64,000 bases of DNA from an uncultured Chloroflexia bacterium (GTDB lineage: Bacteria > Chloroflexota > Limnocylindria > Limnocylindrales > CSP1-4): positions 27,475 through 91,474 of the forward strand of contig CAWDCJ010000009.1 of assembly GCA_963800795.1 (NCBI GenBank), in the 5' to 3' direction. The notes beneath the pieces are model-generated. The model searched no databases, was not told the origin of the DNA, and worked only from the letters and a program-made list of their open reading frames with translations. Below are positions 1 to 64,000 of the stretch, in pieces. Numbering within the stretch: the first letter of the stretch is position 1; every line of letters begins with the position of its first letter. The translations under genes were made by a program, and so were the position numbers.

Positions 1-369
1 TACCACGAGGTGGACTCGAGCGAGATGGCCTTCAAGATCGCCGCCTCGATGGCGGTCAAGCTGGCCGTCGAGAAGGCCGACCCGGTGATCCTCGAGCCGC
101 TCATGCGGGTCGAGGTGACGATGCCGGAGCAGTTCATGGGCGACGTGATCGGCGACCTCAACAGCCGCCGCGGCCAGATCGAGGGCATGGACTCCCGTGG
201 GACGACCCAGGTCGTCCAGGCGTTCGTCCCGCTCGCGGAGATGTTCGGGTACGCGACCGACCTGCGATCCGAGACGCAGGGCCGGGCGAGCTACTCGATG
301 GAGCTGTCTCACTACGCCGAGGTCCCCGGCAGCATCGCCGCGGAGCTCGTCCAGAAGTCAAGGGTCTAG
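1..369 (+). CDS. fusA: Elongation factor G, C-terminal part (5' truncated by window)
   Basis: Frame +1 open from base 1: [12 protein letters not shown]...EPLMRVEV...[11 protein letters not shown], the EF-G domain IV/V motifs; upstream of tuf. Confidence 0.97.
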
Positions 370-441
370 CAGAGGCGGAGGTCCGAGGCGGGTCCAGGCG
401 GGCCCGGCGCGGCGACGTGGAGCCAGGGAGCGCGAACAGCG

Positions 442-1638
<1,197 letters not shown>

Positions 1639-1642
1639 CCCG

Positions 1643-1951
<309 letters not shown>

Positions 1952-1953
1952 TG

Positions 1954-2076
1954 AAGGACGCGCTGATCCGGCCCATGGCGTCGTTGTCGCCTGCGGCCCC
2001 TCGCTCACGCACGCTCGGGTGCGCTCGCTCCGGTGCTCGGCTCCGCCTTGCCCTGGGCGCGGCTGAGCGCGCCCTT
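1954..2076 (-). repeat. Structured intergenic repeat, copy 1 (REP/MITE-like)
   Basis: Imperfect terminal inverted repeats 1954-1978 (aaggacgcgctgatccggcccatgg) and 2051-2076 (ccctgggcgcggctgagcgcgccctt); reverse complement of 2000-2051 matches 17020-17070 at 46 of 52 aligned positions. Confidence 0.8.
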
Positions 2077-2087
2077 GGGACACGACC

Positions 2088-2696
2088 ATGAGCATCGGAC
2101 TGATCGGCCGCAAGGTCGGCATGACCCAGGTCTTCCAGGCCGACGGCACCATGATCCCGGTGAGCGTCGTGGCCGTGGGGCCGAACACCGTGACGCGTCT
2201 CCGGACGCCGGAACGGGACGGCTACACCGCCGTGCAGCTCGGGATCGAGCCGTCGAAGAAGCTGACCAAGCCCGAGGCCGGCCAGCTCAAGGAGCTCCCG
2301 AAGGTCGCGGTGATCCGCGAGTTCCGGCTCGAGGACGTCTCGGCATACGCCGTCGGGCAGACGCTCGACGTCAACCTCTTCGCGGCCGGCGACCTCATCC
2401 ACGTGACGGGGACGTCCAAGGGCAAGGGGTTCGCGGGCAACATCAAGCGGAACAACTTCCAGCGCGGCCCCAAGACGCACGGCTCCGACCACCATCGCGC
2501 GCCGGGCTCCATCGGCCCGGGCACCACGCCCGGCCGGGTCTACCGGGGCATGCGCATGGCGGGCCACATGGGTGACGAGCGCGTCACCGTCAAGAAGCTC
2601 CAAGTCGTGCGCGTGGACTCCGACCGGAACCTCCTCCTCGTGAAGGGGTCCGTGCCCGGTGCGCCGAACGCGCTCGTCCTCGTGAAGAAGGCCTGA
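2088..2696 (+). CDS. rplC: 50S ribosomal protein L3
   Basis: GRKVGMTQVF, GTSKGKGFAG, GPKTHGS, MAGHMG. Confidence 0.99.
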   Translation: MSIGLIGRKVGMTQVFQADGTMIPVSVVAVGPNTVTRLRTPERDGYTAVQLGIEPSKKLTKPEAGQLKELPKVAVIREFRLEDVSAYAVGQTLDVNLFAAGDLIHVTGTSKGKGFAGNIKRNNFQRGPKTHGSDHHRAPGSIGPGTTPGRVYRGMRMAGHMGDERVTVKKLQVVRVDSDRNLLLVKGSVPGAPNALVLVKKA

Positions 2697-2698
2697 CC

Positions 2699-3322
2699 AT
2701 GCCGCAGACGACGCTCTATGCCCGGACGGGCGAGGCGATCGGGACGGTGGAGCTCTCGGAGGAGCTCTTCGCCGCGCCGGTCAACGCGGCCGTCCTCCAC
2801 CAGGTCGTGACCGCGCAGCTTGCCGGTCGTCGGCTGGGCACCAGCGACACGAAGACGCGCGGCGAGGTCGCCGGCGGCGGCAAGAAGCCGTACCGCCAGA
2901 AGGGGACCGGCCGGGCCCGCCAGGGCTCGCGCCGCGCGCCGCACTTCACCGGCGGCGGCGTGGTCTTCGGTCCCCATCCGCGCTCGTATGCCCAGCGCCT
3001 GCCGCGCAAGATGAAGCGCCTCGCGCTCCGCGGCGCGCTGACCGCCAAGCTCGGCGGCGACGCGATCCGGGTCCTCGACGCCTTCGGGCTGGACGCGATC
3101 CGGACGAAGGACCTGCTGGGCGTCCTGGACAACCTCAAGGTGGCCGGCCGGGTCCTGATCGTCTCGCCGGCCCGCGACGAACGCCTCGACCTCTCGGCCC
3201 GGAACCTCGCCCGCGTGGCGGTCCTGCTGGCCGACTCGCTCAACGTCGTGGACCTCCTCAACGCGGACACGATCGTGATCGAGCAGCCCGCGCTCGCCCG
3301 CCTCGAGGAGGTGTACGCATGA
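2699..3322 (+). CDS. rplD: 50S ribosomal protein L4
   Basis: [26 protein letters not shown]. Confidence 0.99.
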
Positions 3323-3621
3323 CGCTCACCGCCCACGAGGTGATCGTCCGGCCGATCATCAGCGAGAAGTCGATGGACGAGTCCGGCCGCGGCAAGTACA
3401 CGTTCGAGGTTCACGGCGACGCGTCCAAGATCCAGGTCAAGGCGGCCGTCGAGGAGCTCTTCAAGGTCCAGGTCACGGCCGTCAACGTCCTGACGACGAA
3501 GGCCAAGGAGAAGCGCCGCGGCACCAAGCGCGGCCGGATCACGGGCTGGACCACGCCCTGGCGCAAGGCGATCGTGACGCTCGCCGCGGGCCAGAAGATC
3601 GAATTCTTCGAGGGGGTGTAG
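3319..3621 (+). CDS. rplW: 50S ribosomal protein L23
   Basis: RPIISEKS...[12 protein letters not shown]...KAIVTL; operon position. Confidence 0.97.
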
Positions 3622-3623
3622 CC

Positions 3624-4454
3624 ATGCCGCTCCGAAGCTACAAGCCCACCTCTGCCGGCCGGCGGTTCATGACCCGCTCGACGTTCGAGGAGATCACCAC
3701 CAAGGAGCCCTACAAGCCGCTCCTGGAGCCGAAGAAGCGCGGCTCGGGCCGCAACAACCAGGGCCGCCTGACCGTTCGCCACCGCGGTGGCGGCGAGAAG
3801 CAGCACTACCGCATCATCGACTTCCGGCGCGACAAGGTTGGCGTGCCGGCCAAGGTCGCGACCGTCGAGTACGACCCGAACCGCTCGGCCCGGATCGGCC
3901 TCCTTCACTACCGCGACGGCGAGAAGCGCTACATGCTGCTTCCGCACGGCCTGAAGGTGGGCGATGTCGTGGTCGCCGGTCCCGACGCCGAGGCCCGCGT
4001 CGGGAACGCCCTGCCGCTGTCGAGCATCCCGCTGGGCACCACGATCCACAACATCGAGCTGATCCCCGGCAAGGGCGGCCAGATCGTCCGGTCCGCGGGC
4101 GGCGCGGCCCAGCTCCTCGCCAAGGAAGGCGACTACGCCACCGTGCGGCTGCCGTCCGGCGAGATGCGTCGCGTGCCGCTGCGCTGCGTGGCGACGATCG
4201 GGCAGGTTTCGAACCTGGACCACGAGAACCAGAGCCTCGGGAAGGCCGGCCGGGCCCGCCACATGGGCCTTCGACCGGAGACCCGGGGCGTCGCGATGAC
4301 CCCACGTGACCATCCGCACGGCGGCGGCGAGGGCAAGTCCCCGACGGGCATGCCCCCCAAGACGCCGTGGGGGAAGCCGGCGATGGGGTACCGGACGCGG
4401 CGCGGGACGAAGGCGGATCGCCTGATCGTCCGGTCGCGGCACCGCAAGTCGTAG
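3624..4454 (+). CDS. rplB: 50S ribosomal protein L2
   Basis: [35 protein letters not shown]. Confidence 0.99.
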
Positions 4455-4467
4455 GAGGAGACGAAGC

Positions 4468-4752
4468 ATGTCGCGTTCGGTCAAGAAAGGACCGTTCGTC
4501 GAGGCGCGGCTCCTCGGCCGCGTCCAGGAGATGAACAAGAAGAACGAGCGGAAGATCGTGCGCACGTGGTCGCGTGCCTCGGTCGTCTTCCCGGACTTCA
4601 TCGGGCACACGATCGCCGTCTACAACGGCCGCAAGCACGTGCCCGTCTACGTCACCGAGAACATGGTCGGTCACCGGCTGGGCGAGTTCGCCCCGACCCG
4701 CACGTTCCGCGGGCACGACAAGAAGACCGACCGTTCCACGGCCGTGCGGTAG
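4468..4752 (+). CDS. rpsS: 30S ribosomal protein S19
   Basis: RSVKKGPF...TWSRAS...[11 protein letters not shown]. Confidence 0.99.
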
Positions 4753-4763
4753 GGGACCAGATC

Positions 4764-5102
4764 GTGCGCGTTTCTGCCACCGCCAAGTACCTCCGCGGGT
4801 CCACCCGCAAGGCGAATCTCGTCACCTCGGCCATCCGCGGTCGCCGGGTCGAGGACGCGAGCGCGATCCTGCGCTTCATGCCGCAGGGCGCCGCTCGCGA
4901 CGTCGCGCGCGTTCTCGCGAGCGCGACCGCGAACGCCGAGAACAACCACAACCTCGCGGCCGAGGACCTCGTGATCGTCGAGGCCCACGCGAATGAGGGC
5001 CCCACCCTCAAGCGCTGGAAGCCGCGTGCCCAGGGTCGGGCCTTTGCCATCCACAAGCCGATGACCCACATCACCATCGTCCTCGAAGAGCGGGAGGCCT
5101 GA
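4764..5102 (+). CDS. rplV: 50S ribosomal protein L22
   Basis: GTG at 4764 inside ORF 4566-5102; [25 protein letters not shown]. Confidence 0.96.
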
Positions 5103-5103
5103 C

Positions 5104-5793
5104 ATGGGACACAAGGTCCACCCGTACGGCTTCCGCCTGGGGGTCAGCCGCACCTGGTCGGCGAAGTGGTACGCCGACAAGGAGTACGCCACCCTGCTCC
5201 AGGAAGACCTGGCGATGCGCACGCTCATCGAGCGGCGGCTGGCGAATGCAAGCGTCGGCGGCGTCGAGATCGAGCGCGGGATCAACTACGTGACGGTCAC
5301 GATCCACACGGCGAAGCCGGGCATCGTCATCGGCAAGGGCGGCGCGAACGTCGAGATCCTGCGCAAGCAGATCGGCGACCTCACCAAGCCCCGCAAGGTG
5401 AAGCTGGAGATCAAGGAGATCCGCCAGCCGGAGCTCGACGCCTACCTGGTGGCGGCCAACGTCGCCCAGCAGCTGAGCCGCCGGATCGCCTTCCGAAAGG
5501 CGATGAAGCAGGCCATCCAGCGCACCATGAAGGCGGGCGCCAAGGGCGTCAAGATCGCCGTCGCCGGCCGCCTGGGCGGCTCGGAGATGGCGCGCCGGGA
5601 GTGGGACCGCGAGGGCCGGATCCCGCTCGGGACGCTCCGCGCGGACATCAGCTACGGCTACGTGCTGTCGCGCACGACCTACGGCACGATCGGTGTCAAG
5701 GTCTGGATCTACCGGGGCGACGTTCCGGACCAGCGGGTCACGCGGCCGGTGGCCGCCCAGGCAGCCGCGCCCGCCGCGGTCCAGGGGGCGTGA
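5104..5793 (+). CDS. rpsC: 30S ribosomal protein S3
   Basis: [34 protein letters not shown]. Confidence 0.99.
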
Positions 5794-5797
5794 CGCC

Positions 5798-6217
5798 ATG
5801 CTGATGCCCCGTCGCGTCAAGCATCGCAAGGTCATGCGCGGCCGGATGGCCGGCATGTCCAAGGGCGGCACCGTCGTCTCGTTCGGCGAGTTCGGCCTCA
5901 TCACCCTGGAGCCCGCCTGGATCACCAGCCGCCAGATCGAGGCCGCCCGGCGTGCGATGACCCGCTCCGTCAAGCGCGGCGGCAAGATCTGGATCCGGAT
6001 CTTCCCGGACAAGCCGGCCACGAAGAAGCCGGCCGAGACCCGCATGGGCTCCGGCAAGGGCGCCCCCGACCACTGGGTTGCCGTGGTGCGGCCCGGCCGG
6101 ATCCTCTTCGAGATGGCCGGAGTCGATCGCGAGCAGGCCGTCGAGGCGATGCGCCTGGCGAGCCACAAGCTCCCGGTCGCCACGCGCTTCATCGTGAAGG
6201 AGGAGGAGAGCGCGTGA
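5798..6217 (+). CDS. rplP: 50S ribosomal protein L16
   Basis: ATG 5798, [11 protein letters not shown]...[11 protein letters not shown]. Confidence 0.98.
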
Positions 6218-6420
6218 TCGACATCGACAAGTTGCGCGCCCTGACGGACGCGGAGCTCGACCAGGCGCTCAAGGATGCCAAGCGCGACCTGTGGCAGGCC
6301 CGCTTCGAGCTCGCCACGCGCCAGCTGAAGGACTACACCGCGATCTCCGGCACCCGCCGGACCATCGCCCGGATCCTCACCGTCCGCCACGAGCGCGAGC
6401 TCGCGGACAAGAGCGCGTAG
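6214..6420 (+). CDS. rpmC: 50S ribosomal protein L29
   Basis: [13 protein letters not shown]...RRTIARILT; operon position. Confidence 0.95.
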
Positions 6421-6430
6421 GGGGTCCGGC

Positions 6431-6811
6431 ATGGCAGGAGCAACACACGTGCAGGGCAATCGGAAGACGAAGGTCGGGCGCGTCGTCAGCGACAAGATGG
6501 ACAAGACGATCGTCGTCTCCGTCGAGCGCCTGACGCGCCATCCGCTGTACAAGCGGGTGATCCGGGCCTCCAGCAAGTTCGCGGCGCACGACGAGCTCAA
6601 TGCGGCGCGCGTCGGTGACACCGTCCGCATCGAGGAGTCACGGCCACTGTCGCGCACCAAGCGCTGGCAGCTCGTCGAGGTCCTCTCCCGCGCGGGCGAG
6701 GACCAGCCGTCCGAGCTCCTGGTCGAGGAGTCGGCCACGACCGAGGCGATCCACGCTGCGGCGCATCCGGGCAAGGCGCACGCCGAGACCGGGGAGGGAG
6801 CCGAGGCGTGA
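6431..6811 (+). CDS. rpsQ: 30S ribosomal protein S17 with C-terminal extension
   Basis: [14 protein letters not shown]...[11 protein letters not shown]. Confidence 0.97.
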
Positions 6812-7176
6812 TCCAGCAGCAGACCCGGCTCCGCGTGGCGGACAACACGGGCGCGCGCGTGATCCAGTGCATCCGGATCATGGGCCGCTCGCGCGCGACC
6901 ACCGCGGAGGTCGGCGATGTCATCGTCGCCAGCGTCAAGCAGGCGATCCCGAATGCCGCCGTGAAGAAGGGCGACGTCGTGCGCGCCGTCGTGGTCCGGA
7001 CCGCGAAGGAATACGGCCGGCCGGATGGCAGCTACATCCGGTTCGACGAGAACGCCGCCGTCCTCATCAACAACCAGGGCAACCCGCGCGGGACACGGAT
7101 CTTCGGACCCGTTGCGCGCGAGCTGCGCGATCGGAACTACATGAAGATCGTCTCCCTCGCCCCGGAGGTGCTCTGA
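6808..7176 (+). CDS. rplN: 50S ribosomal protein L14
   Basis: VADNTGA...IRFDENAAV...[12 protein letters not shown]. Confidence 0.99.
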
Positions 7177-7177
7177 G

Positions 7178-7579
7178 ATGGCCCGCGCCGTCACACCCCG
7201 GGTGACCAAGGTCCCGGAGATCCGCAAGGGTGACACGATCCTCCTGCTCGGCGGCAAGGACGCCGGGAAGCGGGGGACCGTGGAGCGCGTGGACCGACCG
7301 CTCACGCCCGGCACGCCTTATCGCGTGGTCGTGCAGGGACTCAACATCGCGAAGCGGCACACGAAGCCGCGCCCGCGCATGAACCAGAACGATCGCACGC
7401 CCCAGATGCAGCAGGGTGGCATCGTCGAGAAGCCCCTCCCGATCGCCGTCGGGAAGGTCATGCTGGTGTGTCCCCGCTGCGATCAGCCGACGCGGATCCG
7501 GCACCTCCTCCTGGAGAGCGGCGCCAGCGTCCGCGCCTGCGGTCGCTGTGGCCAGCCGGTGGAGGTGAAGGGCGCGTGA
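7178..7579 (+). CDS. rplX: 50S ribosomal protein L24
   Basis: [17 protein letters not shown] (KOW)...[12 protein letters not shown]. Confidence 0.96.
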
Positions 7580-8118
7580 GCGGCAACCTCAAGGGGCGCT
7601 ACGCGACCGAGGTCGTCCCGGCGCTGACCAAGCAGTTCGCCTACCGCAACCCGATGCAGGTGCCCCGACTCGACAAGATCGTGGTGAACATCGGGCTCGG
7701 CGAGGCGCTCACCAACGCCAAGGCCGTCGACGCCGCGGTCGGTGACCTGGCCCTCATCACGGGCCAGAAGCCGATCGTCACGAAGGCCAAGCGCTCCATC
7801 GCCCAGTTCCGTCTCCGGACGGGTAACACGATCGGCGCCAAGGTGACCCTCCGCGGCGAGCGGATGTGGGATTTCCTGGAGCGACTGAGCGTCCTGGCGC
7901 TCCCGCGCATCCGCGACTTCCGGGGCATCCCGGCCAAGTCGTTCGACGGGCGCGGCAACTACAGCCTCGGGATGCGCGAGCAGCTCGCGTTCCCCGAGAT
8001 CGATTACGACAAGGTCGACCGTCTCCGCGGGCTGGAGATCAGCATCGTGACGACGGCGAAGACCGACGAGGAGTCCCGGAAGCTTCTGGAGCTCCTCGGC
8101 ATGCCCTTCGCCGGCTAG
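7576..8118 (+). CDS. rplE: 50S ribosomal protein L5
   Basis: GTG 7576; [30 protein letters not shown]. Confidence 0.98.
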
Positions 8119-8134
8119 CGCGGGGAGGAGGACC

Positions 8135-8320
8135 ATGGCCAAGAAATCGCTGATTGCAAAGGCGAAGCGAACGCCCAGGCACAAGGCGCAGGCATACCAC
8201 CGGTGCACGCTGTGTGGCCGGCCCCGCGCCTATATGCGTCGGTTTGCGCTCTGCCGAATCTGCTTCCGGGAGCGTGCCCTCGCGGGCGAGATCCCGGGCG
8301 TGACGAAGTCGAGCTGGTGA
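8135..8320 (+). CDS. rpsN: 30S ribosomal protein S14, zinc-binding type
   Basis: 61 aa with CTLC and CRICFR (four Cys). Confidence 0.97.
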
Positions 8321-8327
8321 GCCGACG

Positions 8328-8726
8328 ATGAACGTCTCCGATCCGATCGCGGACATGCTCACGCGCATCCGCAACGCGTCGCGGGCGCACCACCTCGAGG
8401 TGGTCGTCCCGGCATCCCGCGTGAAGCGCGAGATCGCGCGCATCCTCGTCGACGAGGGTTTCATCGCCTCCTTCAGCGAGGGGCGCGACGGGGTGCATCC
8501 CGTCATCACGCTCCACCTCAAGTACGTCGATGGCAAGGCCTCGGTCGTCTCCGGGCTCAAGCGCATCAGCAAGCCCGGCCTCCGGGTCTACGCGCGCAAG
8601 ACCGACATCCCCCGGGTCCTGGGTGGCCTGGGCATCGTCATCGTCAGCACCAGCCAGGGCATCATGACCGGCGCGCAGGCTCGCAAGGCCCAGCTCGGCG
8701 GCGAAGTCCTCGCGTACGTCTGGTAG
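8328..8726 (+). CDS. rpsH: 30S ribosomal protein S8
   Basis: [32 protein letters not shown]. Confidence 0.99.
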
Positions 8727-8737
8727 GGGGGACGGCG

Positions 8738-9289
8738 ATGTCGCGTATCGGCCGTCAGCCGATCCTGGTGCCCGCGGGAGTCGAGGTCCATCTCGATGGC
8801 CCGGTCATCACGGTCAAGGGCCCCAGGGGGACCCTGACCCGCTCCCTCCCGGCCGCGATGACCGTGGAGACCAGCGAGGGAAGCCTCCTGGTGACCCGCC
8901 CATCGGACCTCAAGCAGCACAAGCAGCTCCACGGGCTGACCCGCACGCTCGTCGCCAACATGGTGGAGGGCGTGACGAACGGCTACCGGAAGGGTCTCGA
9001 GATCACGGGCGTCGGCTACCGCGCCCAGAAGATCGGCGACAAGCTGCAGCTCAACCTCGGGTACAGCCATCCCGTCGAGATCGTGCCCCCGGATGGCATC
9101 AGCTTCGAGGTGGAGACCCCGCTCAAGCTGGCCGTCCTCGGGATCGACAAGGAGCTCGTCGGCCAGGTTGCCGCCCGCGTCCGGGCAACCCGGAAGCCCG
9201 AGCCATACAAGGGCAAGGGCGTCCGCTACGCCGGCGAGGTGATCCGCCGCAAGGCCGGCAAGGCCGGCAAGATCGGCGGAAAGAAGTAA
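8738..9289 (+). CDS. rplF: 50S ribosomal protein L6
   Basis: [28 protein letters not shown]. Confidence 0.99.
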
Positions 9290-9305
9290 CGGAAGGACGA
9301 CCACG

Positions 9306-9668
9306 ATGACGAAGGCCGCCACGCGCGGCGCCGCCCGGCAGAAACGGCACGAGCGGATTCGCCTCCGGTTGGAGGGGACGTCCGCGCGGCCGCGCCTTGC
9401 GGTCTACCGCAGCCTCAACCACATCTATGCACAGGTGATCGACGACAGCGCCGGTCGCACCCTCGCCGCCGCGTCCTCTCTCGAGCCGGAGCTCAAGGGC
9501 GGGAAGCAGACGAAGGTCGACGAAGCGAAAGTGGTCGGACGTCTGGTCGCCGAGCGGGCCCGCACCGCCGGAGTCGCGCAGGTCGTCTTCGACCGGGCCG
9601 GGTATCGCTACCACGGCCGGGTCAAGACGCTCGCCGATGCCGCGCGGGAAGCCGGTCTCGACTTCTAG
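9306..9668 (+). CDS. rplR: 50S ribosomal protein L18
   Basis: [27 protein letters not shown]. Confidence 0.98.
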
Positions 9669-9684
9669 GAGGAGAAGACCGCCA

Positions 9685-10218
9685 GTGGCCAGGATCGACC
9701 CAGCCAAGCTCACGCTCGAGGAGCGTGTCGTTCAGATCAACCGTGTCGCCAAGGTCGTCAAGGGCGGGCGCCGCTTCAGCTTCTCGGCCGTCGTCATCGT
9801 CGGAGACGGCCAGGGCCACGTGGGTGCCGGGCTCGGCAAGGCCGGCGAGGTGCCCGAGGCGATCCGCAAGGGCGTCGAGGACGCCAAGAAGAACCTCATC
9901 AAGATCCCGACCGTGGGAACCACGATCCCGCACGAAGTGCGCGCCGAGTACGCGGCGGCCAAGGTCCTCCTCAAGCCTGCCTCGCAGGGGACCGGGGTCA
10001 TCGCCGGCGGCTCCGTTCGCTCCGTGGTGGAGGCAGCCGGCATCCGGGACATCCTCTCGAAGGTCCACGGTTCCACCAACCCGGTCAACGTCGTGCGCGC
10101 CACGATCGAGGCGCTTCGCGACCTCTCGTCGGCGGAGGAGATCTCCGCGCGCCGAGGCGTGCCGGTTCGCCTGTTCGTCGCCGGCCAGCCAACCACGGAG
10201 GCCGCAGATGGCCGCTAG
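9685..10218 (+). CDS. rpsE: 30S ribosomal protein S5
   Basis: GTG 9685 after GGAGGAG; [22 protein letters not shown]. Confidence 0.98.
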
Positions 10219-10417
10219 GCTCAAGGTGACCCAGGTCCGGAGCACGATCAGCCATATCGCCCGCAATCGCGCGACGATCAAGGCCCTCGGGCTTCACCGG
10301 ATCGGCGACACGGTCGTGGTGCCGGACAACGAGGCGACGCGCGGGATGGTCCGCGCGGTCCGATTCCTCGTCGAGGTGGAGGAGCTCCCCGAGATCGCGG
10401 CGGAGGAATCCCGATGA
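10208..10417 (+). CDS. rpmD: 50S ribosomal protein L30
   Basis: ATG 10208; [10 protein letters not shown]...ALGLHRIG. Confidence 0.95.
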
Positions 10418-10972
10418 AGCTGCACGATCTGCGGCCGGCCGAAGGCGCGCACACGGCGAAGACCCGCGTGGGGCGGGGCATCGCCGCCGGCAAGGGCAAG
10501 ACCGCCGGCCGGGGCACCAAGGGGCAGAAGTCCCGGGCCGGCAGCTCCATCCCGGCCTGGTTCGAAGGCGGCCAGACGCCGATCCACATCCGGATCCCGA
10601 AGCTCCACGGCTTTCGCAACTTCAACAGGATCGAGTACGAGGTCGTCAACGTGGGCGCCATCAGCGCCGCGATCGAGCATCGGGCGCCTTCCCGAGGGTG
10701 ACCTGCCCGGCGCGCCGAAGCGGCCCACGCCTGCCCCGGTCACCGTGAACCAGGAGCTCCTGCGCATGGCCGGACTGGTCCGGACCCTCGACAAGCCGCT
10801 CAAGATCCTCGGCGGGGGCGACGTGAGCCGCCCGATGTTCGTGGTCGCCGACGCTTTCACCAAGAGCGCCCGCGAGAAGATCGAGGCCGCCGGCGGCACG
10901 GTCCAGGTGATCGAGATCCCGACTTCCCTGCTCGCTGCCATCGGCGTCGAGCCCGCGGCCGGCGCGGACTGA
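10414..10972 (+). CDS. rplO: 50S ribosomal protein L15 (frameshift near 10680, probably an assembly error)
   Basis: N-half 10414-10701 ([24 protein letters not shown]); C-half in frame of 10745-10972 (KILGGG...[10 protein letters not shown]). Confidence 0.95.
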
Positions 10973-10984
10973 CGCGGCCCAGCC

Positions 10985-12268
10985 GTGTTCGACTCCATCC
11001 TCAACGCGTTCCGAGCGCCGGACATCCGGCGCCGCATCCTGTTCGTCCTCGGCGCCCTCATCGTGTTCCGGGCGCTCGCCCACGTCCCGGTTCCCGGCGC
11101 GGACCCGACCAAGCTGGCGGCGTTCTTCAACAACAACGCGCTCTTCGGCCTGCTGGACCTGTTCTCCGGCGGTGGCCTGTCGCGGTTCTCCGTGGTGGGC
11201 CTGGGCGTTAACCCGTACATCAACGCGTCGATCATCATGCAGCTGATGACGGGCGTCGTACCCGCCCTCACGGCGCTCCAGCGCGAGGGTGAGTACGGGC
11301 GCAACAAGATCAACCAGTACACCCGCTACCTCACGGTGCCCCTGGCGATCCTCCAGAGCTACGGCTTCCTGGCGGTCCTCAACCAGGCGGGCGTGCTCAA
11401 CACGACCTTCGACCTCGCCTCGTTCGGGACGCTGACCCAGATCATCAGCCTCACCGCCGGCTCGATCCTCCTGATGTGGATCGGCGAGCTGATCACGGAG
11501 AAGGGGATCGGCAACGGCATCAGCTTCATCATCTTCGCCGGCATCGTCGGCCGGGTGCCGCAGGCGCTCGGGACGTTCCTCGATTCGCCCAACATCCCCG
11601 CCCTCGCCGTCTTCGGCGTCTTCGCGGTGTTCGCGGTTGGCGCGATCGTGTTCATCACCGAGGGCCAGCGGCGCATCCCCGTCCAGTACGCGAGTCGCGT
11701 CCGCGGGCGGCGGATGTACCAGGGCGGCACCACGTTCCTGCCGCTGCGGGTCAACCAGGCGGGCGTCATCCCGATCATCTTCGCGGTGAGCATCCTGCTC
11801 TTCCCCAGCCAGATCGCGGGCTACTTCGCCCAGAGCCAGGTGACGGCCGTGGCGGACGTCGCGACGTTCTTCGTGAACACGTTCGGCCCGTCCAACCTGC
11901 TTGTCTATGGGTCGCTCTACTTCCTCCTGACCGTCGGCTTCACCTACTTCTATACGGCCTTCACGTTCAAGCCGGACGAGACGGCCGAGCAGCTCCGCAA
12001 GAACGGCGGCTTCATCCCGGGCATCCGTCCCGGACGGCCGACCCAGGACTACCTCGCCCGCGTGGTCAACCGGATCACGGTCGCCGGGGCGCTGTTCCTG
12101 GGGATCGTGGCGGTCGCACCGTTCGTTTTCCAGGCGTTCATCCCGAGCCTGTCCGGCCTCTCCCTGGGAGGCACCAGCATCCTGATCGTCGTCTCGGTCG
12201 TGGTCGAGACGATGAAGCAGCTGGAAGCGCAGCTCATGATGCGCAACTACGAGGGGTTCATCCGGTGA
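10985..12268 (+). CDS. secY: Preprotein translocase subunit SecY
   Basis: GVNPYINASII, GIGNGISFIIF, RIPVQYA, FIPGIRPG; multi-TM. Confidence 0.99.
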   Translation: MFDSILNAFRAPDIRRRILFVLGALIVFRALAHVPVPGADPTKLAAFFNNNALFGLLDLFSGGGLSRFSVVGLGVNPYINASIIMQLMTGVVPALTALQREGEYGRNKINQYTRYLTVPLAILQSYGFLAVLNQAGVLNTTFDLASFGTLTQIISLTAGSILLMWIGELITEKGIGNGISFIIFAGIVGRVPQALGTFLDSPNIPALAVFGVFAVFAVGAIVFITEGQRRIPVQYASRVRGRRMYQGGTTFLPLRVNQAGVIPIIFAVSILLFPSQIAGYFAQSQVTAVADVATFFVNTFGPSNLLVYGSLYFLLTVGFTYFYTAFTFKPDETAEQLRKNGGFIPGIRPGRPTQDYLARVVNRITVAGALFLGIVAVAPFVFQAFIPSLSGLSLGGTSILIVVSVVVETMKQLEAQLMMRNYEGFIR

Positions 12269-12299
12269 CGGCGCGAGCCCTGCTGGCCGGGGGGCCTCG

Positions 12300-12972
12300 A
12301 TGAGGATCCTCGTCCTGCTCGGCGCCCCCGGCGCCGGGCAAGGGGACCCAGGCCAGTGTCCTGGCCCGTCACCTTGGCCTGCCGAGGATCGCCACGGGCG
12401 ACCTGTTCCGGGCGGCAGCTCGGGATGGCACGCCCCTCGGGGTCGCCGCCCAGGCGTACATGGAGCGCGGCGAGCTCGTCCCGGACGAGATCACGGTCGG
12501 GATGCTGCTCGAGCGGCTGCAGGCGCCGGACGCCGAACGGGGAGTGATCCTCGACGGGTTCCCTCGCAATCGCTCCCAGGCGGACGCCCTGGACCGGGCG
12601 CTGGCGGACCGCGGCGCGGCCGTCGAAGCCGCGCTGCTCGTCGACGTCCCGGTCGACGAGCTGCTCCGGCGCCTGACCGGGCGCTGGCTGTGCAGCGCGG
12701 CCGGTCACACCTACCACGAGACGGCGTACCCGCCTCGTGTCCAGGGCATCTGCGACATCGACGGATCGGCCCTGATCCAGCGCGACGACGACCGCCCGGA
12801 GATCGTGCAGGCGCGCCTGGACAAGCAGCTTGGCGCACTCGCGGACGTGGTTGAGCACTACCGCTCGGCGGGCATCCTCCGGACGGTGGACGGGCGCCAC
12901 CCGATCGACGCCGTCACCAACGACCTTCTCGACGCGATCGAGCCGATCCCGTACTGGCGCACGCGCCCGTGA
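12300..12972 (+). CDS. adk: Adenylate kinase (+1 frameshift near 12338)
   Basis: LLGAPGAG then GTQA in the next frame; GELVPD, LDGFPR, QRDDD; lies between secY and map. Confidence 0.95.
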
Positions 12973-13715
12973 TCACCCGCCGGTCGACCGCGGAGATCGC
13001 CGTCATGCGCCGGGCAGGACGCCTCGTGGCCGAGGTGCTCGGCGTGGTCGAGCAATCGATCCGCCCCGGCGTATCGACCGCGCACCTTGACGAGATCGCG
13101 GAGGAGCACATCCGGAAGGCTGGAGGGACCCCCTCCTTCAAGGGCTACTACGGCTACCCATCCTCGATCTGCATCTCGATCGACCGTGAGGTCGTCCACG
13201 GGATCCCCGGTCACCGGACGATCGCCGATGGGCAGGTCGTCTCGATCGACGCCGGCGCCATCGTCGAGGGCTACCACGGCGACGCGGCGCGGACCTTCAT
13301 CGTGGGCGACGTCCCGCAGGCCGTGCGCGACCTCGTCGAGACCACGCGGCTCGGGCTCGAGGCGGGGATCGCCGCGGCGGTCTCCGGCAACCGGATCTGG
13401 GACATCTCCGCGGCCGTGGAGGACGTCGCCCTCCCGCGCGGCTACGGCGTGGTCCGGCCCTACGTGGGCCACGGGATCGGCACGGAGATGCATGAGGATC
13501 CGCAGGTCCCGAACTACCGCACCAAGACGAAGGGGATCGAGCTGGCGCCGGGCATCTGCCTGGCGATCGAGCCGATGTTCACGCTCGGGAGTGCCGACGT
13601 CGAGACGCTGAGCGACGGATGGACCGTCGTCACCCGCGACGGTTCCGTCGCGGCCCATTTCGAGGACTCGATCGCCGTCACCGCAGACGGGCCGGAGATC
13701 CTCACCAGGCTATAG
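12969..13715 (+). CDS. map: Methionine aminopeptidase type I
   Basis: [36 protein letters not shown]. Confidence 0.98.
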
Positions 13716-13731
13716 CCGGCCGGGCCGGCGC

Positions 13732-13760
13732 TTGCCGGAACCGGCCGAACTTGATACGCT
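13732..13760 (+). promoter_or_regulatory. Sigma70-type promoter for infA-rpmJ-alpha operon
   Basis: TTGCCG (13732-37), 17-nt spacer, TACGCT (13755-60) preceded by TG (extended -10). Confidence 0.7.
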
Positions 13761-13821
13761 ACGCGTTCGTGTGTCGGCTCGGGTCGGTGCGCGACCGCGA
13801 GCAGGAGCACCAGGGAGCACG

Positions 13822-14040
13822 TTGGGCAAGAAGGACGCAATCGAAGTCGAGGGAACCGTCCTCGAGCCGCTGCCGAACACGATGTTCGCCGTCGAGCTGG
13901 AGAATGGCCACCGCGTCCTTGCCCATATCAGCGGGAAGCTCCGGATGAACTTCATCCGGATCCTGCCGGGCGACCGGGTACGCGTCGAATTGTCCCCGTA
14001 CGACCTCACCCGGGGTCGGATCACGTACCGGCTGAAGTAG
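13822..14040 (+). CDS. infA: Translation initiation factor IF-1
   Basis: TTG 13822; KKDAIEVEG...[26 protein letters not shown]. Confidence 0.98.
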
Positions 14041-14066
14041 CCGGCACCAAGCGCGAAGGAAGACCG

Positions 14067-14180
14067 TTGAAAGTCCGAGCCTCGGTCAAGGCCCGCTGCG
14101 ACAACTGCAAGGTGATCCGCCGCCACGGGACCGTGATGGTCATCTGCTCCAACCCCAAGCACAAGCAACGGCAGGGCTGA
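14067..14180 (+). CDS. rpmJ: 50S ribosomal protein L36 (absent from ORF track)
   Basis: Hand translation from TTG 14067: [37 protein letters not shown]. Confidence 0.97.
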
Positions 14181-14184
14181 TCGA

Positions 14185-14556
14185 ATGGCACGGATCTCTG
14201 GCGTCGACATCCCGCGCGAGAAGCGCGTGGAGGTCGCCCTGACCTACATCTTCGGGATCGGGCTGCCAACCAGCCAGAAGATCCTCCAGCAGACGAACGT
14301 CAACCCCGACACCCGGGTCCGGGACCTCACCGAGGACCAGGTCACCCGGTTGCGCGAGCTGATCGACCGACGGTTCAAGGTCGAGGGCGACCTCCGCCGC
14401 GAGGTGGCGCTGAACATCAAGCGCCTCATCGAGATCGGCTCGTATCGCGGCCTCCGTCACCGGCGCAACCTGCCGGTTCGGGGCCAGCGCACCAAGACCA
14501 ACGCTCGCCAGCGTCGCGGACCGAAGAAGACGGTCGGCGCGCGGCGCAAGAAGTAA
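14185..14556 (+). CDS. rpsM: 30S ribosomal protein S13
   Basis: [23 protein letters not shown]. Confidence 0.99.
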
Positions 14557-14574
14557 GAGGGACGAGCCGGACGT

Positions 14575-14970
14575 ATGGCCGATCGGAAGCGCGCACCCAA
14601 GCAGCGCCGGCGGGAGCGCAAGAACGTGCCTGTCGGGCACGTGCACATCCAGGCGACCTTCAACAACACGATCGTCACGATCACGGACCTCGGCGGTGCG
14701 GTGGTCAGCTGGGGATCGGCCGGGGTCGTCGGGTTCAAGGGCTCCCGGAAGAGCACGCCGTACGCCGCCGCGCTGTCCGCCGAGTCCGCCGCCAAGAAGG
14801 CGATGGAGCACGGGATGCGCCAGGTCGAGGTCTACGTGAAGGGCCCCGGCGCGGGTCGTGAGCAGGCGATCCGCTCGCTCCAGACCGCCGGCCTCGAGGT
14901 GACCGCGATCACCGATGTGACGCCCATCCCGCACAACGGCTGCCGCCCGCCCAAGCGGCGCCGCGTGTAG
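14575..14970 (+). CDS. rpsK: 30S ribosomal protein S11
   Basis: [34 protein letters not shown]. Confidence 0.99.
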
Positions 14971-14984
14971 CCGGGAGAAGCATC

Positions 14985-15611
14985 ATGGCTCGATACACCG
15001 GTCCGGTCTGCCGGCTCTGCCGCCGCGAAGGCGCCAAGCTCTTCCTCAAGGGTTCGCGCTGCTACACGAAGAAGTGCTCGTTCGAGCGGCGCCCCTCGCC
15101 GCCCGGCCAGCACGGCGTCCGTCGCCGCAAGGTTGGCGACTACGGCCTCCAGCTGCGCGAGAAGCAGAAGGTTCGCCGCATCTACCGCGTCCTCGAGCGC
15201 CAGTTCCACAACTACTTCGAGGACGCCGAATCCCGCCCCGGCGTGACGGGCGAGAACCTGCTCCGGATCCTCGAGCTCCGGCTCGACAACGTCGTGTTCC
15301 GGCTCGGGATCGCGGCCTCCCGCGACCACGCGCGCCAGCTGGTGGCCCACGGCCACTTCGCCGTCAACGGCCGCCCCACCAACGTTCCCTCCTTCCACTG
15401 CAAGCCGGGCGACCGGGTCGAGGTGCGTCCTGCGCGGCGCGAGCGCGAGCCGTTCAAGGCGGTCAGCGAGGCGCTCCGTTCGGGGCAGGTCCCCGAGTGG
15501 CTGTCCCTGGACCCGGCCACCTTCACGGGCACGATCGTGAGTGCCCCGCGCCGCGACCAGATGCCGCTCGAGCTCAACGAGCAGCTCGTGGTCGAGTACT
15601 ACTCGAGGTAA
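14985..15611 (+). CDS. rpsD: 30S ribosomal protein S4
   Basis: MARYTGPVCRLCRREG, LREKQK, LELRLDNVVFRLG. Confidence 0.99.
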   Translation: MARYTGPVCRLCRREGAKLFLKGSRCYTKKCSFERRPSPPGQHGVRRRKVGDYGLQLREKQKVRRIYRVLERQFHNYFEDAESRPGVTGENLLRILELRLDNVVFRLGIAASRDHARQLVAHGHFAVNGRPTNVPSFHCKPGDRVEVRPARREREPFKAVSEALRSGQVPEWLSLDPATFTGTIVSAPRRDQMPLELNEQLVVEYYSR

Positions 15612-15621
15612 CCCCGCCCCC

Positions 15622-16623
15622 ATGATCGAACTCGACGCCACGACACAGATCGAACCTGTCGCCGAACAGGGCTCGTACGCGAAGTACGAGGCCAGCCCGC
15701 TGCCGGCCGGCTACGGGGTGACCCTCGGGAATGCGCTGCGCCGCGTCCTCCTCTCCTCCCTCGAAGGCGCCGCCGTCACCTCCATCCAGATCCGGGACGT
15801 CTTCCACGAGTTCACCACGATCCCCGGCGTCAAGGAGGACGTGACCCAGATCGTCCTCAACGTCAAGAAGCTGCGCCTTCGAAGCTTCGCCGCCCACCCG
15901 GTCCAGCTGAAGCTGGTCAAGTCGGGAGCGGGCCGGGTCAGCGCGGCGGACATCGTCGAGTCGGCCGACGTCGAGGTCATCAACCCAGAGCTCGTGCTCA
16001 TGACGCTCGACAGCGACGACGTGACGGTCGAGCTCGACCTCACCGTCGAGCGGGGCGTCGGCTACCTGGCCGCCGAGCGCCCCGAGGGACTGCCGATCGG
16101 CGTCATCCCCGTCGACGCGATCTTCACGCCGGTGCGGAAGGTCAACTACACGGTCGAGAACACCCGCGTGGGCCAGATGACCAACTACGACAAGCTGACC
16201 CTCGAGATCGAGACGGACGGGACCATCAGCCCGGAGGATGCGCTCGCCAAGTCCGCCGAGATCCTCGTCCACCAGTTCTCGCTGTTTGCCAACGTCGGCA
16301 CCGCGGCGATCGCGGCCAGCCCCGCCAGCGGGGTCCCGCAGATCCCGGCGAACATGCTCGAGATGCCGATCGAGGAGCTCGACCTCCCGATGCGGGCCTA
16401 CAACTCGCTCAAGCGCAACAACATCGTGAAGGTGGGGCAGCTGCTTCAGCTCACCGACGACGACCTGCTCCGCATGCGCAACTTCGGCAAGAAGTCGCTC
16501 GACGAGATGAAGGAGCGGCTCCGAATGCGGGGCTTCCTCGTCCCGGAGACGGACTCGTCCGAGCTCGGCGAGGTCGAGGACGACGGCGACGAGCCGTTCG
16601 CCGACGAGTCGGAGGAGGTCTGA
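15622..16623 (+). CDS. rpoA: RNA polymerase alpha subunit
   Basis: ATG 15622; GVTLGNALRRVLLSS, PVDAIFTPV, RNFGKKSL. Confidence 0.99.
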   Translation: MIELDATTQIEPVAEQGSYAKYEASPLPAGYGVTLGNALRRVLLSSLEGAAVTSIQIRDVFHEFTTIPGVKEDVTQIVLNVKKLRLRSFAAHPVQLKLVKSGAGRVSAADIVESADVEVINPELVLMTLDSDDVTVELDLTVERGVGYLAAERPEGLPIGVIPVDAIFTPVRKVNYTVENTRVGQMTNYDKLTLEIETDGTISPEDALAKSAEILVHQFSLFANVGTAAIAASPASGVPQIPANMLEMPIEELDLPMRAYNSLKRNNIVKVGQLLQLTDDDLLRMRNFGKKSLDEMKERLRMRGFLVPETDSSELGEVEDDGDEPFADESEEV

Positions 16624-16626
16624 GCG

Positions 16627-16980
16627 ATGCGCCACCAGATCGGCGGCCGGAAGCTCGGCCGCATGCAGGGGCCGAGGCTCGCGCTCTACCGGAACCTGAT
16701 CGTGTCGGTCTTCCGCTACGAGAAGGTCATGACGACCGAGGCGAAGGCCAAGGAGATCCGACCCCAGGTGGAGCGGATGATCACGCTTGCCAAGCGGGGC
16801 GACCTTGCCGCGCGGCGAACCGTCGTCGCCGAGCTCCCGGACGAGCCCCTCGTCATCAAGAAGCTGTTCGATGAGATCGCCCCGAAGTACACCGAGCGGA
16901 CGTCGGGGTACACCCGGATCACCCATCTCGGCAACCGGAACGGGGACAGAGCCCCGATCGTCCAGATCGAGCTCCTCTGA
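16627..16980 (+). CDS. rplQ: 50S ribosomal protein L17
   Basis: MRHQ..GRKLGR, TTEAKAKEIR, GYTRI. Confidence 0.98.
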   Translation: MRHQIGGRKLGRMQGPRLALYRNLIVSVFRYEKVMTTEAKAKEIRPQVERMITLAKRGDLAARRTVVAELPDEPLVIKKLFDEIAPKYTERTSGYTRITHLGNRNGDRAPIVQIELL

Positions 16981-16996
16981 TCGGAGACAATCGAAT

Positions 16997-17114
16997 GTCG
17001 CCGCTCCGCCGGATGCAGCGCAAGGCGGCGCGGAGCACGTGAGCGAGCGCACTCGAGGTGCGTGAGCGAGCGAGCGGACGTGCCAACGCAGCGAGGCGTC
17101 GGCGCAGTGGCGAC
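16997..17114 (+). repeat. Structured intergenic repeat, copy 2 (REP/MITE-like)
   Basis: Flanked by gtcgccgct...gccggatgc and gcgtcggc...agtggcgac imperfect inverted repeats; core 17020-17070 matches the reverse complement of 2000-2051. Confidence 0.8.
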
Positions 17115-17141
17115 GAACAAGGAGCCCGAGAGGGCGCCCTC

Positions 17142-17897
17142 GTGCGGATGCGCGCACGGGTCGAATACGACGGCACGGACTTCGCCGGATTCCAGCTCCA
17201 GCTGCGAGCCCGGACAGTCCAGGGAGAACTCGAAGCCGCGCTCGGCACCCTCTCCGGCGGTCGCCGGGTCCGGGTCGACGCGGCGGGACGCACCGACGCC
17301 GGGGTGCACGCGACGGGCCAGGTGATCGCATTCAGCTGGCCCGGGCGGCTCTCAGTGAAGGAGCTTGGCAGGGCGCTCGACGCGCTGCTGCCGGCGGATG
17401 TCGCGGTTCGCGGCCTTCGCCGGGCCCCGCTCGGGTTTCGCCCTCGCTACGCGGCGCGGTACCGGGAGTACCGCTACACCGTCTGGAACGGGCCGCGAAG
17501 CCCGCTCCGCGAGCGGTTCGCGCTCGGGGTGCGGGACCCGCTCGACACCGCCGCGATGGCGCGGGCCGGGTCGGTCCTGGTGGGCCGGCACGACTTCTCG
17601 GCCTTCGGGGCGGCGGACCGCCAGCCGGTCCGGACCCTTCACGGGGTCTGGGTGCGGCGGGAGGGCAGGCTCGTGACGGTGGACGTTCGCGGGGACGCCT
17701 TCCTGCGGCAGATGGTGCGGCGGATCGTCGCGGCCCTCCTGCTGGTGGGCCGCGGAGAGGTCGAGGTATCGACGGTGGCCGTGGCGCTCGCGTCGCGGCA
17801 GCCGGCCTTCAACGGGGCAGCTGCCCCGGCGAAGGGGCTGTGCCTGCGGCGGGTCGTCATGGGACGGGTCGCGGGGGAGATGAACGGAGACACATGA
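17142..17897 (+). CDS. truA: tRNA pseudouridine(38-40) synthase
   Basis: GTG 17142; [29 protein letters not shown]. Confidence 0.97.
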
Positions 17898-18325
17898 CCG
17901 CGAAGACGTACACGCTCCGGGAGGCGGAGATCGAGCGACGCTGGTACGTCGTCGACGCGACGGACGAGACGCTCGGCCGGCTCGCGTCGCGGATCGCCCG
18001 CGTCCTCGTGGGCAAGCACAAGCCGACCTACACGCCCAACCTGGACGGCGGCGATCACGTGATCGTGCTCAACGCCGGCAAGGTCGCCGTCAGCCGCGAC
18101 AAGCTGGACGCCAAGATCTACGCCCGCCACAGCGGCTACCCCCAGGGATACAAGGAGGAGACCCTCGGGCACCTGCTCGAGCGTCGCCCCGAGGAGGCCG
18201 TGCGTCGGGCCGTGAAGGGGATGGTTCCCCACACCCGGCTCGGCGCCCAGCAACTCCGCAAGCTCAAGATCTACGCCGGCCCGGATCACCCGCACCAGGC
18301 GCAGCGGCCGGAACCGCTGGGCTGA
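17894..18325 (+). CDS. rplM: 50S ribosomal protein L13
   Basis: ATG 17894; [21 protein letters not shown]. Confidence 0.98.
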
Positions 18326-18339
18326 CGAGGAGCACCGCC

Positions 18340-18738
18340 ATGACCACCCCGTCCTTCTTCCACGGGACCGGCCGCCGGAAGACCGCCGTCGCCCGTGTTC
18401 GCCTCATCCCCGGCGAGGGCGAGATCGTCGTGAACGGCCGGTCGCTCGACCAGCATTTCGGCAACGCGATCCCGGAGGGCGACCTGCGCATGCCCTTCCG
18501 CGTGACCGGCACCGAAGGCCGCTTCAATGCCCTGATCAAGGTCGAGGGCGGCGGCGTGACGGGCCAGGCCGGCGCGATCCGCCACGGGATTGCGCGGGCC
18601 CTCCTGATGGTGGACCCGGAAAGCAACCGCGTCCCGCTTCGCCAGGCGGGTTTCCTCACCCGTGATCCGCGGATGAAGGAGCGCAAGAAGTACGGCCTGA
18701 AGCGAGCCCGCAAGGCGCCGCAGTACACGAAGCGCTGA
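18340..18738 (+). CDS. rpsI: 30S ribosomal protein S9
   Basis: [33 protein letters not shown]-type C-terminus. Confidence 0.99.
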
Positions 18739-18768
18739 AGCCGCTGGCGCCCCGCCGGGCGCCACGGC
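18739..18768 (+). terminator. GC-rich hairpin right after rpsI (possible terminator, no real U-tract)
   Basis: agccg-c-tggcgccc / gggcgcca-cggct inverted repeat, followed by only a single further T. Confidence 0.4.
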
Positions 18769-18794
18769 TTGCCTCGAGGAGTTCGCCGCGAGCG

Positions 18795-19769
18795 ATGAGC
18801 GACTCCCTCTTCGATCGCTACCGGGAGGTCTTGCGGGCCGGGCACGTGGCCGTCCTGCGTGGCAGGCTGGAGGACGCCGCAGCCGCGTACCGCGAGGCGG
18901 CGACGCTCGCCGGCGATCGGGCCGTGCCTCGCGCGGCCCTGGGCTCCGTCCAGCTCCGGCTCGGCCAGCCCGAGCAGGCGCTCGCCACGTTTGACGAGGC
19001 ACTGGGACTCGCACCCACCGACGATGCCGCGCTCCTGGGCCGCGCCCAGGCGCTGGTGGTGCTGGAGCGGCCCCACGATGCCGCGGCGACCTTCGACGCC
19101 CTGGCCGAAGCGCGCTGGGCCGCCGGCAGGCACGCCGACGCCGGTGACGCGCTTCGGCGGGCCTTGGAGATCCAGCCGACGGCGGCGCGCCGCCAGCGCT
19201 ACCAGGAGCTTGCCGACGAGCTTCGCCAGGCCGTCGGTGCGGCGGAGGCGGAACGCGCCCTGGCCCGGGCGCGGCGCTACCTGGAGACGGAGGCTGCCCC
19301 GACCGAGCCGCCGCCCGGGGAAGCGGAACGTTCCTCGGAGCCGGACCCGACCGAGCCGGCCGCGCCTCCAGCCTCGACCGATCCGGCCGAGCCTCCGGCG
19401 GCGCTTCCGGACCCCGCCGAACACGGCGAGGCGCTCCTGCTGGCTTCCGAGGAGGCTGCCGCGCGCGGTGATGCCCCCGGTGCCGTCGCGGCAGCGATCT
19501 CCGCCGCAAACGCCTTCCGGGAGGCGAACCATCCGGTCGCGGCGTTGGACGCGTGTACGCGCGGCCTGTCCTCGGGTCCCGACGACGTCAGCCTCCACCT
19601 GCTCATCGCCGAGCTGGCGTTGGAGCGCGGCGCGGTCGGATCAGCCGGGGACACCTACCGCAACCTCCTCCGGCTCGTCGAGATCGATGGCGACCTGGCG
19701 GCCCGCGAGCGCGTCGTCCTCGCTGCGAGGGCGGCCCTCCCGGACGATCCCCGGTTCGCGGCCGGCTGA
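18795..19769 (+). CDS. Tetratricopeptide-repeat protein
   Basis: Helical repeats (AAAAYREA, LGSVQLRLGQPEQALATFDEALGLAP, ALLGRAQAL) and a Pro/Glu-rich linker. Confidence 0.8.
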   Translation: MSDSLFDRYREVLRAGHVAVLRGRLEDAAAAYREAATLAGDRAVPRAALGSVQLRLGQPEQALATFDEALGLAPTDDAALLGRAQALVVLERPHDAAATFDALAEARWAAGRHADAGDALRRALEIQPTAARRQRYQELADELRQAVGAAEAERALARARRYLETEAAPTEPPPGEAERSSEPDPTEPAAPPASTDPAEPPAALPDPAEHGEALLLASEEAAARGDAPGAVAAAISAANAFREANHPVAALDACTRGLSSGPDDVSLHLLIAELALERGAVGSAGDTYRNLLRLVEIDGDLAARERVVLAARAALPDDPRFAAG

Positions 19770-19892
19770 GGTCGCCGCGCAGCTCCCCGGTCTGCCCGCG
19801 GCGGAAAACGCGGACGGCACCCGGCCGAAGCCCGCCGACACCGGAACGCCGCTCTCCGGGGGAGCCTGACCAGCGGAGGGCGCCGGGCCCGG

Positions 19893-19901
19893 TGCTACAC
19901 T
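19893..19901 (+). promoter_or_regulatory. Extended -10 element upstream of cdaA
   Basis: TG-C-TACACT 9 nt before the ATG; no SD between them. Confidence 0.55.
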
Positions 19902-19910
19902 CACCGGACG

Positions 19911-20885
19911 ATGTCGCAGCTCCTCGAGTCGCTGCTCGGACAGGTCCGACCGATCACGCTCGCGGACATCGGGATCACCGCGCTCGTCATCTACTGGCTG
20001 TTCAGCCTGATCCGGGGCACGAGCGCGGTCCGTCTCGTGGTCGGCGTGAGCGTCATCCTCGCGATCTACGCGGCAGCGCAGGCCGTCGGCCTGCGCCTGT
20101 TCACCCAGCTCCTCCAGGCGGGTGCCGTGGTCGGCGCCGTCGCGCTCGTGGTCGTCTTTCAGCCCGAGCTGCGTCGAGGGCTCGATCGGATCGGGCGCGT
20201 CGGCTCGTTCGCGTGGCTCACCTCGCCCGCCGAGCAGCGAGCCGCCGACCAGGTGGCCGCGGCGGTGGCCCGTGCGGCGACCCACCTGGCCAGCTCGGGG
20301 TTCGGCGCGCTCATCGTCATCGAGCGTGAGACCGGCCTGGAAGAGATCGCCGAGACCGGCGTGATGGTCCATGGCGACGTCTCGGCCGACCTCCTGGACG
20401 CGATCTTCACGCCGCGCGGGGCGCTCCACGACGGCGCCGTGATCATCCGGGGCGCGTCCGTCCTCGCCGCGGGCGCGGTGCTCCCGCTCTCCGAGACCAC
20501 GCTCGGCGCGGAGCGCTTCGGGACGCGGCACCGGGCGGCCCTCGGGATCACGGAGCAGACGGACGCCCTGGTCATCGTCGTCTCGGAGGAGACCGGCCAG
20601 GCAAGCATCGTGGAGCGGGCGCGGATCCGCCGCAACCTCGACGAGCCTGAGCTCGTGCGCGCGATTGTCGCGGCGATGGTCCCGCAGCGCGCCGCGGGCT
20701 CGGCCATCCTCGGGCGCATCCCGTCGCGCCCCGGCGGTGGATCGATCACGCTCGGTTCCGGGGTCCTGCGCCGGGCGGCGCTGGGCGCTCACGGCCGCGC
20801 GGTGCGCCAGGAGAACGAGCCCACGCCCGTCGTCGCCGAGCCGCGCGACGACACCGACCAGGCGCCCGCGAGGGCGGGCCGCTGA
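19911..20885 (+). CDS. cdaA: Diadenylate cyclase CdaA/DacA
   Basis: N-terminal TM helices, FQPELRRGL, HDGAVII (DGA) and GTRHRAA (RHR). Confidence 0.95.
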   Translation: MSQLLESLLGQVRPITLADIGITALVIYWLFSLIRGTSAVRLVVGVSVILAIYAAAQAVGLRLFTQLLQAGAVVGAVALVVVFQPELRRGLDRIGRVGSFAWLTSPAEQRAADQVAAAVARAATHLASSGFGALIVIERETGLEEIAETGVMVHGDVSADLLDAIFTPRGALHDGAVIIRGASVLAAGAVLPLSETTLGAERFGTRHRAALGITEQTDALVIVVSEETGQASIVERARIRRNLDEPELVRAIVAAMVPQRAAGSAILGRIPSRPGGGSITLGSGVLRRAALGAHGRAVRQENEPTPVVAEPRDDTDQAPARAGR

Positions 20886-20890
20886 GCGCC

Positions 20891-22152
20891 GTGCGCCGCG
20901 CCGTCAAGTTCGTCTTTCGCAACTGGCCGCTCAAGCTCGCGGCAATCCTTCTCGCCACACTCCTCTACGCGGGCCTGATCGTCTCGGCCAGCGCCGAGAC
21001 GTTCTCCGGCGTGATTCCCGTCCAGGTGCTGAACCAGCCGAGCAACGCCTTCATCATCGGCAACCTCGACGACGTCACCTCCATCAGGTACCTCGGCCAT
21101 CGGGACGAACCGGCCGGCCGTCACGACCGCCAGTTTCAGCGCGACGATCGACCTCACGGGGGTGCCCGTGGCCGCCGGATCGCCGCCCGTGAGCGTCCCG
21201 GTCACCGTCCGGGCAACGGATCCCAGCAACATCCAGGTCATCGACTTCAACCCGTCGCGGATCCAGGTGCGGCTCGATCCCCTCGTCAGCAAGACCGTTC
21301 CCGTGCAGGTCGACCACGGGACCGTTCCGCCCGGCCTGGACGTGCGTGAGCCGGTCGTGTCCCAGGATTCGGTCACGGTGACCGGTCCCGAAATCGTCGG
21401 TCGTGCTCGTTGCGTCGGCCCAGGCCCGCGTCCAGATCCAGCCATCCGGGATCGACATCAACCAGGCGGTGGACCTCATCGCGGTGGACGCGCGCGGCGA
21501 CGTGGTCCCCACGGTCGAGCTGCAGCCGAGCTCCGTCCGGGTGACGATCCAGATCGGGAGCCAGCTGTCCACGCGCGCCCTGCCGGTCAACCCGGTGCTC
21601 GTGGGCAGCCCGGATCCCTCGGCGGTCGTCACCGGCGTCGAGGCCGCGCCGCTGCTCGTGACGGTCGAGGCCGGGTCGGCGCTGCTCGCACCACTCGTGA
21701 ACATCGACACGAAACCGGTCTCGATCGCCGGCGCGTCCGCAGATGTCGTCGCCGACGTCGGGCTCAACCTCCCCCCCGGCATCTCGGCCCTGGGGGTCAC
21801 CACGGTTCGGGTCACCGTTTCGATCCACCCGCAGCTCGGCACGCGGTCATTCCAGACGGGCATCACGCTGGTCAACGCCGACCCGGCGACCCGTTACGAT
21901 CTTGGTACCGGGCAGATCATCGTCACGTTGGGCGGCCCGCTCGCGGTGCTCAACGCCCTGGACGGGTCCACGCTCGTTGCCAACGTGGACGTCGGCGGTC
22001 TCCTCCCGGGCACCCACGTCGTCTTCCCCGAGGTCACCGCCCCACTGGGATTGACGGTGGAGGCGCTGTCACCCCCGGAGATCACCCTCACGGTGACCTC
22101 ATCCGGTGCCGAGGCCTCGCCGCCGGCGACAGCTCCGCCCGCGGTGCCCTGA
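20891..22152 (+). CDS. cdaR: CdaR/YbbR-like regulator (frameshifts near 21120 and 21400)
   Basis: NWPLKLAAILLATLLY N-terminal anchor; beta-rich YbbR-like repeats (P..V.VTGP, V.V.LGGP); lies between cdaA and glmM. Confidence 0.8.
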
Positions 22153-22154
22153 CG

Positions 22155-23486
22155 ATGGGCCGGCTTTTCGGGACGGACGGGATTCGCGGCGTCGCCAACG
22201 TGGACCTGCGACCCACGGTCGCCTACGCGCTGGGGAGGGCGGCCGCCCATGAGCTCGTCAGCCCCGGGGGAAGCCTGGTCGTGGGCCGGGACACCCGCCG
22301 CTCGGGCCAGATGTTCGTGGCGGCCATCGCGGCGGGCGCGGCCAGCCTGGGGGCCGACGTGCACGATGCGGGCGTTCTCCCCACGCCGGCCCTCGCCTAC
22401 CTGGCCGGGACGGAATCGTTCTCCGCCGGGATCATGGTGTCCGCTTCCCACAACCCGGCCGACGACAACGGGCTCAAGGTGCTCGACGGTCGGGGCCTCA
22501 AGCTCGACGATGCCGAGGAGGACCGGCTGGAGCAGCTCATCTGGCGGACGGAGGAGCTGGGCGGCCCGCGGAACGGCGGCATCGGACGGCTGGTCCAGGC
22601 GTCTGCCCTCGTCGACCGCTACCGGGCCGACCGCCTCCGCCTTGCCGCCGCGACCCCCTGCCACCTGCATCTCGTGCTCGACTGTGCCAACGGCTCGGGT
22701 GGTGTCACGGCCCCGGAGATCCTCGCCGCGACGGGTGCCCGGGTCGACGTGATCCACAACCAGCCGGACGGGGAGAACATCAACGTCGGCTGCGGCGCCA
22801 CTGCGCCCGCCGACCTTGCCACGGAGGTCATCGCCAGGGGAGCCGACCTCGGGTTTGCGCTCGACGGCGATGCGGACCGGCTCGTGGCGGTCGACCGCCA
22901 CGGCCGGGTCGTCGACGGCGACCAATTGCTCGGGCTGTGTGCCCTGGATCGGCTGGCCCGTGGGACGCTTAACGGTGGCATCCTCGTCGTCACGGTGCTC
23001 TCAAACGGTGGCCTGGAAGCCGCGCTCGGTGCGGTCGGCGGGCAGGTTGTCCGCACGCCTGTCGGCGACAAGTACATCCTCGACGGCATGCAGGTGACCG
23101 GCGCGAACCTCGGCGGCGAGAAGAGCGGCCACGTCATCATCCTGGACCATGCGACGTCGGGCGACGGCCTGGTCACCGCCCTGGAGGTACTCGGCATCGT
23201 CGGCCGCATCGGCCGGCCGATCGATGAGCTGGCCGCCCGGATCCCGCTCTTTCCGCAGGAGCAGCGCGCGATCCACGTGCGCCACAAGGAACAGTGGGAG
23301 GCGGACCCCGAGCTGCGGCGGGCGATCGCCGCCGCGGAGGCCCGACTCCCGATCGGCGGGCGCATCCTCGTGCGTCCGTCCGGCACGGAGCCGGTCCTGC
23401 GCGTCATGGTGGAGGGCCCGGACCCGGAGCTGGTGGCAACGCTCGCCGACGAACTCGCGGCCCTCGCGCGAGACCGCCTAAACTAG
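22155..23486 (+). CDS. glmM: Phosphoglucosamine mutase
   Basis: ATG 22155; FGTDGIRG, SASHNP, DGDADR, GGEKSGH, RPSGTEP. Confidence 0.97.
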   Translation: MGRLFGTDGIRGVANVDLRPTVAYALGRAAAHELVSPGGSLVVGRDTRRSGQMFVAAIAAGAASLGADVHDAGVLPTPALAYLAGTESFSAGIMVSASHNPADDNGLKVLDGRGLKLDDAEEDRLEQLIWRTEELGGPRNGGIGRLVQASALVDRYRADRLRLAAATPCHLHLVLDCANGSGGVTAPEILAATGARVDVIHNQPDGENINVGCGATAPADLATEVIARGADLGFALDGDADRLVAVDRHGRVVDGDQLLGLCALDRLARGTLNGGILVVTVLSNGGLEAALGAVGGQVVRTPVGDKYILDGMQVTGANLGGEKSGHVIILDHATSGDGLVTALEVLGIVGRIGRPIDELAARIPLFPQEQRAIHVRHKEQWEADPELRRAIAAAEARLPIGGRILVRPSGTEPVLRVMVEGPDPELVATLADELAALARDRLN

Positions 23487-23534
23487 TCCCGCGGCCATCG
23501 AGGTCCGGTTGGCGCGACGGAGGCTCTCGACGGC

Positions 23535-25365
<1,831 letters not shown>

Positions 25366-25368
25366 AGG

Positions 25369-25917
25369 ATGACCGAGCCGGACGCGCGAGTCCCCGAGGC
25401 GACCGCCGAGCTCGGGCTGGACATCATTCGCGTGGAGCGCATCCGCGAGGCCCTGGCGCGCTTCGGCGATCGCTTCGTCCGGCGCGTGCTCACCACGCGG
25501 GAGGCTGCCTACGTCCGCGGACGCCCCGAGACGCTCGCCGGCAGGTGGGCGGCGAAGGAGGCGGTCAGCAAGGTGCTCGGCCTCGGCGTGCGCGGGATCG
25601 GCTGGCTGGACATCGAGATCGAGCGCCTGCCCACCGGTCAGCCGGCGGTCGTCCTGCACGGGCGGGCGGCCGCCCGGGCCGACCAGCTGGGGCTGGCGCG
25701 GATCGCCGTCAGCATCACGCATGAACGCGAGTACGCCCTCGCCATCGCCTTTGGCGTCCGGACGGCCGGCGGCCGCTACATCTTCCCGCCCGACATCGAG
25801 GAGCGGCTGGGGGAGCGCGAGGCGGCCCTGGTCCGCCGGATCGAGCGCATCCGCGGGCTGGGCCGGGAGGCGGCGTCGCTCGCCGCGACCGGGCGGGAGA
25901 CAAATCCCGATGCCTGA
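25369..25917 (+). CDS. acpS: Holo-[acyl-carrier-protein] synthase with C-terminal extension
   Basis: LGLDII, LAGRWAAKEAVSK, VSITHEREYA. Confidence 0.92.
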   Translation: MTEPDARVPEATAELGLDIIRVERIREALARFGDRFVRRVLTTREAAYVRGRPETLAGRWAAKEAVSKVLGLGVRGIGWLDIEIERLPTGQPAVVLHGRAAARADQLGLARIAVSITHEREYALAIAFGVRTAGGRYIFPPDIEERLGEREAALVRRIERIRGLGREAASLAATGRETNPDA

Positions 25918-26914
25918 CGCGTCGATCCTCTCCGAGCCCGGCGATCCGGTCGCGACCCGCCTGGACGAGCGGAGCGCCGGCCTGCTGCTGCCGGAGCGGC
26001 CGGGTCGCGGTCACAAGGGCACCTTCGGCAAGCTCCTCGTCGTGGCCGGATCGCTCGACTACGCGGGAGCGGCCCTCCTGGTCTGCCAGGCGGCCGGGCG
26101 CGTGGGCACGGGGCTGGTCACGCTCGCGGTGCCCGAGTCCCTGCAGCCGCTCTTCGCGGCCAAAGTGGTCGAGGCAACCACGCTGGCACTCACCGAGGAC
26201 GACGTCGAGGAGGTTGACCCGGCGCCCGCCCTGGCCCGGATCCTCGACCATGAGCACGATGCCCTCGTCGTCGGCCCGGGGCTTCGGCCGTCGCTCGCCT
26301 CCGCCGCTCTGATCCGGGGCATCCTCGCCGCGAGGGCAGAGGACGACGCCACGCCCGCCGTCGTCGACGCGGAGGCGCTCCGCTCGCTCGCCGCCGAGGA
26401 TGGCTGGTGGGAGGGCGTGATGCGGCCGTGCGTGCTCACGCCGCACGTGGGGGAATTCAGCCGGCTTCGAGCGGCCGGGGGGGTTGCCACCGGGGCCGAC
26501 GGTGACCTCGCCGGTGATGATCCCGCCCGGCTCGAGGCCGCCCGCCACGCGGCGCGGGCCTGGGGCCAGGTCGTGGTCCTCAAGGGTGCGCACACGGTCA
26601 TCGCGGCCCCGGACGGTGCCGCTGCGGTGGCGACGTTCGAGAACCCGGCGCTCGCCACCGGCGGGACCGGCGACGTCCTGTCCGGGACGATCGGCGGCCT
26701 GCTGGCCCAGGGTCTCGACCCATACGCGGCGGCGCGCCTTGGCGTGCAGCTCCACGGCATGGCGGGCGACGCCGTGCGCCATCGTGTCGGGGACGCGGGG
26801 CTCCTCGCCGGCGACCTTCCCTTCGAGATCGCCCGCGCGCGCCACCGCCTGGCGGTCGATGCTGCTCGCCGGGCCGGCGCGGGACGGCTCGGGTTCGGGC
26901 GCCCCGCCGAGTGA
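25910..26914 (+). CDS. nnrD: ADP-dependent NAD(P)H-hydrate dehydratase (stand-alone YjeF C-domain)
   Basis: ATG 25910; GHKGTFGKLLVVAGS, LVVGPGL, LTPHVGEF, LATGGTGDVLSG. Confidence 0.92.
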   Translation: MPDASILSEPGDPVATRLDERSAGLLLPERPGRGHKGTFGKLLVVAGSLDYAGAALLVCQAAGRVGTGLVTLAVPESLQPLFAAKVVEATTLALTEDDVEEVDPAPALARILDHEHDALVVGPGLRPSLASAALIRGILAARAEDDATPAVVDAEALRSLAAEDGWWEGVMRPCVLTPHVGEFSRLRAAGGVATGADGDLAGDDPARLEAARHAARAWGQVVVLKGAHTVIAAPDGAAAVATFENPALATGGTGDVLSGTIGGLLAQGLDPYAAARLGVQLHGMAGDAVRHRVGDAGLLAGDLPFEIARARHRLAVDAARRAGAGRLGFGRPAE

Positions 26915-28245
26915 CCGACCCGGCGGCGCCGATCGAGGAGCGCCTGCGGGCTGCCCGGCTCCCGCCGCTGCCGCGCACGGCCTGGCTCGAGATCGACCTG
27001 GGACGGCTGGCCGGGAACGTGCGGGCGATGCGGGCGGCGCTGCCCGCCGGCACCCTGTTCGAGGCGGTCGTCAAGGCCAATGGCTACGGTCACGGGGCCG
27101 TGCCGGTCGCGCACGCCGCGCTGGCTGCCGACGCTCACGGGCTCTGTGTCGCAACGCTGGACGAGGGGCTCGAGCTCCGCGCGGCCGGCCTGCGTGCGCC
27201 GATCCTTGTGCTCTTTCCCATCCCGCCGGACGGCTTCGGAGAGGCTGCCCGGGCGGGGATCGCGGTGGCGGCCGGGGATGACCTCCTCTGGACCCGGGGC
27301 CTGGCCGCCTATGCCCGGAGCCGACGGCGCGCCCGCGGGCGGGCCGGCGAGCTCGTCGTTCACGTCGGCATCGAAACCGGGCTGGGCCGGGATGGTCTGC
27401 GGCCCGACCAGGCGATCGCGGCCGTGCGTGCCCTGGCCGGCGTGGCCGGTGCCCGCTTCGAGGGTGTGTGGTCGCATCTGCAGGCGCCCGAGGACACGGT
27501 CCGGACCACCCGCCAGGTCGATCGGTTCGTGGCCGCGGTGCGGGCCCTGGTGGCGGCCGGGTTCCCGGTGCCGCATCGCCATCTCCTGGCCTCGGGTGGC
27601 CTGCTCGCGGTGGAGCGGTACGCCGGTGGCACGGCGCCCGTCTTCGATGGCGTCCGGGTGGGCCTCTCCCTCTACGGGATCGAACCGCAAGGGCTCCGGA
27701 TCGGGCGCGCCGCGAGCGTGATCAGCGCCTCGCTGCAGCCGGTCCTCTCGCTGCACGCCCGGCCGGTCCGCGTCGCGGACCTGCCGGCTGGCGAGGGCGT
27801 GGGGTACGGGCCCAGCTTCGTGACGGCGCGCCCCAGCCGGATCGCGACGCTGCCGGTCGGTTACGCCGACGGCTGGGTCCGCGCGCTGGGGAACCGTGCG
27901 GTGGCGCTCGTCCGAGGCTCCCGGGTCCCGCTGGTCGGGACGGTCGCGATGGACGCCGTGATGGCCGACGTCACGGACGTTCCCGGACCGCCCGTCACGC
28001 CCGACGACGAGTTCGTCCTCCTCGGCGAACAGGGTGTCGAACGGATCACCGCCGACGAGCTGGCGCGGGAGCGCACCACGATCAGCTGGGAGGTGCTTGC
28101 CACGATGGCTGGCCGCCTACCCCGGGTGTACACTTCGCCGGCCGACGCGGTCGGTATTCGCACGCTCACGCAGGACCGGGGACCATGGCAGACATCGCGC
28201 TCTGGAACGGCGACATCTGCGACCTCGAGGTGGACGCAATCGTGA
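26911..28245 (+). CDS. alr: Alanine racemase
   Basis: AVVKANGYGHG (PLP Lys), GVGYG, LPVGYADG, VGTVAMD. Confidence 0.96.
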   Translation: MTDPAAPIEERLRAARLPPLPRTAWLEIDLGRLAGNVRAMRAALPAGTLFEAVVKANGYGHGAVPVAHAALAADAHGLCVATLDEGLELRAAGLRAPILVLFPIPPDGFGEAARAGIAVAAGDDLLWTRGLAAYARSRRRARGRAGELVVHVGIETGLGRDGLRPDQAIAAVRALAGVAGARFEGVWSHLQAPEDTVRTTRQVDRFVAAVRALVAAGFPVPHRHLLASGGLLAVERYAGGTAPVFDGVRVGLSLYGIEPQGLRIGRAASVISASLQPVLSLHARPVRVADLPAGEGVGYGPSFVTARPSRIATLPVGYADGWVRALGNRAVALVRGSRVPLVGTVAMDAVMADVTDVPGPPVTPDDEFVLLGEQGVERITADELARERTTISWEVLATMAGRLPRVYTSPADAVGIRTLTQDRGPWQTSRSGTATSATSRWTQS

Positions 28246-28715
28246 GCCCGGCCAGCCCGAACCTCTGGATGGCGACGGGCGTCGCGGGCGCGATCAAGCG
28301 TCGGGGTGGCGACGTGATCGAGTTCGCCGCAGTCCGACAGGGGCCCGCCGAGGTGGGCGACGCGATCGTGACCAGCGCAGGCTCGCTGGCGGCGCGCTGG
28401 GTGATCCACGCCGTCTCGCTGGACCCGATGCGCCGCACGGACTCCCGCGCGATCGATCGCGCCGTCCGGAACGCGTTTGCGCGTGCCCGGGATCTCGGCG
28501 TGGAAACGCTCGCGATCCCTGCGCTCGGCACCGGCGTCGGCGGCTACCCGATCGCGGAGGCAGCCCAGGTGACGATCGCCGCGGCGCGCGCCGAGCTGGC
28601 CCGCTCGCCGCGGATCACCCGCCTGACCCTCGCCCTCCGCGGCGCGGCCGCGTACGAGGCATTTCGCGTCGCGCTTGCGGCCGCGGAGGCAGCCCCCATC
28701 GGGACTCCGGCGTGA
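28185..28715 (+). CDS. Macrodomain (ADP-ribose-binding fold) protein
   Basis: ATG 28185 inside ORF 27468-28715; GDI, DAIV..., GVAGAI, VIHAV, IPALGTGVGG. Confidence 0.9.
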   Translation: MADIALWNGDICDLEVDAIVSPASPNLWMATGVAGAIKRRGGDVIEFAAVRQGPAEVGDAIVTSAGSLAARWVIHAVSLDPMRRTDSRAIDRAVRNAFARARDLGVETLAIPALGTGVGGYPIAEAAQVTIAAARAELARSPRITRLTLALRGAAAYEAFRVALAAAEAAPIGTPA

Positions 28716-29002
28716 CGTTCCCTGTCCTCCCGGGCGATGAGCAGCGGGCCGCCCTGGTCGAGGAGGTGGCCCGCGAGATCCAGCTTTGTGGCATGACCGG
28801 ACCGGCGGTCCTCTTTCTCCATGCGAGCATGCCGGACGGTGGGCTCGTGGGGAGCGCGATGACCTTCTTCGACCCGGTCCTGCGCCAGCTCTTCGGAGGT
28901 GGCAGCGCACCCGCGAGCGCCCTGCTGGCGGACGAGGCCGGCATCGAGCAGCTGCTCGACCGGCTCGAGGAGCTTGACGAGGAGTCGGTCTGGGACGCGT
29001 GA
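28712..29002 (+). CDS. Small hypothetical helical protein (96 aa)
   Basis: GTG 28712 overlaps the macro stop; LVEEVAREI..GMTGPAVLFLH...FFDPVLRQLF...IEQLLDRLEE; stop overlaps the next start. Confidence 0.75.
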   Translation: MTFPVLPGDEQRAALVEEVAREIQLCGMTGPAVLFLHASMPDGGLVGSAMTFFDPVLRQLFGGGSAPASALLADEAGIEQLLDRLEELDEESVWDA

Positions 29003-30719
29003 GCCGCGCCGAGGCCGAGCCTGCCGTCCCCCCGCCGATCGCGGGCCCGAGCCGCCCGGGGCCGCTCCGCTGCCTTCCCCGGGCACGATCCCGGCCGACG
29101 TCGGCGGGCCGCACGGCGCGTTCGTGACCCTCGACCTGGGAACGGCGACCTCCGCCGCCGCGATCGTCGGCCGCGTCGACGGACGCTGGCGCCTGCTGGC
29201 GGCTACGGCCCTGCCGGCCGGCAGCGACCGGGACGCGCTCGTCGGGTTGCTCGGGGAACGCCTCCGCGCCGCGGACCCTGATCTCGCCGACGCGACCGTG
29301 AACCGGCCGGGGGATGGTCGCCAGCCACGTGACTGGCCCCGGCTCATCGCGCGGAGCGTGCCGGCCGCGACGCTGGCCGTCATCGCGGCCACCGAGCGCA
29401 CCCGGGCCCGGCTGGAAGAGGCCGCCACAGGAGCCGGCTGGAACGTGGTCGCGGGCAGCGCCGAGCGGACGGACCCGCTCGAGCTCACCCGGATGGCGAC
29501 ACGCCCCGGCGTGGCGGGCCTCCTGGTGGGCGTGGCGGACCCACCCGATTCCGACGAGCGCGACCTGGCCGCCGAGCTGGCGGTCGCGGCGGCCGGGATC
29601 GCGGTGCGGTGCCCCGGCCTCCGCATCTTCCTGGCGGGATCCATCCCGGAGGCCCCCCTCCGTGACATCCTGCGCGACCCGGACCTCGTGCGGCTCGCGG
29701 CACCGGCCCGTGCTCCCGGGGAGCCGGCCGCCTCGAACCTGCGGAGGGCGCTGGCGGACGCCCGCCGCGGCCCGATGGACAGCCGCCGCGTTCTCGCCGC
29801 CGCCGCGGGGTCACTTGCCCGCGTCCTGGGGCTGCGAGTGGAGATCCTCGAGATCGGCGTCGCGGGAGCGGCCCGCATTCTGGCCTCCACGACTCCCGAC
29901 CGCGACGGCGGGGGCGGGGTGAGCGTGGAGGTCGTGGAAGCGCCCGACGCAGCCCTGTTCCGGGTGAATGGCCCCGGGGCGATCGACCGGGTCGATCACT
30001 GGTTCACCCAGGGCCTGGACCGGGCCCGCCTCCGGGACCGGCTGGCAGAGCTGGCGATCAGCCCCTGGAGCGATCTCGAGGGGGATGGCGCACTGCTCCG
30101 GGGAGCCGCCCTCCGCGCTGCCCTGGAGCGCCTCCTCGAGGCGACCGTGCCCGTGCTCGGGGATGGTGGCGCGGATCTCGTGATCGGTGCCGGTGGGGCG
30201 TGGTCCGCGGTTCCCGGGCCCGCGGCGGCCCACATCATGGCCGACGTCGTGCGCCGGCCGGGGGCCATGCAGATCGCCATCGACCACGCGCGACTCCTCG
30301 GCCCGATCGGGACGATCGAGGACGATTCGGAACGTGACGCGCTCGTCGCCGACCTTGCCGAGGACCTGCTCCTGCGGCTCGGGACGGTGGTCACACCGCG
30401 CGGCCTGCGACCGAACCGGCCGGCCGGGCATCTCGCGCTCACGACGAGCGGCGGGAGCTCCGAGGTCGACCTGGTGGCCGGCGGGCTGACGCTCGTCGAT
30501 CTTCCGCCCGGCGAGAGCGGCATGGCCGAGCTCTCCTTCCGTGGAGCGCCCGAGCTTGGGCCGCGCGGGCGGCGCTTCCAGATCCCGGTCACCGGCGGTC
30601 TCGCCGGCCTGCTGCTCGACCTGCGAGACATCCCGCTCCGGCTGCCGGAGCGGCCCGACCGCCGGCGCGAGCTGCTCGGGACCTGGGAGGCCGCCCTGTG
30701 GCCGGAGCGCGACGCTTGA
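28999..30719 (+). CDS. Glutamate mutase L (GlmL/MutL)-like actin-fold protein; start uncertain (GTG 28999 needs a frameshift, in-frame GTG at 29124)
   Basis: TLDLGTATS (phosphate-1-like), DLVIGAGGAWS, C-terminal LPPGE...VTGGLAGLLLDLRDIPLRLP as recalled for Chloroflexi GlmL-family proteins. Confidence 0.7.
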
Positions 30720-31733
30720 CCGGCAGGCTGGGCCTGGTCCCGCCCCGCGCGCTCCTCGTGCCGCGCCCGCGCGTTCGGCTGGAGATGCAGCCGGGCGATC
30801 GAGTGATCGCCGAGATCGGCGAGGTCGTTCACGCGGGCGACGTGCTGGCGGAACGCATCCGCGACCCCCGGCTCGTCGAGGTGGCGCTGCCGCGGCACGG
30901 GGCGGACCAGGGGATCCCGCTGCCCGGCACCTGGCTGCCCGGCGAGCACGCCCGACCCGGCCGTCGCGCCGGCACGCCAGCCGGCGAGCTGCTCTTCGAG
31001 CACGCCGGGCGTCGCCGCCTGGCGGTCGGTCCGCACCCGGACCATCTCAACGCGCCGGCCGACGGGCGTCTCGTCGAGGTGCACCCTGGGGTCGCGCTCG
31101 TGCTCGAGATCGAGGGGCCGGGCCTCGTCGCCACCGAGCTGCTCGGGGAACCCTTCTCGGGCCGCCTGGTCCTGCTGCCGGAGGAGTCCGACCCACGTCT
31201 CGCGCTCGATGTCGCGCTTGCCGGGTCGGTCGTGGTGGTGCCGGGCCGAGTGGATGCGGAGGCGCTCACCCGGGCGCGGGCGATGGGCATCCACGGCGCA
31301 GTCGTCGGATCGCTGGCCGAGCGCGATCGGCGTGACCTCGCCGCGTCGGCGGCCCGCCAGCAGGCCGGCCCGCACCACCTCGCGCCTTTCGGCGTTCTTG
31401 TGCTCGGGGGGTACCTTCGACGTGCCTTCCCGTCGGCAGTCCAGGCCATCCTGGAGATGGTCGCCGGCGCGCTGGTCGGGTCGGTCGGCGATCCTCCGCT
31501 GCTGCTGCTGCCGGCGGAGCGCCTGCTGCCGTTGCCGGAACCCGACCGCATCCTCGTCCGGGGTGGCCAGGAGGCGGGCAGCGAGGGCCGGTGGCTGGGA
31601 CCCGGTGGACCTCGCCGCCTGCGTGGAGGCGTTGTGGTCGAGACCGGGGCTCGTCGTCCTTGACGACGGCCGGGCGCTGGCGATCGCGATCGGGGACCTG
31701 GAGCGGTTCGCCGTCGACGCCGCCAACCAGTAG
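30716..31733 (+). CDS. Conserved hypothetical protein (frameshift near 31645)
   Basis: TTG 30716 overlaps the upstream stop; VIAEIGEVVHAGDVLA (barrel-sandwich-like), VDAEALTRARAMGIHGAVVGS; tail VVLDDGRALAIAIGDLERF in the next frame. Confidence 0.7.
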
Positions 31734-31742
31734 GCTCTGGGG

Positions 31743-32213
31743 ATGACCGCCGCCCCGTCGGAGCTTCAGCTCCTCGCGCCCGACCCGGCCGCCACGCGCG
31801 CGCTCGGCGAGCGCCTCGGACGTGCGGCGGCCGCCGGGGACGTCATCGCGCTGACAGGTCCGCTGGGCGCTGGCAAGACCGAGCTCGCCCGCGGCATCGC
31901 GCGCGGGCTCGGGGTGGTCGGTCCGGTCGCCTCGCCCACGTTCGTCCTCGCCGCCGAGCACGAAGGGCGCCTGCCCCTGTTCCACCTCGACTGCTATCGC
32001 CTGGCCGGCCCGGAAGAGGCGCTCGCCGCGGGGCTCCTCGACGAACGGGGTGCCGATGGCGTCACAGTCGTCGAGTGGGCCGAGCGCCTGGGGCCGGCGC
32101 TGCCGACCGGGCGGCTGGAGATCCGGCTCGCCGGGTCGGGCGACGACCCACGCACGCTCGCCTGCCGGGCCACCGACCCGCGCCACCGAAGCCTCCTGGG
32201 GGCGCTGGCATGA
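31743..32213 (+). CDS. tsaE: tRNA t6A biosynthesis ATPase TsaE
   Basis: GPLGAGKT, VASPTF, HLDCYRL, VVEWAE. Confidence 0.96.
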   Translation: MTAAPSELQLLAPDPAATRALGERLGRAAAAGDVIALTGPLGAGKTELARGIARGLGVVGPVASPTFVLAAEHEGRLPLFHLDCYRLAGPEEALAAGLLDERGADGVTVVEWAERLGPALPTGRLEIRLAGSGDDPRTLACRATDPRHRSLLGALA

Positions 32214-32938
32214 CGGCGGGCGGCGCGGACGGGATGCTGCTGGCGCTCGACACCGCGACATCCCGGGCCGTCCTTGCTCTCGGGGCGGCCGACGGGACGT
32301 TGCTCGCCGCCGACACCTGGCCGGCCGGGCATCGCCACGTGGAAGAGCTCCTGCCGCGCCTGGAGGCGCTCCTCGCCGGCCATGGATGGGATCGGAGCGT
32401 GCTCTCCGACCTGGCGGGGATCGTCGTCGGGACGGGGCCGGGGGCCTTCACGGGTCTGCGGGTCGGGCTGGCCACCGCCAAGGCCCTCGCGGTGGCCTTC
32501 CGCACGCCGCTCGTCGCCATCGGGAGCGGGGTCGCACTGCTCGCCGCGGCGGAGGCGGCGGAGGCGGCGGAGGCGGACCCGGTGACCGACGGCCAGCGCC
32601 TGGTGCTGCTCCTGCCCGCGGGGCCGTCCGGCCGCTACCTGGTGACGCGGGCCGGGACGCAGCTCGTGATCGGCTCCGATCTTCCCGACCTCCCGACCAA
32701 TGCGCTCCTCGTCGCCGTGGATCTCGGCGCGCGAGCCCCGGCTGCGGCCCGCGCGCGCGGTGAGGCTGCCACGGACCGACTTCCCGGGGTCCTGCTCCGC
32801 CTGGGTGCCGCGCGTCTCGCGGCCGGAGACGTCGACGACCCCGCGCAGGTCGTCCCCGAGTACGTGACGCTCCCGCAGGGCGTGCTGGCGAGGCCGGGCG
32901 CCGAGGAAGGAACGACGTGGTCGCCCGTCCGCCCGTGA
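32210..32938 (+). CDS. tsaB: tRNA t6A biosynthesis protein TsaB
   Basis: ATG 32210; LALDTAT, GTGPGAFTGLRVG. Confidence 0.94.
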   Translation: MTAGGADGMLLALDTATSRAVLALGAADGTLLAADTWPAGHRHVEELLPRLEALLAGHGWDRSVLSDLAGIVVGTGPGAFTGLRVGLATAKALAVAFRTPLVAIGSGVALLAAAEAAEAAEADPVTDGQRLVLLLPAGPSGRYLVTRAGTQLVIGSDLPDLPTNALLVAVDLGARAPAAARARGEAATDRLPGVLLRLGAARLAAGDVDDPAQVVPEYVTLPQGVLARPGAEEGTTWSPVRP

Positions 32939-33483
32939 AGCTCTCCATCGAGCCGATGACGTTCGACGACCTGCCGGCGGTGCAGGCGATCGAGCGGGCC
33001 AGCTTCACGACACCCTGGCCGACCCACGCCTACCAGGCGGAGCTCGAGACGAACAAGCTCGCGCGCTACCTCGTGGTCCGGGCGGGGCGTGAGGTCATTG
33101 CCTACGCCGGGATCTGGCTGATGGTCGACGAGGCGCACATCACGACGTTCGCGGTCGCGCCCGCCTGGCGCCGTCGGAGGATCGGTGAGCGCCTCCTCGT
33201 GGCGGCCCTGGACCTGTCGATGGCGCGCGGGGCGCGCGAGGCGACGCTGGAGGTGCGCCTCTCGAACGTCCCAGCGCGTCGCCTCTACGAGAAGTACGGC
33301 TTCCAGCCGGTCGGGATCCGGCCGCGCTACTACAGCGACGACCACGAGGATGCATTGATCATGACAACGGAGCCGCTCCAATCGCCGGGCATGCGAGCCC
33401 GCCTCGCGGCGCTCGGCGCGGAGCTGGCGGGGCTGCCCGACCCGGAACCTCCGGACACCGAGCTGCCGGGTGGTTCCGGATGA
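32917..33483 (+). CDS. rimI: Ribosomal protein S18-alanine N-acetyltransferase (GNAT)
   Basis: IERASFTTPW, HITTFAV, RRRRIG, LEVRLSN..ARRLYEKYGF. Confidence 0.93.
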   Translation: MVARPPVKLSIEPMTFDDLPAVQAIERASFTTPWPTHAYQAELETNKLARYLVVRAGREVIAYAGIWLMVDEAHITTFAVAPAWRRRRIGERLLVAALDLSMARGAREATLEVRLSNVPARRLYEKYGFQPVGIRPRYYSDDHEDALIMTTEPLQSPGMRARLAALGAELAGLPDPEPPDTELPGGSG

Positions 33484-34682
33484 GCGGACGGGCCTCCCTC
33501 GTGCTCGCGATCGAGTCGTCCTGCGACGAGACCGGGGTCGCGCTCGTCGCAGGCGGGCGCCGGATCATGGCTCAGGCGGTCGCGAGCCAGATCGCGCTGC
33601 ATGCACCGGCCGGCGGCATCGTGCCCGAGCTCGCGGCGCGGGCGCACCTGCGCTGGATCGTGCCTGCGCTGGAAGACGTGCTGGCGACGACGGGCGTCAC
33701 GATGGCCGAGGTTGACGCCGTCGCGGTGACGGCCGGCCCGGGTCTGGCCGGATCGCTCCTGGTGGGCATCGCCTTCGCCAAGACGCTGGCGTGGGCGCAT
33801 CGGCGTCCGCTCGTCGGGGTCAACCACCTCGAGGGCCACCTGTACGCGGCATGGCTGCTTGATCCTGGCGAACCGGAGCGTCCGGAGCCGCCGTTCCCGC
33901 TCGTGGCGCTCGTCGTGTCCGGCGGGCACACGTTCCTCGTCGAGATGCGGGATCACATCACTTACCGGCTCCTCGGGGAGACCGTCGACGATGCCGCCGG
34001 CGAGGCGTTCGACAAGGCTGGCCGGCTCCTCGGGCTGGGGTACCCGGGCGGACCCGCGATCGCCGCCGCGGCAGCGCGCTCGCAGGTCCACGACGCGGCC
34101 TTCCCGCGGGCGTGGCTGGGGAGGTCGTACGACTTCAGCTTCTCCGGCCTCAAGACCGCCCTCCGGCGCCAGGTCGAGATCGAGCTGGCGGCAGCGGGTC
34201 GGCCGGCAGCAGAGGCGGGCGGACGGCTCGACCCGGCCCGCGTGATGGAGCTGGCATGGGGCTTCCAAGAGGCGGTGGTCGACGTGCTGGCCGTCAAGAC
34301 CCTCCGCGCCGCCGACGAGACGGCCGCTCGGGCCATCGTCATGGGCGGTGGCGTCGCCTCGAACGTCGCGCTCCGCCAGCGCATCGCGGCCGGCGCCGCG
34401 GCGCGTGGCCTGCCCCTGTTCGTCCCGCGCCCCGGCCTCTGCACGGACAACGGCGCGATGATCGGGGCCGCGGGATGGCGAAGGTTCGTCGCCGGCGAGC
34501 GCGCGGGCGACGACCTCGGCGCGAGACCGGCCTGGCCGCTCGTTCGTCCCGGCGGGGTGCCGGACAGCCGTCGGCCTCCCCGAAGGGGGACAGCGGCAAG
34601 GGCATACGAGATCGCCCTGGCCGCCGAGCGCGACGGCGCCGGCGGCGCGTCGGTCCCGGCCGTGCGCGGGCGCACGCCGTGA
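33480..34682 (+). CDS. tsaD: tRNA N6-adenosine threonylcarbamoyltransferase
   Basis: LAIESSCDETG, VNHLEGH, LVVSGGHT, GEAFDK, CTDNGAMI. Confidence 0.97.
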   Translation: MSGRASLVLAIESSCDETGVALVAGGRRIMAQAVASQIALHAPAGGIVPELAARAHLRWIVPALEDVLATTGVTMAEVDAVAVTAGPGLAGSLLVGIAFAKTLAWAHRRPLVGVNHLEGHLYAAWLLDPGEPERPEPPFPLVALVVSGGHTFLVEMRDHITYRLLGETVDDAAGEAFDKAGRLLGLGYPGGPAIAAAAARSQVHDAAFPRAWLGRSYDFSFSGLKTALRRQVEIELAAAGRPAAEAGGRLDPARVMELAWGFQEAVVDVLAVKTLRAADETAARAIVMGGGVASNVALRQRIAAGAAARGLPLFVPRPGLCTDNGAMIGAAGWRRFVAGERAGDDLGARPAWPLVRPGGVPDSRRPPRRGTAARAYEIALAAERDGAGGASVPAVRGRTP

Positions 34683-35634
34683 GCGCGGTTCGCCTGGACC
34701 CCGGTGCGGTCCGGCGGACGCTGCGCGCCGCCGGCCTGCGCCCCCAGCGACGCTTCAGCCAGAACTTCCTGGTGGACATCGACGTGCTCGAGGCGATCCT
34801 CGCGCGCGGCAGGCGCGTCGGCCGGACGCACGGTGCTCGAGATCGGGCCCGGGCTCGGCATCCTGACCGGCGGCCTGCTGGAAGCGGGCGCCGCGGTGAC
34901 GGCGGTCGAGCTGGACCGCGGGATGGTCGATCACCTCGCCGCGGCCTTCGAGCCAGCCCTGGCAGCCGCCGCCGAGGGGCCCCGCCCACCGGCACCGAAC
35001 CCATCCGGGACACTGCGACTGGTGGCCGCGGACATCCTCGATGTCGAGCTCGCCGAGCTGCTCGTCTCGCCGTTCGACGTCGTCGCGAACCTCCCCTACC
35101 ACGTCACGAGCCCGATCCTGCATCGCCTCCTGGCCACGGAGCCGCGCCCCGAGCGCTGCATCCTGATGCTCCAGCGAGAGGTGGCCGAGCGCGTGACGGC
35201 GCGGCCGGGCGGCATGAGCTACCTCTCCGTGTTCGTCCAGTACCACGCCGCTGCGTCGCTGGTGCGGCTCGTCCCGCGTTCGGCGTTCGAGCCGGCTCCG
35301 GAGGTCGACTCGGCGATCGTCGCGCTTGGACGTCCGTGCCCCCGGCGGGGCGGGACGCCTCCCGCTGGAGATGGAGGACGAGCTGTGGCGGCTTGTGCAG
35401 GCAGGCTTCCGCGAGCGCCGGAAGATGCTCCGGAACGTCCTTGGACGGCAGCTGCCGGTGGGCCAGGAGCGCGTGGATGCCGCCCTCGCGGAGGCCGGGA
35501 TCGCTGGCGATCGACGACCGCAGACGCTCTCGGTGGCCGACTGGATCGGCCTGCTTGGCGCGATCGGGCCGCTCCCGCCGGACGAGCGAGGCCACCGTCG
35601 ATCGCGCCCAGCGCCCAGCCTGATCGGCCCATGA
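34679..35634 (+). CDS. rsmA: 16S rRNA dimethyladenosine transferase (frameshifts near 34810 and 35340)
   Basis: FSQNFLVD; VLEIGPGLG, VANLPYHVT, MLQREVA, PAPEVDSA; FRERRKMLRN spread over three frames. Confidence 0.93.
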
Positions 35635-36666
35635 TGAACGAAGCCTCACGTCGCGTCACGCCGGTCGTCCGGCTCGCGCCGGCCAAGCTCAACCTGACAC
35701 TCGCGGTCACCGGGCGGCGCGAGGACGGCTTCCATGCGCTGCACTCGGTGATGGTCAGGCTCGACCTGGCCGATCGCCTGGCCCTCGCGCCCGCGTTCGC
35801 GTCCGGGGACAGGTTGCGCGCCACCGGCCCGGGGATGCCGGAACTCGGCCCGTCCGAGCGCAATCTCGTCATGCGGGCGATCAGCGTGACGCGGGCAGCC
35901 TGCCGCGCGCGGGGCGTCGACGGGCCGCTGCCTGCCCTGGCGGCCTTGCTCGACAAGCGGATCCCGGTCGCGGCGGGACTCGGCGGCGGGAGCAGCGATG
36001 CCGCGGCGGCGATCGACGGAGCGCTCGAAGCCTGGGGGGTGGGGGACGACCTGCCGTCGTCGGATCGGGCGACGATCGCGGCGGGCCTGGGCTCGGACGT
36101 GCCGTTCTTCCTGGCGGGCGACTGGGCGCTCGTGGAAGGGCGCGGCGAGCGCGTCGCGTCCCTCCCGCCGCCCCGTGGCCCGGCCCCGGCCGTCCTGCTC
36201 GTCACGCCCGGCGTCGTCGTGTCCACGGCCGCCGTCTATGCGGCCTATGCGGCTGGCATCCGGGCTGTCTCGGGGGCCACCCTGGCCTCGTCGCGCCACC
36301 TCGCCGGCGAGCTTGCGGGCGGGATGACGATCGCGACCTTCGAGGAACGAGCCGGGATCATGGCAGTCGCGAACAACCTGGCGGCCGCGACTGCCTCTGT
36401 GGTGCCGGGGCTGGTGCCGTTCCGCCGCGCGCTCGGCGAAGCTGGTGGGACGCCCGGTGGGACAGTCCGGCTCTGGGCCGACCCTCTGGGTCCTCTATCC
36501 TTCTATCGAAGCCGCGGAGACAGCCGCCGAGATCGTCCGGGAAGCGCTCGCCGCGGGCGAGATCACGCCACCCGGCGACCGGCCCCCGTTCGTGGCCGCG
36601 ACGTCGATCAGCGTCGGCGTCCCGTCCGTCGTCGCCGAGCCCGCTCGTCCAGCGGAGAACACCTGA
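35631..36666 (+). CDS. ispE: 4-diphosphocytidyl-2-C-methyl-D-erythritol kinase (frameshift near 36435)
   Basis: APAKLNLTL, KRIPVAAGLGGGSSDAA, GSDVPFF; QSGSGPT in the next frame. Confidence 0.93.
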
Positions 36667-36681
36667 CCAGGGAGGCTCCTG

Positions 36682-37068
36682 ATGCCACGCACTGCCATCT
36701 CGACCGCACATGCTCCCGCCGCCATCGGGCCCTACAGCCAGGCAATTCGCGCCGACGGCTACCTCTTCTGCTCCGGCCAGCTTGGCCTGGATCCCGCCAC
36801 CGGCGAATTCGTCGCCGGGGATGTGGCCGCCCAGGCCGAACAGTCGCTGCGGAACCTGGGCGCGGTGCTCGAGGCAGCCGGCCTGACGTTCGGCGACGTC
36901 GTCAAGACCACGATCTTCCTGGCCGACATCGCCGACTTCGCGACCGTCAACGGCGTCTACGGGCGCTTCATGACCGACCCGCCTCCGGCGCGCTCCACGG
37001 TCGCGGTCGCGGCCCTGCCGAAAGGCGGCCGCGTGGAGATCGAGGCGATTGCGCGGTTGGGCGCCTGA
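36682..37068 (+). CDS. ridA: RidA/YjgF enamine-imine deaminase
   Basis: [35 protein letters not shown]. Confidence 0.94.
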
Positions 37069-37110
37069 TGGGCTCTCGATCGGGGCGCCTGGTTCACAGG
37101 GCTGGCACGT

Positions 37111-37140
37111 TTGACACGGCCGCCGGACCGAACCTACGCT
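37111..37140 (+). promoter_or_regulatory. Sigma70-type promoter upstream of glmU
   Basis: TTGACA (37111-16), 18-nt spacer, TACGCT (37135-40). Confidence 0.7.
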
Positions 37141-37245
37141 TCCCGGACACCAGATGCCCACTGACCAACCCACGCCGGACGGCAGACGCGGGGACTCGCC
37201 GCGTCTCATCCCGCCCGGGTTGCCGCAGCCGGGCGAGCCGGTCCG

Positions 37246-38804
37246 ATGACCTCTCGCCGCAGCGCTCCAGGCACCGCCGCAGCCGTCGACGCCCTCGATG
37301 GCCGCGGGGCGGTCGCCATCGTCATGGCCGGCGGGTTGGGAACCCGCATGCGGTCGTCGGTCCCGAAGCTGCTGCACCCGCTTTGCGGCCGCCCGATGCT
37401 GGCCTACGTCGTGGACGCCGCCCGCGCGGCGACCGGACGGGACCCGATCGTGGTGACCTCGCCAGCGACCGCCGCCGTCCGCGACGCGTTCCCGATCGGG
37501 CGTCGCGTTCGCGCTCCAGGAGCGCCCCGACGGGTCGGGCGATGCCGTCCGGGCTGCCCTGCCAGCCGTGCCCGCCGACGTGGCCGAGGTCGTGGTCCTC
37601 AACGGCGACATCCCCCTCGTCGAGGCGGGTCTTGTCACGGGCGTGCTGGAACGCCGCCGCAGGGCGGGCGCTGCCGTCGCGCTCGTATCGTTCGAGGCCT
37701 GGGAGCCGGGAGCGCTGGGGCGCGTGATCCTGGCGCCTGACGGCGACCGGGTCGCCCGGCTCGTCGAGGCGCGAGACGCCACGCCCGACGAGCTTGCGGT
37801 CAGCGAGGTGAACGCCGGGCTGTACGCGTTCGACGCGGCGTGGCTGCGCCTGGCGGTCGAACGCCTGACGCCATCCCCGGCGACCGGCGAGTACTACATC
37901 ACGCAGCTCGTCGATCTCGCGGTGTCGGACGGGCTCGCGGTGGTGACCCACGAGGTGCCCGACGACGGTGCGCTGGACGGGATCAACGACCGCGCCCAGC
38001 TCGCCGAGGCGACCGCGATGCTGCGCGAGCGCATCAACCTCGCCTGGCTCCGGGCCGGCGTCACGATGCACGATCCCGCGACGGCGTACATCGACGCCGA
38101 CGTGGACCTGGCGCCCGACGTGACCCTGGAGCCGAACGTGATCCTGCGCGGCAGGACCCGGGTGGAGGAGGGGAGTGTCATCGGCGCCGGGAGCCAGCTC
38201 GTCGACAGCCTGGTGGGCCCCCGATGCCGGGTCTGGGCCAGCGTCCTCGAGCAGGCCAGCGTGGAGGAAGGGACCACGATCGGGCCGTTCAGCCACCTGC
38301 GGCCGGGCAGCTCGATCGGGCCGAACGTGCAGCTCGGCAACTTCGCGGAGGTGAAGAGCAGCCGGCTCGAGCGAGGCGTGAAGCAGCACCACATGAGCTA
38401 CCTCGGGGACGCGCATGTCGGTGCCGGCACGAACGTCGGCGCGGGCACGATCACCGCCAACTACGACGGCGTCCGCAAGCACCACACGGAGATCGGCGAA
38501 CGCGTCTTCCTCGGCGTCGACACGATGCTGCGGGCCCCCGTCACGATCGGCGACGGGGCCAAGACCGGCGCTGGCGCGGTCGTCACGCGCGACGTCCCGG
38601 CGGGCATGCTCGCGGTCGGCGTGCCGGCGCGGATTCGCGAGCTGCGCTCGGCGGTCCACCGCTCCGGAGGCGGCCCTTGCGGCGGAAGCGGCCAGTGCGC
38701 CGGAGGCGGCCAGCGCGCCGGAGCCCGGCGGCGACGAGCAGGCCGGTCCAGGGGGCGGCCCGGGAGCATTCGCCGCCCGGCCGCCGTTGACCGTGGATCG
38801 CTGA
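37246..38804 (+). CDS. glmU: Bifunctional UDP-GlcNAc pyrophosphorylase / GlcN-1-P acetyltransferase (several frameshifts)
   Basis: [18 protein letters not shown]; [45 protein letters not shown]. Confidence 0.94.
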
Positions 38805-40153
38805 TGGACCTCGCTCGTCCAGCTCGTCGTCATCGTCATCCTTACCCTGCTGGAAGGGTTCTTCGTCGCGAGCGAGATCGCGCTCGTCTCGATCCGGCGC
38901 AGCCGGGTCGACCAGCTCGTCGACGAGGGGAGCAGCGCAGCGCGGCGGGTCCGGGGCCTGCTGGACGACCCCGGCCGCTTCCTGGCCGTCGCGCAGCTCG
39001 GCCTGACGACCCTCGGGTTCTTCGCCTCCGCCTTCGCCGCGGTCAGCCTCGTCGACGGGTCTGTCGGGCCTTCTCGCCCGCGTCGACGCCCTTCGCGAGG
39101 GTGCCTCCGCCATCGCGCTCGTGATCGTCACGATCGTGGTGGCCCTCTTCACGATCGTCTTCGCCGAGCTCGTCCCGAAGACGCTCGCGCTTGCCCACAC
39201 CGAGCGCTATGCGCTCGCGCTCTCGCGGCCCGATCGAGCTCATCGCCCGGCTGCTCGGCCCCGTCGTGAGCCTGCTGACCGGGATGACCCACGCCGTGAC
39301 CGGGGCGCTGGGGGCCGAGGTGTCGCGCGAGGCGGAGATCTCCACGCGGGAGCTCAAGCTGATCGTGGAGCGCGGAGGCGAGCAGGGCGTGCTCGAGGCC
39401 GAGGAGGAGCAGATGATCCACGCGGTCATCGAGCTCGGCGAGCGCCGCGTCCACGAGGTGATGGTGCCCCGCACCGACATCGTCGGGCTCGAGGTGGACG
39501 GGACCTTCGAGGAGGCCGTGGACCGGATCATCGCCGAGGGGCACAGCCGTCTGCCGGTCTGGGAGCGGTCCGTCGACGAGGTGGTCGGGATCCTCTATGC
39601 GAAGGACCTCCTGCGGTTCCTCAAGGAAGCCTCGGCCGATCCGCCGCCCATCCGGGCGCTCCTGCGGGCGCCCGTCTTCGTCCCCGAATCGATCACGATC
39701 GACGATCTCCTGCACGAGTTGCAGCGCCGGAAGGTCCACCTCGCGGTCGTCCTCGACGAGTACGGCGGCACGGCCGGGCTGGTCACGATCGAGGACCTTC
39801 TCGAGGAGATCGTGGGCGAGATCCAGGACGAGTACGACGCGGAGGAGCCGATGGTCGTCCGCCTCGATGACGATCGCGCCCGGATGGACGGGCGGGCGTC
39901 CGTGGACGAGCTCGGCGAGATCTGGGACGACCTGGACCTGGACGCGCTGCTGGAGGATCGCGAGGAGTACGACACGCTCGGCGGGCTCCTGTTCCACCGG
40001 ATCGGTGGCGTGCCGGTCCCGGGCGACCAGATCCGCGTCGGGGCGCTGACGCTCACGGTGGAGTCGACGGACGGCCGGCGCGTCGGCAAGATCCTCGCCG
40101 TGCGGGAGCCGGAGGCCGGGACCGACGGCGAGGCCGACCAGGTCGACCGCTGA
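38804..40153 (+). CDS. CNNM/CorC (hemolysin-family) protein with DUF21-CBS-CorC domains (several frameshifts)
   Basis: EGFFVASEIALVS, FAELVPKTLA, VMVPR, GHSRLPV, VLDEYGGTAGLVTIEDLLEEIVGEI. Confidence 0.92.
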
Positions 40154-40193
40154 TCGGCGGACGGGATCCGCCGCGCCGGCCGAACGGGCGCGC

Positions 40194-41216
40194 TCAGGCC
40201 GAGATGACGGTCCGCATGATCTGCTCGAGCTTCTCGCGGGCCTCAGGCTGGATCACGCCCGCTGAATCGAGCGCCGCGATCGCCTCGTCGCGCCATCGGC
40301 GCGCCTCGCCGCGGGTGTATTCCTGGGCACCGGTCCGGTCCACGATCGCCATCGCCTCCGTCAGCTGCTCGGCGGTGGGCTCGGGGTCGGCGTAGAGCGC
40401 GAGCAGGCGGGCTCGATCGCCCGGGCTGGCGTGCTCCAGCGCGTAGATGACGGGCAGCGTCTTCTTGTGCTTGGCGAGGTCGGACGGCTCCTTGCCGGTC
40501 GACTGCTCGCGACCCCAGATCCCGAGCAGGTCATCGTTGAGCTGGAAGGCGAGGCCCAGGGCCCAGCCGAACTGCCGGTAGCGGGCGATCACCGCCTCGT
40601 CGTCCGTGGCGAGGAGTGCGCCGGCCTCGATGCTGGCCGCGATCAGCGCGGCGGTCTTGCGCCCGATCATGTCGAAGTACAGGTCGACCGTCATGGCCGT
40701 CTCGTGCTCGCTCGTCCAGATGTCGATGTACTGGCCCTCGCAGAGCGCGAGGCACGTCTCGTCGTAGAGCCGCATCAACCGGAGCACCTTCGAGTCGGAG
40801 AAGCCGAGCGACGTGAGACGGTGCAGCGCGATCCTCGACAGGACGAAAACGGCATCGCCGGTGTTGATGGCCTGCGGGATGCCCTGCACCGTCCAGAGCG
40901 TCGCCCGGTGGCGGCGCTCGCGGTCGCGATCCTCGATGTCGTCGTGGATCAGGCTGAAGTTGTGGCCCAGCTCCACCGCGGCGGCACCCGGCAGCGCCCG
41001 CTCCCACGTTCCCGTGATCGAGGCAAACGCGAGCAGCCCGAGGAGCGGCCGGAGGCGCTTGCCGGACGACCCGGAGCCATCGAGGCCCATGTGGTAGCGG
41101 ACCATCTCGTACATGCCGTGCGTGGTCGGGTCGCGGTCCACCACGAGGTGGAGGATCTCATCCTCGACCGCGCCGATGAGCTCCGGGATGTCGAGGGAGG
41201 CGGGGGAGGTGGGCAC
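40194..41216 (-). CDS. Polyprenyl diphosphate synthase (GGPP synthase-like)
   Basis: GKRLRP, FSLIHDDIED, RRHR, EGQYID, KTAAL, QLNDD; start GTG 41216 (alternative ATG 41228). Confidence 0.92.
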   Translation of the reverse strand: MPTSPASLDIPELIGAVEDEILHLVVDRDPTTHGMYEMVRYHMGLDGSGSSGKRLRPLLGLLAFASITGTWERALPGAAAVELGHNFSLIHDDIEDRDRERRHRATLWTVQGIPQAINTGDAVFVLSRIALHRLTSLGFSDSKVLRLMRLYDETCLALCEGQYIDIWTSEHETAMTVDLYFDMIGRKTAALIAASIEAGALLATDDEAVIARYRQFGWALGLAFQLNDDLLGIWGREQSTGKEPSDLAKHKKTLPVIYALEHASPGDRARLLALYADPEPTAEQLTEAMAIVDRTGAQEYTRGEARRWRDEAIAALDSAGVIQPEAREKLEQIMRTVISA

Positions 41217-41336
41217 GGGCAGGATCATAGCAACCTCGAACGGTCCGGCCGGGCGGTCGACGAGGAGTCGAGATCCGCGGGTGGCAGCTCGCTTCCGGTT
41301 CGTGCCGCCAAGGCGAGCGGATGGTACCGTGCGAGC

Positions 41337-42183
41337 GTGCCCGGCCGCCGCCTCTACGTCACCGATGCGATCGTCCTCTCGCGCTTCGACTTCGGCGAGG
41401 CGGATCGCATCCTGACGCTCCTCACGCCGGAGCTGGGAAAGATCAAGGCGATCGCGAAGGGGATCCGGCGGCCGACGAGCCGGATCGGCGGGGCGCTGGA
41501 GCCGCTCGCCGAGCTGCGCGTCCAGCTCGCCCGGGGGCGCACGTTCGACGTGGTCACCCAGGTCACGATGCAGCACACGTGGCTCGGTCTCCGCGACCGG
41601 CTGGAGGTCACGGCGACGGCCTGGTACTGCGCGGAGCTGGCGGAGCGCTCGCTGGAGGAGCGGCACGCGGCCCTGCCGGTCTACCTGCTCCTGCGGCGCG
41701 CGTACGAGCTGCTCGACGCCGGGATGGCGGCGGCTCGGGTCGCGCGCTGGTTCGAGATGCGGCTCTGCGAGGAGCTCGGCGTCCGGCCGGAGGTCGACCG
41801 CTGCGTCGAGTGCGACCGCCTGCTCGGCCTCGACGACGTGGTCCGCTGGGTCCCCCCGCTCGGCGGCGCCCTGTGTGCCGATCACCCGGGCCCGTCGGCG
41901 ATCGCTGCCGGGCTCTCGACGGAGGCCCTGAAGGTGCTCAAGGCCTACCAGCGGATGGACGTGGAGGCGCTGGCCGCGCTCCGCCTGCCGCCGGCGGTCG
42001 AGCGCGAGGTGGAGGAGCGGTTGGGGGCGTTCGTGCGCCACGTCATGGAGCGTGACACACGGTCGCGGCGGTTCCTCGAGGAGGTCCGCTCCGGCGTATG
42101 GCGCGGGAGCCGTTCCACCGGAACCGCGCCCCCTCCCGGTCGACGGTGCGCCGGCAGCGACGCCCGGAGGAGGCGCGCGATGA
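41337..42183 (+). CDS. recO: DNA repair protein RecO (frameshift near 42100)
   Basis: FDFGEADRILTLLTP..GKIKAIAKGIRR, CVEC and GGALCADH zinc motif. Confidence 0.93.
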
Positions 42184-42599
42184 TCGAGCCGGTGGTGCGA
42201 CCCGGATCCAGCGCCGCCGAGCGGTTACGCCGCGAGCTGGTCGTCTGGCTCACCACGGTGACCGCGACTGGCCAGCCCCAGGCCTCGCCGGTCTGGTTCC
42301 TCTGGGCCGACGGCGAGATCCTCGTCTACAGCCGGGCCGACACGCCGCGCCCGCGGAACATCCGGGCCAACCCGCGGGTGGCCGTGAACTTCGACTCGGA
42401 CGGCGACGGCGGCGGCGTCGTCTCGATCGAGGGCGAGGCGCGGATCACCCGTGAGCGAGCGGTTCTGGCCGACGTCCCGCCGGCCTACGTGGAGAAGTAC
42501 GCGGCGAAGCTGGCGGAGAACGGCTGGACCATGGCGAGCATGCTCGCCGACTACCCGGTGGAGATCCGGATCCGGCCGGACCGCCTCCGGGCCTGGTAG
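42180..42599 (+). CDS. PPOX-class, probably F420-dependent oxidoreductase
   Basis: GGAGG SD plus ATG 42180; VWLTTV..GQPQASPVWF, RNIRANPRVAVNFD. Confidence 0.85.
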   Translation: MIEPVVRPGSSAAERLRRELVVWLTTVTATGQPQASPVWFLWADGEILVYSRADTPRPRNIRANPRVAVNFDSDGDGGGVVSIEGEARITRERAVLADVPPAYVEKYAAKLAENGWTMASMLADYPVEIRIRPDRLRAW

Positions 42600-42653
42600 G
42601 GCCCGGCTCAGCGGCCCACGCGGCGGTTAGGGGGCGGCGGATGTCCGGTCGTC

Positions 42654-42662
42654 TGATACGAT
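42654..42662 (+). promoter_or_regulatory. Extended -10 element upstream of glyQS
   Basis: TG-A-TACGAT in the intergenic region. Confidence 0.55.
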
Positions 42663-42708
42663 CCCCGAGACCGCCCTCCCGCTCGCGCCTGCCACGCGCG
42701 GGCCCCTC

Positions 42709-44139
42709 GTGGAGCCAGATCCCGTGACCGATCCCCAGCCCGATCCCAACGCCGTCGCGCCGACCGTCGCTGACCTCGAGACGATCGTGAGCCTGTCCAA
42801 GCGCCGCGGCTTCGTCTTCCCGTCATCGGAGATCTACGGCGGCATCAACGCCGTCTGGGACTACGGGCCGCTCGGCGTCGAGCTGAAGAACAACGTCAAG
42901 CGCGCCTGGTGGCGGGCCATGGTCCAGGAGCGCGATGAGATCGTCGGGCTCGACTCGGGGATCCTGATGCACCCCCAGATCTGGGTCACGTCCGGCCACG
43001 TCGCGGAGTTCAACGACCCGATGGTCGAGTGCGCGACCTGCAAGCGCCGCTACCGCGTCGACGAGTTCGCCGGGGCAGAGGACCTCGGGCCGAAGGAGCT
43101 GCTGGACCCGGCGACCGTCGCCCGCCTCGGCCTGGTCTGCCCGAACGACGGCGGTCCCCTCGGTGCGCCGCGGCGCTTCAACCTGATGCTGAAGACCTTC
43201 CTCGGCCCGGTCGAGGAAGAGGCCGCGGTGGTCTACCTGCGCCCGGAGACGGCCCAGGGGATCTACGTCAACTACCGGAACGTCCGCGACACGGCCCGCA
43301 AGAAGGTCCCGTTCGGGATCGCCCAGATCGGCAAGGCCTTCCGCAACGAGATCAGCCCCGGCAACTTCGTCTTCCGGATGCGCGAGTTCGAGCAGATGGA
43401 GATGCAGTACTTCGTCCGGCCGGAGACGGCCGCGGACACGTTCGAAGGCTGGCTGCCGCAGCGCAAGGCCTGGTACGAGGCCTATGGCGTGGCGCCCGAG
43501 CGGCTGCGCTTCCGGGAGCACCGTCCGGACGAGCTTGCCCACTACGCCAAGAAGGCCGTCGACGTGGAGTATCGCTTCCCGTTCGGCTGGAAGGAGCTCG
43601 AAGGGATCCACAACCGGGGCGACTGGGACCTGGGCCGCCATTCGAAGGAGTCGGGCGAGAACCTGGAGTACTTCGACCAGGCGACCGGCGAGCACTTCAT
43701 CCCCTGGATCGTCGAGACGTCCGCCGGCGCCGACCGCGCCGCCTTCACGTTCCTGATCGACGCCTACCGGGAGGAGGAGGTCCGGGGCGAGAAGCGGGTC
43801 GTGCTGGGGTTCCACCCGGATCTCGCGCCATACAAGGTGGCCGTGCTGCCGCTCCTCAAGAAGCGGCCCGAGATCGTGGAGCTCTGCCACCGGATCAAGG
43901 ACGACCTCAAGCGGCACACGATGGCCGTCTACGACGACACGGCCGCGATCGGCAAGCTCTACCGGCGCCAGGACGAGATCGGCACGCCGTGGTGCGTCAC
44001 CGTGGACGTCGACTCGCTCGACGACGGCAACGTCACGGTCCGCGACCGCGATGCGATGACCCAGGAGCGGATCTCCGCCGATCAGGTGACTCGCTACATC
44101 ACCGACCGGCTGGACGCGGCGCGACCGCACGGCCTGTAG
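42709..44139 (+). CDS. glyQS: Glycine--tRNA ligase, homodimeric (alpha2) type
   Basis: YLRPETAQG, FRNEISP..F.FRMREFEQME, IGKLYRRQDEIGTP. Confidence 0.96.
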   Translation: MEPDPVTDPQPDPNAVAPTVADLETIVSLSKRRGFVFPSSEIYGGINAVWDYGPLGVELKNNVKRAWWRAMVQERDEIVGLDSGILMHPQIWVTSGHVAEFNDPMVECATCKRRYRVDEFAGAEDLGPKELLDPATVARLGLVCPNDGGPLGAPRRFNLMLKTFLGPVEEEAAVVYLRPETAQGIYVNYRNVRDTARKKVPFGIAQIGKAFRNEISPGNFVFRMREFEQMEMQYFVRPETAADTFEGWLPQRKAWYEAYGVAPERLRFREHRPDELAHYAKKAVDVEYRFPFGWKELEGIHNRGDWDLGRHSKESGENLEYFDQATGEHFIPWIVETSAGADRAAFTFLIDAYREEEVRGEKRVVLGFHPDLAPYKVAVLPLLKKRPEIVELCHRIKDDLKRHTMAVYDDTAAIGKLYRRQDEIGTPWCVTVDVDSLDDGNVTVRDRDAMTQERISADQVTRYITDRLDAARPHGL

Positions 44140-44195
44140 CCGGCGGGGGGCGGGGCGGCGCCGGCGACCGCCTGGCGCCGGCGGGGCGCGCGGGG

Positions 44196-45752
44196 TCAGT
44201 GCGCGGCGGCTCGTGCTGCGGGCATCGGTGACTGGCATCGTCGGCTCCGCCTCGGCCCGGGGCGGGTACTCGCCGCGCAGCCAGGCGTCGATGGAGGCGG
44301 CGGCGCGCTTGCCGTCGCCCATCGCCAGGATCACCGTGGCCGCCCCGCGCACGATGTCGCCGCCGGCGAAGACGCCCGGTAGCGACGACATGCCGTGCTC
44401 GTCGGTGACGATGTAGCCCTCCTTGTTGAGCGCCAGGTCCGGCTCCGACGCGGTGAGGAGCGGGTTCGAGCGCGTGCCGATCGCCACCACGACCATCTCG
44501 CAGTTCGATCACGAACTCGGAGCCCGCGATCGGGGTGGGTCGACGCCGGCCGGACGCGTCAGGCTCGCCCAGCTCCATGCGGATGCACCGGATCCCGGTG
44601 ACCCAGCGGTTCTCGTCGCCGAGCACCTCGAGCGGCGCCACCTGCAGCTCGAACCGGATCCCTTCCTGCTCGGCGTGGTGGACCTCCTCCGCGCGGGCAG
44701 GGAGCTCGGCCATGCCGCGCCGGTAGACGATCGTCGCCTCGTCGGCTCCCAGGCGCTTCGCGGTCCGGACCGAGTCCATCGCGACGTTGCCGCCACCGAC
44801 GACCACGACCCGGTGGCCCCGCAGGACCGGCGTGTCGGACTCGGGGTTCCAGGCGCCCATCAGGTTGACGCGCGTGAGGTACTCGTTGGCCGAGTAGACG
44901 CCCTTGAGGTTCTCACCCGGCACGTTCATGAAGACCGGCAGGCCGGCACCCACGGCCAGGAAGACGGAGTCGAACCGATCGCGCAGCTCGCGCAGGGTGT
45001 AGGTGCGGCCGATGATCGCGTTCGTCTCGATCTTGACGCCGGTCGCCACGAGGCGGTCCACCTCCTGCTGGACGATGTCCTTCGGAAGCCGGAACTCGGG
45101 GATCCCGTAGATCAGCACGCCGCCGGCGGCGTGAAATGCTTCGAACACGGTGACGTCGTGGCCCTGCTTGACCAGCTCGCCCGCGGCGGTCAGCCCGGCC
45201 GGGCCCGACCCGACGATGGCGACCGACCGCCCCGAGGTGGTCGGCGCGTCCGGCTTCGACCGGTCCGGGTGGGCCATCGCCCAGTCGGCCACGAACCGTT
45301 CCAGGGACCCGATCGCGACCGAGGCGCCCTTCTTGGCCCGGACGCAGCGGCCCTCGCACTGGATCTCCTGCGGGCAGACCCGTCCCGTGACGCAGGGGAG
45401 GGCGTTGTCGTCGAGAAGCGACGCGGCGGCACCGTCCATGTCGCCCGACCCGGAGCCGCTCGATGAACAGCGGGATGTTGACCCGGACCGGGCAACCCTC
45501 GATGCACACCGGGTTCTTGCACTGGAGGCAGCGCTCCGCCTCGAGCATCGCCAGCTGCTGCGAGTAGCCCAGGTTCACCTCGCGGAAGTTGGCCGCCCGC
45601 AGGAGCGCGTCCTGCTCGGGCATGTGCGTTCGATCGATCGTCATCCGCTCCTTCGGCAGGAGCGGATGATCGAAGGCCGGGGTGAATTCCGGGTCGCCGT
45701 GGGACGCGCCCGGGTCCCCCGTGGGGGAATCCGGGATTGGCTGGTCGGTCAT
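44196..45752 (-). CDS. nfnB: NfnB/SudA (GltD-like) large subunit of electron-bifurcating transhydrogenase (about three frameshifts)
   Basis: EAERCLQCKNPVCIEGCPV, GRVCPQEIQCE, GSGPAGL, YGIPEFRLPK, GGGNVAMD, FAGGDIVRGAATVILAMG. Confidence 0.92.
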
Positions 45753-46690
45753 CAGGCCGGCTTCCCCGTGGCCGCGGCCGCGACCGCCTCCCGTCCCTCT
45801 GCCGCGGTCGCCAGCCCCGGGATCAGGCACGGCCCGCCGGCCTCCTGGGCGGTCCCCGCATCCCTGGCCGCGTTGCGGCGGTGGGCGATCTCCAGGGCGC
45901 GCGCCTCGAAGTCCCGGTAGGTGCCCAGTCGATCGGCGAGCTCGCGGAAGTCGACCTGGTGCGCGTCGAACTCGGGCCCGTCCACGCATGCGTAGACGGT
46001 CTTGCCGCCGACCGCGACCCGACAGCCACCGCACATTCCGGTGCCGTCGAGCATGATCGCGTTCAGCGAGGCGAAGGTCGGAACGCCATACGGCCGGGTC
46101 ACCTCGGCGACCGCGCGCATCATGGGGACCGGGCCGACGGCGTACACGGCGTCGACGCCGCCCGCCTCGATGACGTCGCGAAGCGCGTCGGTCACGAAAC
46201 CGGGACGCCCGTAGCTCCCGTCGTCCGTGCAGGTGATGACCTCGCCGGCGCGCCGCAGCTCGTCCTCGAAGATGACCCACTCCCGGGAGCGGCCGCCGAT
46301 CACGCTGATCACCTCGACCCCGCGGGCGGCCAGCCCCAGCGCGATCGGGTGGACCACGGCCGTGCCGACGCCACCGCCGACGCAGACCGCCCGACCGTGG
46401 TCGAGCAGCTCCGTGGCCCTGCCGAGCGGGCCCGCGACATCCGCGATCGCGTCGCCGGGCTGCAGGGCGACCAGGTCCTCGGTGCTCTTGCCGACGGCCT
46501 GGATCACGAGCGTGATCGTTCCGCGCTCCGGGTCGGCGTCCGCGATCGTGAGCGGGATCCGCTCCGCGCCGGGGGCGCGATGGACGATCACGAACTGGCC
46601 TGGCTGGCGGATCTCGGCGATGCGACGCGCCTCGATGACGAGGCGCGTCACGTTCGGTGAAAGCTGGGTCCTGTCGAGGACGGCGTGCAT
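45752..46690 (-). CDS. nfnA: NfnA/SudB small subunit (FAD, [2Fe-2S])
   Basis: PGQFVI, ERIPLTI, GPLG, GGGVG, DDGSYG, DGTGMCGGCRV..ACVDGPEF; stop overlaps the nfnB start. Confidence 0.94.
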   Translation of the reverse strand: MHAVLDRTQLSPNVTRLVIEARRIAEIRQPGQFVIVHRAPGAERIPLTIADADPERGTITLVIQAVGKSTEDLVALQPGDAIADVAGPLGRATELLDHGRAVCVGGGVGTAVVHPIALGLAARGVEVISVIGGRSREWVIFEDELRRAGEVITCTDDGSYGRPGFVTDALRDVIEAGGVDAVYAVGPVPMMRAVAEVTRPYGVPTFASLNAIMLDGTGMCGGCRVAVGGKTVYACVDGPEFDAHQVDFRELADRLGTYRDFEARALEIAHRRNAARDAGTAQEAGGPCLIPGLATAAEGREAVAAAATGKPA

Positions 46691-46740
46691 GGGAACTCCC
46701 GCTCGGGTGCGCGTGTTTCCGTCATCATGCGCGCATTACG

Positions 46741-46774
46741 AAAATCGATCCATGCGCAACAGTGCATGGATCGA
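46741..46774 (-). terminator. Hairpin plus T-tract (probable intrinsic terminator after fdx; alternatively an operator)
   Basis: Perfect 11-bp arms tcgatccatgc/gcatggatcga (46745-46774), followed on the minus strand by TTTT. Confidence 0.6.
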
Positions 46775-46863
46775 GGGCCGAATGTCACACCGCCGCGGGC
46801 CCGCGCTTCCGAACGACCGGGCGGAGCCCGGTGCGCCAGCTCCCCGCGCGGGCGCCTCGGGGG

Positions 46864-47067
46864 TCAGATAGTCAGGGCCGGGCTGGCGGCGATGATCGCC
46901 TCGGTCGGGCAGACCTCGACCCCGATGCAGCCCCCGACCGCGACACAGTCGCCGCAGATCTCGGGATCCACGACGTAGACGTCGCCCGCCTTCGAGATGG
47001 CCCCGCAAGGGCACTCAGGCTCGCAGTTCCCGCACCCGATGCAGTCGTCCGTGATCGTGCTGGCCAT
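46864..47067 (-). CDS. 2[4Fe-4S] ferredoxin
   Basis: CIGCGNCEPECP and CGDCVAVGGCIGVEVCP; AGGAAGG SD before ATG 47067. Confidence 0.9.
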   Translation of the reverse strand: MASTITDDCIGCGNCEPECPCGAISKAGDVYVVDPEICGDCVAVGGCIGVEVCPTEAIIAASPALTI

Positions 47068-47115
47068 GTCCACCTTCCTGCAGGTTGATGCGGCGGGGCC
47101 GGAGCCGGGCTCCGC

Positions 47116-47553
47116 CTAGACGGCGGCCGCGGCCGTGCCGCCGGTCGCATCGCCCTGGACGGGGGGACTGCCGTCCGGGAGTTGCTGGTGCCACTCCTGG
47201 TGCCCAGGGCGCGGGTCGCCCGGGGCCGCCCCGGTATGCAGGTGGACGTGAGGCGCATCCACCGACATCCGGAGGCTGTCCTTGTTGCAGAGATCGATGC
47301 AGACGCCGCAGGCGATGCAGCGAAGCTGCTCGATGGCGAAGGAGCGCTCCTCGCGCGAGACGGTCAAGGCAACGGTCGGGCAGCGCCGCGCGCACAGCCC
47401 GCAGAAGACGCAGGTTGCCAGGTCGAACTCGAGCGTCCCGCGGGTGCCCGCGAAGTGCGGGCGCGTCTCGCTCGGGTAGCGGCGCGTCGCCGGGCGGGAG
47501 AGGAGGTTGCGCAGCGATCGGCCCACCATCGGCAGGTTGAAGGGGTTCGCCAT
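47116..47553 (-). CDS. echF: Ech hydrogenase 2[4Fe-4S] subunit (NuoI-like)
   Basis: PATRRYP, CVFCGLCARRCP, CIACGVCIDLC. Confidence 0.9.
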   Translation of the reverse strand: MANPFNLPMVGRSLRNLLSRPATRRYPSETRPHFAGTRGTLEFDLATCVFCGLCARRCPTVALTVSREERSFAIEQLRCIACGVCIDLCNKDSLRMSVDAPHVHLHTGAAPGDPRPGHQEWHQQLPDGSPPVQGDATGGTAAAAV

Positions 47554-47554
47554 C

Positions 47555-48640
47555 TCAGCGCTCCGTGCAGCTGATGCAGGGATCGATGGTCATGATGATG
47601 TTCGGGACGTCGGCCAGGTCGCAGCCCTTGACCAGCTTGATCATGGCCGGGATGTTGGCGAAGGTCGGCGTCCGCGCCCGGAAGCGCTCGAGGTACTTCG
47701 TGCCGTTCGCCTTGATGTAGTAGATGACCTCGCCGCGGGGCTGCTCGAGGCGCTCGAAGACCTCGCCGGTCGGGAGGCCGCGCACCTTGACCTCGATCGG
47801 TGCGCCCTCCGCCTTCGGCATCCGCGAGACGGCCTGGGAGATCAGGTCGATCGACTGCAGGATCTCCCGCACCCGCACCACCACCCGGGCGAGGCAGTCA
47901 CCGGCCGTCTCGATCACGGGCGTGAAGTCCAGCCGGTCGTAGAGATGCGTGCCGCTGGTCCGGGTGTCGAGCGGGATGCCGGAAGCGCGCGCCATCGGTC
48001 CGACCGCGTCCACCGCGTGCGCGTCCTCGCGGCTCAGGAGTCCCACGCCGGACAGGCGATGACGGATGGACGGATCGGTCTCGAAGATGCGCGCCGTCTG
48101 GGCGAAGCTCGCCCCCAGCTCCTGCAGCTTCTCGACGATCGCGGCGAGCTCGCTGTCCGAGATGTCGCGGCGCACGCCGCCGATCCGATTGACCGAGAAG
48201 ATGATCCGGCCGCCGGTCGTCTTCTCGAAGATGTCGAGCACCTCCTCGCGCGTCCGCCAGCAGTGCATGAAGAGGTTCTCGAAGCCGAAGGCGTCGGCGC
48301 CAAGGCCCAGCCAGAGGAGGTGGCTGTGGATCCGCGACATCTCGGCCCAGATCAGGCGCAGCCAGCTGGCGCGCTCCGGCACCTCGACGCCCATGATCTT
48401 CTCCATCGCCACGGCATAGCCCATGCCGTGCATGAAGCTGCAGATCCCGCAGATGCGCTCCACCACGTAGCCGAACTCGGTGTACTCGACGCGCTCGACG
48501 AGCGCCTCCAGGCCCCGGTGGATGTAGCCGATGGTGGGGATCGCATCCACCACCTTCTCGTCCTCCAGGACCAGGTCGAGCACGATCGGCTCGGGCAGGA
48601 CCGGGTGCTGAGGCCCCATGGGGACGACGGTGCGCTTCAT
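47555..48640 (-). CDS. echE: Ech [NiFe]-hydrogenase large subunit (group 4)
   Basis: GPQHPVLPEP, GYIHRG, L1 RICGIC, L2 DPCISCTER with no C-terminal extension. Confidence 0.95.
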   Translation of the reverse strand: MKRTVVPMGPQHPVLPEPIVLDLVLEDEKVVDAIPTIGYIHRGLEALVERVEYTEFGYVVERICGICSFMHGMGYAVAMEKIMGVEVPERASWLRLIWAEMSRIHSHLLWLGLGADAFGFENLFMHCWRTREEVLDIFEKTTGGRIIFSVNRIGGVRRDISDSELAAIVEKLQELGASFAQTARIFETDPSIRHRLSGVGLLSREDAHAVDAVGPMARASGIPLDTRTSGTHLYDRLDFTPVIETAGDCLARVVVRVREILQSIDLISQAVSRMPKAEGAPIEVKVRGLPTGEVFERLEQPRGEVIYYIKANGTKYLERFRARTPTFANIPAMIKLVKGCDLADVPNIIMTIDPCISCTER

Positions 48641-49050
48641 GCCTTCTTCGCCCCGACTTCGTGCTTCAGGGGTGCGTCGCCTCTTCCGAGGGCGTCGAGG
48701 CGGGCCCGGATCGCGCTCGGTGCGAAGGGCACGATGGTCGAAGTCTTGTAGAGCTGGCCCCTGAGATCGAGCGCCATCCCGGTCACGTTGACCCCGAACA
48801 GCTCCCGCATCTCGTTCTCGTACAGGAATGCCGCGCCGAAGGACCCCGAGATGCTGGGGACCTCCTCGCCGGGCAGGACCTGCTCGCGCAGATGCTCGAA
48901 GGCGCCGGCGCGCGCGAACGACCAGCTGATGTCCACCGCGCCGTGCTCCATGCCCTCGGCGGGCAGGATGCTCGTGGCGTTGATGATCGCGAGCCGCCAG
49001 CCGTCCCGCTGGTACTGGCCGACCCGGGCGAGGAACGTCTCCTTCTCCAT
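48637..49050 (-). CDS. echD: Ech subunit D (NuoC-like)
   Basis: VPSISGSFGAAFLYENEMRELFGV. Confidence 0.88.
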   Translation of the reverse strand: MEKETFLARVGQYQRDGWRLAIINATSILPAEGMEHGAVDISWSFARAGAFEHLREQVLPGEEVPSISGSFGAAFLYENEMRELFGVNVTGMALDLRGQLYKTSTIVPFAPSAIRARLDALGRGDAPLKHEVGAKKA

Positions 49051-49475
49051 CAGGCGCTCCGCTTCCGCTTCTGCTCGAGCGCCGCGATGCCGGAGACCAC
49101 GCCGTCGATGATGCTCTCGGGACGGGCCGCGCAGCCGGGGACGTAGACGTCCACGGGGATCACGTGGTCGATGCCGCCCTGGATGTTGTAGGCCCGCGCG
49201 AAGATGCCGCCCGAGCAGGCGCAGGCCCCCACCGCGACGACCACCTTGGGGTCGGGCATCTGCCGGTACAGGTTCTGGATGATCTCGATGTTCCGCTCGT
49301 TGACGCTGCCGGTGACGAGCAGGATGTCCGCGTGCTTCGGGTTGCCCGTGTTCACGACGCCGAAGCGTTCGACGTCGTAGAGCGGCGTCAGGCAGGCCAG
49401 CACCTCGATGTCGCAGCCGTTGCAGCTGGATCCGTCGTAGTGGAGGATCCAGGGGGAGCGCTTGAAGAGGGACAT
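49050..49475 (-). CDS. echC: Ech small subunit (NuoB-like)
   Basis: SSCNGCDIE, GNPKHAD, VGACACSGG, VPGCAARPE. Confidence 0.93.
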   Translation of the reverse strand: MSLFKRSPWILHYDGSSCNGCDIEVLACLTPLYDVERFGVVNTGNPKHADILLVTGSVNERNIEIIQNLYRQMPDPKVVVAVGACACSGGIFARAYNIQGGIDHVIPVDVYVPGCAARPESIIDGVVSGIAALEQKRKRSA

Positions 49476-49480
49476 CCGCA

Positions 49481-50337
49481 TCACCTGGCCAGGAGGAAGA
49501 GGGCGAGGACGTTGCCGCCGGTGAGCACCAGCGTGACCGCCCAGGTCGAGCGCAGGACGAGCTGCCACTTCGCCCGCGAGGTGGAGTTGTCGACCAGGAC
49601 CTCCAGGCCGTAGGCGATCACGAAGGCGAGCAGCCCGAGCGGCACGCTCCAGTTGAAGAAGAGCACGACGAACGCGCAAAGGAGCGCCGACTCGTACCAG
49701 TGGGCCACCTCCACGTAGGCCAGCAGGCGCCCCGACATGTCCGAGGTCAGGCCGTTGACCAGCTCCTGATGGGGGTGGTGGGAGGTGGAGATGTCGAACG
49801 GTGACTTGCGCAGCTTGATCGTGGCGACGAAGAGGAATGCCAGGAGCACGCCCGGCAGGGCCGGGGCGACCAGCACGGGCGAGGCGAGCACCCCCGCGTA
49901 GGTGCTCGCGCCGGTCGCCTTGCAGATGGCGGCCAGCATGAGGATGAAGAACGGCTCGGAGGCGAGCAGGACCACCAGCTCGCGCTCCGCCCCGGCGAAG
50001 CTGTACGGCGAGTCGACCGAGCCGGCCGCAAGGACCAGGCAGAGGGCCGCGAGGGCGAACACGAACGCGATGAAGATCAGGTCGGTGCCCCCGAGGGCCA
50101 GCGCCCCGGCCGCGGCCATGAAGCCGACGTGGCCCAGGAGCAGCGGCTCGACGACCGGGTTGATCCGGCCGCGGCCTCCTTCTCGAAAAGCTTCCCCACG
50201 TCGTAGAACGGCTGGAGCAGCGGCGGCCCGACGCGGCCCTGCATCCGGGCGCTGGCGATGCGGTCCACGCCGGCCAGGAGGCCCCCGAAGAACGGGGCGG
50301 CGACGACGAACAGGAGGCCGTAGGAGAGCGGGCTCAT
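49481..50337 (-). CDS. echB: Ech membrane subunit B (NuoH-like; frameshift near 50170)
   Basis: GVDRIASARMQGRVGPPLLQPFYDVGKL; PFDIS.SHH.HQELV. Confidence 0.92.
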
Positions 50338-52266
50338 CGCGGCACCGCGATCCCGACCAGGATCATCGCGGCGAGGATGGCTCCGCACGCGAGCGTCCCT
50401 GCCCGGAAGACGAGCGCGCCGTCGACCACGCCCTCGAGGTAGTAGTTGCGCAGCGTGACGGTCCGTGTCCCGCCCAGCGCGGCGCCCATCAGGTGGCCGG
50501 CGTTCGCACTGCGTCCGCTCGTGTAGAAGTCCGCGAGGTCGTAGCTCGATCGGCTCGAGGCCCAGAGCGCCAGCGCCGGCAGGAAGAGCACGGCCACCAG
50601 CATCACGACCACCATGGCCGGGTTGAGGGCCAGGAAGACGCGCGGCGTCGCCGAGAAGGCCGCCAGCGCGTACGGCCCGACGACGTGGTCGGAGATCCAT
50701 CCCAGGCCGGCGGTGATCCCGATGCACGCCGACCGCGAGGACGATCTCGGCGAACCACTCGTAGCGGGTGACGCGGTCCTCGACCGAGCGCTCGTACGGC
50801 TCGATGCTGCGCATCGAGAGGATCTTGATGAGCAGCTTGCCCCAGTAGAAGATCGTCAGCGAGCTGCCGAAGGCCATGATGATCAGGAATATCGCGCCGG
50901 CGAAGCCGGGCACCTCCAGGAAGGCCCGGATCGCGGTCCACTTCGCCACCACGATCCCGAACGGCGCGATGAACATGCCCGCGATCCCGGTCAGGGCCAG
51001 CGCGCTCACCCGCGGCATCCGGCTCACGAGCGTGTCGAAGTTCTCCATGTCCTTGGTGTAGAGCCGGTTCTCCAGCGTTCCCACCACCAGGAAGAGGAGG
51101 GCCTTGGCGACCGCGTGGAAGATCACGATCATCACGCCCACCCAGACCAGCTCCGGGGTGCCGATCCCGGCGCACCCGACGATCAGACCGAGGCTCCCGA
51201 TCGTGGAGTAGGCGAGCACCTTCTTCGTGTTCCGCTCGGTCACCGCGACCGTCGACGCGAACAGGAACGTCAGCAGGCCCACGAACGCGACCAGCGTGCC
51301 GACGGCCGACCCCGCCATCGCCGGCGAGAGACGCAGCAGCAGGAAGACGCCGGCCTTGACCATGGTGCTCGAATGGAGCAGGGCCGAGGTGGGGGAGGGT
51401 GCGTACATCGCGCCCAGCAGCCACGACGAGAAGGGCATCTGGGCGCTCTTCGTGATCCCGGCCAGCGAGAGCAGCGCGATCGCCGGGAGGAGCGCCGTCC
51501 CGGCCGGTCCGGCGGTCAGCCTGGCCAGGTCCATGCCGTCGGGCTGGCCGGCCAGCAGCAGCATGGCCACGGAGAAGCCCAGCCCGCCGAGCAGGTTCAT
51601 GTTGAGCGCGTCAAAGGCGTAGCCGATCGTCTCCTCGGTCCGCGTGTAGCCGATCAGGAGGAACGAGCAGATGGTCGTGATCTCCCAGAACACGCTCATC
51701 ATCGGGAGATCGTTGGAGACGACCAGCCCGAACATCGCCCCGAGGAACAGGAACAGGAGGAAGAAGAAGGAGGTGCGCCGGCCACGGATCATCGGGTTCG
51801 CACGCTGGTAGTCGCGCATGTACCCGAGCGCGTGGATGCAGATCAGCGGCCCCACGATCCCGATCACCAGGACCATCACCATGGTCAGCCGATCGAACCA
51901 GAAGAGCCGCGACGGGTCGGCGTCCGGCAGGTGGCCCCCCAGGTCCAGGTAGAGCGCGATCCCCAGCTGGGCAGCTGCCATGATCGGTGCGACCACGCGC
52001 CCGTTCTGCAGGCTGACCACCACGATGAAGACCGCGATGGCCGCCTCCGCCACCAGGACCAGGTGGCCGGGCGTGAAGCCGCCCGGCAGGCCGAAGAAGA
52101 CCGCGTCGCCGTTGCCGAAGGTGAAGACGGTCACCAGCGACGCAGTGGCCACCACGACGCAGGCGAGCACGACGATGGCATTCCGAAGGGTGGCCCGGGT
52201 GACGACGAGCAGCCCGCCGCTGACAACGATCGGGAAGGCGACCAGGAAGACCGTGAGTGCGCTCAT
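50334..52266 (-). CDS. echA: Ech antiporter-like membrane subunit A (NuoL-like; frameshift near 50740)
   Basis: FWEITTICSFLLIG, KSAQMPFSSWLLGAM.APSPTSALLHSSTMVKAG, KKVLAYST. Confidence 0.93.
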
Positions 52267-52293
52267 CTCAGTCGCGCCGTCTCCGGTCCGGCA

Positions 52294-52683
52294 TCAGTGC
52301 GCCGCCTCGAGGAGGTGGTCCACCTCGTAGACGAGGACGTCCGGGGAGACCGGCTTCTCCATGAAGCGCGCGACGGGCAGCCATCCGCCGTCCCGGTCCT
52401 GCGCGGCGAGCTCGCGGGCGGAGATGAACTCGTCCACCCGGCTGAGCATGATCAGCGACAACCCGGGGAAGTCGCGGGCGAGCTTTCGGGCAAGGTCGAA
52501 ACCTGCGGTCGTCCCGTCGAGCATCGCCTCGAGCACCACGAGGTCGGGCGTATCGCGCCGTGTGGCGGCGAGCCCGTCGGCCGTCGTCCTGGCCGTGGCC
52601 ACGGCATGGCCGTCCGCCTCCAGAGCGGCCCTGTTCCGCGCGACCAGGTCCGCGTCATCGTCCACCAGAAGGATGTGTGCCAT
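52294..52683 (-). CDS. Stand-alone receiver-domain protein (atypical)
   Basis: ILLVDDD, PDLVVLE, IMLS, FMEKPV. Confidence 0.88.
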   Translation of the reverse strand: MAHILLVDDDADLVARNRAALEADGHAVATARTTADGLAATRRDTPDLVVLEAMLDGTTAGFDLARKLARDFPGLSLIMLSRVDEFISARELAAQDRDGGWLPVARFMEKPVSPDVLVYEVDHLLEAAH

Positions 52684-52901
52684 ATCCCGTCCAGGCCCGG
52701 GGTCCGCCCGGAGCCATCAACTCCCGCGTCCACGGCCCACTCGGCCGCTTGGACTGTTGTGCTGTGCCAATCGACAGGGTAGCCAACCGACCGCGTTTGG
52801 CCGCTTGTAGATCGGCCCCTCGACACGTGCCGGACGGCCCGACATGGACGGGCCGAGTCGTCCCGGGGGCCCATCGGGCGCGGCGCGCTACGATGCGGGG
52901 C

Positions 52902-53246
52902 GTGCACGAGTTCTCGATCGCCGAGGCGCTGGTCGCCCAGGTGCAACGCCACGCGCCACCATCCGGGCGCGTGCGCGAGGTGGAGATCTGCGTCGGCGCG
53001 CTGCGGGGCCTGGAGCCCGACGCGCTCCGGATGTGCTGGGAGGCCGTGACCCACGGCACGTCGATCGACGGTGCGATCCTGCAGGTCGACCTCCGCCCGT
53101 GGACGATCACGTGCTCCAGCTGCGGGCGGACATGGACGAGCCCCGTCCCGTTCGTGGCCTGCGCGTGCGGCGATCCCGCCCCCCGCCCCACGGCTGGTGA
53201 CGAGCTGGACCTGGTCGCGCTCACCGTCGAAGCCGAGGAGGACTGA
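52902..53246 (+). CDS. hypA: Hydrogenase nickel incorporation protein HypA
   Basis: (V/M)HEFSIA, CSSC and CACG zinc motifs, GDEL; start GTG 52902 (alternative ATG 52893). Confidence 0.93.
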   Translation: MHEFSIAEALVAQVQRHAPPSGRVREVEICVGALRGLEPDALRMCWEAVTHGTSIDGAILQVDLRPWTITCSSCGRTWTSPVPFVACACGDPAPRPTAGDELDLVALTVEAEED

Positions 53247-53936
53247 ATGGCCGAAGCAGCCAGGACGACCCGGGTTCCGCTCGTCGAGCGGGTCCTGGAG
53301 GCGAACGATGAGGTCGCGGCCGCCAATCGCACCCAGCTGGAGCGGCGTGGCATCTTCTCGGTCGACCTGATCGGGGCGCCCGGCAGCGGCAAGACCGCGC
53401 TTCTCGAGGCGACCTTGCGGGCGCTGCGCGGACACCGGCGGCCGGCGGTCCTTGTCGGGGACTTGGCGACCCGCCGCGACGGCGACCGGCTGGCCCGCTG
53501 GTGCGACCAGGTGGTCCAGATCTCGACGGGCCAGGGATGCCACCTGGAGGCGAACCAGGTCCGGGACGCGCTCGCCGGGATCGACCTGGATGCCATCGAT
53601 CTTCTCTTCATCGAGAACGTGGGCAACCTGATCTGCCCGGTGGGCTTCGACCTGGGCCAGTCCGCCAAGGTCGGCCTGTTCAGCCTCACGGAGGGCGATG
53701 ACAAGGCGGCCAAGCACCCCTACCTGGTCGAGGCAGCCGACCTCATCCTGCTCAACAAGATCGACCTGCTGCCCTACCTGTCGTTCGACCGGTTGTTCTT
53801 CGAGGCGGACGTGCGGCTGCTGAACCCCGGCGTCCCAGTTCTCGGTGTCTCCGCGACGACCGGAGAGGGGTTGGACGCGTGGCTCGCCTGGCTGGAGCGA
53901 GCTCCGCTCCCCGGTGGTGCGACGGCGGGCGGCTGA
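53247..53936 (+). CDS. hypB: Hydrogenase nickel GTPase HypB
   Basis: GAPGSGKT, GCHL, IENVGNLICP, EGDDK..KHP, NKIDL. Confidence 0.96.
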   Translation: MAEAARTTRVPLVERVLEANDEVAAANRTQLERRGIFSVDLIGAPGSGKTALLEATLRALRGHRRPAVLVGDLATRRDGDRLARWCDQVVQISTGQGCHLEANQVRDALAGIDLDAIDLLFIENVGNLICPVGFDLGQSAKVGLFSLTEGDDKAAKHPYLVEAADLILLNKIDLLPYLSFDRLFFEADVRLLNPGVPVLGVSATTGEGLDAWLAWLERAPLPGGATAGG

Positions 53937-54293
53937 CGCTGGCGGGTCGGATTTCGCTCGAGGCGCGGTCGCCTCACCGGTGCCCGGAGGCAGGCCGGTC
54001 GAGAGCCGTCCGGGCCTGCATCCGGGGCCGACTGGCACTGGCCGCCCGGGTTGCCCGAGAGCGATCGTCGGTCGCAGTTAGACGTGGCGGATCGGGCCGT
54101 TCACCGTTGGAGCCAGGACACGCCGGCAGGGCGACGGTGCAGGCCGATCCGATCGGAGTGGCAGGTGCCCGGATCGATCTGACCGACGGCTCGCGTCACC
54201 CACGCTGCAGCAGGCCGTAGGCTCAGGGCGTCCCTCCTTCCCGGGTCGTGCTCTGCGCGCTGTGCGCGGAGTTCGCGTGGCGAGGAGGCGGAC

Positions 54294-54960
54294 ATGGCCC
54301 TCCCGATCGACGGCGGGCAACGGGCGTTCGGGGCGCCTGACGGCCCAATCCCGGCAGCCGGGCGGTCGTGACGTGAGTACGCACAGATTCGACCCGGTGC
54401 CGTCGGTCGACTCGACCACCGATTCCTCGCCGAGGTCTCCAGCGCGGCAGGGGGCCAGTCGCGCCTGCAGATGTGCATCCAGTGCGGCACCTGCGGCGGC
54501 TCGTGCCCCTCGGCCGCGGACATGGACCACACGCCGCGGATGCTGTTCGCGATGATCCGGGCCGGGATGCGGGACGCGGTGCTGGCCAGCAACACGCCCT
54601 GGATGTGCGTCTCGTGCCACTTCTGCGTCGTCCGCTGTCCGCAGGACGTTCACATCACCGATGTGATGTACGCGCTCAAGGGGATCGCGGCGAAGGCCGG
54701 CTCCAGCCCGGACTCCAAGGCGCCGGAGTTCTCGCGCGTCTTCGTCGAGAACATCGCGACCTACGGCCGGAGCTTCGAGGTCGGCCTCGTGGCCCGGCAC
54801 TACCTGCGCCACCAGTTCCGCGCGGCTTCCGAGCATGGCCCCCATGGGCATGGGGATGTTCGCTCGCGGTCGCATCGGGCTGATGCCCAAGCGGATCCGG
54901 GGTGTCGAGGGGCTGCGCGCGATTCTCGATCGTGCCGAGGCGCTGGAGGCAGCCCAATGA
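54294..54960 (+). CDS. hdrC: Heterodisulfide reductase subunit C-like (frameshifted; start ATG 54294 or GTG 54373)
   Basis: CIQCGTCGGSCP, WMCVSCHFCVVRCP; GAGGAGG SD before ATG 54294. Confidence 0.88.
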
Positions 54961-56045
54961 ACACGTTCCTGTATTACCCGGGATGTTCGATGGAGGGCAC
55001 CGCGCGGGCCTACCAGGCATCGCTCGACGTGGTGTGCAACGTCCTCGGCGTGCGCCTGCAGGAGATCGACGACTGGAACTGCTGCGGGGCGACAGAGTAC
55101 GCGGGGATCAGCCTGTTCCGGTCGCATGCGCTCATCGGGCGCAACCTCGCCCTGGCGGAGGCGCAGTCCGGCTCGATCGGCCGGCTCCGCGGGAGCGGCG
55201 ACCGGCGCCGTCCAGCCCGTCAAAGCGGCCGGTGAAGCGAGTGCGCACCGCGTGGAGACGGTCGTCGCCCCCTGCAGCGCCTGCTACCTCAACCTCGCCA
55301 AGACCGACGCCTACCTGCGCGACAACTCCGCGCTCGCCCGAGGCGTGAACGAGGCCCTCGGGGCGCGGGCCTCCACTACACCCCCGGGGCCGTGCGGGTC
55401 CGCCACCTCCTCGACGTCCTGGTCGACGATGTCGGCCTGGACGCGATTGCGGGCCGCGTATCGCGACCGCTCAGCGGCCTGCGTGTCGCGCCGTACCTCG
55501 GTTGCATGCTGACGCGCCCGGACCTCGATGAGCGCTGGCCCGTCCGCGAGCACCCCCTCGTGTTCGACCGGCTGCTCGAGGCGCTCGGCGCGGAGGTGAT
55601 CGACTTCCCGCTCAAGACCGACTGCTGCGGCGGTCACATGACCCAGATCAGCCCAGGGACCGGGTTCGAGCTCATCCGGCGTCTGGTCCACGAGGCGACA
55701 GCCCGGCACGCGGACATCATGGCCACCGTCTGCCCGATGTGCCAGATGAACGTCGACGCGTACCAGGGCGAGATGAACCGGTACTTCCGGACCCACTACA
55801 CGATGCCGATCCTGTTCTTCACGCAGCTCATGGGCCTCAGCTTCGGCGCGACCGCGAGCGAGGTCTCGATCGGGTCGGAGCTCGTCGATGCGGGACCGGC
55901 GCTTGCCCGGATCGGGATCCAGGTTCCGCAGGCCGAAGTCGATGCGGCTGCTGCCGAGGCGGCCGAGGTCGCCCGCAGGGCCCGAAGCCGGCGCTCCAAG
56001 GCGTTGCCGATGCCGCGAATGCCGGGCAAGGAGATCCGACAATGA
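54957..56045 (+). CDS. hdrB: Heterodisulfide reductase subunit B-like (frameshifts near 55200 and 55375)
   Basis: YYPGCS, WNCCGA, PCSACY, YLGCML, DCCGGH, CPMCQMN (two CCG domains). Confidence 0.92.
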
Positions 56046-58065
56046 GCCAGGAGGAGCGGATCGGGGTCTACATCTGCCACTGCGGGACGAACATCGCCGG
56101 CGTCGTGGACGTCGAGGCGGTCCGCGACTTCGCGGGAGACGCGCTCGCCGGACGCGGTGTGGTCGTCGCGCGGGACTCGAAGTTCATGTGCTCGAGCCTC
56201 GGGCAGGAGCAGATCGAGAAGGACATCGCCGAGCAGGGCCTGACCGGTGTCGTCGTGGGCGCCTGCTCGCCGCATATGCACGAGGCGACGTTCCGCGGGG
56301 CCTGCGCCCGCGCCGGGCTCAACCCGTATCTGTGCGAGCTGGTCTCGCTCCGCGAGCACGTGTCATGGGTGCACACCGACCGCGCCATGGCGACGGCGAA
56401 GGCAAAGGCCATCGTCACGAGCGGCGTGGAGCGGGTGCGCCAGTCGGTGCCGCTGGAACCGATCCGGGTTCCCATCAATGCCTCGACGCTCGTGGTGGGC
56501 GGCGGCATCACCGGCATCCAGGCCGCCCTGGAGCTGGCCGACGCCGGGCATCGCGTGTATCTGGTGGAGCGCCAGGCGTCGATCGGCGGCCACATGGCCC
56601 AGTTCGACAAGACCTTCCCGACGCTCGACTGCGCCGCCTGCATCCTCACCCCGCGCATGGTCACGGCCGGCAACCACCCGAACATCACGCTGATGACCTG
56701 GAGCGAGGTCGTGAACGTCTCGGGTTACGTCGGGAGCTTCTCGGTCACGGTCCGCCAGAAGGCGCGCTACGTGGACACCAGCCTGTGCACCGGCTGCGGC
56801 ATCTGCGAGGAGAAATGCCCTGTCCGGATCGTCGACGAATCCTTCGAGGCCGGGATCGGCTACCGCAAGGCGATCTCGGTGCCCTTCCCGCAGGCCGTCC
56901 CCAAGTACCCGGTCCTCGACCGAGATAACTGCACCTTCTTCGAGCGCGGGACGTGCCGCGCGTGCGAGAAGCTGTGCCCGACCAATGCGATCGATTTCAA
57001 CCAGCAGGACGAGCTCGTCACGTTCGACGTCGGCAACATCGTGGTCGCGACCGGCTACGAGCTGTTCGACCCGCGCCGGGTCGAGCAGTACGGCTACGGC
57101 CGCCTGGCCAACGTGTTCACGAGCCTCGAGTTCGAGCGCCTGAGCAACGCCTCCGGGCCGACCGAGGGCCGCGTGGTCCTGCGCGACGGGGTGACCGCGC
57201 CGAAGACGGTCGGCGTCATCCACTGCGTCGGCAGCCGCGACCGCAACTACAACTCGTACTGCTCGGCCATCTGCTGCATGCAGAGCCTGAAGTTCGCGCA
57301 CCTCGTGAAGGAGCGGACCGGGGCGACCGTCTACGAGTTCTACATCGACATCCGGACGCCCGGAAGGCGTACGACGAGTTCTACCAGCGGGTCCTGGAGG
57401 AGGGCACGATCTTCGTCCGGGGTCGCGTGGCCGAGGTGAGCGACTCGCTGCGGCCGGACGAGGCGGACGAGGCCGGCCGGCTCATCGTCCAGGTCGAGGA
57501 TACGTTGGCCGGGCGCCAGCGCCGGATCCCGGTCGACATGGTGGTGCTCTCGTGCGGCCTGGAGCCCGCGCACGACGCGCGCGACGTCGCCCGACTGATG
57601 GGGATCACCTGCAGCTCCGACGGCTGGATCACCGAGCGGCACCCGAAGCTCGATCCGATCGCCACCATGACCGAGGGCGTGTTCGCGGCTGGCTGCGCGA
57701 CCGGCCCCAAGGACATCCCCTCATCCGTTTCCCAGGGGGCGGCCGCAGCCGCCCGGGTGCTGACGCGCATCCAGGCTGGCGAGATGCTGCTCGAGCCGGT
57801 CCGCGCCAGCGTCGATGAGGCGCGCTGCTCCGGCTGCCGCATCTGCAACGCCATCTGTCCGTTCAACGCCATCCGGTTCCACGAGGAGACAGGGTTGTCG
57901 GAGGTGATCACGGCGCTCTGCCAGGGGTGTGGCACCTGCGTCGCCGCCTGCCCGGCCGGGGCGATGCACGGCACGGGCTTCAGTGACGCCCAGGTGCTGG
58001 CCCAGATCCGCGGGCTGCTCGCCAGCCCGGCCGTGGAGCCGCAGCGAGAGGCGGTGCTGGCATGA
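56042..58065 (+). CDS. hdrA: Heterodisulfide reductase subunit A (frameshift near 57362)
   Basis: GVYICHCGTNIA, GGGITG, DKTFPTLDCAAC, CTGCGICEEKCP, CSAICCM, CSGCRICNAICP, CQGCGTCVAACP. Confidence 0.95.
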
Positions 58066-58618
58066 GCCACGTTGCAGCCGAGCGTCTCGACGGGGCCTCC
58101 TTCGAGCCGGTGATCATCGGCTTCACCTGCAACTGGTGCAGCTACCGGGCGGCCGACCTGGCCGGGACCGCGCGCATGAAGTACCCGCCCAACATCAGCC
58201 TCGTCCGGCTGATGTGCTCGGGGCGGCTCGATCCGGCGTTCGTGCTGGAGGCGTTCGCGCGCGGCGCGGACGGCGTGCTGGTGACCGGTTGCTGGCCGGG
58301 CGACTGCCACTACCTGGAGCAGAACTACTACGCCCTGCGACGCTTCCAGCTGCTCAAACGGACCATGGCCGGGCTGGGCCTGGAGGTGCAGCGCCTCAGG
58401 CTCGTGTGGGCCAGCGCCGCCGAAGGTGCGCGGCTGGCCAGCGAGTTCAGCTCGTTCGTGGAAGAGGTCAGGGAGCTCGGACCACTGCACTGGGGCGGCG
58501 CTGGCCCCGTTCCGGCCGGAATTCGCGCCCGCGGTGCCCGAGGAGATCGCGACAGCGCGTCGAGGCGGCGATCGCCGCGACGATGCCGGCCGCGGTGACC
58601 GACGAGGTGATGGCATGA
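58062..58618 (+). CDS. mvhD: MvhD [2Fe-2S] subunit (track frame stops at 58598; likely frameshift)
   Basis: FTCNWCSY, RLMCSGRLDP, GCWPGDCHY..QNY, WASAAEG. Confidence 0.94.
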
Positions 58619-59691
58619 CTGGCGACGCGCGCCCCCGCTTCGCGATGTACTGGGGGGCCGCCTGCGGCGGCTGTGACATCGCCGTGCTCAACCTCAACGA
58701 GAAGCTCCTGGACGTGGCGGCCCGCTTCGAGATCGCGTTCTGGCCGGCCGTGGTCGACGTGAAGTACCACGACCTCGAGGCGATGCCGGACAAGTCGATC
58801 CTGCTGACCCTGTTCAACGGCGGGATCCGCAACTCCGAGAACGAGGAGATCGCCCGACTGCTGCGCCGTAAGAGCCAGCTCCTCGTGGCCTTCGGTGCCT
58901 GTGCGACCGAGGGTGGCATCCCTGGGCTGGCCAACCTGTCCAGTCCCGCCGAGATCTACGCCGCCGTGTACGACGACGGGCTGTCCACGGTGAATCCCGA
59001 CGGCGTGCGCCCGGTGACAAGCATGCCCGTCCCCGAGGGTGAGCTCCACCTGCCGACGTTCCAGCACCTCGTCCGGACCCTGGACCAGGTGGTCCCCGTC
59101 GACTACTACGTGCCCGGCTGCCCGCCCGAGACCGCCCGGATCGCCGAGGTCATGGACGTCGTGATGGCGGTCCTCGACGGGAAGGCGGAGCTGCCGCCGC
59201 CGGGATCGATTCTCGGTGCGGGGACCTCCACGGTGTGCGACGAGTGCAGCCGCGAGCGGCACGAGAAGCGGCTGCCGGCGTTCGTGCGCCTCCAGTCGGT
59301 CGCCCGTCTCGACCCGAACCTGTGTCTCCTCGAGCAGGGCATTCCCTGCAACGGGCCGGCGACGCGTTCCGGCTGTGGCGCGCTCTGCCCGGCGGCCGGG
59401 GCCCAGTGCATCGGCTGCTACGGATCGGCCGACGGCGCGGGCGACCAGGGCGCCCGCCTGCTGTCCGCGTTCGCCTCGATCGTGGAGGCGCGCGAGCCTT
59501 CGACATCGATCTTGCGCTGGCGGGCATCGCCGACCCGGTCGGCCAGTTCTATCGCTTCGGGCTGGCAGCCTCGCCGCTGCGCGGTGGGCGGCATGGCGTC
59601 GCCGCGCGCGACGACGGCATGGAGGACGGTCCGGTCGAGCCGGCGGAGTCGGACTGCCGGGCGCGAGCTCGTCGCCGGCGCGGCGAGGTAG
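58615..59691 (+). CDS. mvhG: Group 3c [NiFe]-hydrogenase small subunit (frameshifted tail)
   Basis: WGAACGGCD, FGACATEGG, PGCPP, VCDEC, CLLEQG..CNGPATRSGC.ALCP, CIGCYG. Confidence 0.92.
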   Translation: MTGDARPRFAMYWGAACGGCDIAVLNLNEKLLDVAARFEIAFWPAVVDVKYHDLEAMPDKSILLTLFNGGIRNSENEEIARLLRRKSQLLVAFGACATEGGIPGLANLSSPAEIYAAVYDDGLSTVNPDGVRPVTSMPVPEGELHLPTFQHLVRTLDQVVPVDYYVPGCPPETARIAEVMDVVMAVLDGKAELPPPGSILGAGTSTVCDECSRERHEKRLPAFVRLQSVARLDPNLCLLEQGIPCNGPATRSGCGALCPAAGAQCIGCYGSADGAGDQGARLLSAFASIVEAREPSTSILRWRASPTRSASSIASGWQPRRCAVGGMASPRATTAWRTVRSSRRSRTAGRELVAGAAR

Positions 59692-59698
59692 GAGAGCG

Positions 59699-61192
59699 AT
59701 GATGGAGCGAGTGACCGATCGACCCGATCACCCGGCTGGAGGGCCACGGCCGAATCGAGATCTTCCTCGACAGCGACGGCGAGGTCGCGAACGCCTACTT
59801 CCAGGTCCCCGAGATGCGCGGCTTCGAGCGCTTCTGCGTGGGCCGGCCGGTTGAGGAGATGCCGCTGCTCACCAGCCGGATCTGCGGGGTCTGTCCGGAG
59901 GCGCACCACATGGCGGCCGCCAAGGCCGCCGATGCCGTCTATCACGTCGATCCGCCCCGGGCCGCCAAGCTGCTCCGCGAGCTCCTGTACAGCGCGTTCT
60001 TCGTCGCCGACCATACGACCCACTTCTACGCGCTCGGTGGGCCGGACCTCGTCGTCGGGCCCGACGCGCCGGCCTCGGAGCGCAACCTGCTCGGCGTGCA
60101 TCCGGACGGTCGGCCTGGAGATCGGTGGGCAGGTCATCGAGGCCCGTCGGGCGGGTCACCGCGTCATCGAGCTCATCGGCGGCCGCAAGGTCCACCCCTG
60201 CACCGCCGTGCCCGGGCGGTCTCACCAAGGGCATCACGGAGGACGAGCGGGCCGAGATCGAGCGCCTGGGCCGCTGGGCCGTCGAGTTCGGCCAGGCGAG
60301 CCTGGCCCTGTTCGACCGGCTGGTCCTGGGCAACCCGGCCTACCTCGAGCTGATCCTGGGCGACGTGTATCGCGACGAGACCTATTACATGGGCATGGTC
60401 GACCCCGCCGGGAAGGTCAACTTCTACGACGGCCGGATCCGGGTCGTCGCTCCCGATGGCGAGCTTCACGGCGAATACGCGCCCGCCGAGTACCGGGACT
60501 GGATCGCCGAGCGTGTCGAGCCGTGGACCTACCTCAAGTTCCCGTACCTCCAGCAGGTCGGCTGGAAGGGATTCGTGGACGGCAAGGACTCGGGCATCTA
60601 CTGCGCGACGCCCCTGAGCCGGCTCAACGCCGCCGACGGGATGGCCACCCCGCTCGCCCAGGCCGAGTACGAGCGCTTCTACGCGACGCTGGCCCCGCGC
60701 GCCGCGGACGGCCGCAAGCGACTCGTCCACCAGCGGCTGGCCACGCACTGGGCGCGCCTGATCGAGCTGCTCTATGCGGCCGAACGCTGGGTCGAGCTGG
60801 CGACGCGACCCGGAGGTCGTCTCGGACAACGTCCGAACCGTGCCCACCGAGGCGCCGACGAAGGGCGTCGGGACCGTCGAGGCCCCGCGGGGGACGCTCA
60901 CCCACCACTACTGGACCGACGAGCGCGGAGTCCTCACCCGCGTGAACCTCGTCGTGGGGACGACGAACAACTACGCGCCGATCAGCCTGTCGGTCGCCAA
61001 GGCCGCCCGCAACCTGATCCACCACGGGAACGGTCGACCGATGGGTTGCTGAACCGGGTCGAGATGGCGTTCCGGTCCTATGACCCGTGCTTCGGTTGCG
61101 CGACGCATTCCCTGCCGGGCCAGATGCCGCTCGAGGTGGCGATCCGCGACGCTGACGGTCGCGTGCTCGACGTCCGCCGCCAGTTCTGCTGA
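59699..61192 (+). CDS. mvhA: Group 3c [NiFe]-hydrogenase large subunit (about five frameshifts)
   Basis: DPITRLEGH, RGFE, L1 RICGVCPEAH, EAPRGTLTHHY, L2 DPCFGCATH plus C-terminal extension. Confidence 0.93.
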
Positions 61193-61198
61193 TCGCCG

Positions 61199-61681
61199 AT
61201 GGTCGGGCCCACCCTGGTCATTGGCCTGGGCAACCCGATCCTGGGGGACGATGGGGTCGGCTGGCGCGTGGCCGACGAGGTCGAGCGCCGCCTGAGCGCG
61301 TGCCCGGCACCTGCGCCGGCGACCGTCGAACGCCTGGCGGTGGGCGGTCTCGCCCTCATGGAACGGCTCGTCGGGTGCGGGCGCGCCATCATCATCGACT
61401 CGTACCTGAGCGACGGCGAGCCTGGAACGGTCAGGTCGTTTTCGCTCGGGGAGCTTGCGGGCCGCCCGGTCGGATATCTCGACTCCGCCCACGATGCGTC
61501 GCTCGCGTCTGCCCTGGCGGCAGGCCGGGCCGTCGGAGCGCGCCTCCCGGATGACGTGGTCGTGGTCACGGTCGATACGGTGCCGCAGGACGTCTTCGAC
61601 GACACCCTCACGGCGCCCGTCCAGGCGGCGGTCGAGGCGGCCGCGAACGAGGTCATGGCGCTGATCGCCCGCGCGGATTGA
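61199..61681 (+). CDS. Hydrogenase maturation endopeptidase
   Basis: GLGNPILGDDGVG, IIDS, SAHD. Confidence 0.92.
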   Translation: MVGPTLVIGLGNPILGDDGVGWRVADEVERRLSACPAPAPATVERLAVGGLALMERLVGCGRAIIIDSYLSDGEPGTVRSFSLGELAGRPVGYLDSAHDASLASALAAGRAVGARLPDDVVVVTVDTVPQDVFDDTLTAPVQAAVEAAANEVMALIARAD

Positions 61682-61727
61682 CGATCGGGCGCGGGCGGCG
61701 GTCCCGCCGGCGCGTCCCAACCGCCGG

Positions 61728-62545
61728 TCAGCGCGCCGCCGCCGCGGCGACGACCTCCTTGCCCTTCGGCCAGTACAGCTCCTTCTTGACGTGGAACTCG
61801 GGGAACCCCTGCCGCATGAGGACCCCCTCCGCGTTGAGGATCATGTCCGGGTTGCCGCAGATGTAGACGACCGTTCGGTCCGGGACAAGGTGAAGGTCCC
61901 GGCAGACGTCGGCGACGACCGCCTCCACGCGCCCCGTCCGGCCCGTCCAGCCGGCGTTACGCGGGTCGTTGGGCCGCGACAGGGTGGGTTCATAGCGCAG
62001 GGGGTACCTTCCGTCGCGCTCCATCGCTTCGAGGATGTCCCGGTAGGCCGAGGTCCTCCACGAACGACGATCCGTGGAGGATCACCGTCTTGCGCGGCTT
62101 CCGCGGCGAGCATCGTCTCGCGGATCATCGACATGAACGGCGCGATCCCGGTCCCGGTGGAGACGTAGAGGTGGGTCCGGTGGTCGTCGGGCTCCAGCAT
62201 GAACCGACCTTTCGGGCCGATGAGCCGCATGCGCGCCCCGACCTTGAGCCGCCACAGGAGCGTCGTGAACCGGATCACGGGGATCAGGCGCACGTACAGC
62301 TCGTAGCCCTCCGTGCCCGCGACGCTCGGCGCGGACGCCACCGAGTACGGGCGCTGCCAGAGCTTGCCATCCGCGAACGACGCCGGCCGTCATGTACTGG
62401 CCGGCCTCGAACGGGGCGGGCTCGCCGTCGAGCTTCACCCAGAAGCTCGCGAGCTCGGCCGAATAGTCCTCGCGCCGGACCAGCGTGGCGTTGTACTGGG
62501 GCGCGTCCTCGGCGATGACGCGCGTGTCCTCGAGTGGTGGCTCAT
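61728..62545 (-). CDS. Ferredoxin/flavodoxin--NADP+ reductase, Fpr-like (several frameshifts)
   Basis: FEAGQY, RPYSVAS, GPKGRF, TGTGIAPF, YICGNPDM, KELYW across four frames. Confidence 0.88.
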
Positions 62546-62592
62546 GCCCGGCAGGCCCTCCTGGCGTGCGGCGCTCGACGTGGATTCGCTCG

Positions 62593-62598
62593 AGTGTA
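62593..62598 (-). promoter_or_regulatory. -10 hexamer (TACACT) upstream of the fpr-like gene
   Basis: agtgta on the + strand, 48 nt upstream of the start. Confidence 0.4.
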
Positions 62599-62735
62599 GC
62601 CCTCCGTGGGGAGGCTCGCGCGCGGGTGGTCCACGCCCGGCGCGATGCGTCGGAGCGCCGACCGGCCGGACACGGGCGGGCCGTTCGACCCACCGGATGG
62701 GCCGGACGCGGGTCCGGGCGACCGACGCCCAGCGG

Positions 62736-62741
62736 TACAAT
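62736..62741 (+). promoter_or_regulatory. -10 hexamer (TACAAT) upstream of ppdK
   Basis: Near-consensus AT-rich hexamer in a GC-rich spacer; GGAGG SD at about 62812. Confidence 0.5.
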
Positions 62742-62825
62742 CCATCCGGTGACCTGATCCCTGGTCTTCTCCGCGGCCCGCCATCCCGCCCGCCGCGCCG
62801 CCTTCATCACCGGAGGAATCGCTCA

Positions 62826-64000
62826 ATGCCGGAGTCCGCCACGCGCGCGCATCGTGCCGCCAAGCGCTACATCTACGCCTGGGGCGAGGGCAGGGCCGAA
62901 GGCCACGGCAAGATGAAGGACCTGCTCGGCGGGAAGGGCGCCGGCCTCGCCGAGATGACGCTCGCCGGGCTGCCGACCCCGCCGGGATTCACCATCACCA
63001 CCGAGGCCTGCAACGACTACTTCGCCGCCGGCAAGACGCTGCCGGACGGGCCTCTGGGACGACGTGCTGGAGGCGGTCAAGACCGTCGAGCGCCAGACGG
63101 GCAAGGGCTTCGGCGACCCGCGAACCCGCTCCTCGTCTCCGTGCGTTCGGGCGCCAAGTTCTCGATGCCCGGGATGATGGACACGGTCCTCAACCTGGGG
63201 CTCAACGAGGAGACGCTCCGCGGCCTCATCGCGCTGACCGGCAACGAGCGGTTCGGCTGGGACGCCTACCGGCGCTTCATCGCGATGTTCGGCCGGATCG
63301 TCATGGACGTCGACGGCGCCCGGTTCGACGAGCCGCTGGAGGCCGCGAAGGCGGCCCACGGCCCCGGCGCCAAGGACACGGACCTCGACGTCGCGGACCT
63401 CAAGGCGCTCGTCGCCGAGTTCAAGAAGGCGGTCCGCGCGAGACGGGCCGCGACTTCCCGACCGATCCCTACGAGCAGCTCGATCTCGCGATCAAGGCCG
63501 TCTTCGCCTCGTGGTTCGGCAAGCGCGCCAACGACTACCGGAACAGCCAGAAGATCGCCCACGACCTCGGCACGGCCGTCAACGTCGTCACGATGGTGTT
63601 CGGCAACATGGGGGACGACTCGGGCACCGGCGTCGCCTTCACGCGCGACCCGAACACCGGCGAGAAGGCGCTCTACGGGGAGTACCTGGTCAACGCCCAG
63701 GGCGAGGACGTCGTGGCCGGCATCCGGACGCCCGCCAAGATCAGCCCAGCTCGCCGACGAGATGCCGGCCGTCTACGCGGAGTTCCAGCGGATCGCGGAC
63801 CAGCTCGAGCTGCACTACCGGAACGTCCAGGACCTCGAGTTCACGATCGAGCGCGGCCGGCTCTACATGCTGCAGACCCGCGACGCGAAGCGCACCGCCG
63901 CGGCGGCGGTGAAGATCGCGACGCGACATGGTCGACGAGGGCGTCATCTCCAAGCAGGAGGCGGTCGCCCGGATCGAGCCCGCCCAGGTGGACCAGCTCC
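62826..64000 (+). CDS. ppdK: Pyruvate, phosphate dikinase (3' truncated, several frameshifts)
   Basis: [88 protein letters not shown]. Confidence 0.95.

Follow-up and report, generated by a model that had tools for sequence, protein, structure and literature searches.

Two spacers of one ribosomal superoperon hold similar palindromic sequences in opposite orientations, which raises the question of what such an element is and whether it acts on the ribosomal genes around it. We analysed the window (the whole 64,000-nt stretch presented here), the genome that carries it, and its relatives within Limnocylindria. Members of this class are abundant, uncultured soil and freshwater Chloroflexota. 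To our knowledge, almost none of their non-coding biology has been characterised.

Two copies in the ribosomal superoperon

A first reading from sequence only had described a dispersed element with a 52-nt conserved core. A blastn search against the whole genome recovered the underlying alignment, with the reverse complement of 2000-2051 matching 17020-17070 at 88.5% identity (52 nt aligned, 5 mismatches, 1 gap; E ~1e-6). Inspection of the sequence also bore out the central hairpin GCGCAC/GTGCGT with GAGCGAG directly repeated on either side, and the CAACG placed exactly 13 nt past the second GAGCGAG in both copies. The extent given earlier, 1954-2076, proved to be the exact end-to-end span of the closing stem. 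Conservation of the core was upheld, but the conserved part is an apex of ~70 nt, not 52 nt. Similarly, the two copies are both real, but the genome holds six, four of them outside the window.

Copy A (1954-2076, minus strand) fills the rpsJ-rplC spacer and was detected by nhmmer at E 8.9e-24 and by covariance model R1 at 119 to 113 bits. Its G-rich strand ('GCAAGGCGG') is the minus strand, antisense to rpsJ and rplC, and folds into a rod at -61 to -71 kcal/mol. The closing stem P1 is formed on the minus strand by AAGGACGCGCT (1954-1964) pairing with AGCGCGCCCTT (2066-2076), and it covaries among sites and species. The conserved apex (1982-2051, minus strand) runs from CAAGGCGG to CAACG, is covered by the consensus of 117 copies with its invariant columns, and consists of the central hairpin (plus-strand ACGCAC at 2007-2012 and GTGCGC at 2019-2024) together with tandem G.A blocks.

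Copy B (16996-17115, plus strand) occupies the rplQ-truA spacer (nhmmer E 6.8e-26; covariance model 115 bits). Its G-rich strand is the plus strand, sense to rplQ and truA, and folds at -74.1 kcal/mol (z -4.5), compared with -57.8 for the reverse strand. The apex lies at 17020-17089 (plus strand), with the central hairpin formed by GCGCAC (17047-17052) and GTGCGT (17058-17063).

Pfam searches established the flanking genes as S10/L3 and L17/TruA, in agreement with the spacers named in the earlier reading. The gene rpsJ (ribosomal protein S10; 1643-1951, plus strand; PF00338, E 5.6e-39) ends with a TGA at 1949-1951, leaving 2 nt to the base of copy A, and rplC (ribosomal protein L3; 2088-2696, plus strand; PF00297) starts 11 nt beyond the copy. 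The stop codon of rplQ (ribosomal protein L17; 16627-16980, plus strand; PF01196) lies 15 nt ahead of copy B, which is followed by truA (tRNA pseudouridine synthase; 17142-17897, plus strand; PF01416), starting at GTG 17142 or ATG 17148.

Separately, a small conserved hairpin, GGCGCCC-GAGA-GGGCGCC, ends every rplQ-truA spacer of the genus, whether filled or empty. In this genome it reads GAGCCC-GAGA-GGGCGCCC (17119-17141), stands directly ahead of the truA start, and contains a likely Shine-Dalgarno sequence, GAGAGGG. Possible roles for this hairpin, separate from the rod element, are occlusion of the ribosome-binding site or stabilisation.

Fold, covariation and the selected strand

The element is ~125 nt long, and every copy at every site forms the same unbranched rod on the G-rich strand. 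This strand folds 3-16 kcal/mol better than its complement, on which the folds are weaker and inconsistent. The outer stems P1-P2, ~28 nt per side, have site-specific sequences yet remain complementary, and they close the ~70-nt apex, in which Watson-Crick blocks alternate with tandem G.A/A.G pairs. The class-wide consensus of 117 copies reads n(28) aAGGCG nngnc GAGcAc nn GAGCGAGCGCAC loop GTGCGTGAGCGA gngng CG n A gnngn CAACGc n(28). In the apex, 5'-GA-3' stands opposite 5'-GA-3' at four places, one of which (columns 40-41/101-102) is replaced by Watson-Crick pairs in some copies, and one G.U is invariant. These G.A and G.U features exist only on the G-rich strand, the opposite strand having U.C/C.U and A.C mismatches in their place.

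Covariation was assessed in alignment A1, which comprises 45 sequences and a 42-pair structure. The results showed that 87% of cells were paired, compared with 73.5% after shuffling and at most 46% in slid-partner controls. The covariation score was 0.341 against 0.116 for shuffled alignments, and 0 of 500 shuffles equalled it. Among the 20 paralogues of a single genome (G207), 93% of cells were paired versus 65.5%, and 35 of the 42 pairs had changed on both sides. Part of this outer-stem covariation could have arisen without selection, through arm-to-arm templated repair (fold-back copying).

To our reading of the free stems P1-P2, the pairing is kept on one strand. G.U pairs far outnumber A.C mismatches, which are the G.U pairs of the other strand. 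The G.U : A.C ratio was 32 : 5 in the 13 antisense copies of G207, 61 : 20 in antisense copies class-wide, 20 : 8 in sense copies class-wide and about 178 : 60 in all 117 copies, and it was ~2-3:1 at each of the four sites occupied in the genus. By mismatch type, A.C occurred at a background level like that of the other mismatches and G.U was enriched three to four times, with G.U counts possibly inflated somewhat, as the alignments were fitted with the covariance model on the G-rich strand. The finding of the same ratio in sense and antisense copies argues against a mutational strand bias linked to transcription or replication. It argues equally against selection on the mRNA of the flanking genes, since antisense copies show the G.U excess on the strand that is not mRNA. 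Both were rejected as causes of the pairing. From these model-fitted alignments, the maintained pairing strand appears always to be the G-rich one, whatever the direction of the neighbouring genes.

The rate of change was then compared with that of adjacent coding sequence. Orthologous copies at rpsJ/rplC had a core identity of 0.836 and an outer-stem identity of 0.718, and fourfold sites of the adjacent rplC-rplD had 0.676. The core thus evolves more slowly than fourfold sites, which indicates purifying selection in place. Taken with the strong covariation and the strand-specific wobble, the slow core points to selection on a folded single strand and not to mere selfish debris.

Several other identities were tested. 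Rfam 15 gave no match in the window at the gathering threshold, and none at E<=1 for four loci on both strands. Blastn against 5,426 E. coli genomes, plasmids and phages matched nothing, and no match was found in viral contigs; a match to an already described family, which the earlier reading had named as an outcome that would undo its proposal, was therefore not found in these collections. Scans for promoters and terminators near the two copies in the window detected none, a position-specific AT profile of 122 copies gave no signal, and a T-run followed the hairpin in 13% of copies versus 12% in the control. An intrinsic (Rho-independent) terminator was rejected, there being no terminator-like sites and no U-tract excess. 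Coding sequence was rejected because the core carries 1-nt indels and variable loops and the ATG frames are inconsistent between copies. Integron attC sites have conserved R''/R' ends and a variable centre, and occur in promoterless cassette arrays with an IntI integrase. The present pattern is the reverse, with a conserved centre and variable ends, and the neighbours are core housekeeping genes, so attC was also rejected.

Distribution and turnover

A profile search of the assembly (15 contigs, 2.65 Mb, 71% G+C) found exactly six full-length copies (E 1e-24 to 1e-28); no further match fell below E 0.5. The four copies outside the window comprise a tandem pair on contig C8, one copy on C13 and one on C14. 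In the genus, BLAST detected the element in 21 of 25 genomes, and all ~55 copies in the 25 genomes lie at four orthologous intercistronic sites. These are the S10-L3 junction (rpsJ/rplC), the L17-TruA junction (rplQ/truA), a junction identified by Pfam between a DnaB_C/KaiC-like ATPase and inorganic pyrophosphatase (ppa) with 1-3 tandem copies, and a junction between cytochrome b and its C-terminal (subunit-IV) partner, where the hairpin overlaps the last cytochrome b codons and the stop.

Two of these sites have further features. The tandem arrays at ATPase/ppa (C8:97817-98051 in this genome; also L012 and L013) have a period of ~117-119 nt and 1-3 units. The inner units have no 3' closing arm of their own, and the arm of the last unit complements all the identical 5' arms, which suggests slipped duplication of 'arm plus apex' units. 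This genome also carries two diverged FeS/FAD oxidoreductase-cytochrome b-subunit IV-Rieske clusters (C13:13194-16352 and C14:34282-37371), each with its own rod element and different closing stems; most relatives showed one cluster. The two clusters are either true paralogous operons or the product of two strains binned together.

Across the class, the covariance model detected copies in 90 of the 301 genomes, which represent 25 of the 57 genera, with 1-26 copies per genome, and near-complete genomes held 6-26 copies. The matches fall essentially in one family (f1), with weaker ones in f3, and the sister family with small (1.1-Mb) genomes gave zero matches to the model. An exact-core scan of species-representative genomes returned at least 120 matches, and among the matches listed nearly all were MAGs of Limnocylindria, Limnocylindrales or Chloroflexota. 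As judged from these searches, the element family appears restricted to a single family-level clade of Ca. Limnocylindrales (Chloroflexota).

A few copies were seen elsewhere. High-scoring full-length copies lie on short contigs from MAGs of other phyla (L070 and L121, labelled Eisenbacteria; L081, labelled Methylomirabilota), and one genome of another family (f4; G311) carries the element. The copies in MAGs of other phyla and in G311 are likely to be mis-binned Limnocylindrales contigs, with lateral transfer less likely.

Dozens of unrelated gene contexts host the element. In the class they include the housekeeping junctions rplQ/truA, rpsJ/rplC, rpsI/argF, recA/recX, nuoD/nuoH and nuoK/nuoL, and further lexA/dnaB, the atp operon, infB, lon and argJ/argB. 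The recurrent neighbours are housekeeping genes only, and no transposase, special gene or partner gene recurs among them. Copies sit a few nucleotides past the upstream stop codon, sometimes including it, in tiny spacers and in either orientation. Between co-directional genes the G-rich strand was antisense in 37-40 copies and sense in 15-16. Convergent flanks accounted for 7-13 cases and divergent flanks for 1-2, i.e. divergent promoter regions are avoided.

At four loci (L202, L207 and L197 in G207; L220 in G182), an extra motif occurs immediately beyond the hairpin, between it and the downstream gene. Read in the direction of that gene, the motif is GCAAGG(T/C)AGTTC, and it lies ~10 nt ahead of the start codon (nuoH, nuoL, argB). 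The motif resembles the internal GCAAGGCGG and, from its sequence and position, could supply a ribosome-binding site.

We then examined the turnover of individual sites. For rpsJ/rplC, 31 genomes were searched and rpsJ was found in 22. The results showed 11 filled sites (antisense), 8 empty ones with a 7-10-nt spacer, 1 inverted copy (G001) and 2 remnants of 40 and 61 nt. These states are interspersed on the tree of the adjacent genes, and the closest relative (sister) of this genome, G005, is empty. At rplQ/truA there were 11 filled, 12 empty (35-38 nt) and 5 decayed sites, and one decayed site (G004) keeps the outer hairpin only. The sister genome is empty at rpsJ/rplC and filled at rplQ/truA, and G018 shows the opposite. 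The rplQ/truA copy is antisense in G207 and sense in the genus of this genome. In the three genomes of genus g4 most sites are common, and orientation differs between species at four orthologous sites. A family of only two copies, fixed across relatives, would by the earlier reading have pointed to a regulatory RNA; what we found were six copies in this genome and polymorphic sites.

These data bear directly on the reading that the element is a cis-regulatory RNA of ribosomal protein operons, serving in the rpsJ/rplC spacer and downstream of rplQ as an attenuator or as a binding site for an r-protein. The position of two copies inside the S10-spc-alpha superoperon fits such a role, as does the recurrence of the rplQ and rpsI junctions as hosts. 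However, the selected strand is antisense at rpsJ/rplC, this site is empty in 8 of the 22 genomes of the genus, the closest relative among them, and inverted in one, and 12 genomes are empty at rplQ/truA. The same element also stands at recA/recX, nuoD/nuoH, cytochrome b, ppa, lexA/dnaB and argJ/argB, and no Rfam r-protein leader matched. An element that is antisense, dispensable and present in many contexts is not an S10-operon regulator, and we regard this reading as highly improbable. The earlier argument against a polarity-dependent regulator of the ribosomal operon is thereby strengthened, as the element occurs in many contexts and is present, absent or inverted at the same spacers within a genus.

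The age of the copies was considered next. In G207, paralogues are 61% identical overall (0.41 in P1/P2, 0.73 in the core, 0.77 for the best pair), which indicates that there was no recent burst. Across species, copies cluster by site and not by genome, showing that they have not been homogenised, and concerted evolution was rejected on the same ground. At argJ/argB, 5 genomes are empty with an overlapping stop/start (GTGA or TGATG) and 3 are filled. Two of the filled genomes (G095, G281) have the overlapping TGA at both ends of the element, the arrangement expected after an insertion with a short stagger; it would equally allow slippage to remove the hairpin precisely. In the same region of genus g4 (L281-L288), element-free genomes have two overlaps, ACGTGAGC (GTG start) and CTGATGTC (ATG start), whose distribution does not follow ArgB similarity. 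This hints at repeated junction remodelling or at recombination between species.

Such observations could suggest a MITE moved in trans by some transposase and purely selfish, with the apex as transposase recognition module, and with a TGA (TNA-type) target and survival only outside genes explaining the position at stop codons. The many contexts, both orientations, clean empty sites and tandem arrays agree with this, and so does the TGA at both ends of two independent argJ/argB insertions (G281, G095). Against it, the termini are not conserved: the outer ~28 nt per side are 'n' in the consensus, with the low P1/P2 identity given above, and no TIRs were found. Among 124 copies, TSDs of 2-4 nt at the hairpin bases were as frequent as expected. 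A separate test gave no enrichment of TGA, TAG or TAA on both sides (TGA 25 versus 21.6 expected). G207 contains no near-identical paralogue pairs, and no donor was found for the lineage-restricted argJ/argB copy of G095, the best other match being 81-90% identical in the core only. No transposase gene recurs beside the copies, and the RAYT/Y1 transposase domain PF01797 had zero matches in this genome and six relatives, with positive controls matched in 6 of 14 genomes. Orthologous copies are also conserved beyond fourfold sites, unlike selfish fossils. A selfish MITE is therefore unlikely in our judgement. REP/REPIN-RAYT was rejected as an identity for a family with no PF01797, made of one 125-nt rod in 1-26 copies with a mean paralogue identity of 0.61. 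The first proposal of a DNA-level mobile or REP-like element accordingly survives in part: the element is dispersed and indifferent to orientation, but current mobility finds no transposase, termini, general TSD or donor to go with it.

What the sites record is long vertical inheritance, repeated clean loss, decay by internal deletion, tandem duplication, and opposite orientations at one site across species. Whether precise loss or regain occurred at a polymorphic site was judged from a local tree only.

The spacers also bear on the possibility that the copies are independent multicopy small RNA genes transcribed from the G-rich strand, producing for example a protein-sequestering or scaffold RNA. 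The element has the pattern typical of a functional RNA: its closing helix varies and covaries, its internal loops are conserved, and it contains tandem G.A and a G.U that never changes. One strand is also selected whatever the neighbours. However, element-free spacers measure 7 nt at rpsJ/rplC or zero at argJ/argB, so there is no room for a promoter; copies have no AT-rich -10 at a fixed distance and no U-tract; and individual copies are dispensable. We consider small RNA genes very doubtful.

Another reading takes the element as a chromosomal ssDNA site, in which the G-rich hairpin, formed in replication, repair or recombination, is bound or processed by a hairpin-specific host protein independently of transcription, with the stems kept by fold-back (template-switch) copying. 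It would account for selection of the same strand in any gene orientation, for conservation kept where orientation differs at orthologous sites, and for the lack of a promoter or terminator on the G-rich strand. Stems that reach and sometimes enter the upstream stop or coding end, as at the cytochrome b site and in several G207 copies, look as if copied from arm to arm, and the deletions are clean and of hairpin size. Weighing against it, the 7 genomes searched for PF01797 contain no Y1/HUH transposase, and the significant 40:16 bias in gene orientation needs an extra filter at the RNA or transcription level. Copies A and B lie in opposite orientations 15 kb apart in one operon, so no simple replication-strand rule applies. 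We also know of no chromosomal system that uses conserved 125-nt hairpins as an ssDNA site, which counts against this reading. On balance it seems quite unlikely.

Preferred reading and comparison with known systems

The explanation we favour, and hold to be somewhat probable, is that the element represents an undescribed, ancient family of ~125-nt 'rod' palindromes whose folded G-rich strand is under selection, a counterpart of ERIC/REP and not an S10-operon regulator. The working form would be the folded G-rich single strand, as RNA or ssDNA, with the apex recognised by a putative lineage-specific protein. When present in a transcript, the G-rich strand would make a very stable intercistronic or 3' hairpin that could block an exonuclease, ribosome or polymerase, and the complementary orientation would give a weaker hairpin, better tolerated inside operons. 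Such a transcript barrier may be why the strong orientation is scarce between co-directional genes (~30%; 40:16). As ~70% of the co-directional copies are antisense and lack a promoter and U-tract, those copies could act as RNA only if transcription ran antisense or read through.

A more specific version is also conceivable, though we think it rather unlikely. The element would be a hairpin of the chromosome, and a putative lineage-specific protein would bind its G-rich strand in the form of ssDNA or of antisense or read-through RNA. The element would be indifferent to gene direction and invert in situ, and fold-back copying would regrow its closing stem as far as the stop codon next to it. 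It would then amount to host-maintained 'hairpin punctuation' of operons, neither transposon nor cis-regulator.

The favoured reading, an ancient family of rods selected on the G-rich strand, would give Limnocylindria their counterpart of ERIC/REP, with hundreds of independent copies, near-saturated covariation and purifying selection in situ. The evolutionary evidence is unusually clean, and orthologous sites add to it cases of clean loss, of decay and of orientation that differs. A strand paradox comes with it: the strand on which pairing is kept is the same whichever way transcription runs. This bears on a long-standing question about ERIC and REP, namely whether they work through RNA or through ssDNA, or are no more than selfish DNA. 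In practice, the covariance model lets annotators mask or label rods and so avert their miscalling as small ORFs or r-protein regulators.

Among known systems, structured RNAs of the Rfam type resemble the rod in having helices that covary, internal loops that are conserved, an invariant G.U, tandem G.A and a slower-than-neutral rate. They differ in that the rod has no set association with any class of genes and no set direction relative to transcription, and its copies are individually dispensable. Correia elements (CREE/NEMIS) and other bacterial MITEs are likewise inverted-repeat elements that form long hairpins. They are 100-160 bp long and are co-transcribed with their neighbours as long RNA hairpins, and MITEs are characterised by conserved TIRs and by TSDs, in many cases with a parent IS. 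The rod, in contrast, has no TIRs, general TSD or parent IS.

REP/REPIN sequences are extragenic palindromes with predicted ssDNA or mRNA hairpins, found behind genes or between cistrons and in tandem clusters, as are the rods, and roles in mRNA stabilisation and termination have been proposed for them (PMC3116915, PMC2817692, PMC3733652). However, REPs are 20-40-nt units, usually in more than 100 highly similar copies and as inverted doublets beside a RAYT gene (PMC3116915, PMC2817692, PMC3733652), whereas the rod is a single 125-nt unit in 1-26 copies, with 61% paralogue identity and no Y1/RAYT in the 7 genomes searched.

ERIC/IRU elements of Enterobacteriaceae are described in PMC3184786, in statements citing Hulton 1991 and Wilson & Sharp 2006, as imperfect palindromes of ~127 bp. 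The rod shares with them a length of ~125 nt, an imperfect palindrome spanning the whole element, a low to moderate copy number, transcribed intergenic or intercistronic sites, both orientations, presence or absence among relatives, and the lack of an identified transposase. Effects of ERIC at the RNA level on the stability of upstream mRNA are also described there on the authority of De Gregorio 2005. Elements of the ERIC type carry TIRs, target duplications and a flanking TA (PMC3184786). In contrast, the rod has no sequence similarity to ERIC, belongs to a different phylum, has site-specific termini and no general TSD, and combines an apex built on tandem G.A with strand-specific selection independent of gene direction. 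The rod thus shows neither the TIRs and general TSD that define ERIC nor the RAYT, short doublets and high similarity that define REP/REPIN. In behaviour, the systems closest to it are ERIC and, more loosely, REP/REPIN.

Follow-up and report, generated by a model that had tools for sequence, protein, structure and literature searches.

A hydrogen/ferredoxin gene set composed of a conserved Ech–ferredoxin–NfnAB/HypAB core and a separately mobile hdr–mvh cassette in an uncultured Limnocylindria bacterium

Hydrogen cycling models, such as those of Odom and Peck for Desulfovibrio and of Ech, Frh and Vht-HdrDE for Methanosarcina barkeri, combine a ferredoxin-oxidising, ion-pumping hydrogenase with an H2-oxidising, disulfide-reducing enzyme, with H2 recaptured outside the membrane in connection with a quinone, methanophenazine or cytochrome chain. 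Enzymes of both kinds are encoded in the window analysed here, a stretch of 64,000 nucleotides from an uncultured soil/wetland member of the Limnocylindria (Chloroflexota, group Ellin6529), but the recapturing enzyme would in this case be a bifurcating one of the cytoplasm, with no identifiable terminal acceptor. Family searches (Pfam, NCBIfam and PDB), with a sister genome (G005) as the reference for intact orthologues (tblastn), recovered every gene that an initial annotation had named between positions 44,196 and 61,681 and confirmed the back-to-back arrangement it had described (Table 1). The minus strand carries nfnB, nfnA, a small ferredoxin gene, echFEDCBA and a response regulator, while hypAB, hdrCBA, mvhDGA and a HycI-type protease gene lie on the plus strand.

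Table 1. Features of the locus, with positions in the window, supporting matches, frame breaks and comparison with the sister genome G005
Feature	Position	Strand	Matches	Frame breaks; comparison
nfnB, NfnB/GltD-like Fe-S flavoprotein	44203..45752	-	Pfam Pyr_redox_2 + Fer4_20	Breaks ~44,235-44,249, 44,505, 45,446; G005 orthologue intact (TIGR01316 567 bits, cut-off 472), in three frames here at 97-98% identity (tblastn)
nfnA, NfnA/SudB-like FAD/NAD-binding subunit	45752..46714	-	NF004862 362 bits (cut-off 220)	Intact; 98.4% identity to G005
Small 2[4Fe-4S]-type ferredoxin, 67 aa	46864..47067	-	Pfam Fer4 5e-7	
echF, NuoI-like 2[4Fe-4S] subunit	47116..47553	-	Pfam Fer4_7, Fer4 dicluster families; NCBIfam NuoI/HycF-type matches	
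echE, [NiFe] large subunit, group 4 hydrogenase	47555..48640	-	Pfam Complex1_49kDa 2.8e-59 + NiFeSe_Hases	Intact
echD, NuoC-like	48637..49050	-	Pfam Complex1_30kDa	In-frame 18-nt insertion vs G005
echC, NuoB-like small subunit	49050..49481	-	Pfam Oxidored_q6 3.8e-33	99% identity to G005
echB, NuoH-like membrane subunit	49481..50337	-	Pfam NADHdh	Break ~50,164-50,174; two frames (tblastn)
echA, NuoL/MrpA-like antiporter subunit	50334..52266	-	Pfam Proton_antipo_M	Break 50,723; two frames (tblastn)
Receiver-only response regulator (RR), first gene of ech operon	52294..52683	-	Pfam Response_reg 2.9e-12	
hypA, nickel metallochaperone	52893..53246	+	Pfam HypA 6e-22; TIGR00100	
hypB, nickel-inserting GTPase	53247..53936	+	Pfam cobW/HypB/UreG 9.8e-21	
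hdrCBA-mvhDGA-hycI cassette, 7.8 kb	53937..61722	+	Homology breakpoints in relatives without cassette	
hdrC	54411..54960	+	Pfam Fer4_17; TIGR03290	Break 54,821
hdrB, two CCG domains	54957..56045	+	Pfam CCG	Compensating frameshift pair 55,178/55,362, garbled between the indels (alignment)
hdrA	56042..58065	+	Methanogen HdrA over full length, PDB 1e-203	Break 57,364, a single-base deletion; G005 orthologue in two frames, 97-99% identity (tblastn)
mvhD	58062..58598	+	Pfam FlpD 6.9e-49, 165 bits; NF045873 VhuD	
mvhG, [NiFe] small subunit	58615..59691	+	Pfam Oxidored_q6 2e-22	C-terminal stretch ~59,500-59,670 garbled, compensating indel pair (alignment)
mvhA, group 3c [NiFe] large subunit	59700..61192	+	tblastn, three frames	Frame changes ~60,100, 60,200, 60,806, 61,040
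HycI-type maturation endopeptidase	61199..61681	+	Pfam HycI 6e-8, 33 bits (cut-off 23)	

All six subunits of the MvhADG-HdrABC complex of Methanothermococcus thermolithotrophicus (PDB 5ODC) have counterparts in the plus-strand set, as reflected by the full-length HdrA match, the FlpD match of MvhD and the similarity of the intact G005 MvhA to its closest PDB entry, MvhA (5ODC_F, 1e-111). The MvhA of the window contains both the RICGVCPEAHH and YDPCFGCATH motifs, in agreement with the L1/L2 motifs given in PMC6085437, and HdrB retains two complete CCG cysteine motifs. On the contrary, HdrB scores 149 bits against the CoB-CoM equivalog cut-off of 345 (NCBIfam) and bears a ~30-aa insertion, the MvhB polyferredoxin gene is absent here, and the bacterial host encodes a heme-copper oxidase, while McrA was not found in its 72% complete genome, consistent with the non-methanogen initially proposed. 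Gene order and content are identical to those of hdrCBA-mvhDGA-hycI sets of other Chloroflexota and Dormibacterota (e.g., GCA_016223085.1), and HdrB shares 55-60% identity with hundreds of metagenomic proteins. Group 3c hydrogenases with Hdr are reported for Anaerolineae and Dehalococcoidia (bioRxiv 10.1101/2021.08.23.457424), whereas the present cassette belongs to the class Limnocylindria and is attached to an Ech-Fd-Nfn/HypAB cluster.

The minus-strand hydrogenase shares with the known Ech (EchABCDEF, group 4e; Methanosarcina barkeri and anaerobic bacteria) its A-F order, its NuoL/H/B/C/D/I-like subunits and a large subunit without C-terminal extension. This EchE displays the RICGICSFMH motif, ends in DPCISCTER, has MBH (6CFW_L) and HycE (7Z0S_E) as top PDB matches, and shares 56-62% identity with the EchE-like large subunits found in Methanoregula, Syntrophus and Clostridia loci with the same six-gene set. 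It differs from known Ech systems in that the response regulator is located 5', and the ferredoxin gene and nfnAB 3', within the same operon, a linkage found in 0 of the ~40 non-Limnocylindria loci retrieved. The response regulator, a gene additional to those initially listed, precedes echA in every Limnocylindrales locus, and likewise in L057 and L075. The 67-aa ferredoxin combines a CxxCxxCxxxCP motif with a second Cys cluster and is kept at 79-94% in sister loci. Regarding NfnAB (Thermotoga maritima, Clostridium kluyveri), both subunits exceed here the curated NCBIfam cut-offs and their genes are adjacent, although NfnB shows a ~40-aa N-terminal extension and the genes are co-operonic with Ech.

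The assembly consists of 15 contigs and is 72% complete by marker count. Since rpoBC and the ribosomal operon are on the island's own contig, and the glyS–nfnB junction is found again in ~25 independent Limnocylindrales MAGs, the contig is neither chimeric nor misbinned. The genome encodes an oxygen-reducing heme-copper oxidase (COX1), a third, group-3b-like hydrogenase, and OFOR-alpha (2-oxoacid:ferredoxin oxidoreductase), Fhs and HypD, while McrA, DsrC and CdhC/AcsB were not found, absences that are only provisional because of the genome's 72% completeness. The host is probably a facultative anaerobe from waterlogged soil. In the literature searched, Limnocylindria/Ellin6529 are portrayed through aerobic trace-gas oxidation and as having few hydrogenases (also bioRxiv 10.1101/2021.08.23.457424), in agreement with the initial remark on their mostly oxic habitats, and no description of this cluster for the lineage was found.

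Some ~15 frameshifts fall within the 17.5 kb of the locus, affecting nfnB, echB, echA, hdrC, hdrB, hdrA, mvhG and mvhA, and the intact G005 orthologues place each broken gene in two to four frames (tblastn). If genuine, as the initial annotation had considered, they would make these genes pseudogenes in a decayed island, a reading that their number and the almost clean neighbouring ribosomal/rpo region favour, but that we regard as very improbable. Similar splits affect uvrA, dxs, fhs, hypD and the 2-oxoacid:ferredoxin oxidoreductase gene elsewhere in the genome, where 714 frame junctions were counted, with a density of 2.7 per 10 kb on each contig; the 30-kb bin containing the island has 13, within a genome range of 1-27. 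When the halves of Fhs, OFOR-alpha and UvrA are joined, one full-length NCBIfam stretch crosses each junction; for Dxs, NF003933 crosses it in one stretch, whereas the top model, TIGR00204 (above cut-off), gives two. Moreover, (i) G005 and G017 hold single-frame copies of all island genes, (ii) the window is 94.2% identical to G005 in nucleotides and ~98% in amino acids, with dN/dS of 0.03–0.11, broken genes included, (iii) amino-acid identity to intact orthologues stays at 97-100% up to every break, and (iv) compensating indel pairs lie 170-240 nt apart. Breaks elsewhere in the genome, the intact sister and the dN/dS values thus identify the frame breaks, as far as sequence comparison can tell, as errors of a long-read-type assembly and not as decay, and the island genes are real and probably working. 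Errors are not uniform, since breaks are nearly absent from the rpoBC/ribosomal part of this contig.

The initial annotation had presented the locus as one island; its gene set and adjacency stand, its unity does not. The island is a composite of a lineage-conserved Ech-Fd-Nfn/HypAB core and a separately mobile 7.8-kb hdr-mvh cassette, common in Chloroflexota and Dormibacterota. The core, in the order GlyRS, nfnBA-fd-echFEDCBA-RR, hypAB, occurs in ~35 species-level Limnocylindrales MAGs, whose record titles give fens, peat, permafrost and Danish soils as sources. In relatives without the cassette (L019, L022, L027, L031 and L033), homology ends at ~53,900-53,914 and restarts at 61,723-61,757, or only at 62,662 in L025; the site is spaced by ~90-110 nt in such relatives, and the cassette is a clean indel around which no flanking repeats were found. 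The cassette, whose span includes a ~470-nt non-coding leader, follows hypB in the window, G005 and G017, and lies between echF and the protease gene in L041 and L046, with nfnAB after the protease in the latter. Cassette-bearing loci belong to two Ech clades that are distant from each other, and the cassette was added to the Ech–Nfn cluster on two occasions, each time at a different site. Its gene order is also found in unrelated Chloroflexota and Dormibacterota contexts, in one other Chloroflexota MAG directly 3' of Wood-Ljungdahl genes.

Altogether, the two units likely constitute a working gene set for hydrogen/ferredoxin redox balancing in a probable facultative anaerobe. The sequence comparisons establish gene identities, intactness in sister genomes, purifying selection, cassette structure and co-occurrence of the units, while flux direction, coupling between units and the Hdr substrate are what we infer. 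Unit 1 is the lineage-conserved RR-echABCDEF-fd-nfnAB operon, divergent from hypAB, in which Ech, a six-subunit group 4 membrane hydrogenase, would interconvert reduced ferredoxin and H2 with ion movement, the small ferredoxin would act as common carrier, and NfnAB would connect this pool of ferredoxin with NADH and NADPH. Unit 2, the self-contained hdrCBA-mvhDGA-hycI cassette inserted 3' of hypB, is predicted by homology to oxidise H2 and bifurcate its electrons to ferredoxin and a disulfide other than CoM-S-S-CoB, for which no candidate was found, DsrC being absent from the 72% complete genome and HdrB scoring below the CoB-CoM equivalog cut-off. Without oxygen, 2-oxoacid:ferredoxin oxidoreductases and Nfn would load ferredoxin, Ech would vent the surplus as H2 while conserving energy, and Mvh-Hdr would recapture own or outside H2, regenerating low-potential ferredoxin.

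Other physiologies deserve consideration. The cell might mainly consume external H2 in H2-rich anoxic peat, with Mvh-Hdr bifurcating its electrons to ferredoxin, Ech drawing on the ion gradient for further H2-dependent ferredoxin reduction, and Nfn turning ferredoxin and NADH into NADPH for biosynthesis; Eha/Ehb and Mvh-Hdr have the same uptake role in methanogens without cytochromes. The reversibility of Ech, Mvh-Hdr and Nfn, established for their families, the H2-producing habitats of the relatives (fens, peat, permafrost) and the cassette neighbouring ferredoxin-consuming Wood-Ljungdahl genes make this possible, but the presence of OFOR, the absence of CdhC/AcsB from the 72% complete genome and the failure to find another evident major consumer of reduced ferredoxin leave it doubtful. 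Unlikely in our judgement is the energy-conserving intracellular H2 cycle suggested by the initial annotation, in which Ech would make H2 from ferredoxin while pumping ions and Mvh-Hdr would re-oxidise it, with one half of the electrons going back to ferredoxin and the other half to the disulfide, for a net ferredoxin:disulfide oxidoreduction coupled to ion translocation. Such a cycle needs a terminal acceptor that constantly re-oxidises the disulfide, and none is identifiable; the cassette is besides found in many unrelated contexts, and 14 of the 24 cassette-bearing genomes of a 201-genome class sample have no Ech. The double insertion next to Ech-Nfn speaks in its favour, as does the presence of both systems in the same genomes even if unlinked: the 3c large subunit occurs in 10/12 Ech-positive genomes versus 14/189 others, counts that ignore phylogeny and whose positives come from three genera. 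A common anaerobic niche could equally yield this co-occurrence.

It is likewise conceivable, if less than probable, that cassette and core serve separate purposes and that the former sits by hypAB/ech owing to shared maturation genes and regulation. The cassette forms a self-contained unit that brings its own protease and leader, it is unlinked to Ech in seven of the ten genomes holding both, and L025, sister of the cassette-bearing L020, lacks it at the same site; nonetheless, the independent arrival of the cassette in this cluster on two occasions and strong genome-level co-occurrence are above expectation for unrelated modules.

The locus extends well-known anaerobic H2/ferredoxin enzymes to a little-studied lineage and does not represent a new kind of system, with three anaerobic H2/ferredoxin systems adjoining in a bacterium that has an oxygen-reducing oxidase.

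At 70% G+C, the window gives raw ORF lists crowded with spurious frames, and the gene map of the island (44,196-61,681) was built from a GC3 frame plot, Pfam and NCBIfam scans, and tblastn searches with intact orthologues of a sister genome. The genes and positions listed in the initial annotation for Ech, ferredoxin, NfnAB, HypAB, HdrCBA, MvhDGA and a protease were confirmed, with a response regulator as one further gene. Its neighbours on the contig are recO, a polyprenyl synthase gene, glyS and the gene of a PEP-utilising enzyme.

Genes and other features of the island (window positions)
Feature	Position	Strand	Remark
nfnB	44,203-45,752	minus	
nfnA	45,752-46,714	minus	
ferredoxin gene	46,864-47,067	minus	67 aa, 2[4Fe-4S] type
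echF, echE, echD, echC, echB, echA	47,116-52,266	minus	
response regulator gene	52,294-52,683	minus	receiver-only
hypA	52,893-53,246	plus	divergent from the ech-nfn genes
hypB	53,247-53,936	plus	
non-coding spacer/leader	between hypB and hdrC		~470 nt; start of the cassette
hdrC, hdrB, hdrA	54,411-58,065	plus	
mvhD, mvhG, mvhA	58,062-61,192	plus	
endopeptidase gene	61,199-61,681	plus	HycI type

No match was returned by an Rfam scan of the whole window, nor any site with three or fewer mismatches by a search for Rex operators. A 14-nt inverted repeat at 53,983-54,026 (93% complementary, 16-nt loop), lying 47 nt past the hypB stop codon at the start of the cassette leader, may be a terminator or a regulatory hairpin. 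Beyond the protease gene, a 98-aa ORF on the minus strand (61,728-62,024) abuts the end of the cassette; its only similarity is a weak one, to the C-terminal portion of NAD_binding_1, and it possibly represents the last part of an oxidoreductase gene with a broken frame.

About fifteen frame changes interrupt the map, in nfnB, echB, echA, hdrC, hdrB, hdrA, mvhG and mvhA. On comparative grounds they are assembly errors, because such breaks are found genome-wide and in housekeeping genes, the island genes are intact in sister genomes, and dN/dS is low. In the whole genome (2.65 Mb, 15 contigs) a GC3-based detector placed 714 frame junctions, at ~2.7 per 10 kb on every contig, with 13 in the 30-kb bin of the island and a genome-wide range of 1-27 per bin. 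Most of ten high-scoring junctions sampled at random from other contigs lie within single housekeeping genes. Once rejoined, formate-THF ligase, the alpha subunit of 2-oxoacid:ferredoxin oxidoreductase (OFOR) and UvrA are each covered by a full-length NCBIfam model in one uninterrupted alignment over the junction; in Dxs the junction is crossed by NF003933, and the alignment to the top model, TIGR00204 (score above the cut-off), falls into two pieces. Every island gene is in one frame both in the sister genome G005 (CAWFBS010000008.1, locus at ~588-607 kb, a Microflora Danica MAG), which shares 94.2% DNA identity with the window over 18.5 kb, and in a second relative, G017. Outside garbled stretches, the proteins of the window are 97-100% identical to those of G005, with dN/dS of 0.03-0.11 in every gene piece, broken genes included, and several of the breaks form compensating pairs, 170-240 nt apart. 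Decay of the island, considered in the initial annotation, is thus unlikely, since it would imply fifteen independent inactivating indels accompanied by almost no amino-acid change; uvrA, dxs, fhs and hypD are split as well. For users of this assembly, the frame breaks are to be taken as errors and not as gene loss.

Almost no frame breaks occur in positions 1-17,900 of the window and the preceding part of its contig (G000:C9:16,000-27,474), which carry rpoB-rpoC-fusA-tuf and ribosomal operons; possible ones lie near the rpoB 3' end and in rplO. A better consensus in conserved, lower-GC DNA is a possible explanation for this clean stretch. Several of the single-base insertions relative to G005 (44,505, 50,164, 50,723 and 55,178), few in number, are located in or beside GAT/GATC and might be methylation-linked base-calling errors. 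Paired ±1 gaps produced by low-penalty blastn in divergent stretches, as in glyS, were discarded as alignment noise.

The contig is neither chimeric nor misbinned, as argued by its upstream genes (rpoB, rpoC, fusA, tuf and, likewise ahead of the island, the S10-spc-alpha ribosomal operons) together with the recurrence of the island neighbours in independent MAGs. All of the closest public loci come from Limnocylindrales/Chloroflexota MAGs of separate projects, on Stordalen fen, Chersky permafrost, SPRUCE peat and soils from Denmark, and most of them share the glyS-nfnB junction. Beside this junction, GlyRS (42,709-44,139) is only 84% identical to its G005 counterpart, adjacent island genes being ~98% identical, and is 95-98% identical to GlyRS of four other related loci (L019, L020, L021 and L025); judged from these identities, a recombination breakpoint appears to lie at the island edge by glyS.

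Ech hydrogenases interconvert reduced ferredoxin and H2 with ion translocation. The six genes echABCDEF are homologous, in that order, to those of NuoL, NuoH, NuoB, NuoC, NuoD and NuoI, with Pfam/NCBIfam matches for all six, and the order was upheld by tblastn with intact orthologues. EchE, unbroken in the window and 98.9% identical to its intact orthologue, matches Pfam NiFeSe_Hases at its N-terminus and retains both NiFe-binding CxxC pairs (RICGICSFMH and DPCISCTER), which distinguish the Ech large subunit from NuoD. Its nearest relatives outside the class, with 56-69% identity and the same six-gene set, occur in Anaeromyxobacteraceae, Bacillota, Syntrophus and Methanoregula. Among solved structures the top matches are from different subgroups, namely MBH (4d) and FHL (4a; HycE), and the assignment to group 4e is putative; a Coo-type (4c) classification was dropped on account of the ech-like gene order (A B C D E F) and of neither cooS nor cooF being adjacent. 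In all Limnocylindrales loci the first gene of the ech operon encodes a lone receiver domain, and this gene is also found in two loci (L057 and L075) from Anaeromyxobacteraceae (51% identity) and Elusimicrobiales (43%); therefore, the regulator and ech genes may travel as a unit.

Regarding the plus-strand genes, MvhA, a large subunit assigned to group 3c, is encoded together with MvhD, MvhG, HdrA, HdrB and HdrC. Enzymes of the Mvh-Hdr family take electrons from H2 and bifurcate them between ferredoxin and a disulfide. HdrA aligns with its methanogen counterpart along the whole protein (1e-203), and the best PDB match of MvhA is 5ODC_F (1e-111). The MvhA pieces of the window contain both RICGVCPEAHH and SYDPCFGCATH, in agreement with the L1 (ICGxCxxxH) and L2 (YDPCxxCATH) motifs of the subunit (PMC6085437). 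Subunits and MvhA motifs are therefore like those of the methanogen MvhADG-HdrABC, but HdrB is not a CoB-CoM equivalog: against TIGR03288 it scores 149.5 bits (cut-off 345) over residues 101-318 only. Considering this score and the lack of a detected McrA, HdrB is predicted to be an Hdr-type disulfide reductase with a substrate other than CoM-S-S-CoB, even though both of its CCG motifs are intact. A clue to this substrate was sought in the neighbourhoods of HdrB homologues, where no common partner gene came up and contexts differ (Wood-Ljungdahl genes, AceK, an ACT-domain protein).

NfnAB enzymes couple ferredoxin and NADH to NADPH. The family assignment is strong for the adjacent genes of NfnA (SudB-like; NF004862, 362 bits, cut-off 220) and NfnB (GltD-like, with Pfam Fer4_20; TIGR01316, 567 bits, cut-off 472), both scoring above curated thresholds. 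Their NADH-dependent ferredoxin:NADP+ transhydrogenase activity is putative, as close paralogues of Nfn, the Xfn type among them, fall into the same sequence families.

When 20 reference proteins were compared by tblastn with 80 loci retrieved through EchE, the island resolved into two parts. The initial annotation hence stands in its gene content but not in its view of a single island, which is instead a composite of a lineage-conserved core and a 7.8-kb cassette. The core, read as GlyRS, nfnB-nfnA-(fd)-echFEDCBA with the response regulator, and hypA-hypB, is conserved in ~35 Limnocylindrales species, while hdr-mvh genes adjoin it in only four of those loci: L018 (of G005), L020 (of G017), L041 and L046. 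In relatives without the cassette, the match to the window breaks off where hypB ends. Of six such loci checked, five match again from ~61,723-61,757, with only ~90-110 nt in between, and the sixth (L025) not before 62,662. The hdrCBA-mvhDGA-hycI segment thus behaves as a clean 7.8-kb indel. Its borders, searched for direct and inverted repeats, gave only a 9-mer attributable to chance, and nothing points to movement by a transposon-like route.

L041 and L046 carry the same seven genes at another site, on the ech strand between echF and a protease; nfnAB follows the protease in L046, and the L041 contig ends before echD on one side and past the protease on the other. In a tree of EchE, EchC and EchB, the two cassette arrangements fall in well-separated, supported clades, and L025, devoid of the cassette, is sister to the cassette-bearing L020, which together point to a minimum of two separate linkage events, along with loss or non-gain. 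Two further loci, L043 (7,523-7,987) and L049 (11,619-12,032), hold a HycI-type protease gene directly after echF without hdr or mvh genes; EchE has no C-terminal extension for a protease to cleave, and the lone protease may be left over from a cassette that has since disappeared. Homologues of HdrB number thousands, hundreds of them at 55-60% identity, and three contexts from other Chloroflexota and Dormibacterota display the same cassette gene order. In one locus (L098; GCA_016223085.1, JACRPS010000003.1) the cassette sits just downstream of Wood-Ljungdahl genes, those for CdhD, RACo, a methyltransferase, MTHFR and a CooC-like protein, and upstream of two cNMP-binding regulators. The Ech-Fd-Nfn operon is lineage-specific, since nfnAB adjoins ech in none of the ~40 loci retrieved from other phyla.

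Among 201 evenly drawn Limnocylindria genomes, 14, from 5 of 43 genera, contain an EchE homologue at E <= 1e-100, 12 of the 14 with at least 77% identity; an MvhA orthologue (at least 59% identity) is found in ~24. Ten of these 12 Ech-positive genomes also have MvhA (Fisher's exact p = 5e-9, ignoring phylogeny), the two loci being unlinked in seven of the ten.

The genome of the window also encodes heme-copper oxidase subunit I, HypD and a ferredoxin-reducing OFOR. Searches of it for McrA, DsrC and CdhC/AcsB found none, absences that are provisional given a marker completeness of 72%. It holds three [NiFe] large subunits, those of Ech and Mvh and a third at 579-581 kb of contig C11. The locus of the latter (G000:C11:575,900-584,200) comprises small and large subunits and a protease of its own. 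A fused Fe-S/FAD-NAD subunit is encoded there twice, and one copy runs into epimerase-like sequence, probably through a frame error. By eye, from its neighbours, this hydrogenase looks group 3b-like (sulfhydrogenase type).

The accessible literature agrees with the lineage being known mostly from oxic settings, its members being treated as aerobes that oxidise trace gases and as freshwater heterotrophs, with few hydrogenases. The accessible passages of one preprint note group 3c with Hdr in Anaerolineae and Dehalococcoidia and call the lineage containing Limnocylindria hydrogenase-poor, mentioning only group 1l (bioRxiv 10.1101/2021.08.23.457424). No description of this cluster was found in titles, abstracts and passages on Limnocylindrales, and those on Ellin6529/CSP1-4 and hydrogenases gave aerobic trace-gas work only. 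The three enzyme systems belong to textbook families and the cassette is common; what is new is confined to the host lineage, an Ech-Fd-Nfn operon specific to that lineage, and the attachment, on two occasions, of a mobile Hdr-Mvh cassette.

Considering (i) the OFOR, (ii) the oxidase, and (iii) the relatives from waterlogged soils, the most economical reading, derived from the established biochemistry of the families, is that the host is probably a facultative anaerobe that under anoxia would vent surplus reductant as H2 through Ech, with energy conservation. The operon structure suggests that the 67-aa ferredoxin would be the carrier common to Ech and Nfn; Nfn would balance NAD(P)H, and in cassette-bearing genomes H2 would be recaptured through Mvh-Hdr. 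The genes are also compatible with a flux the other way, in which H2 uptake would supply reductant, and with a closed intracellular H2 cycle as proposed in the initial annotation. Both are rated lower, since the genome, at its 72% completeness, shows no ferredoxin sink such as acetyl-CoA synthase to receive electrons from H2 uptake, and no regenerable disulfide is identifiable on which a closed cycle could run. It also seems quite improbable that the cassette was recruited twice to the RR-echABCDEF-fd-nfnAB operon (RR, the response regulator) because both form one energy-conserving intracellular H2-cycling circuit in facultative aerobes, in which Ech would oxidise ferredoxin with ion pumping, the cytoplasmic bifurcating Mvh-Hdr would recapture the H2, and the terminal oxidant would be a regenerable disulfide other than CoM-S-S-CoB or DsrC.

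A subset of Limnocylindria from fens, peat and permafrost thus carries a complete anaerobic ferredoxin/H2 toolkit beside an oxygen reductase, and its presence in this locus and ~35 relatives bears on which organisms make and consume H2 in thawing and in waterlogged soils. With its repeated joining to Ech-Nfn, the bacterial Hdr-Mvh cassette provides a tangible setting, defined at the gene level, for studying what such complexes reduce.
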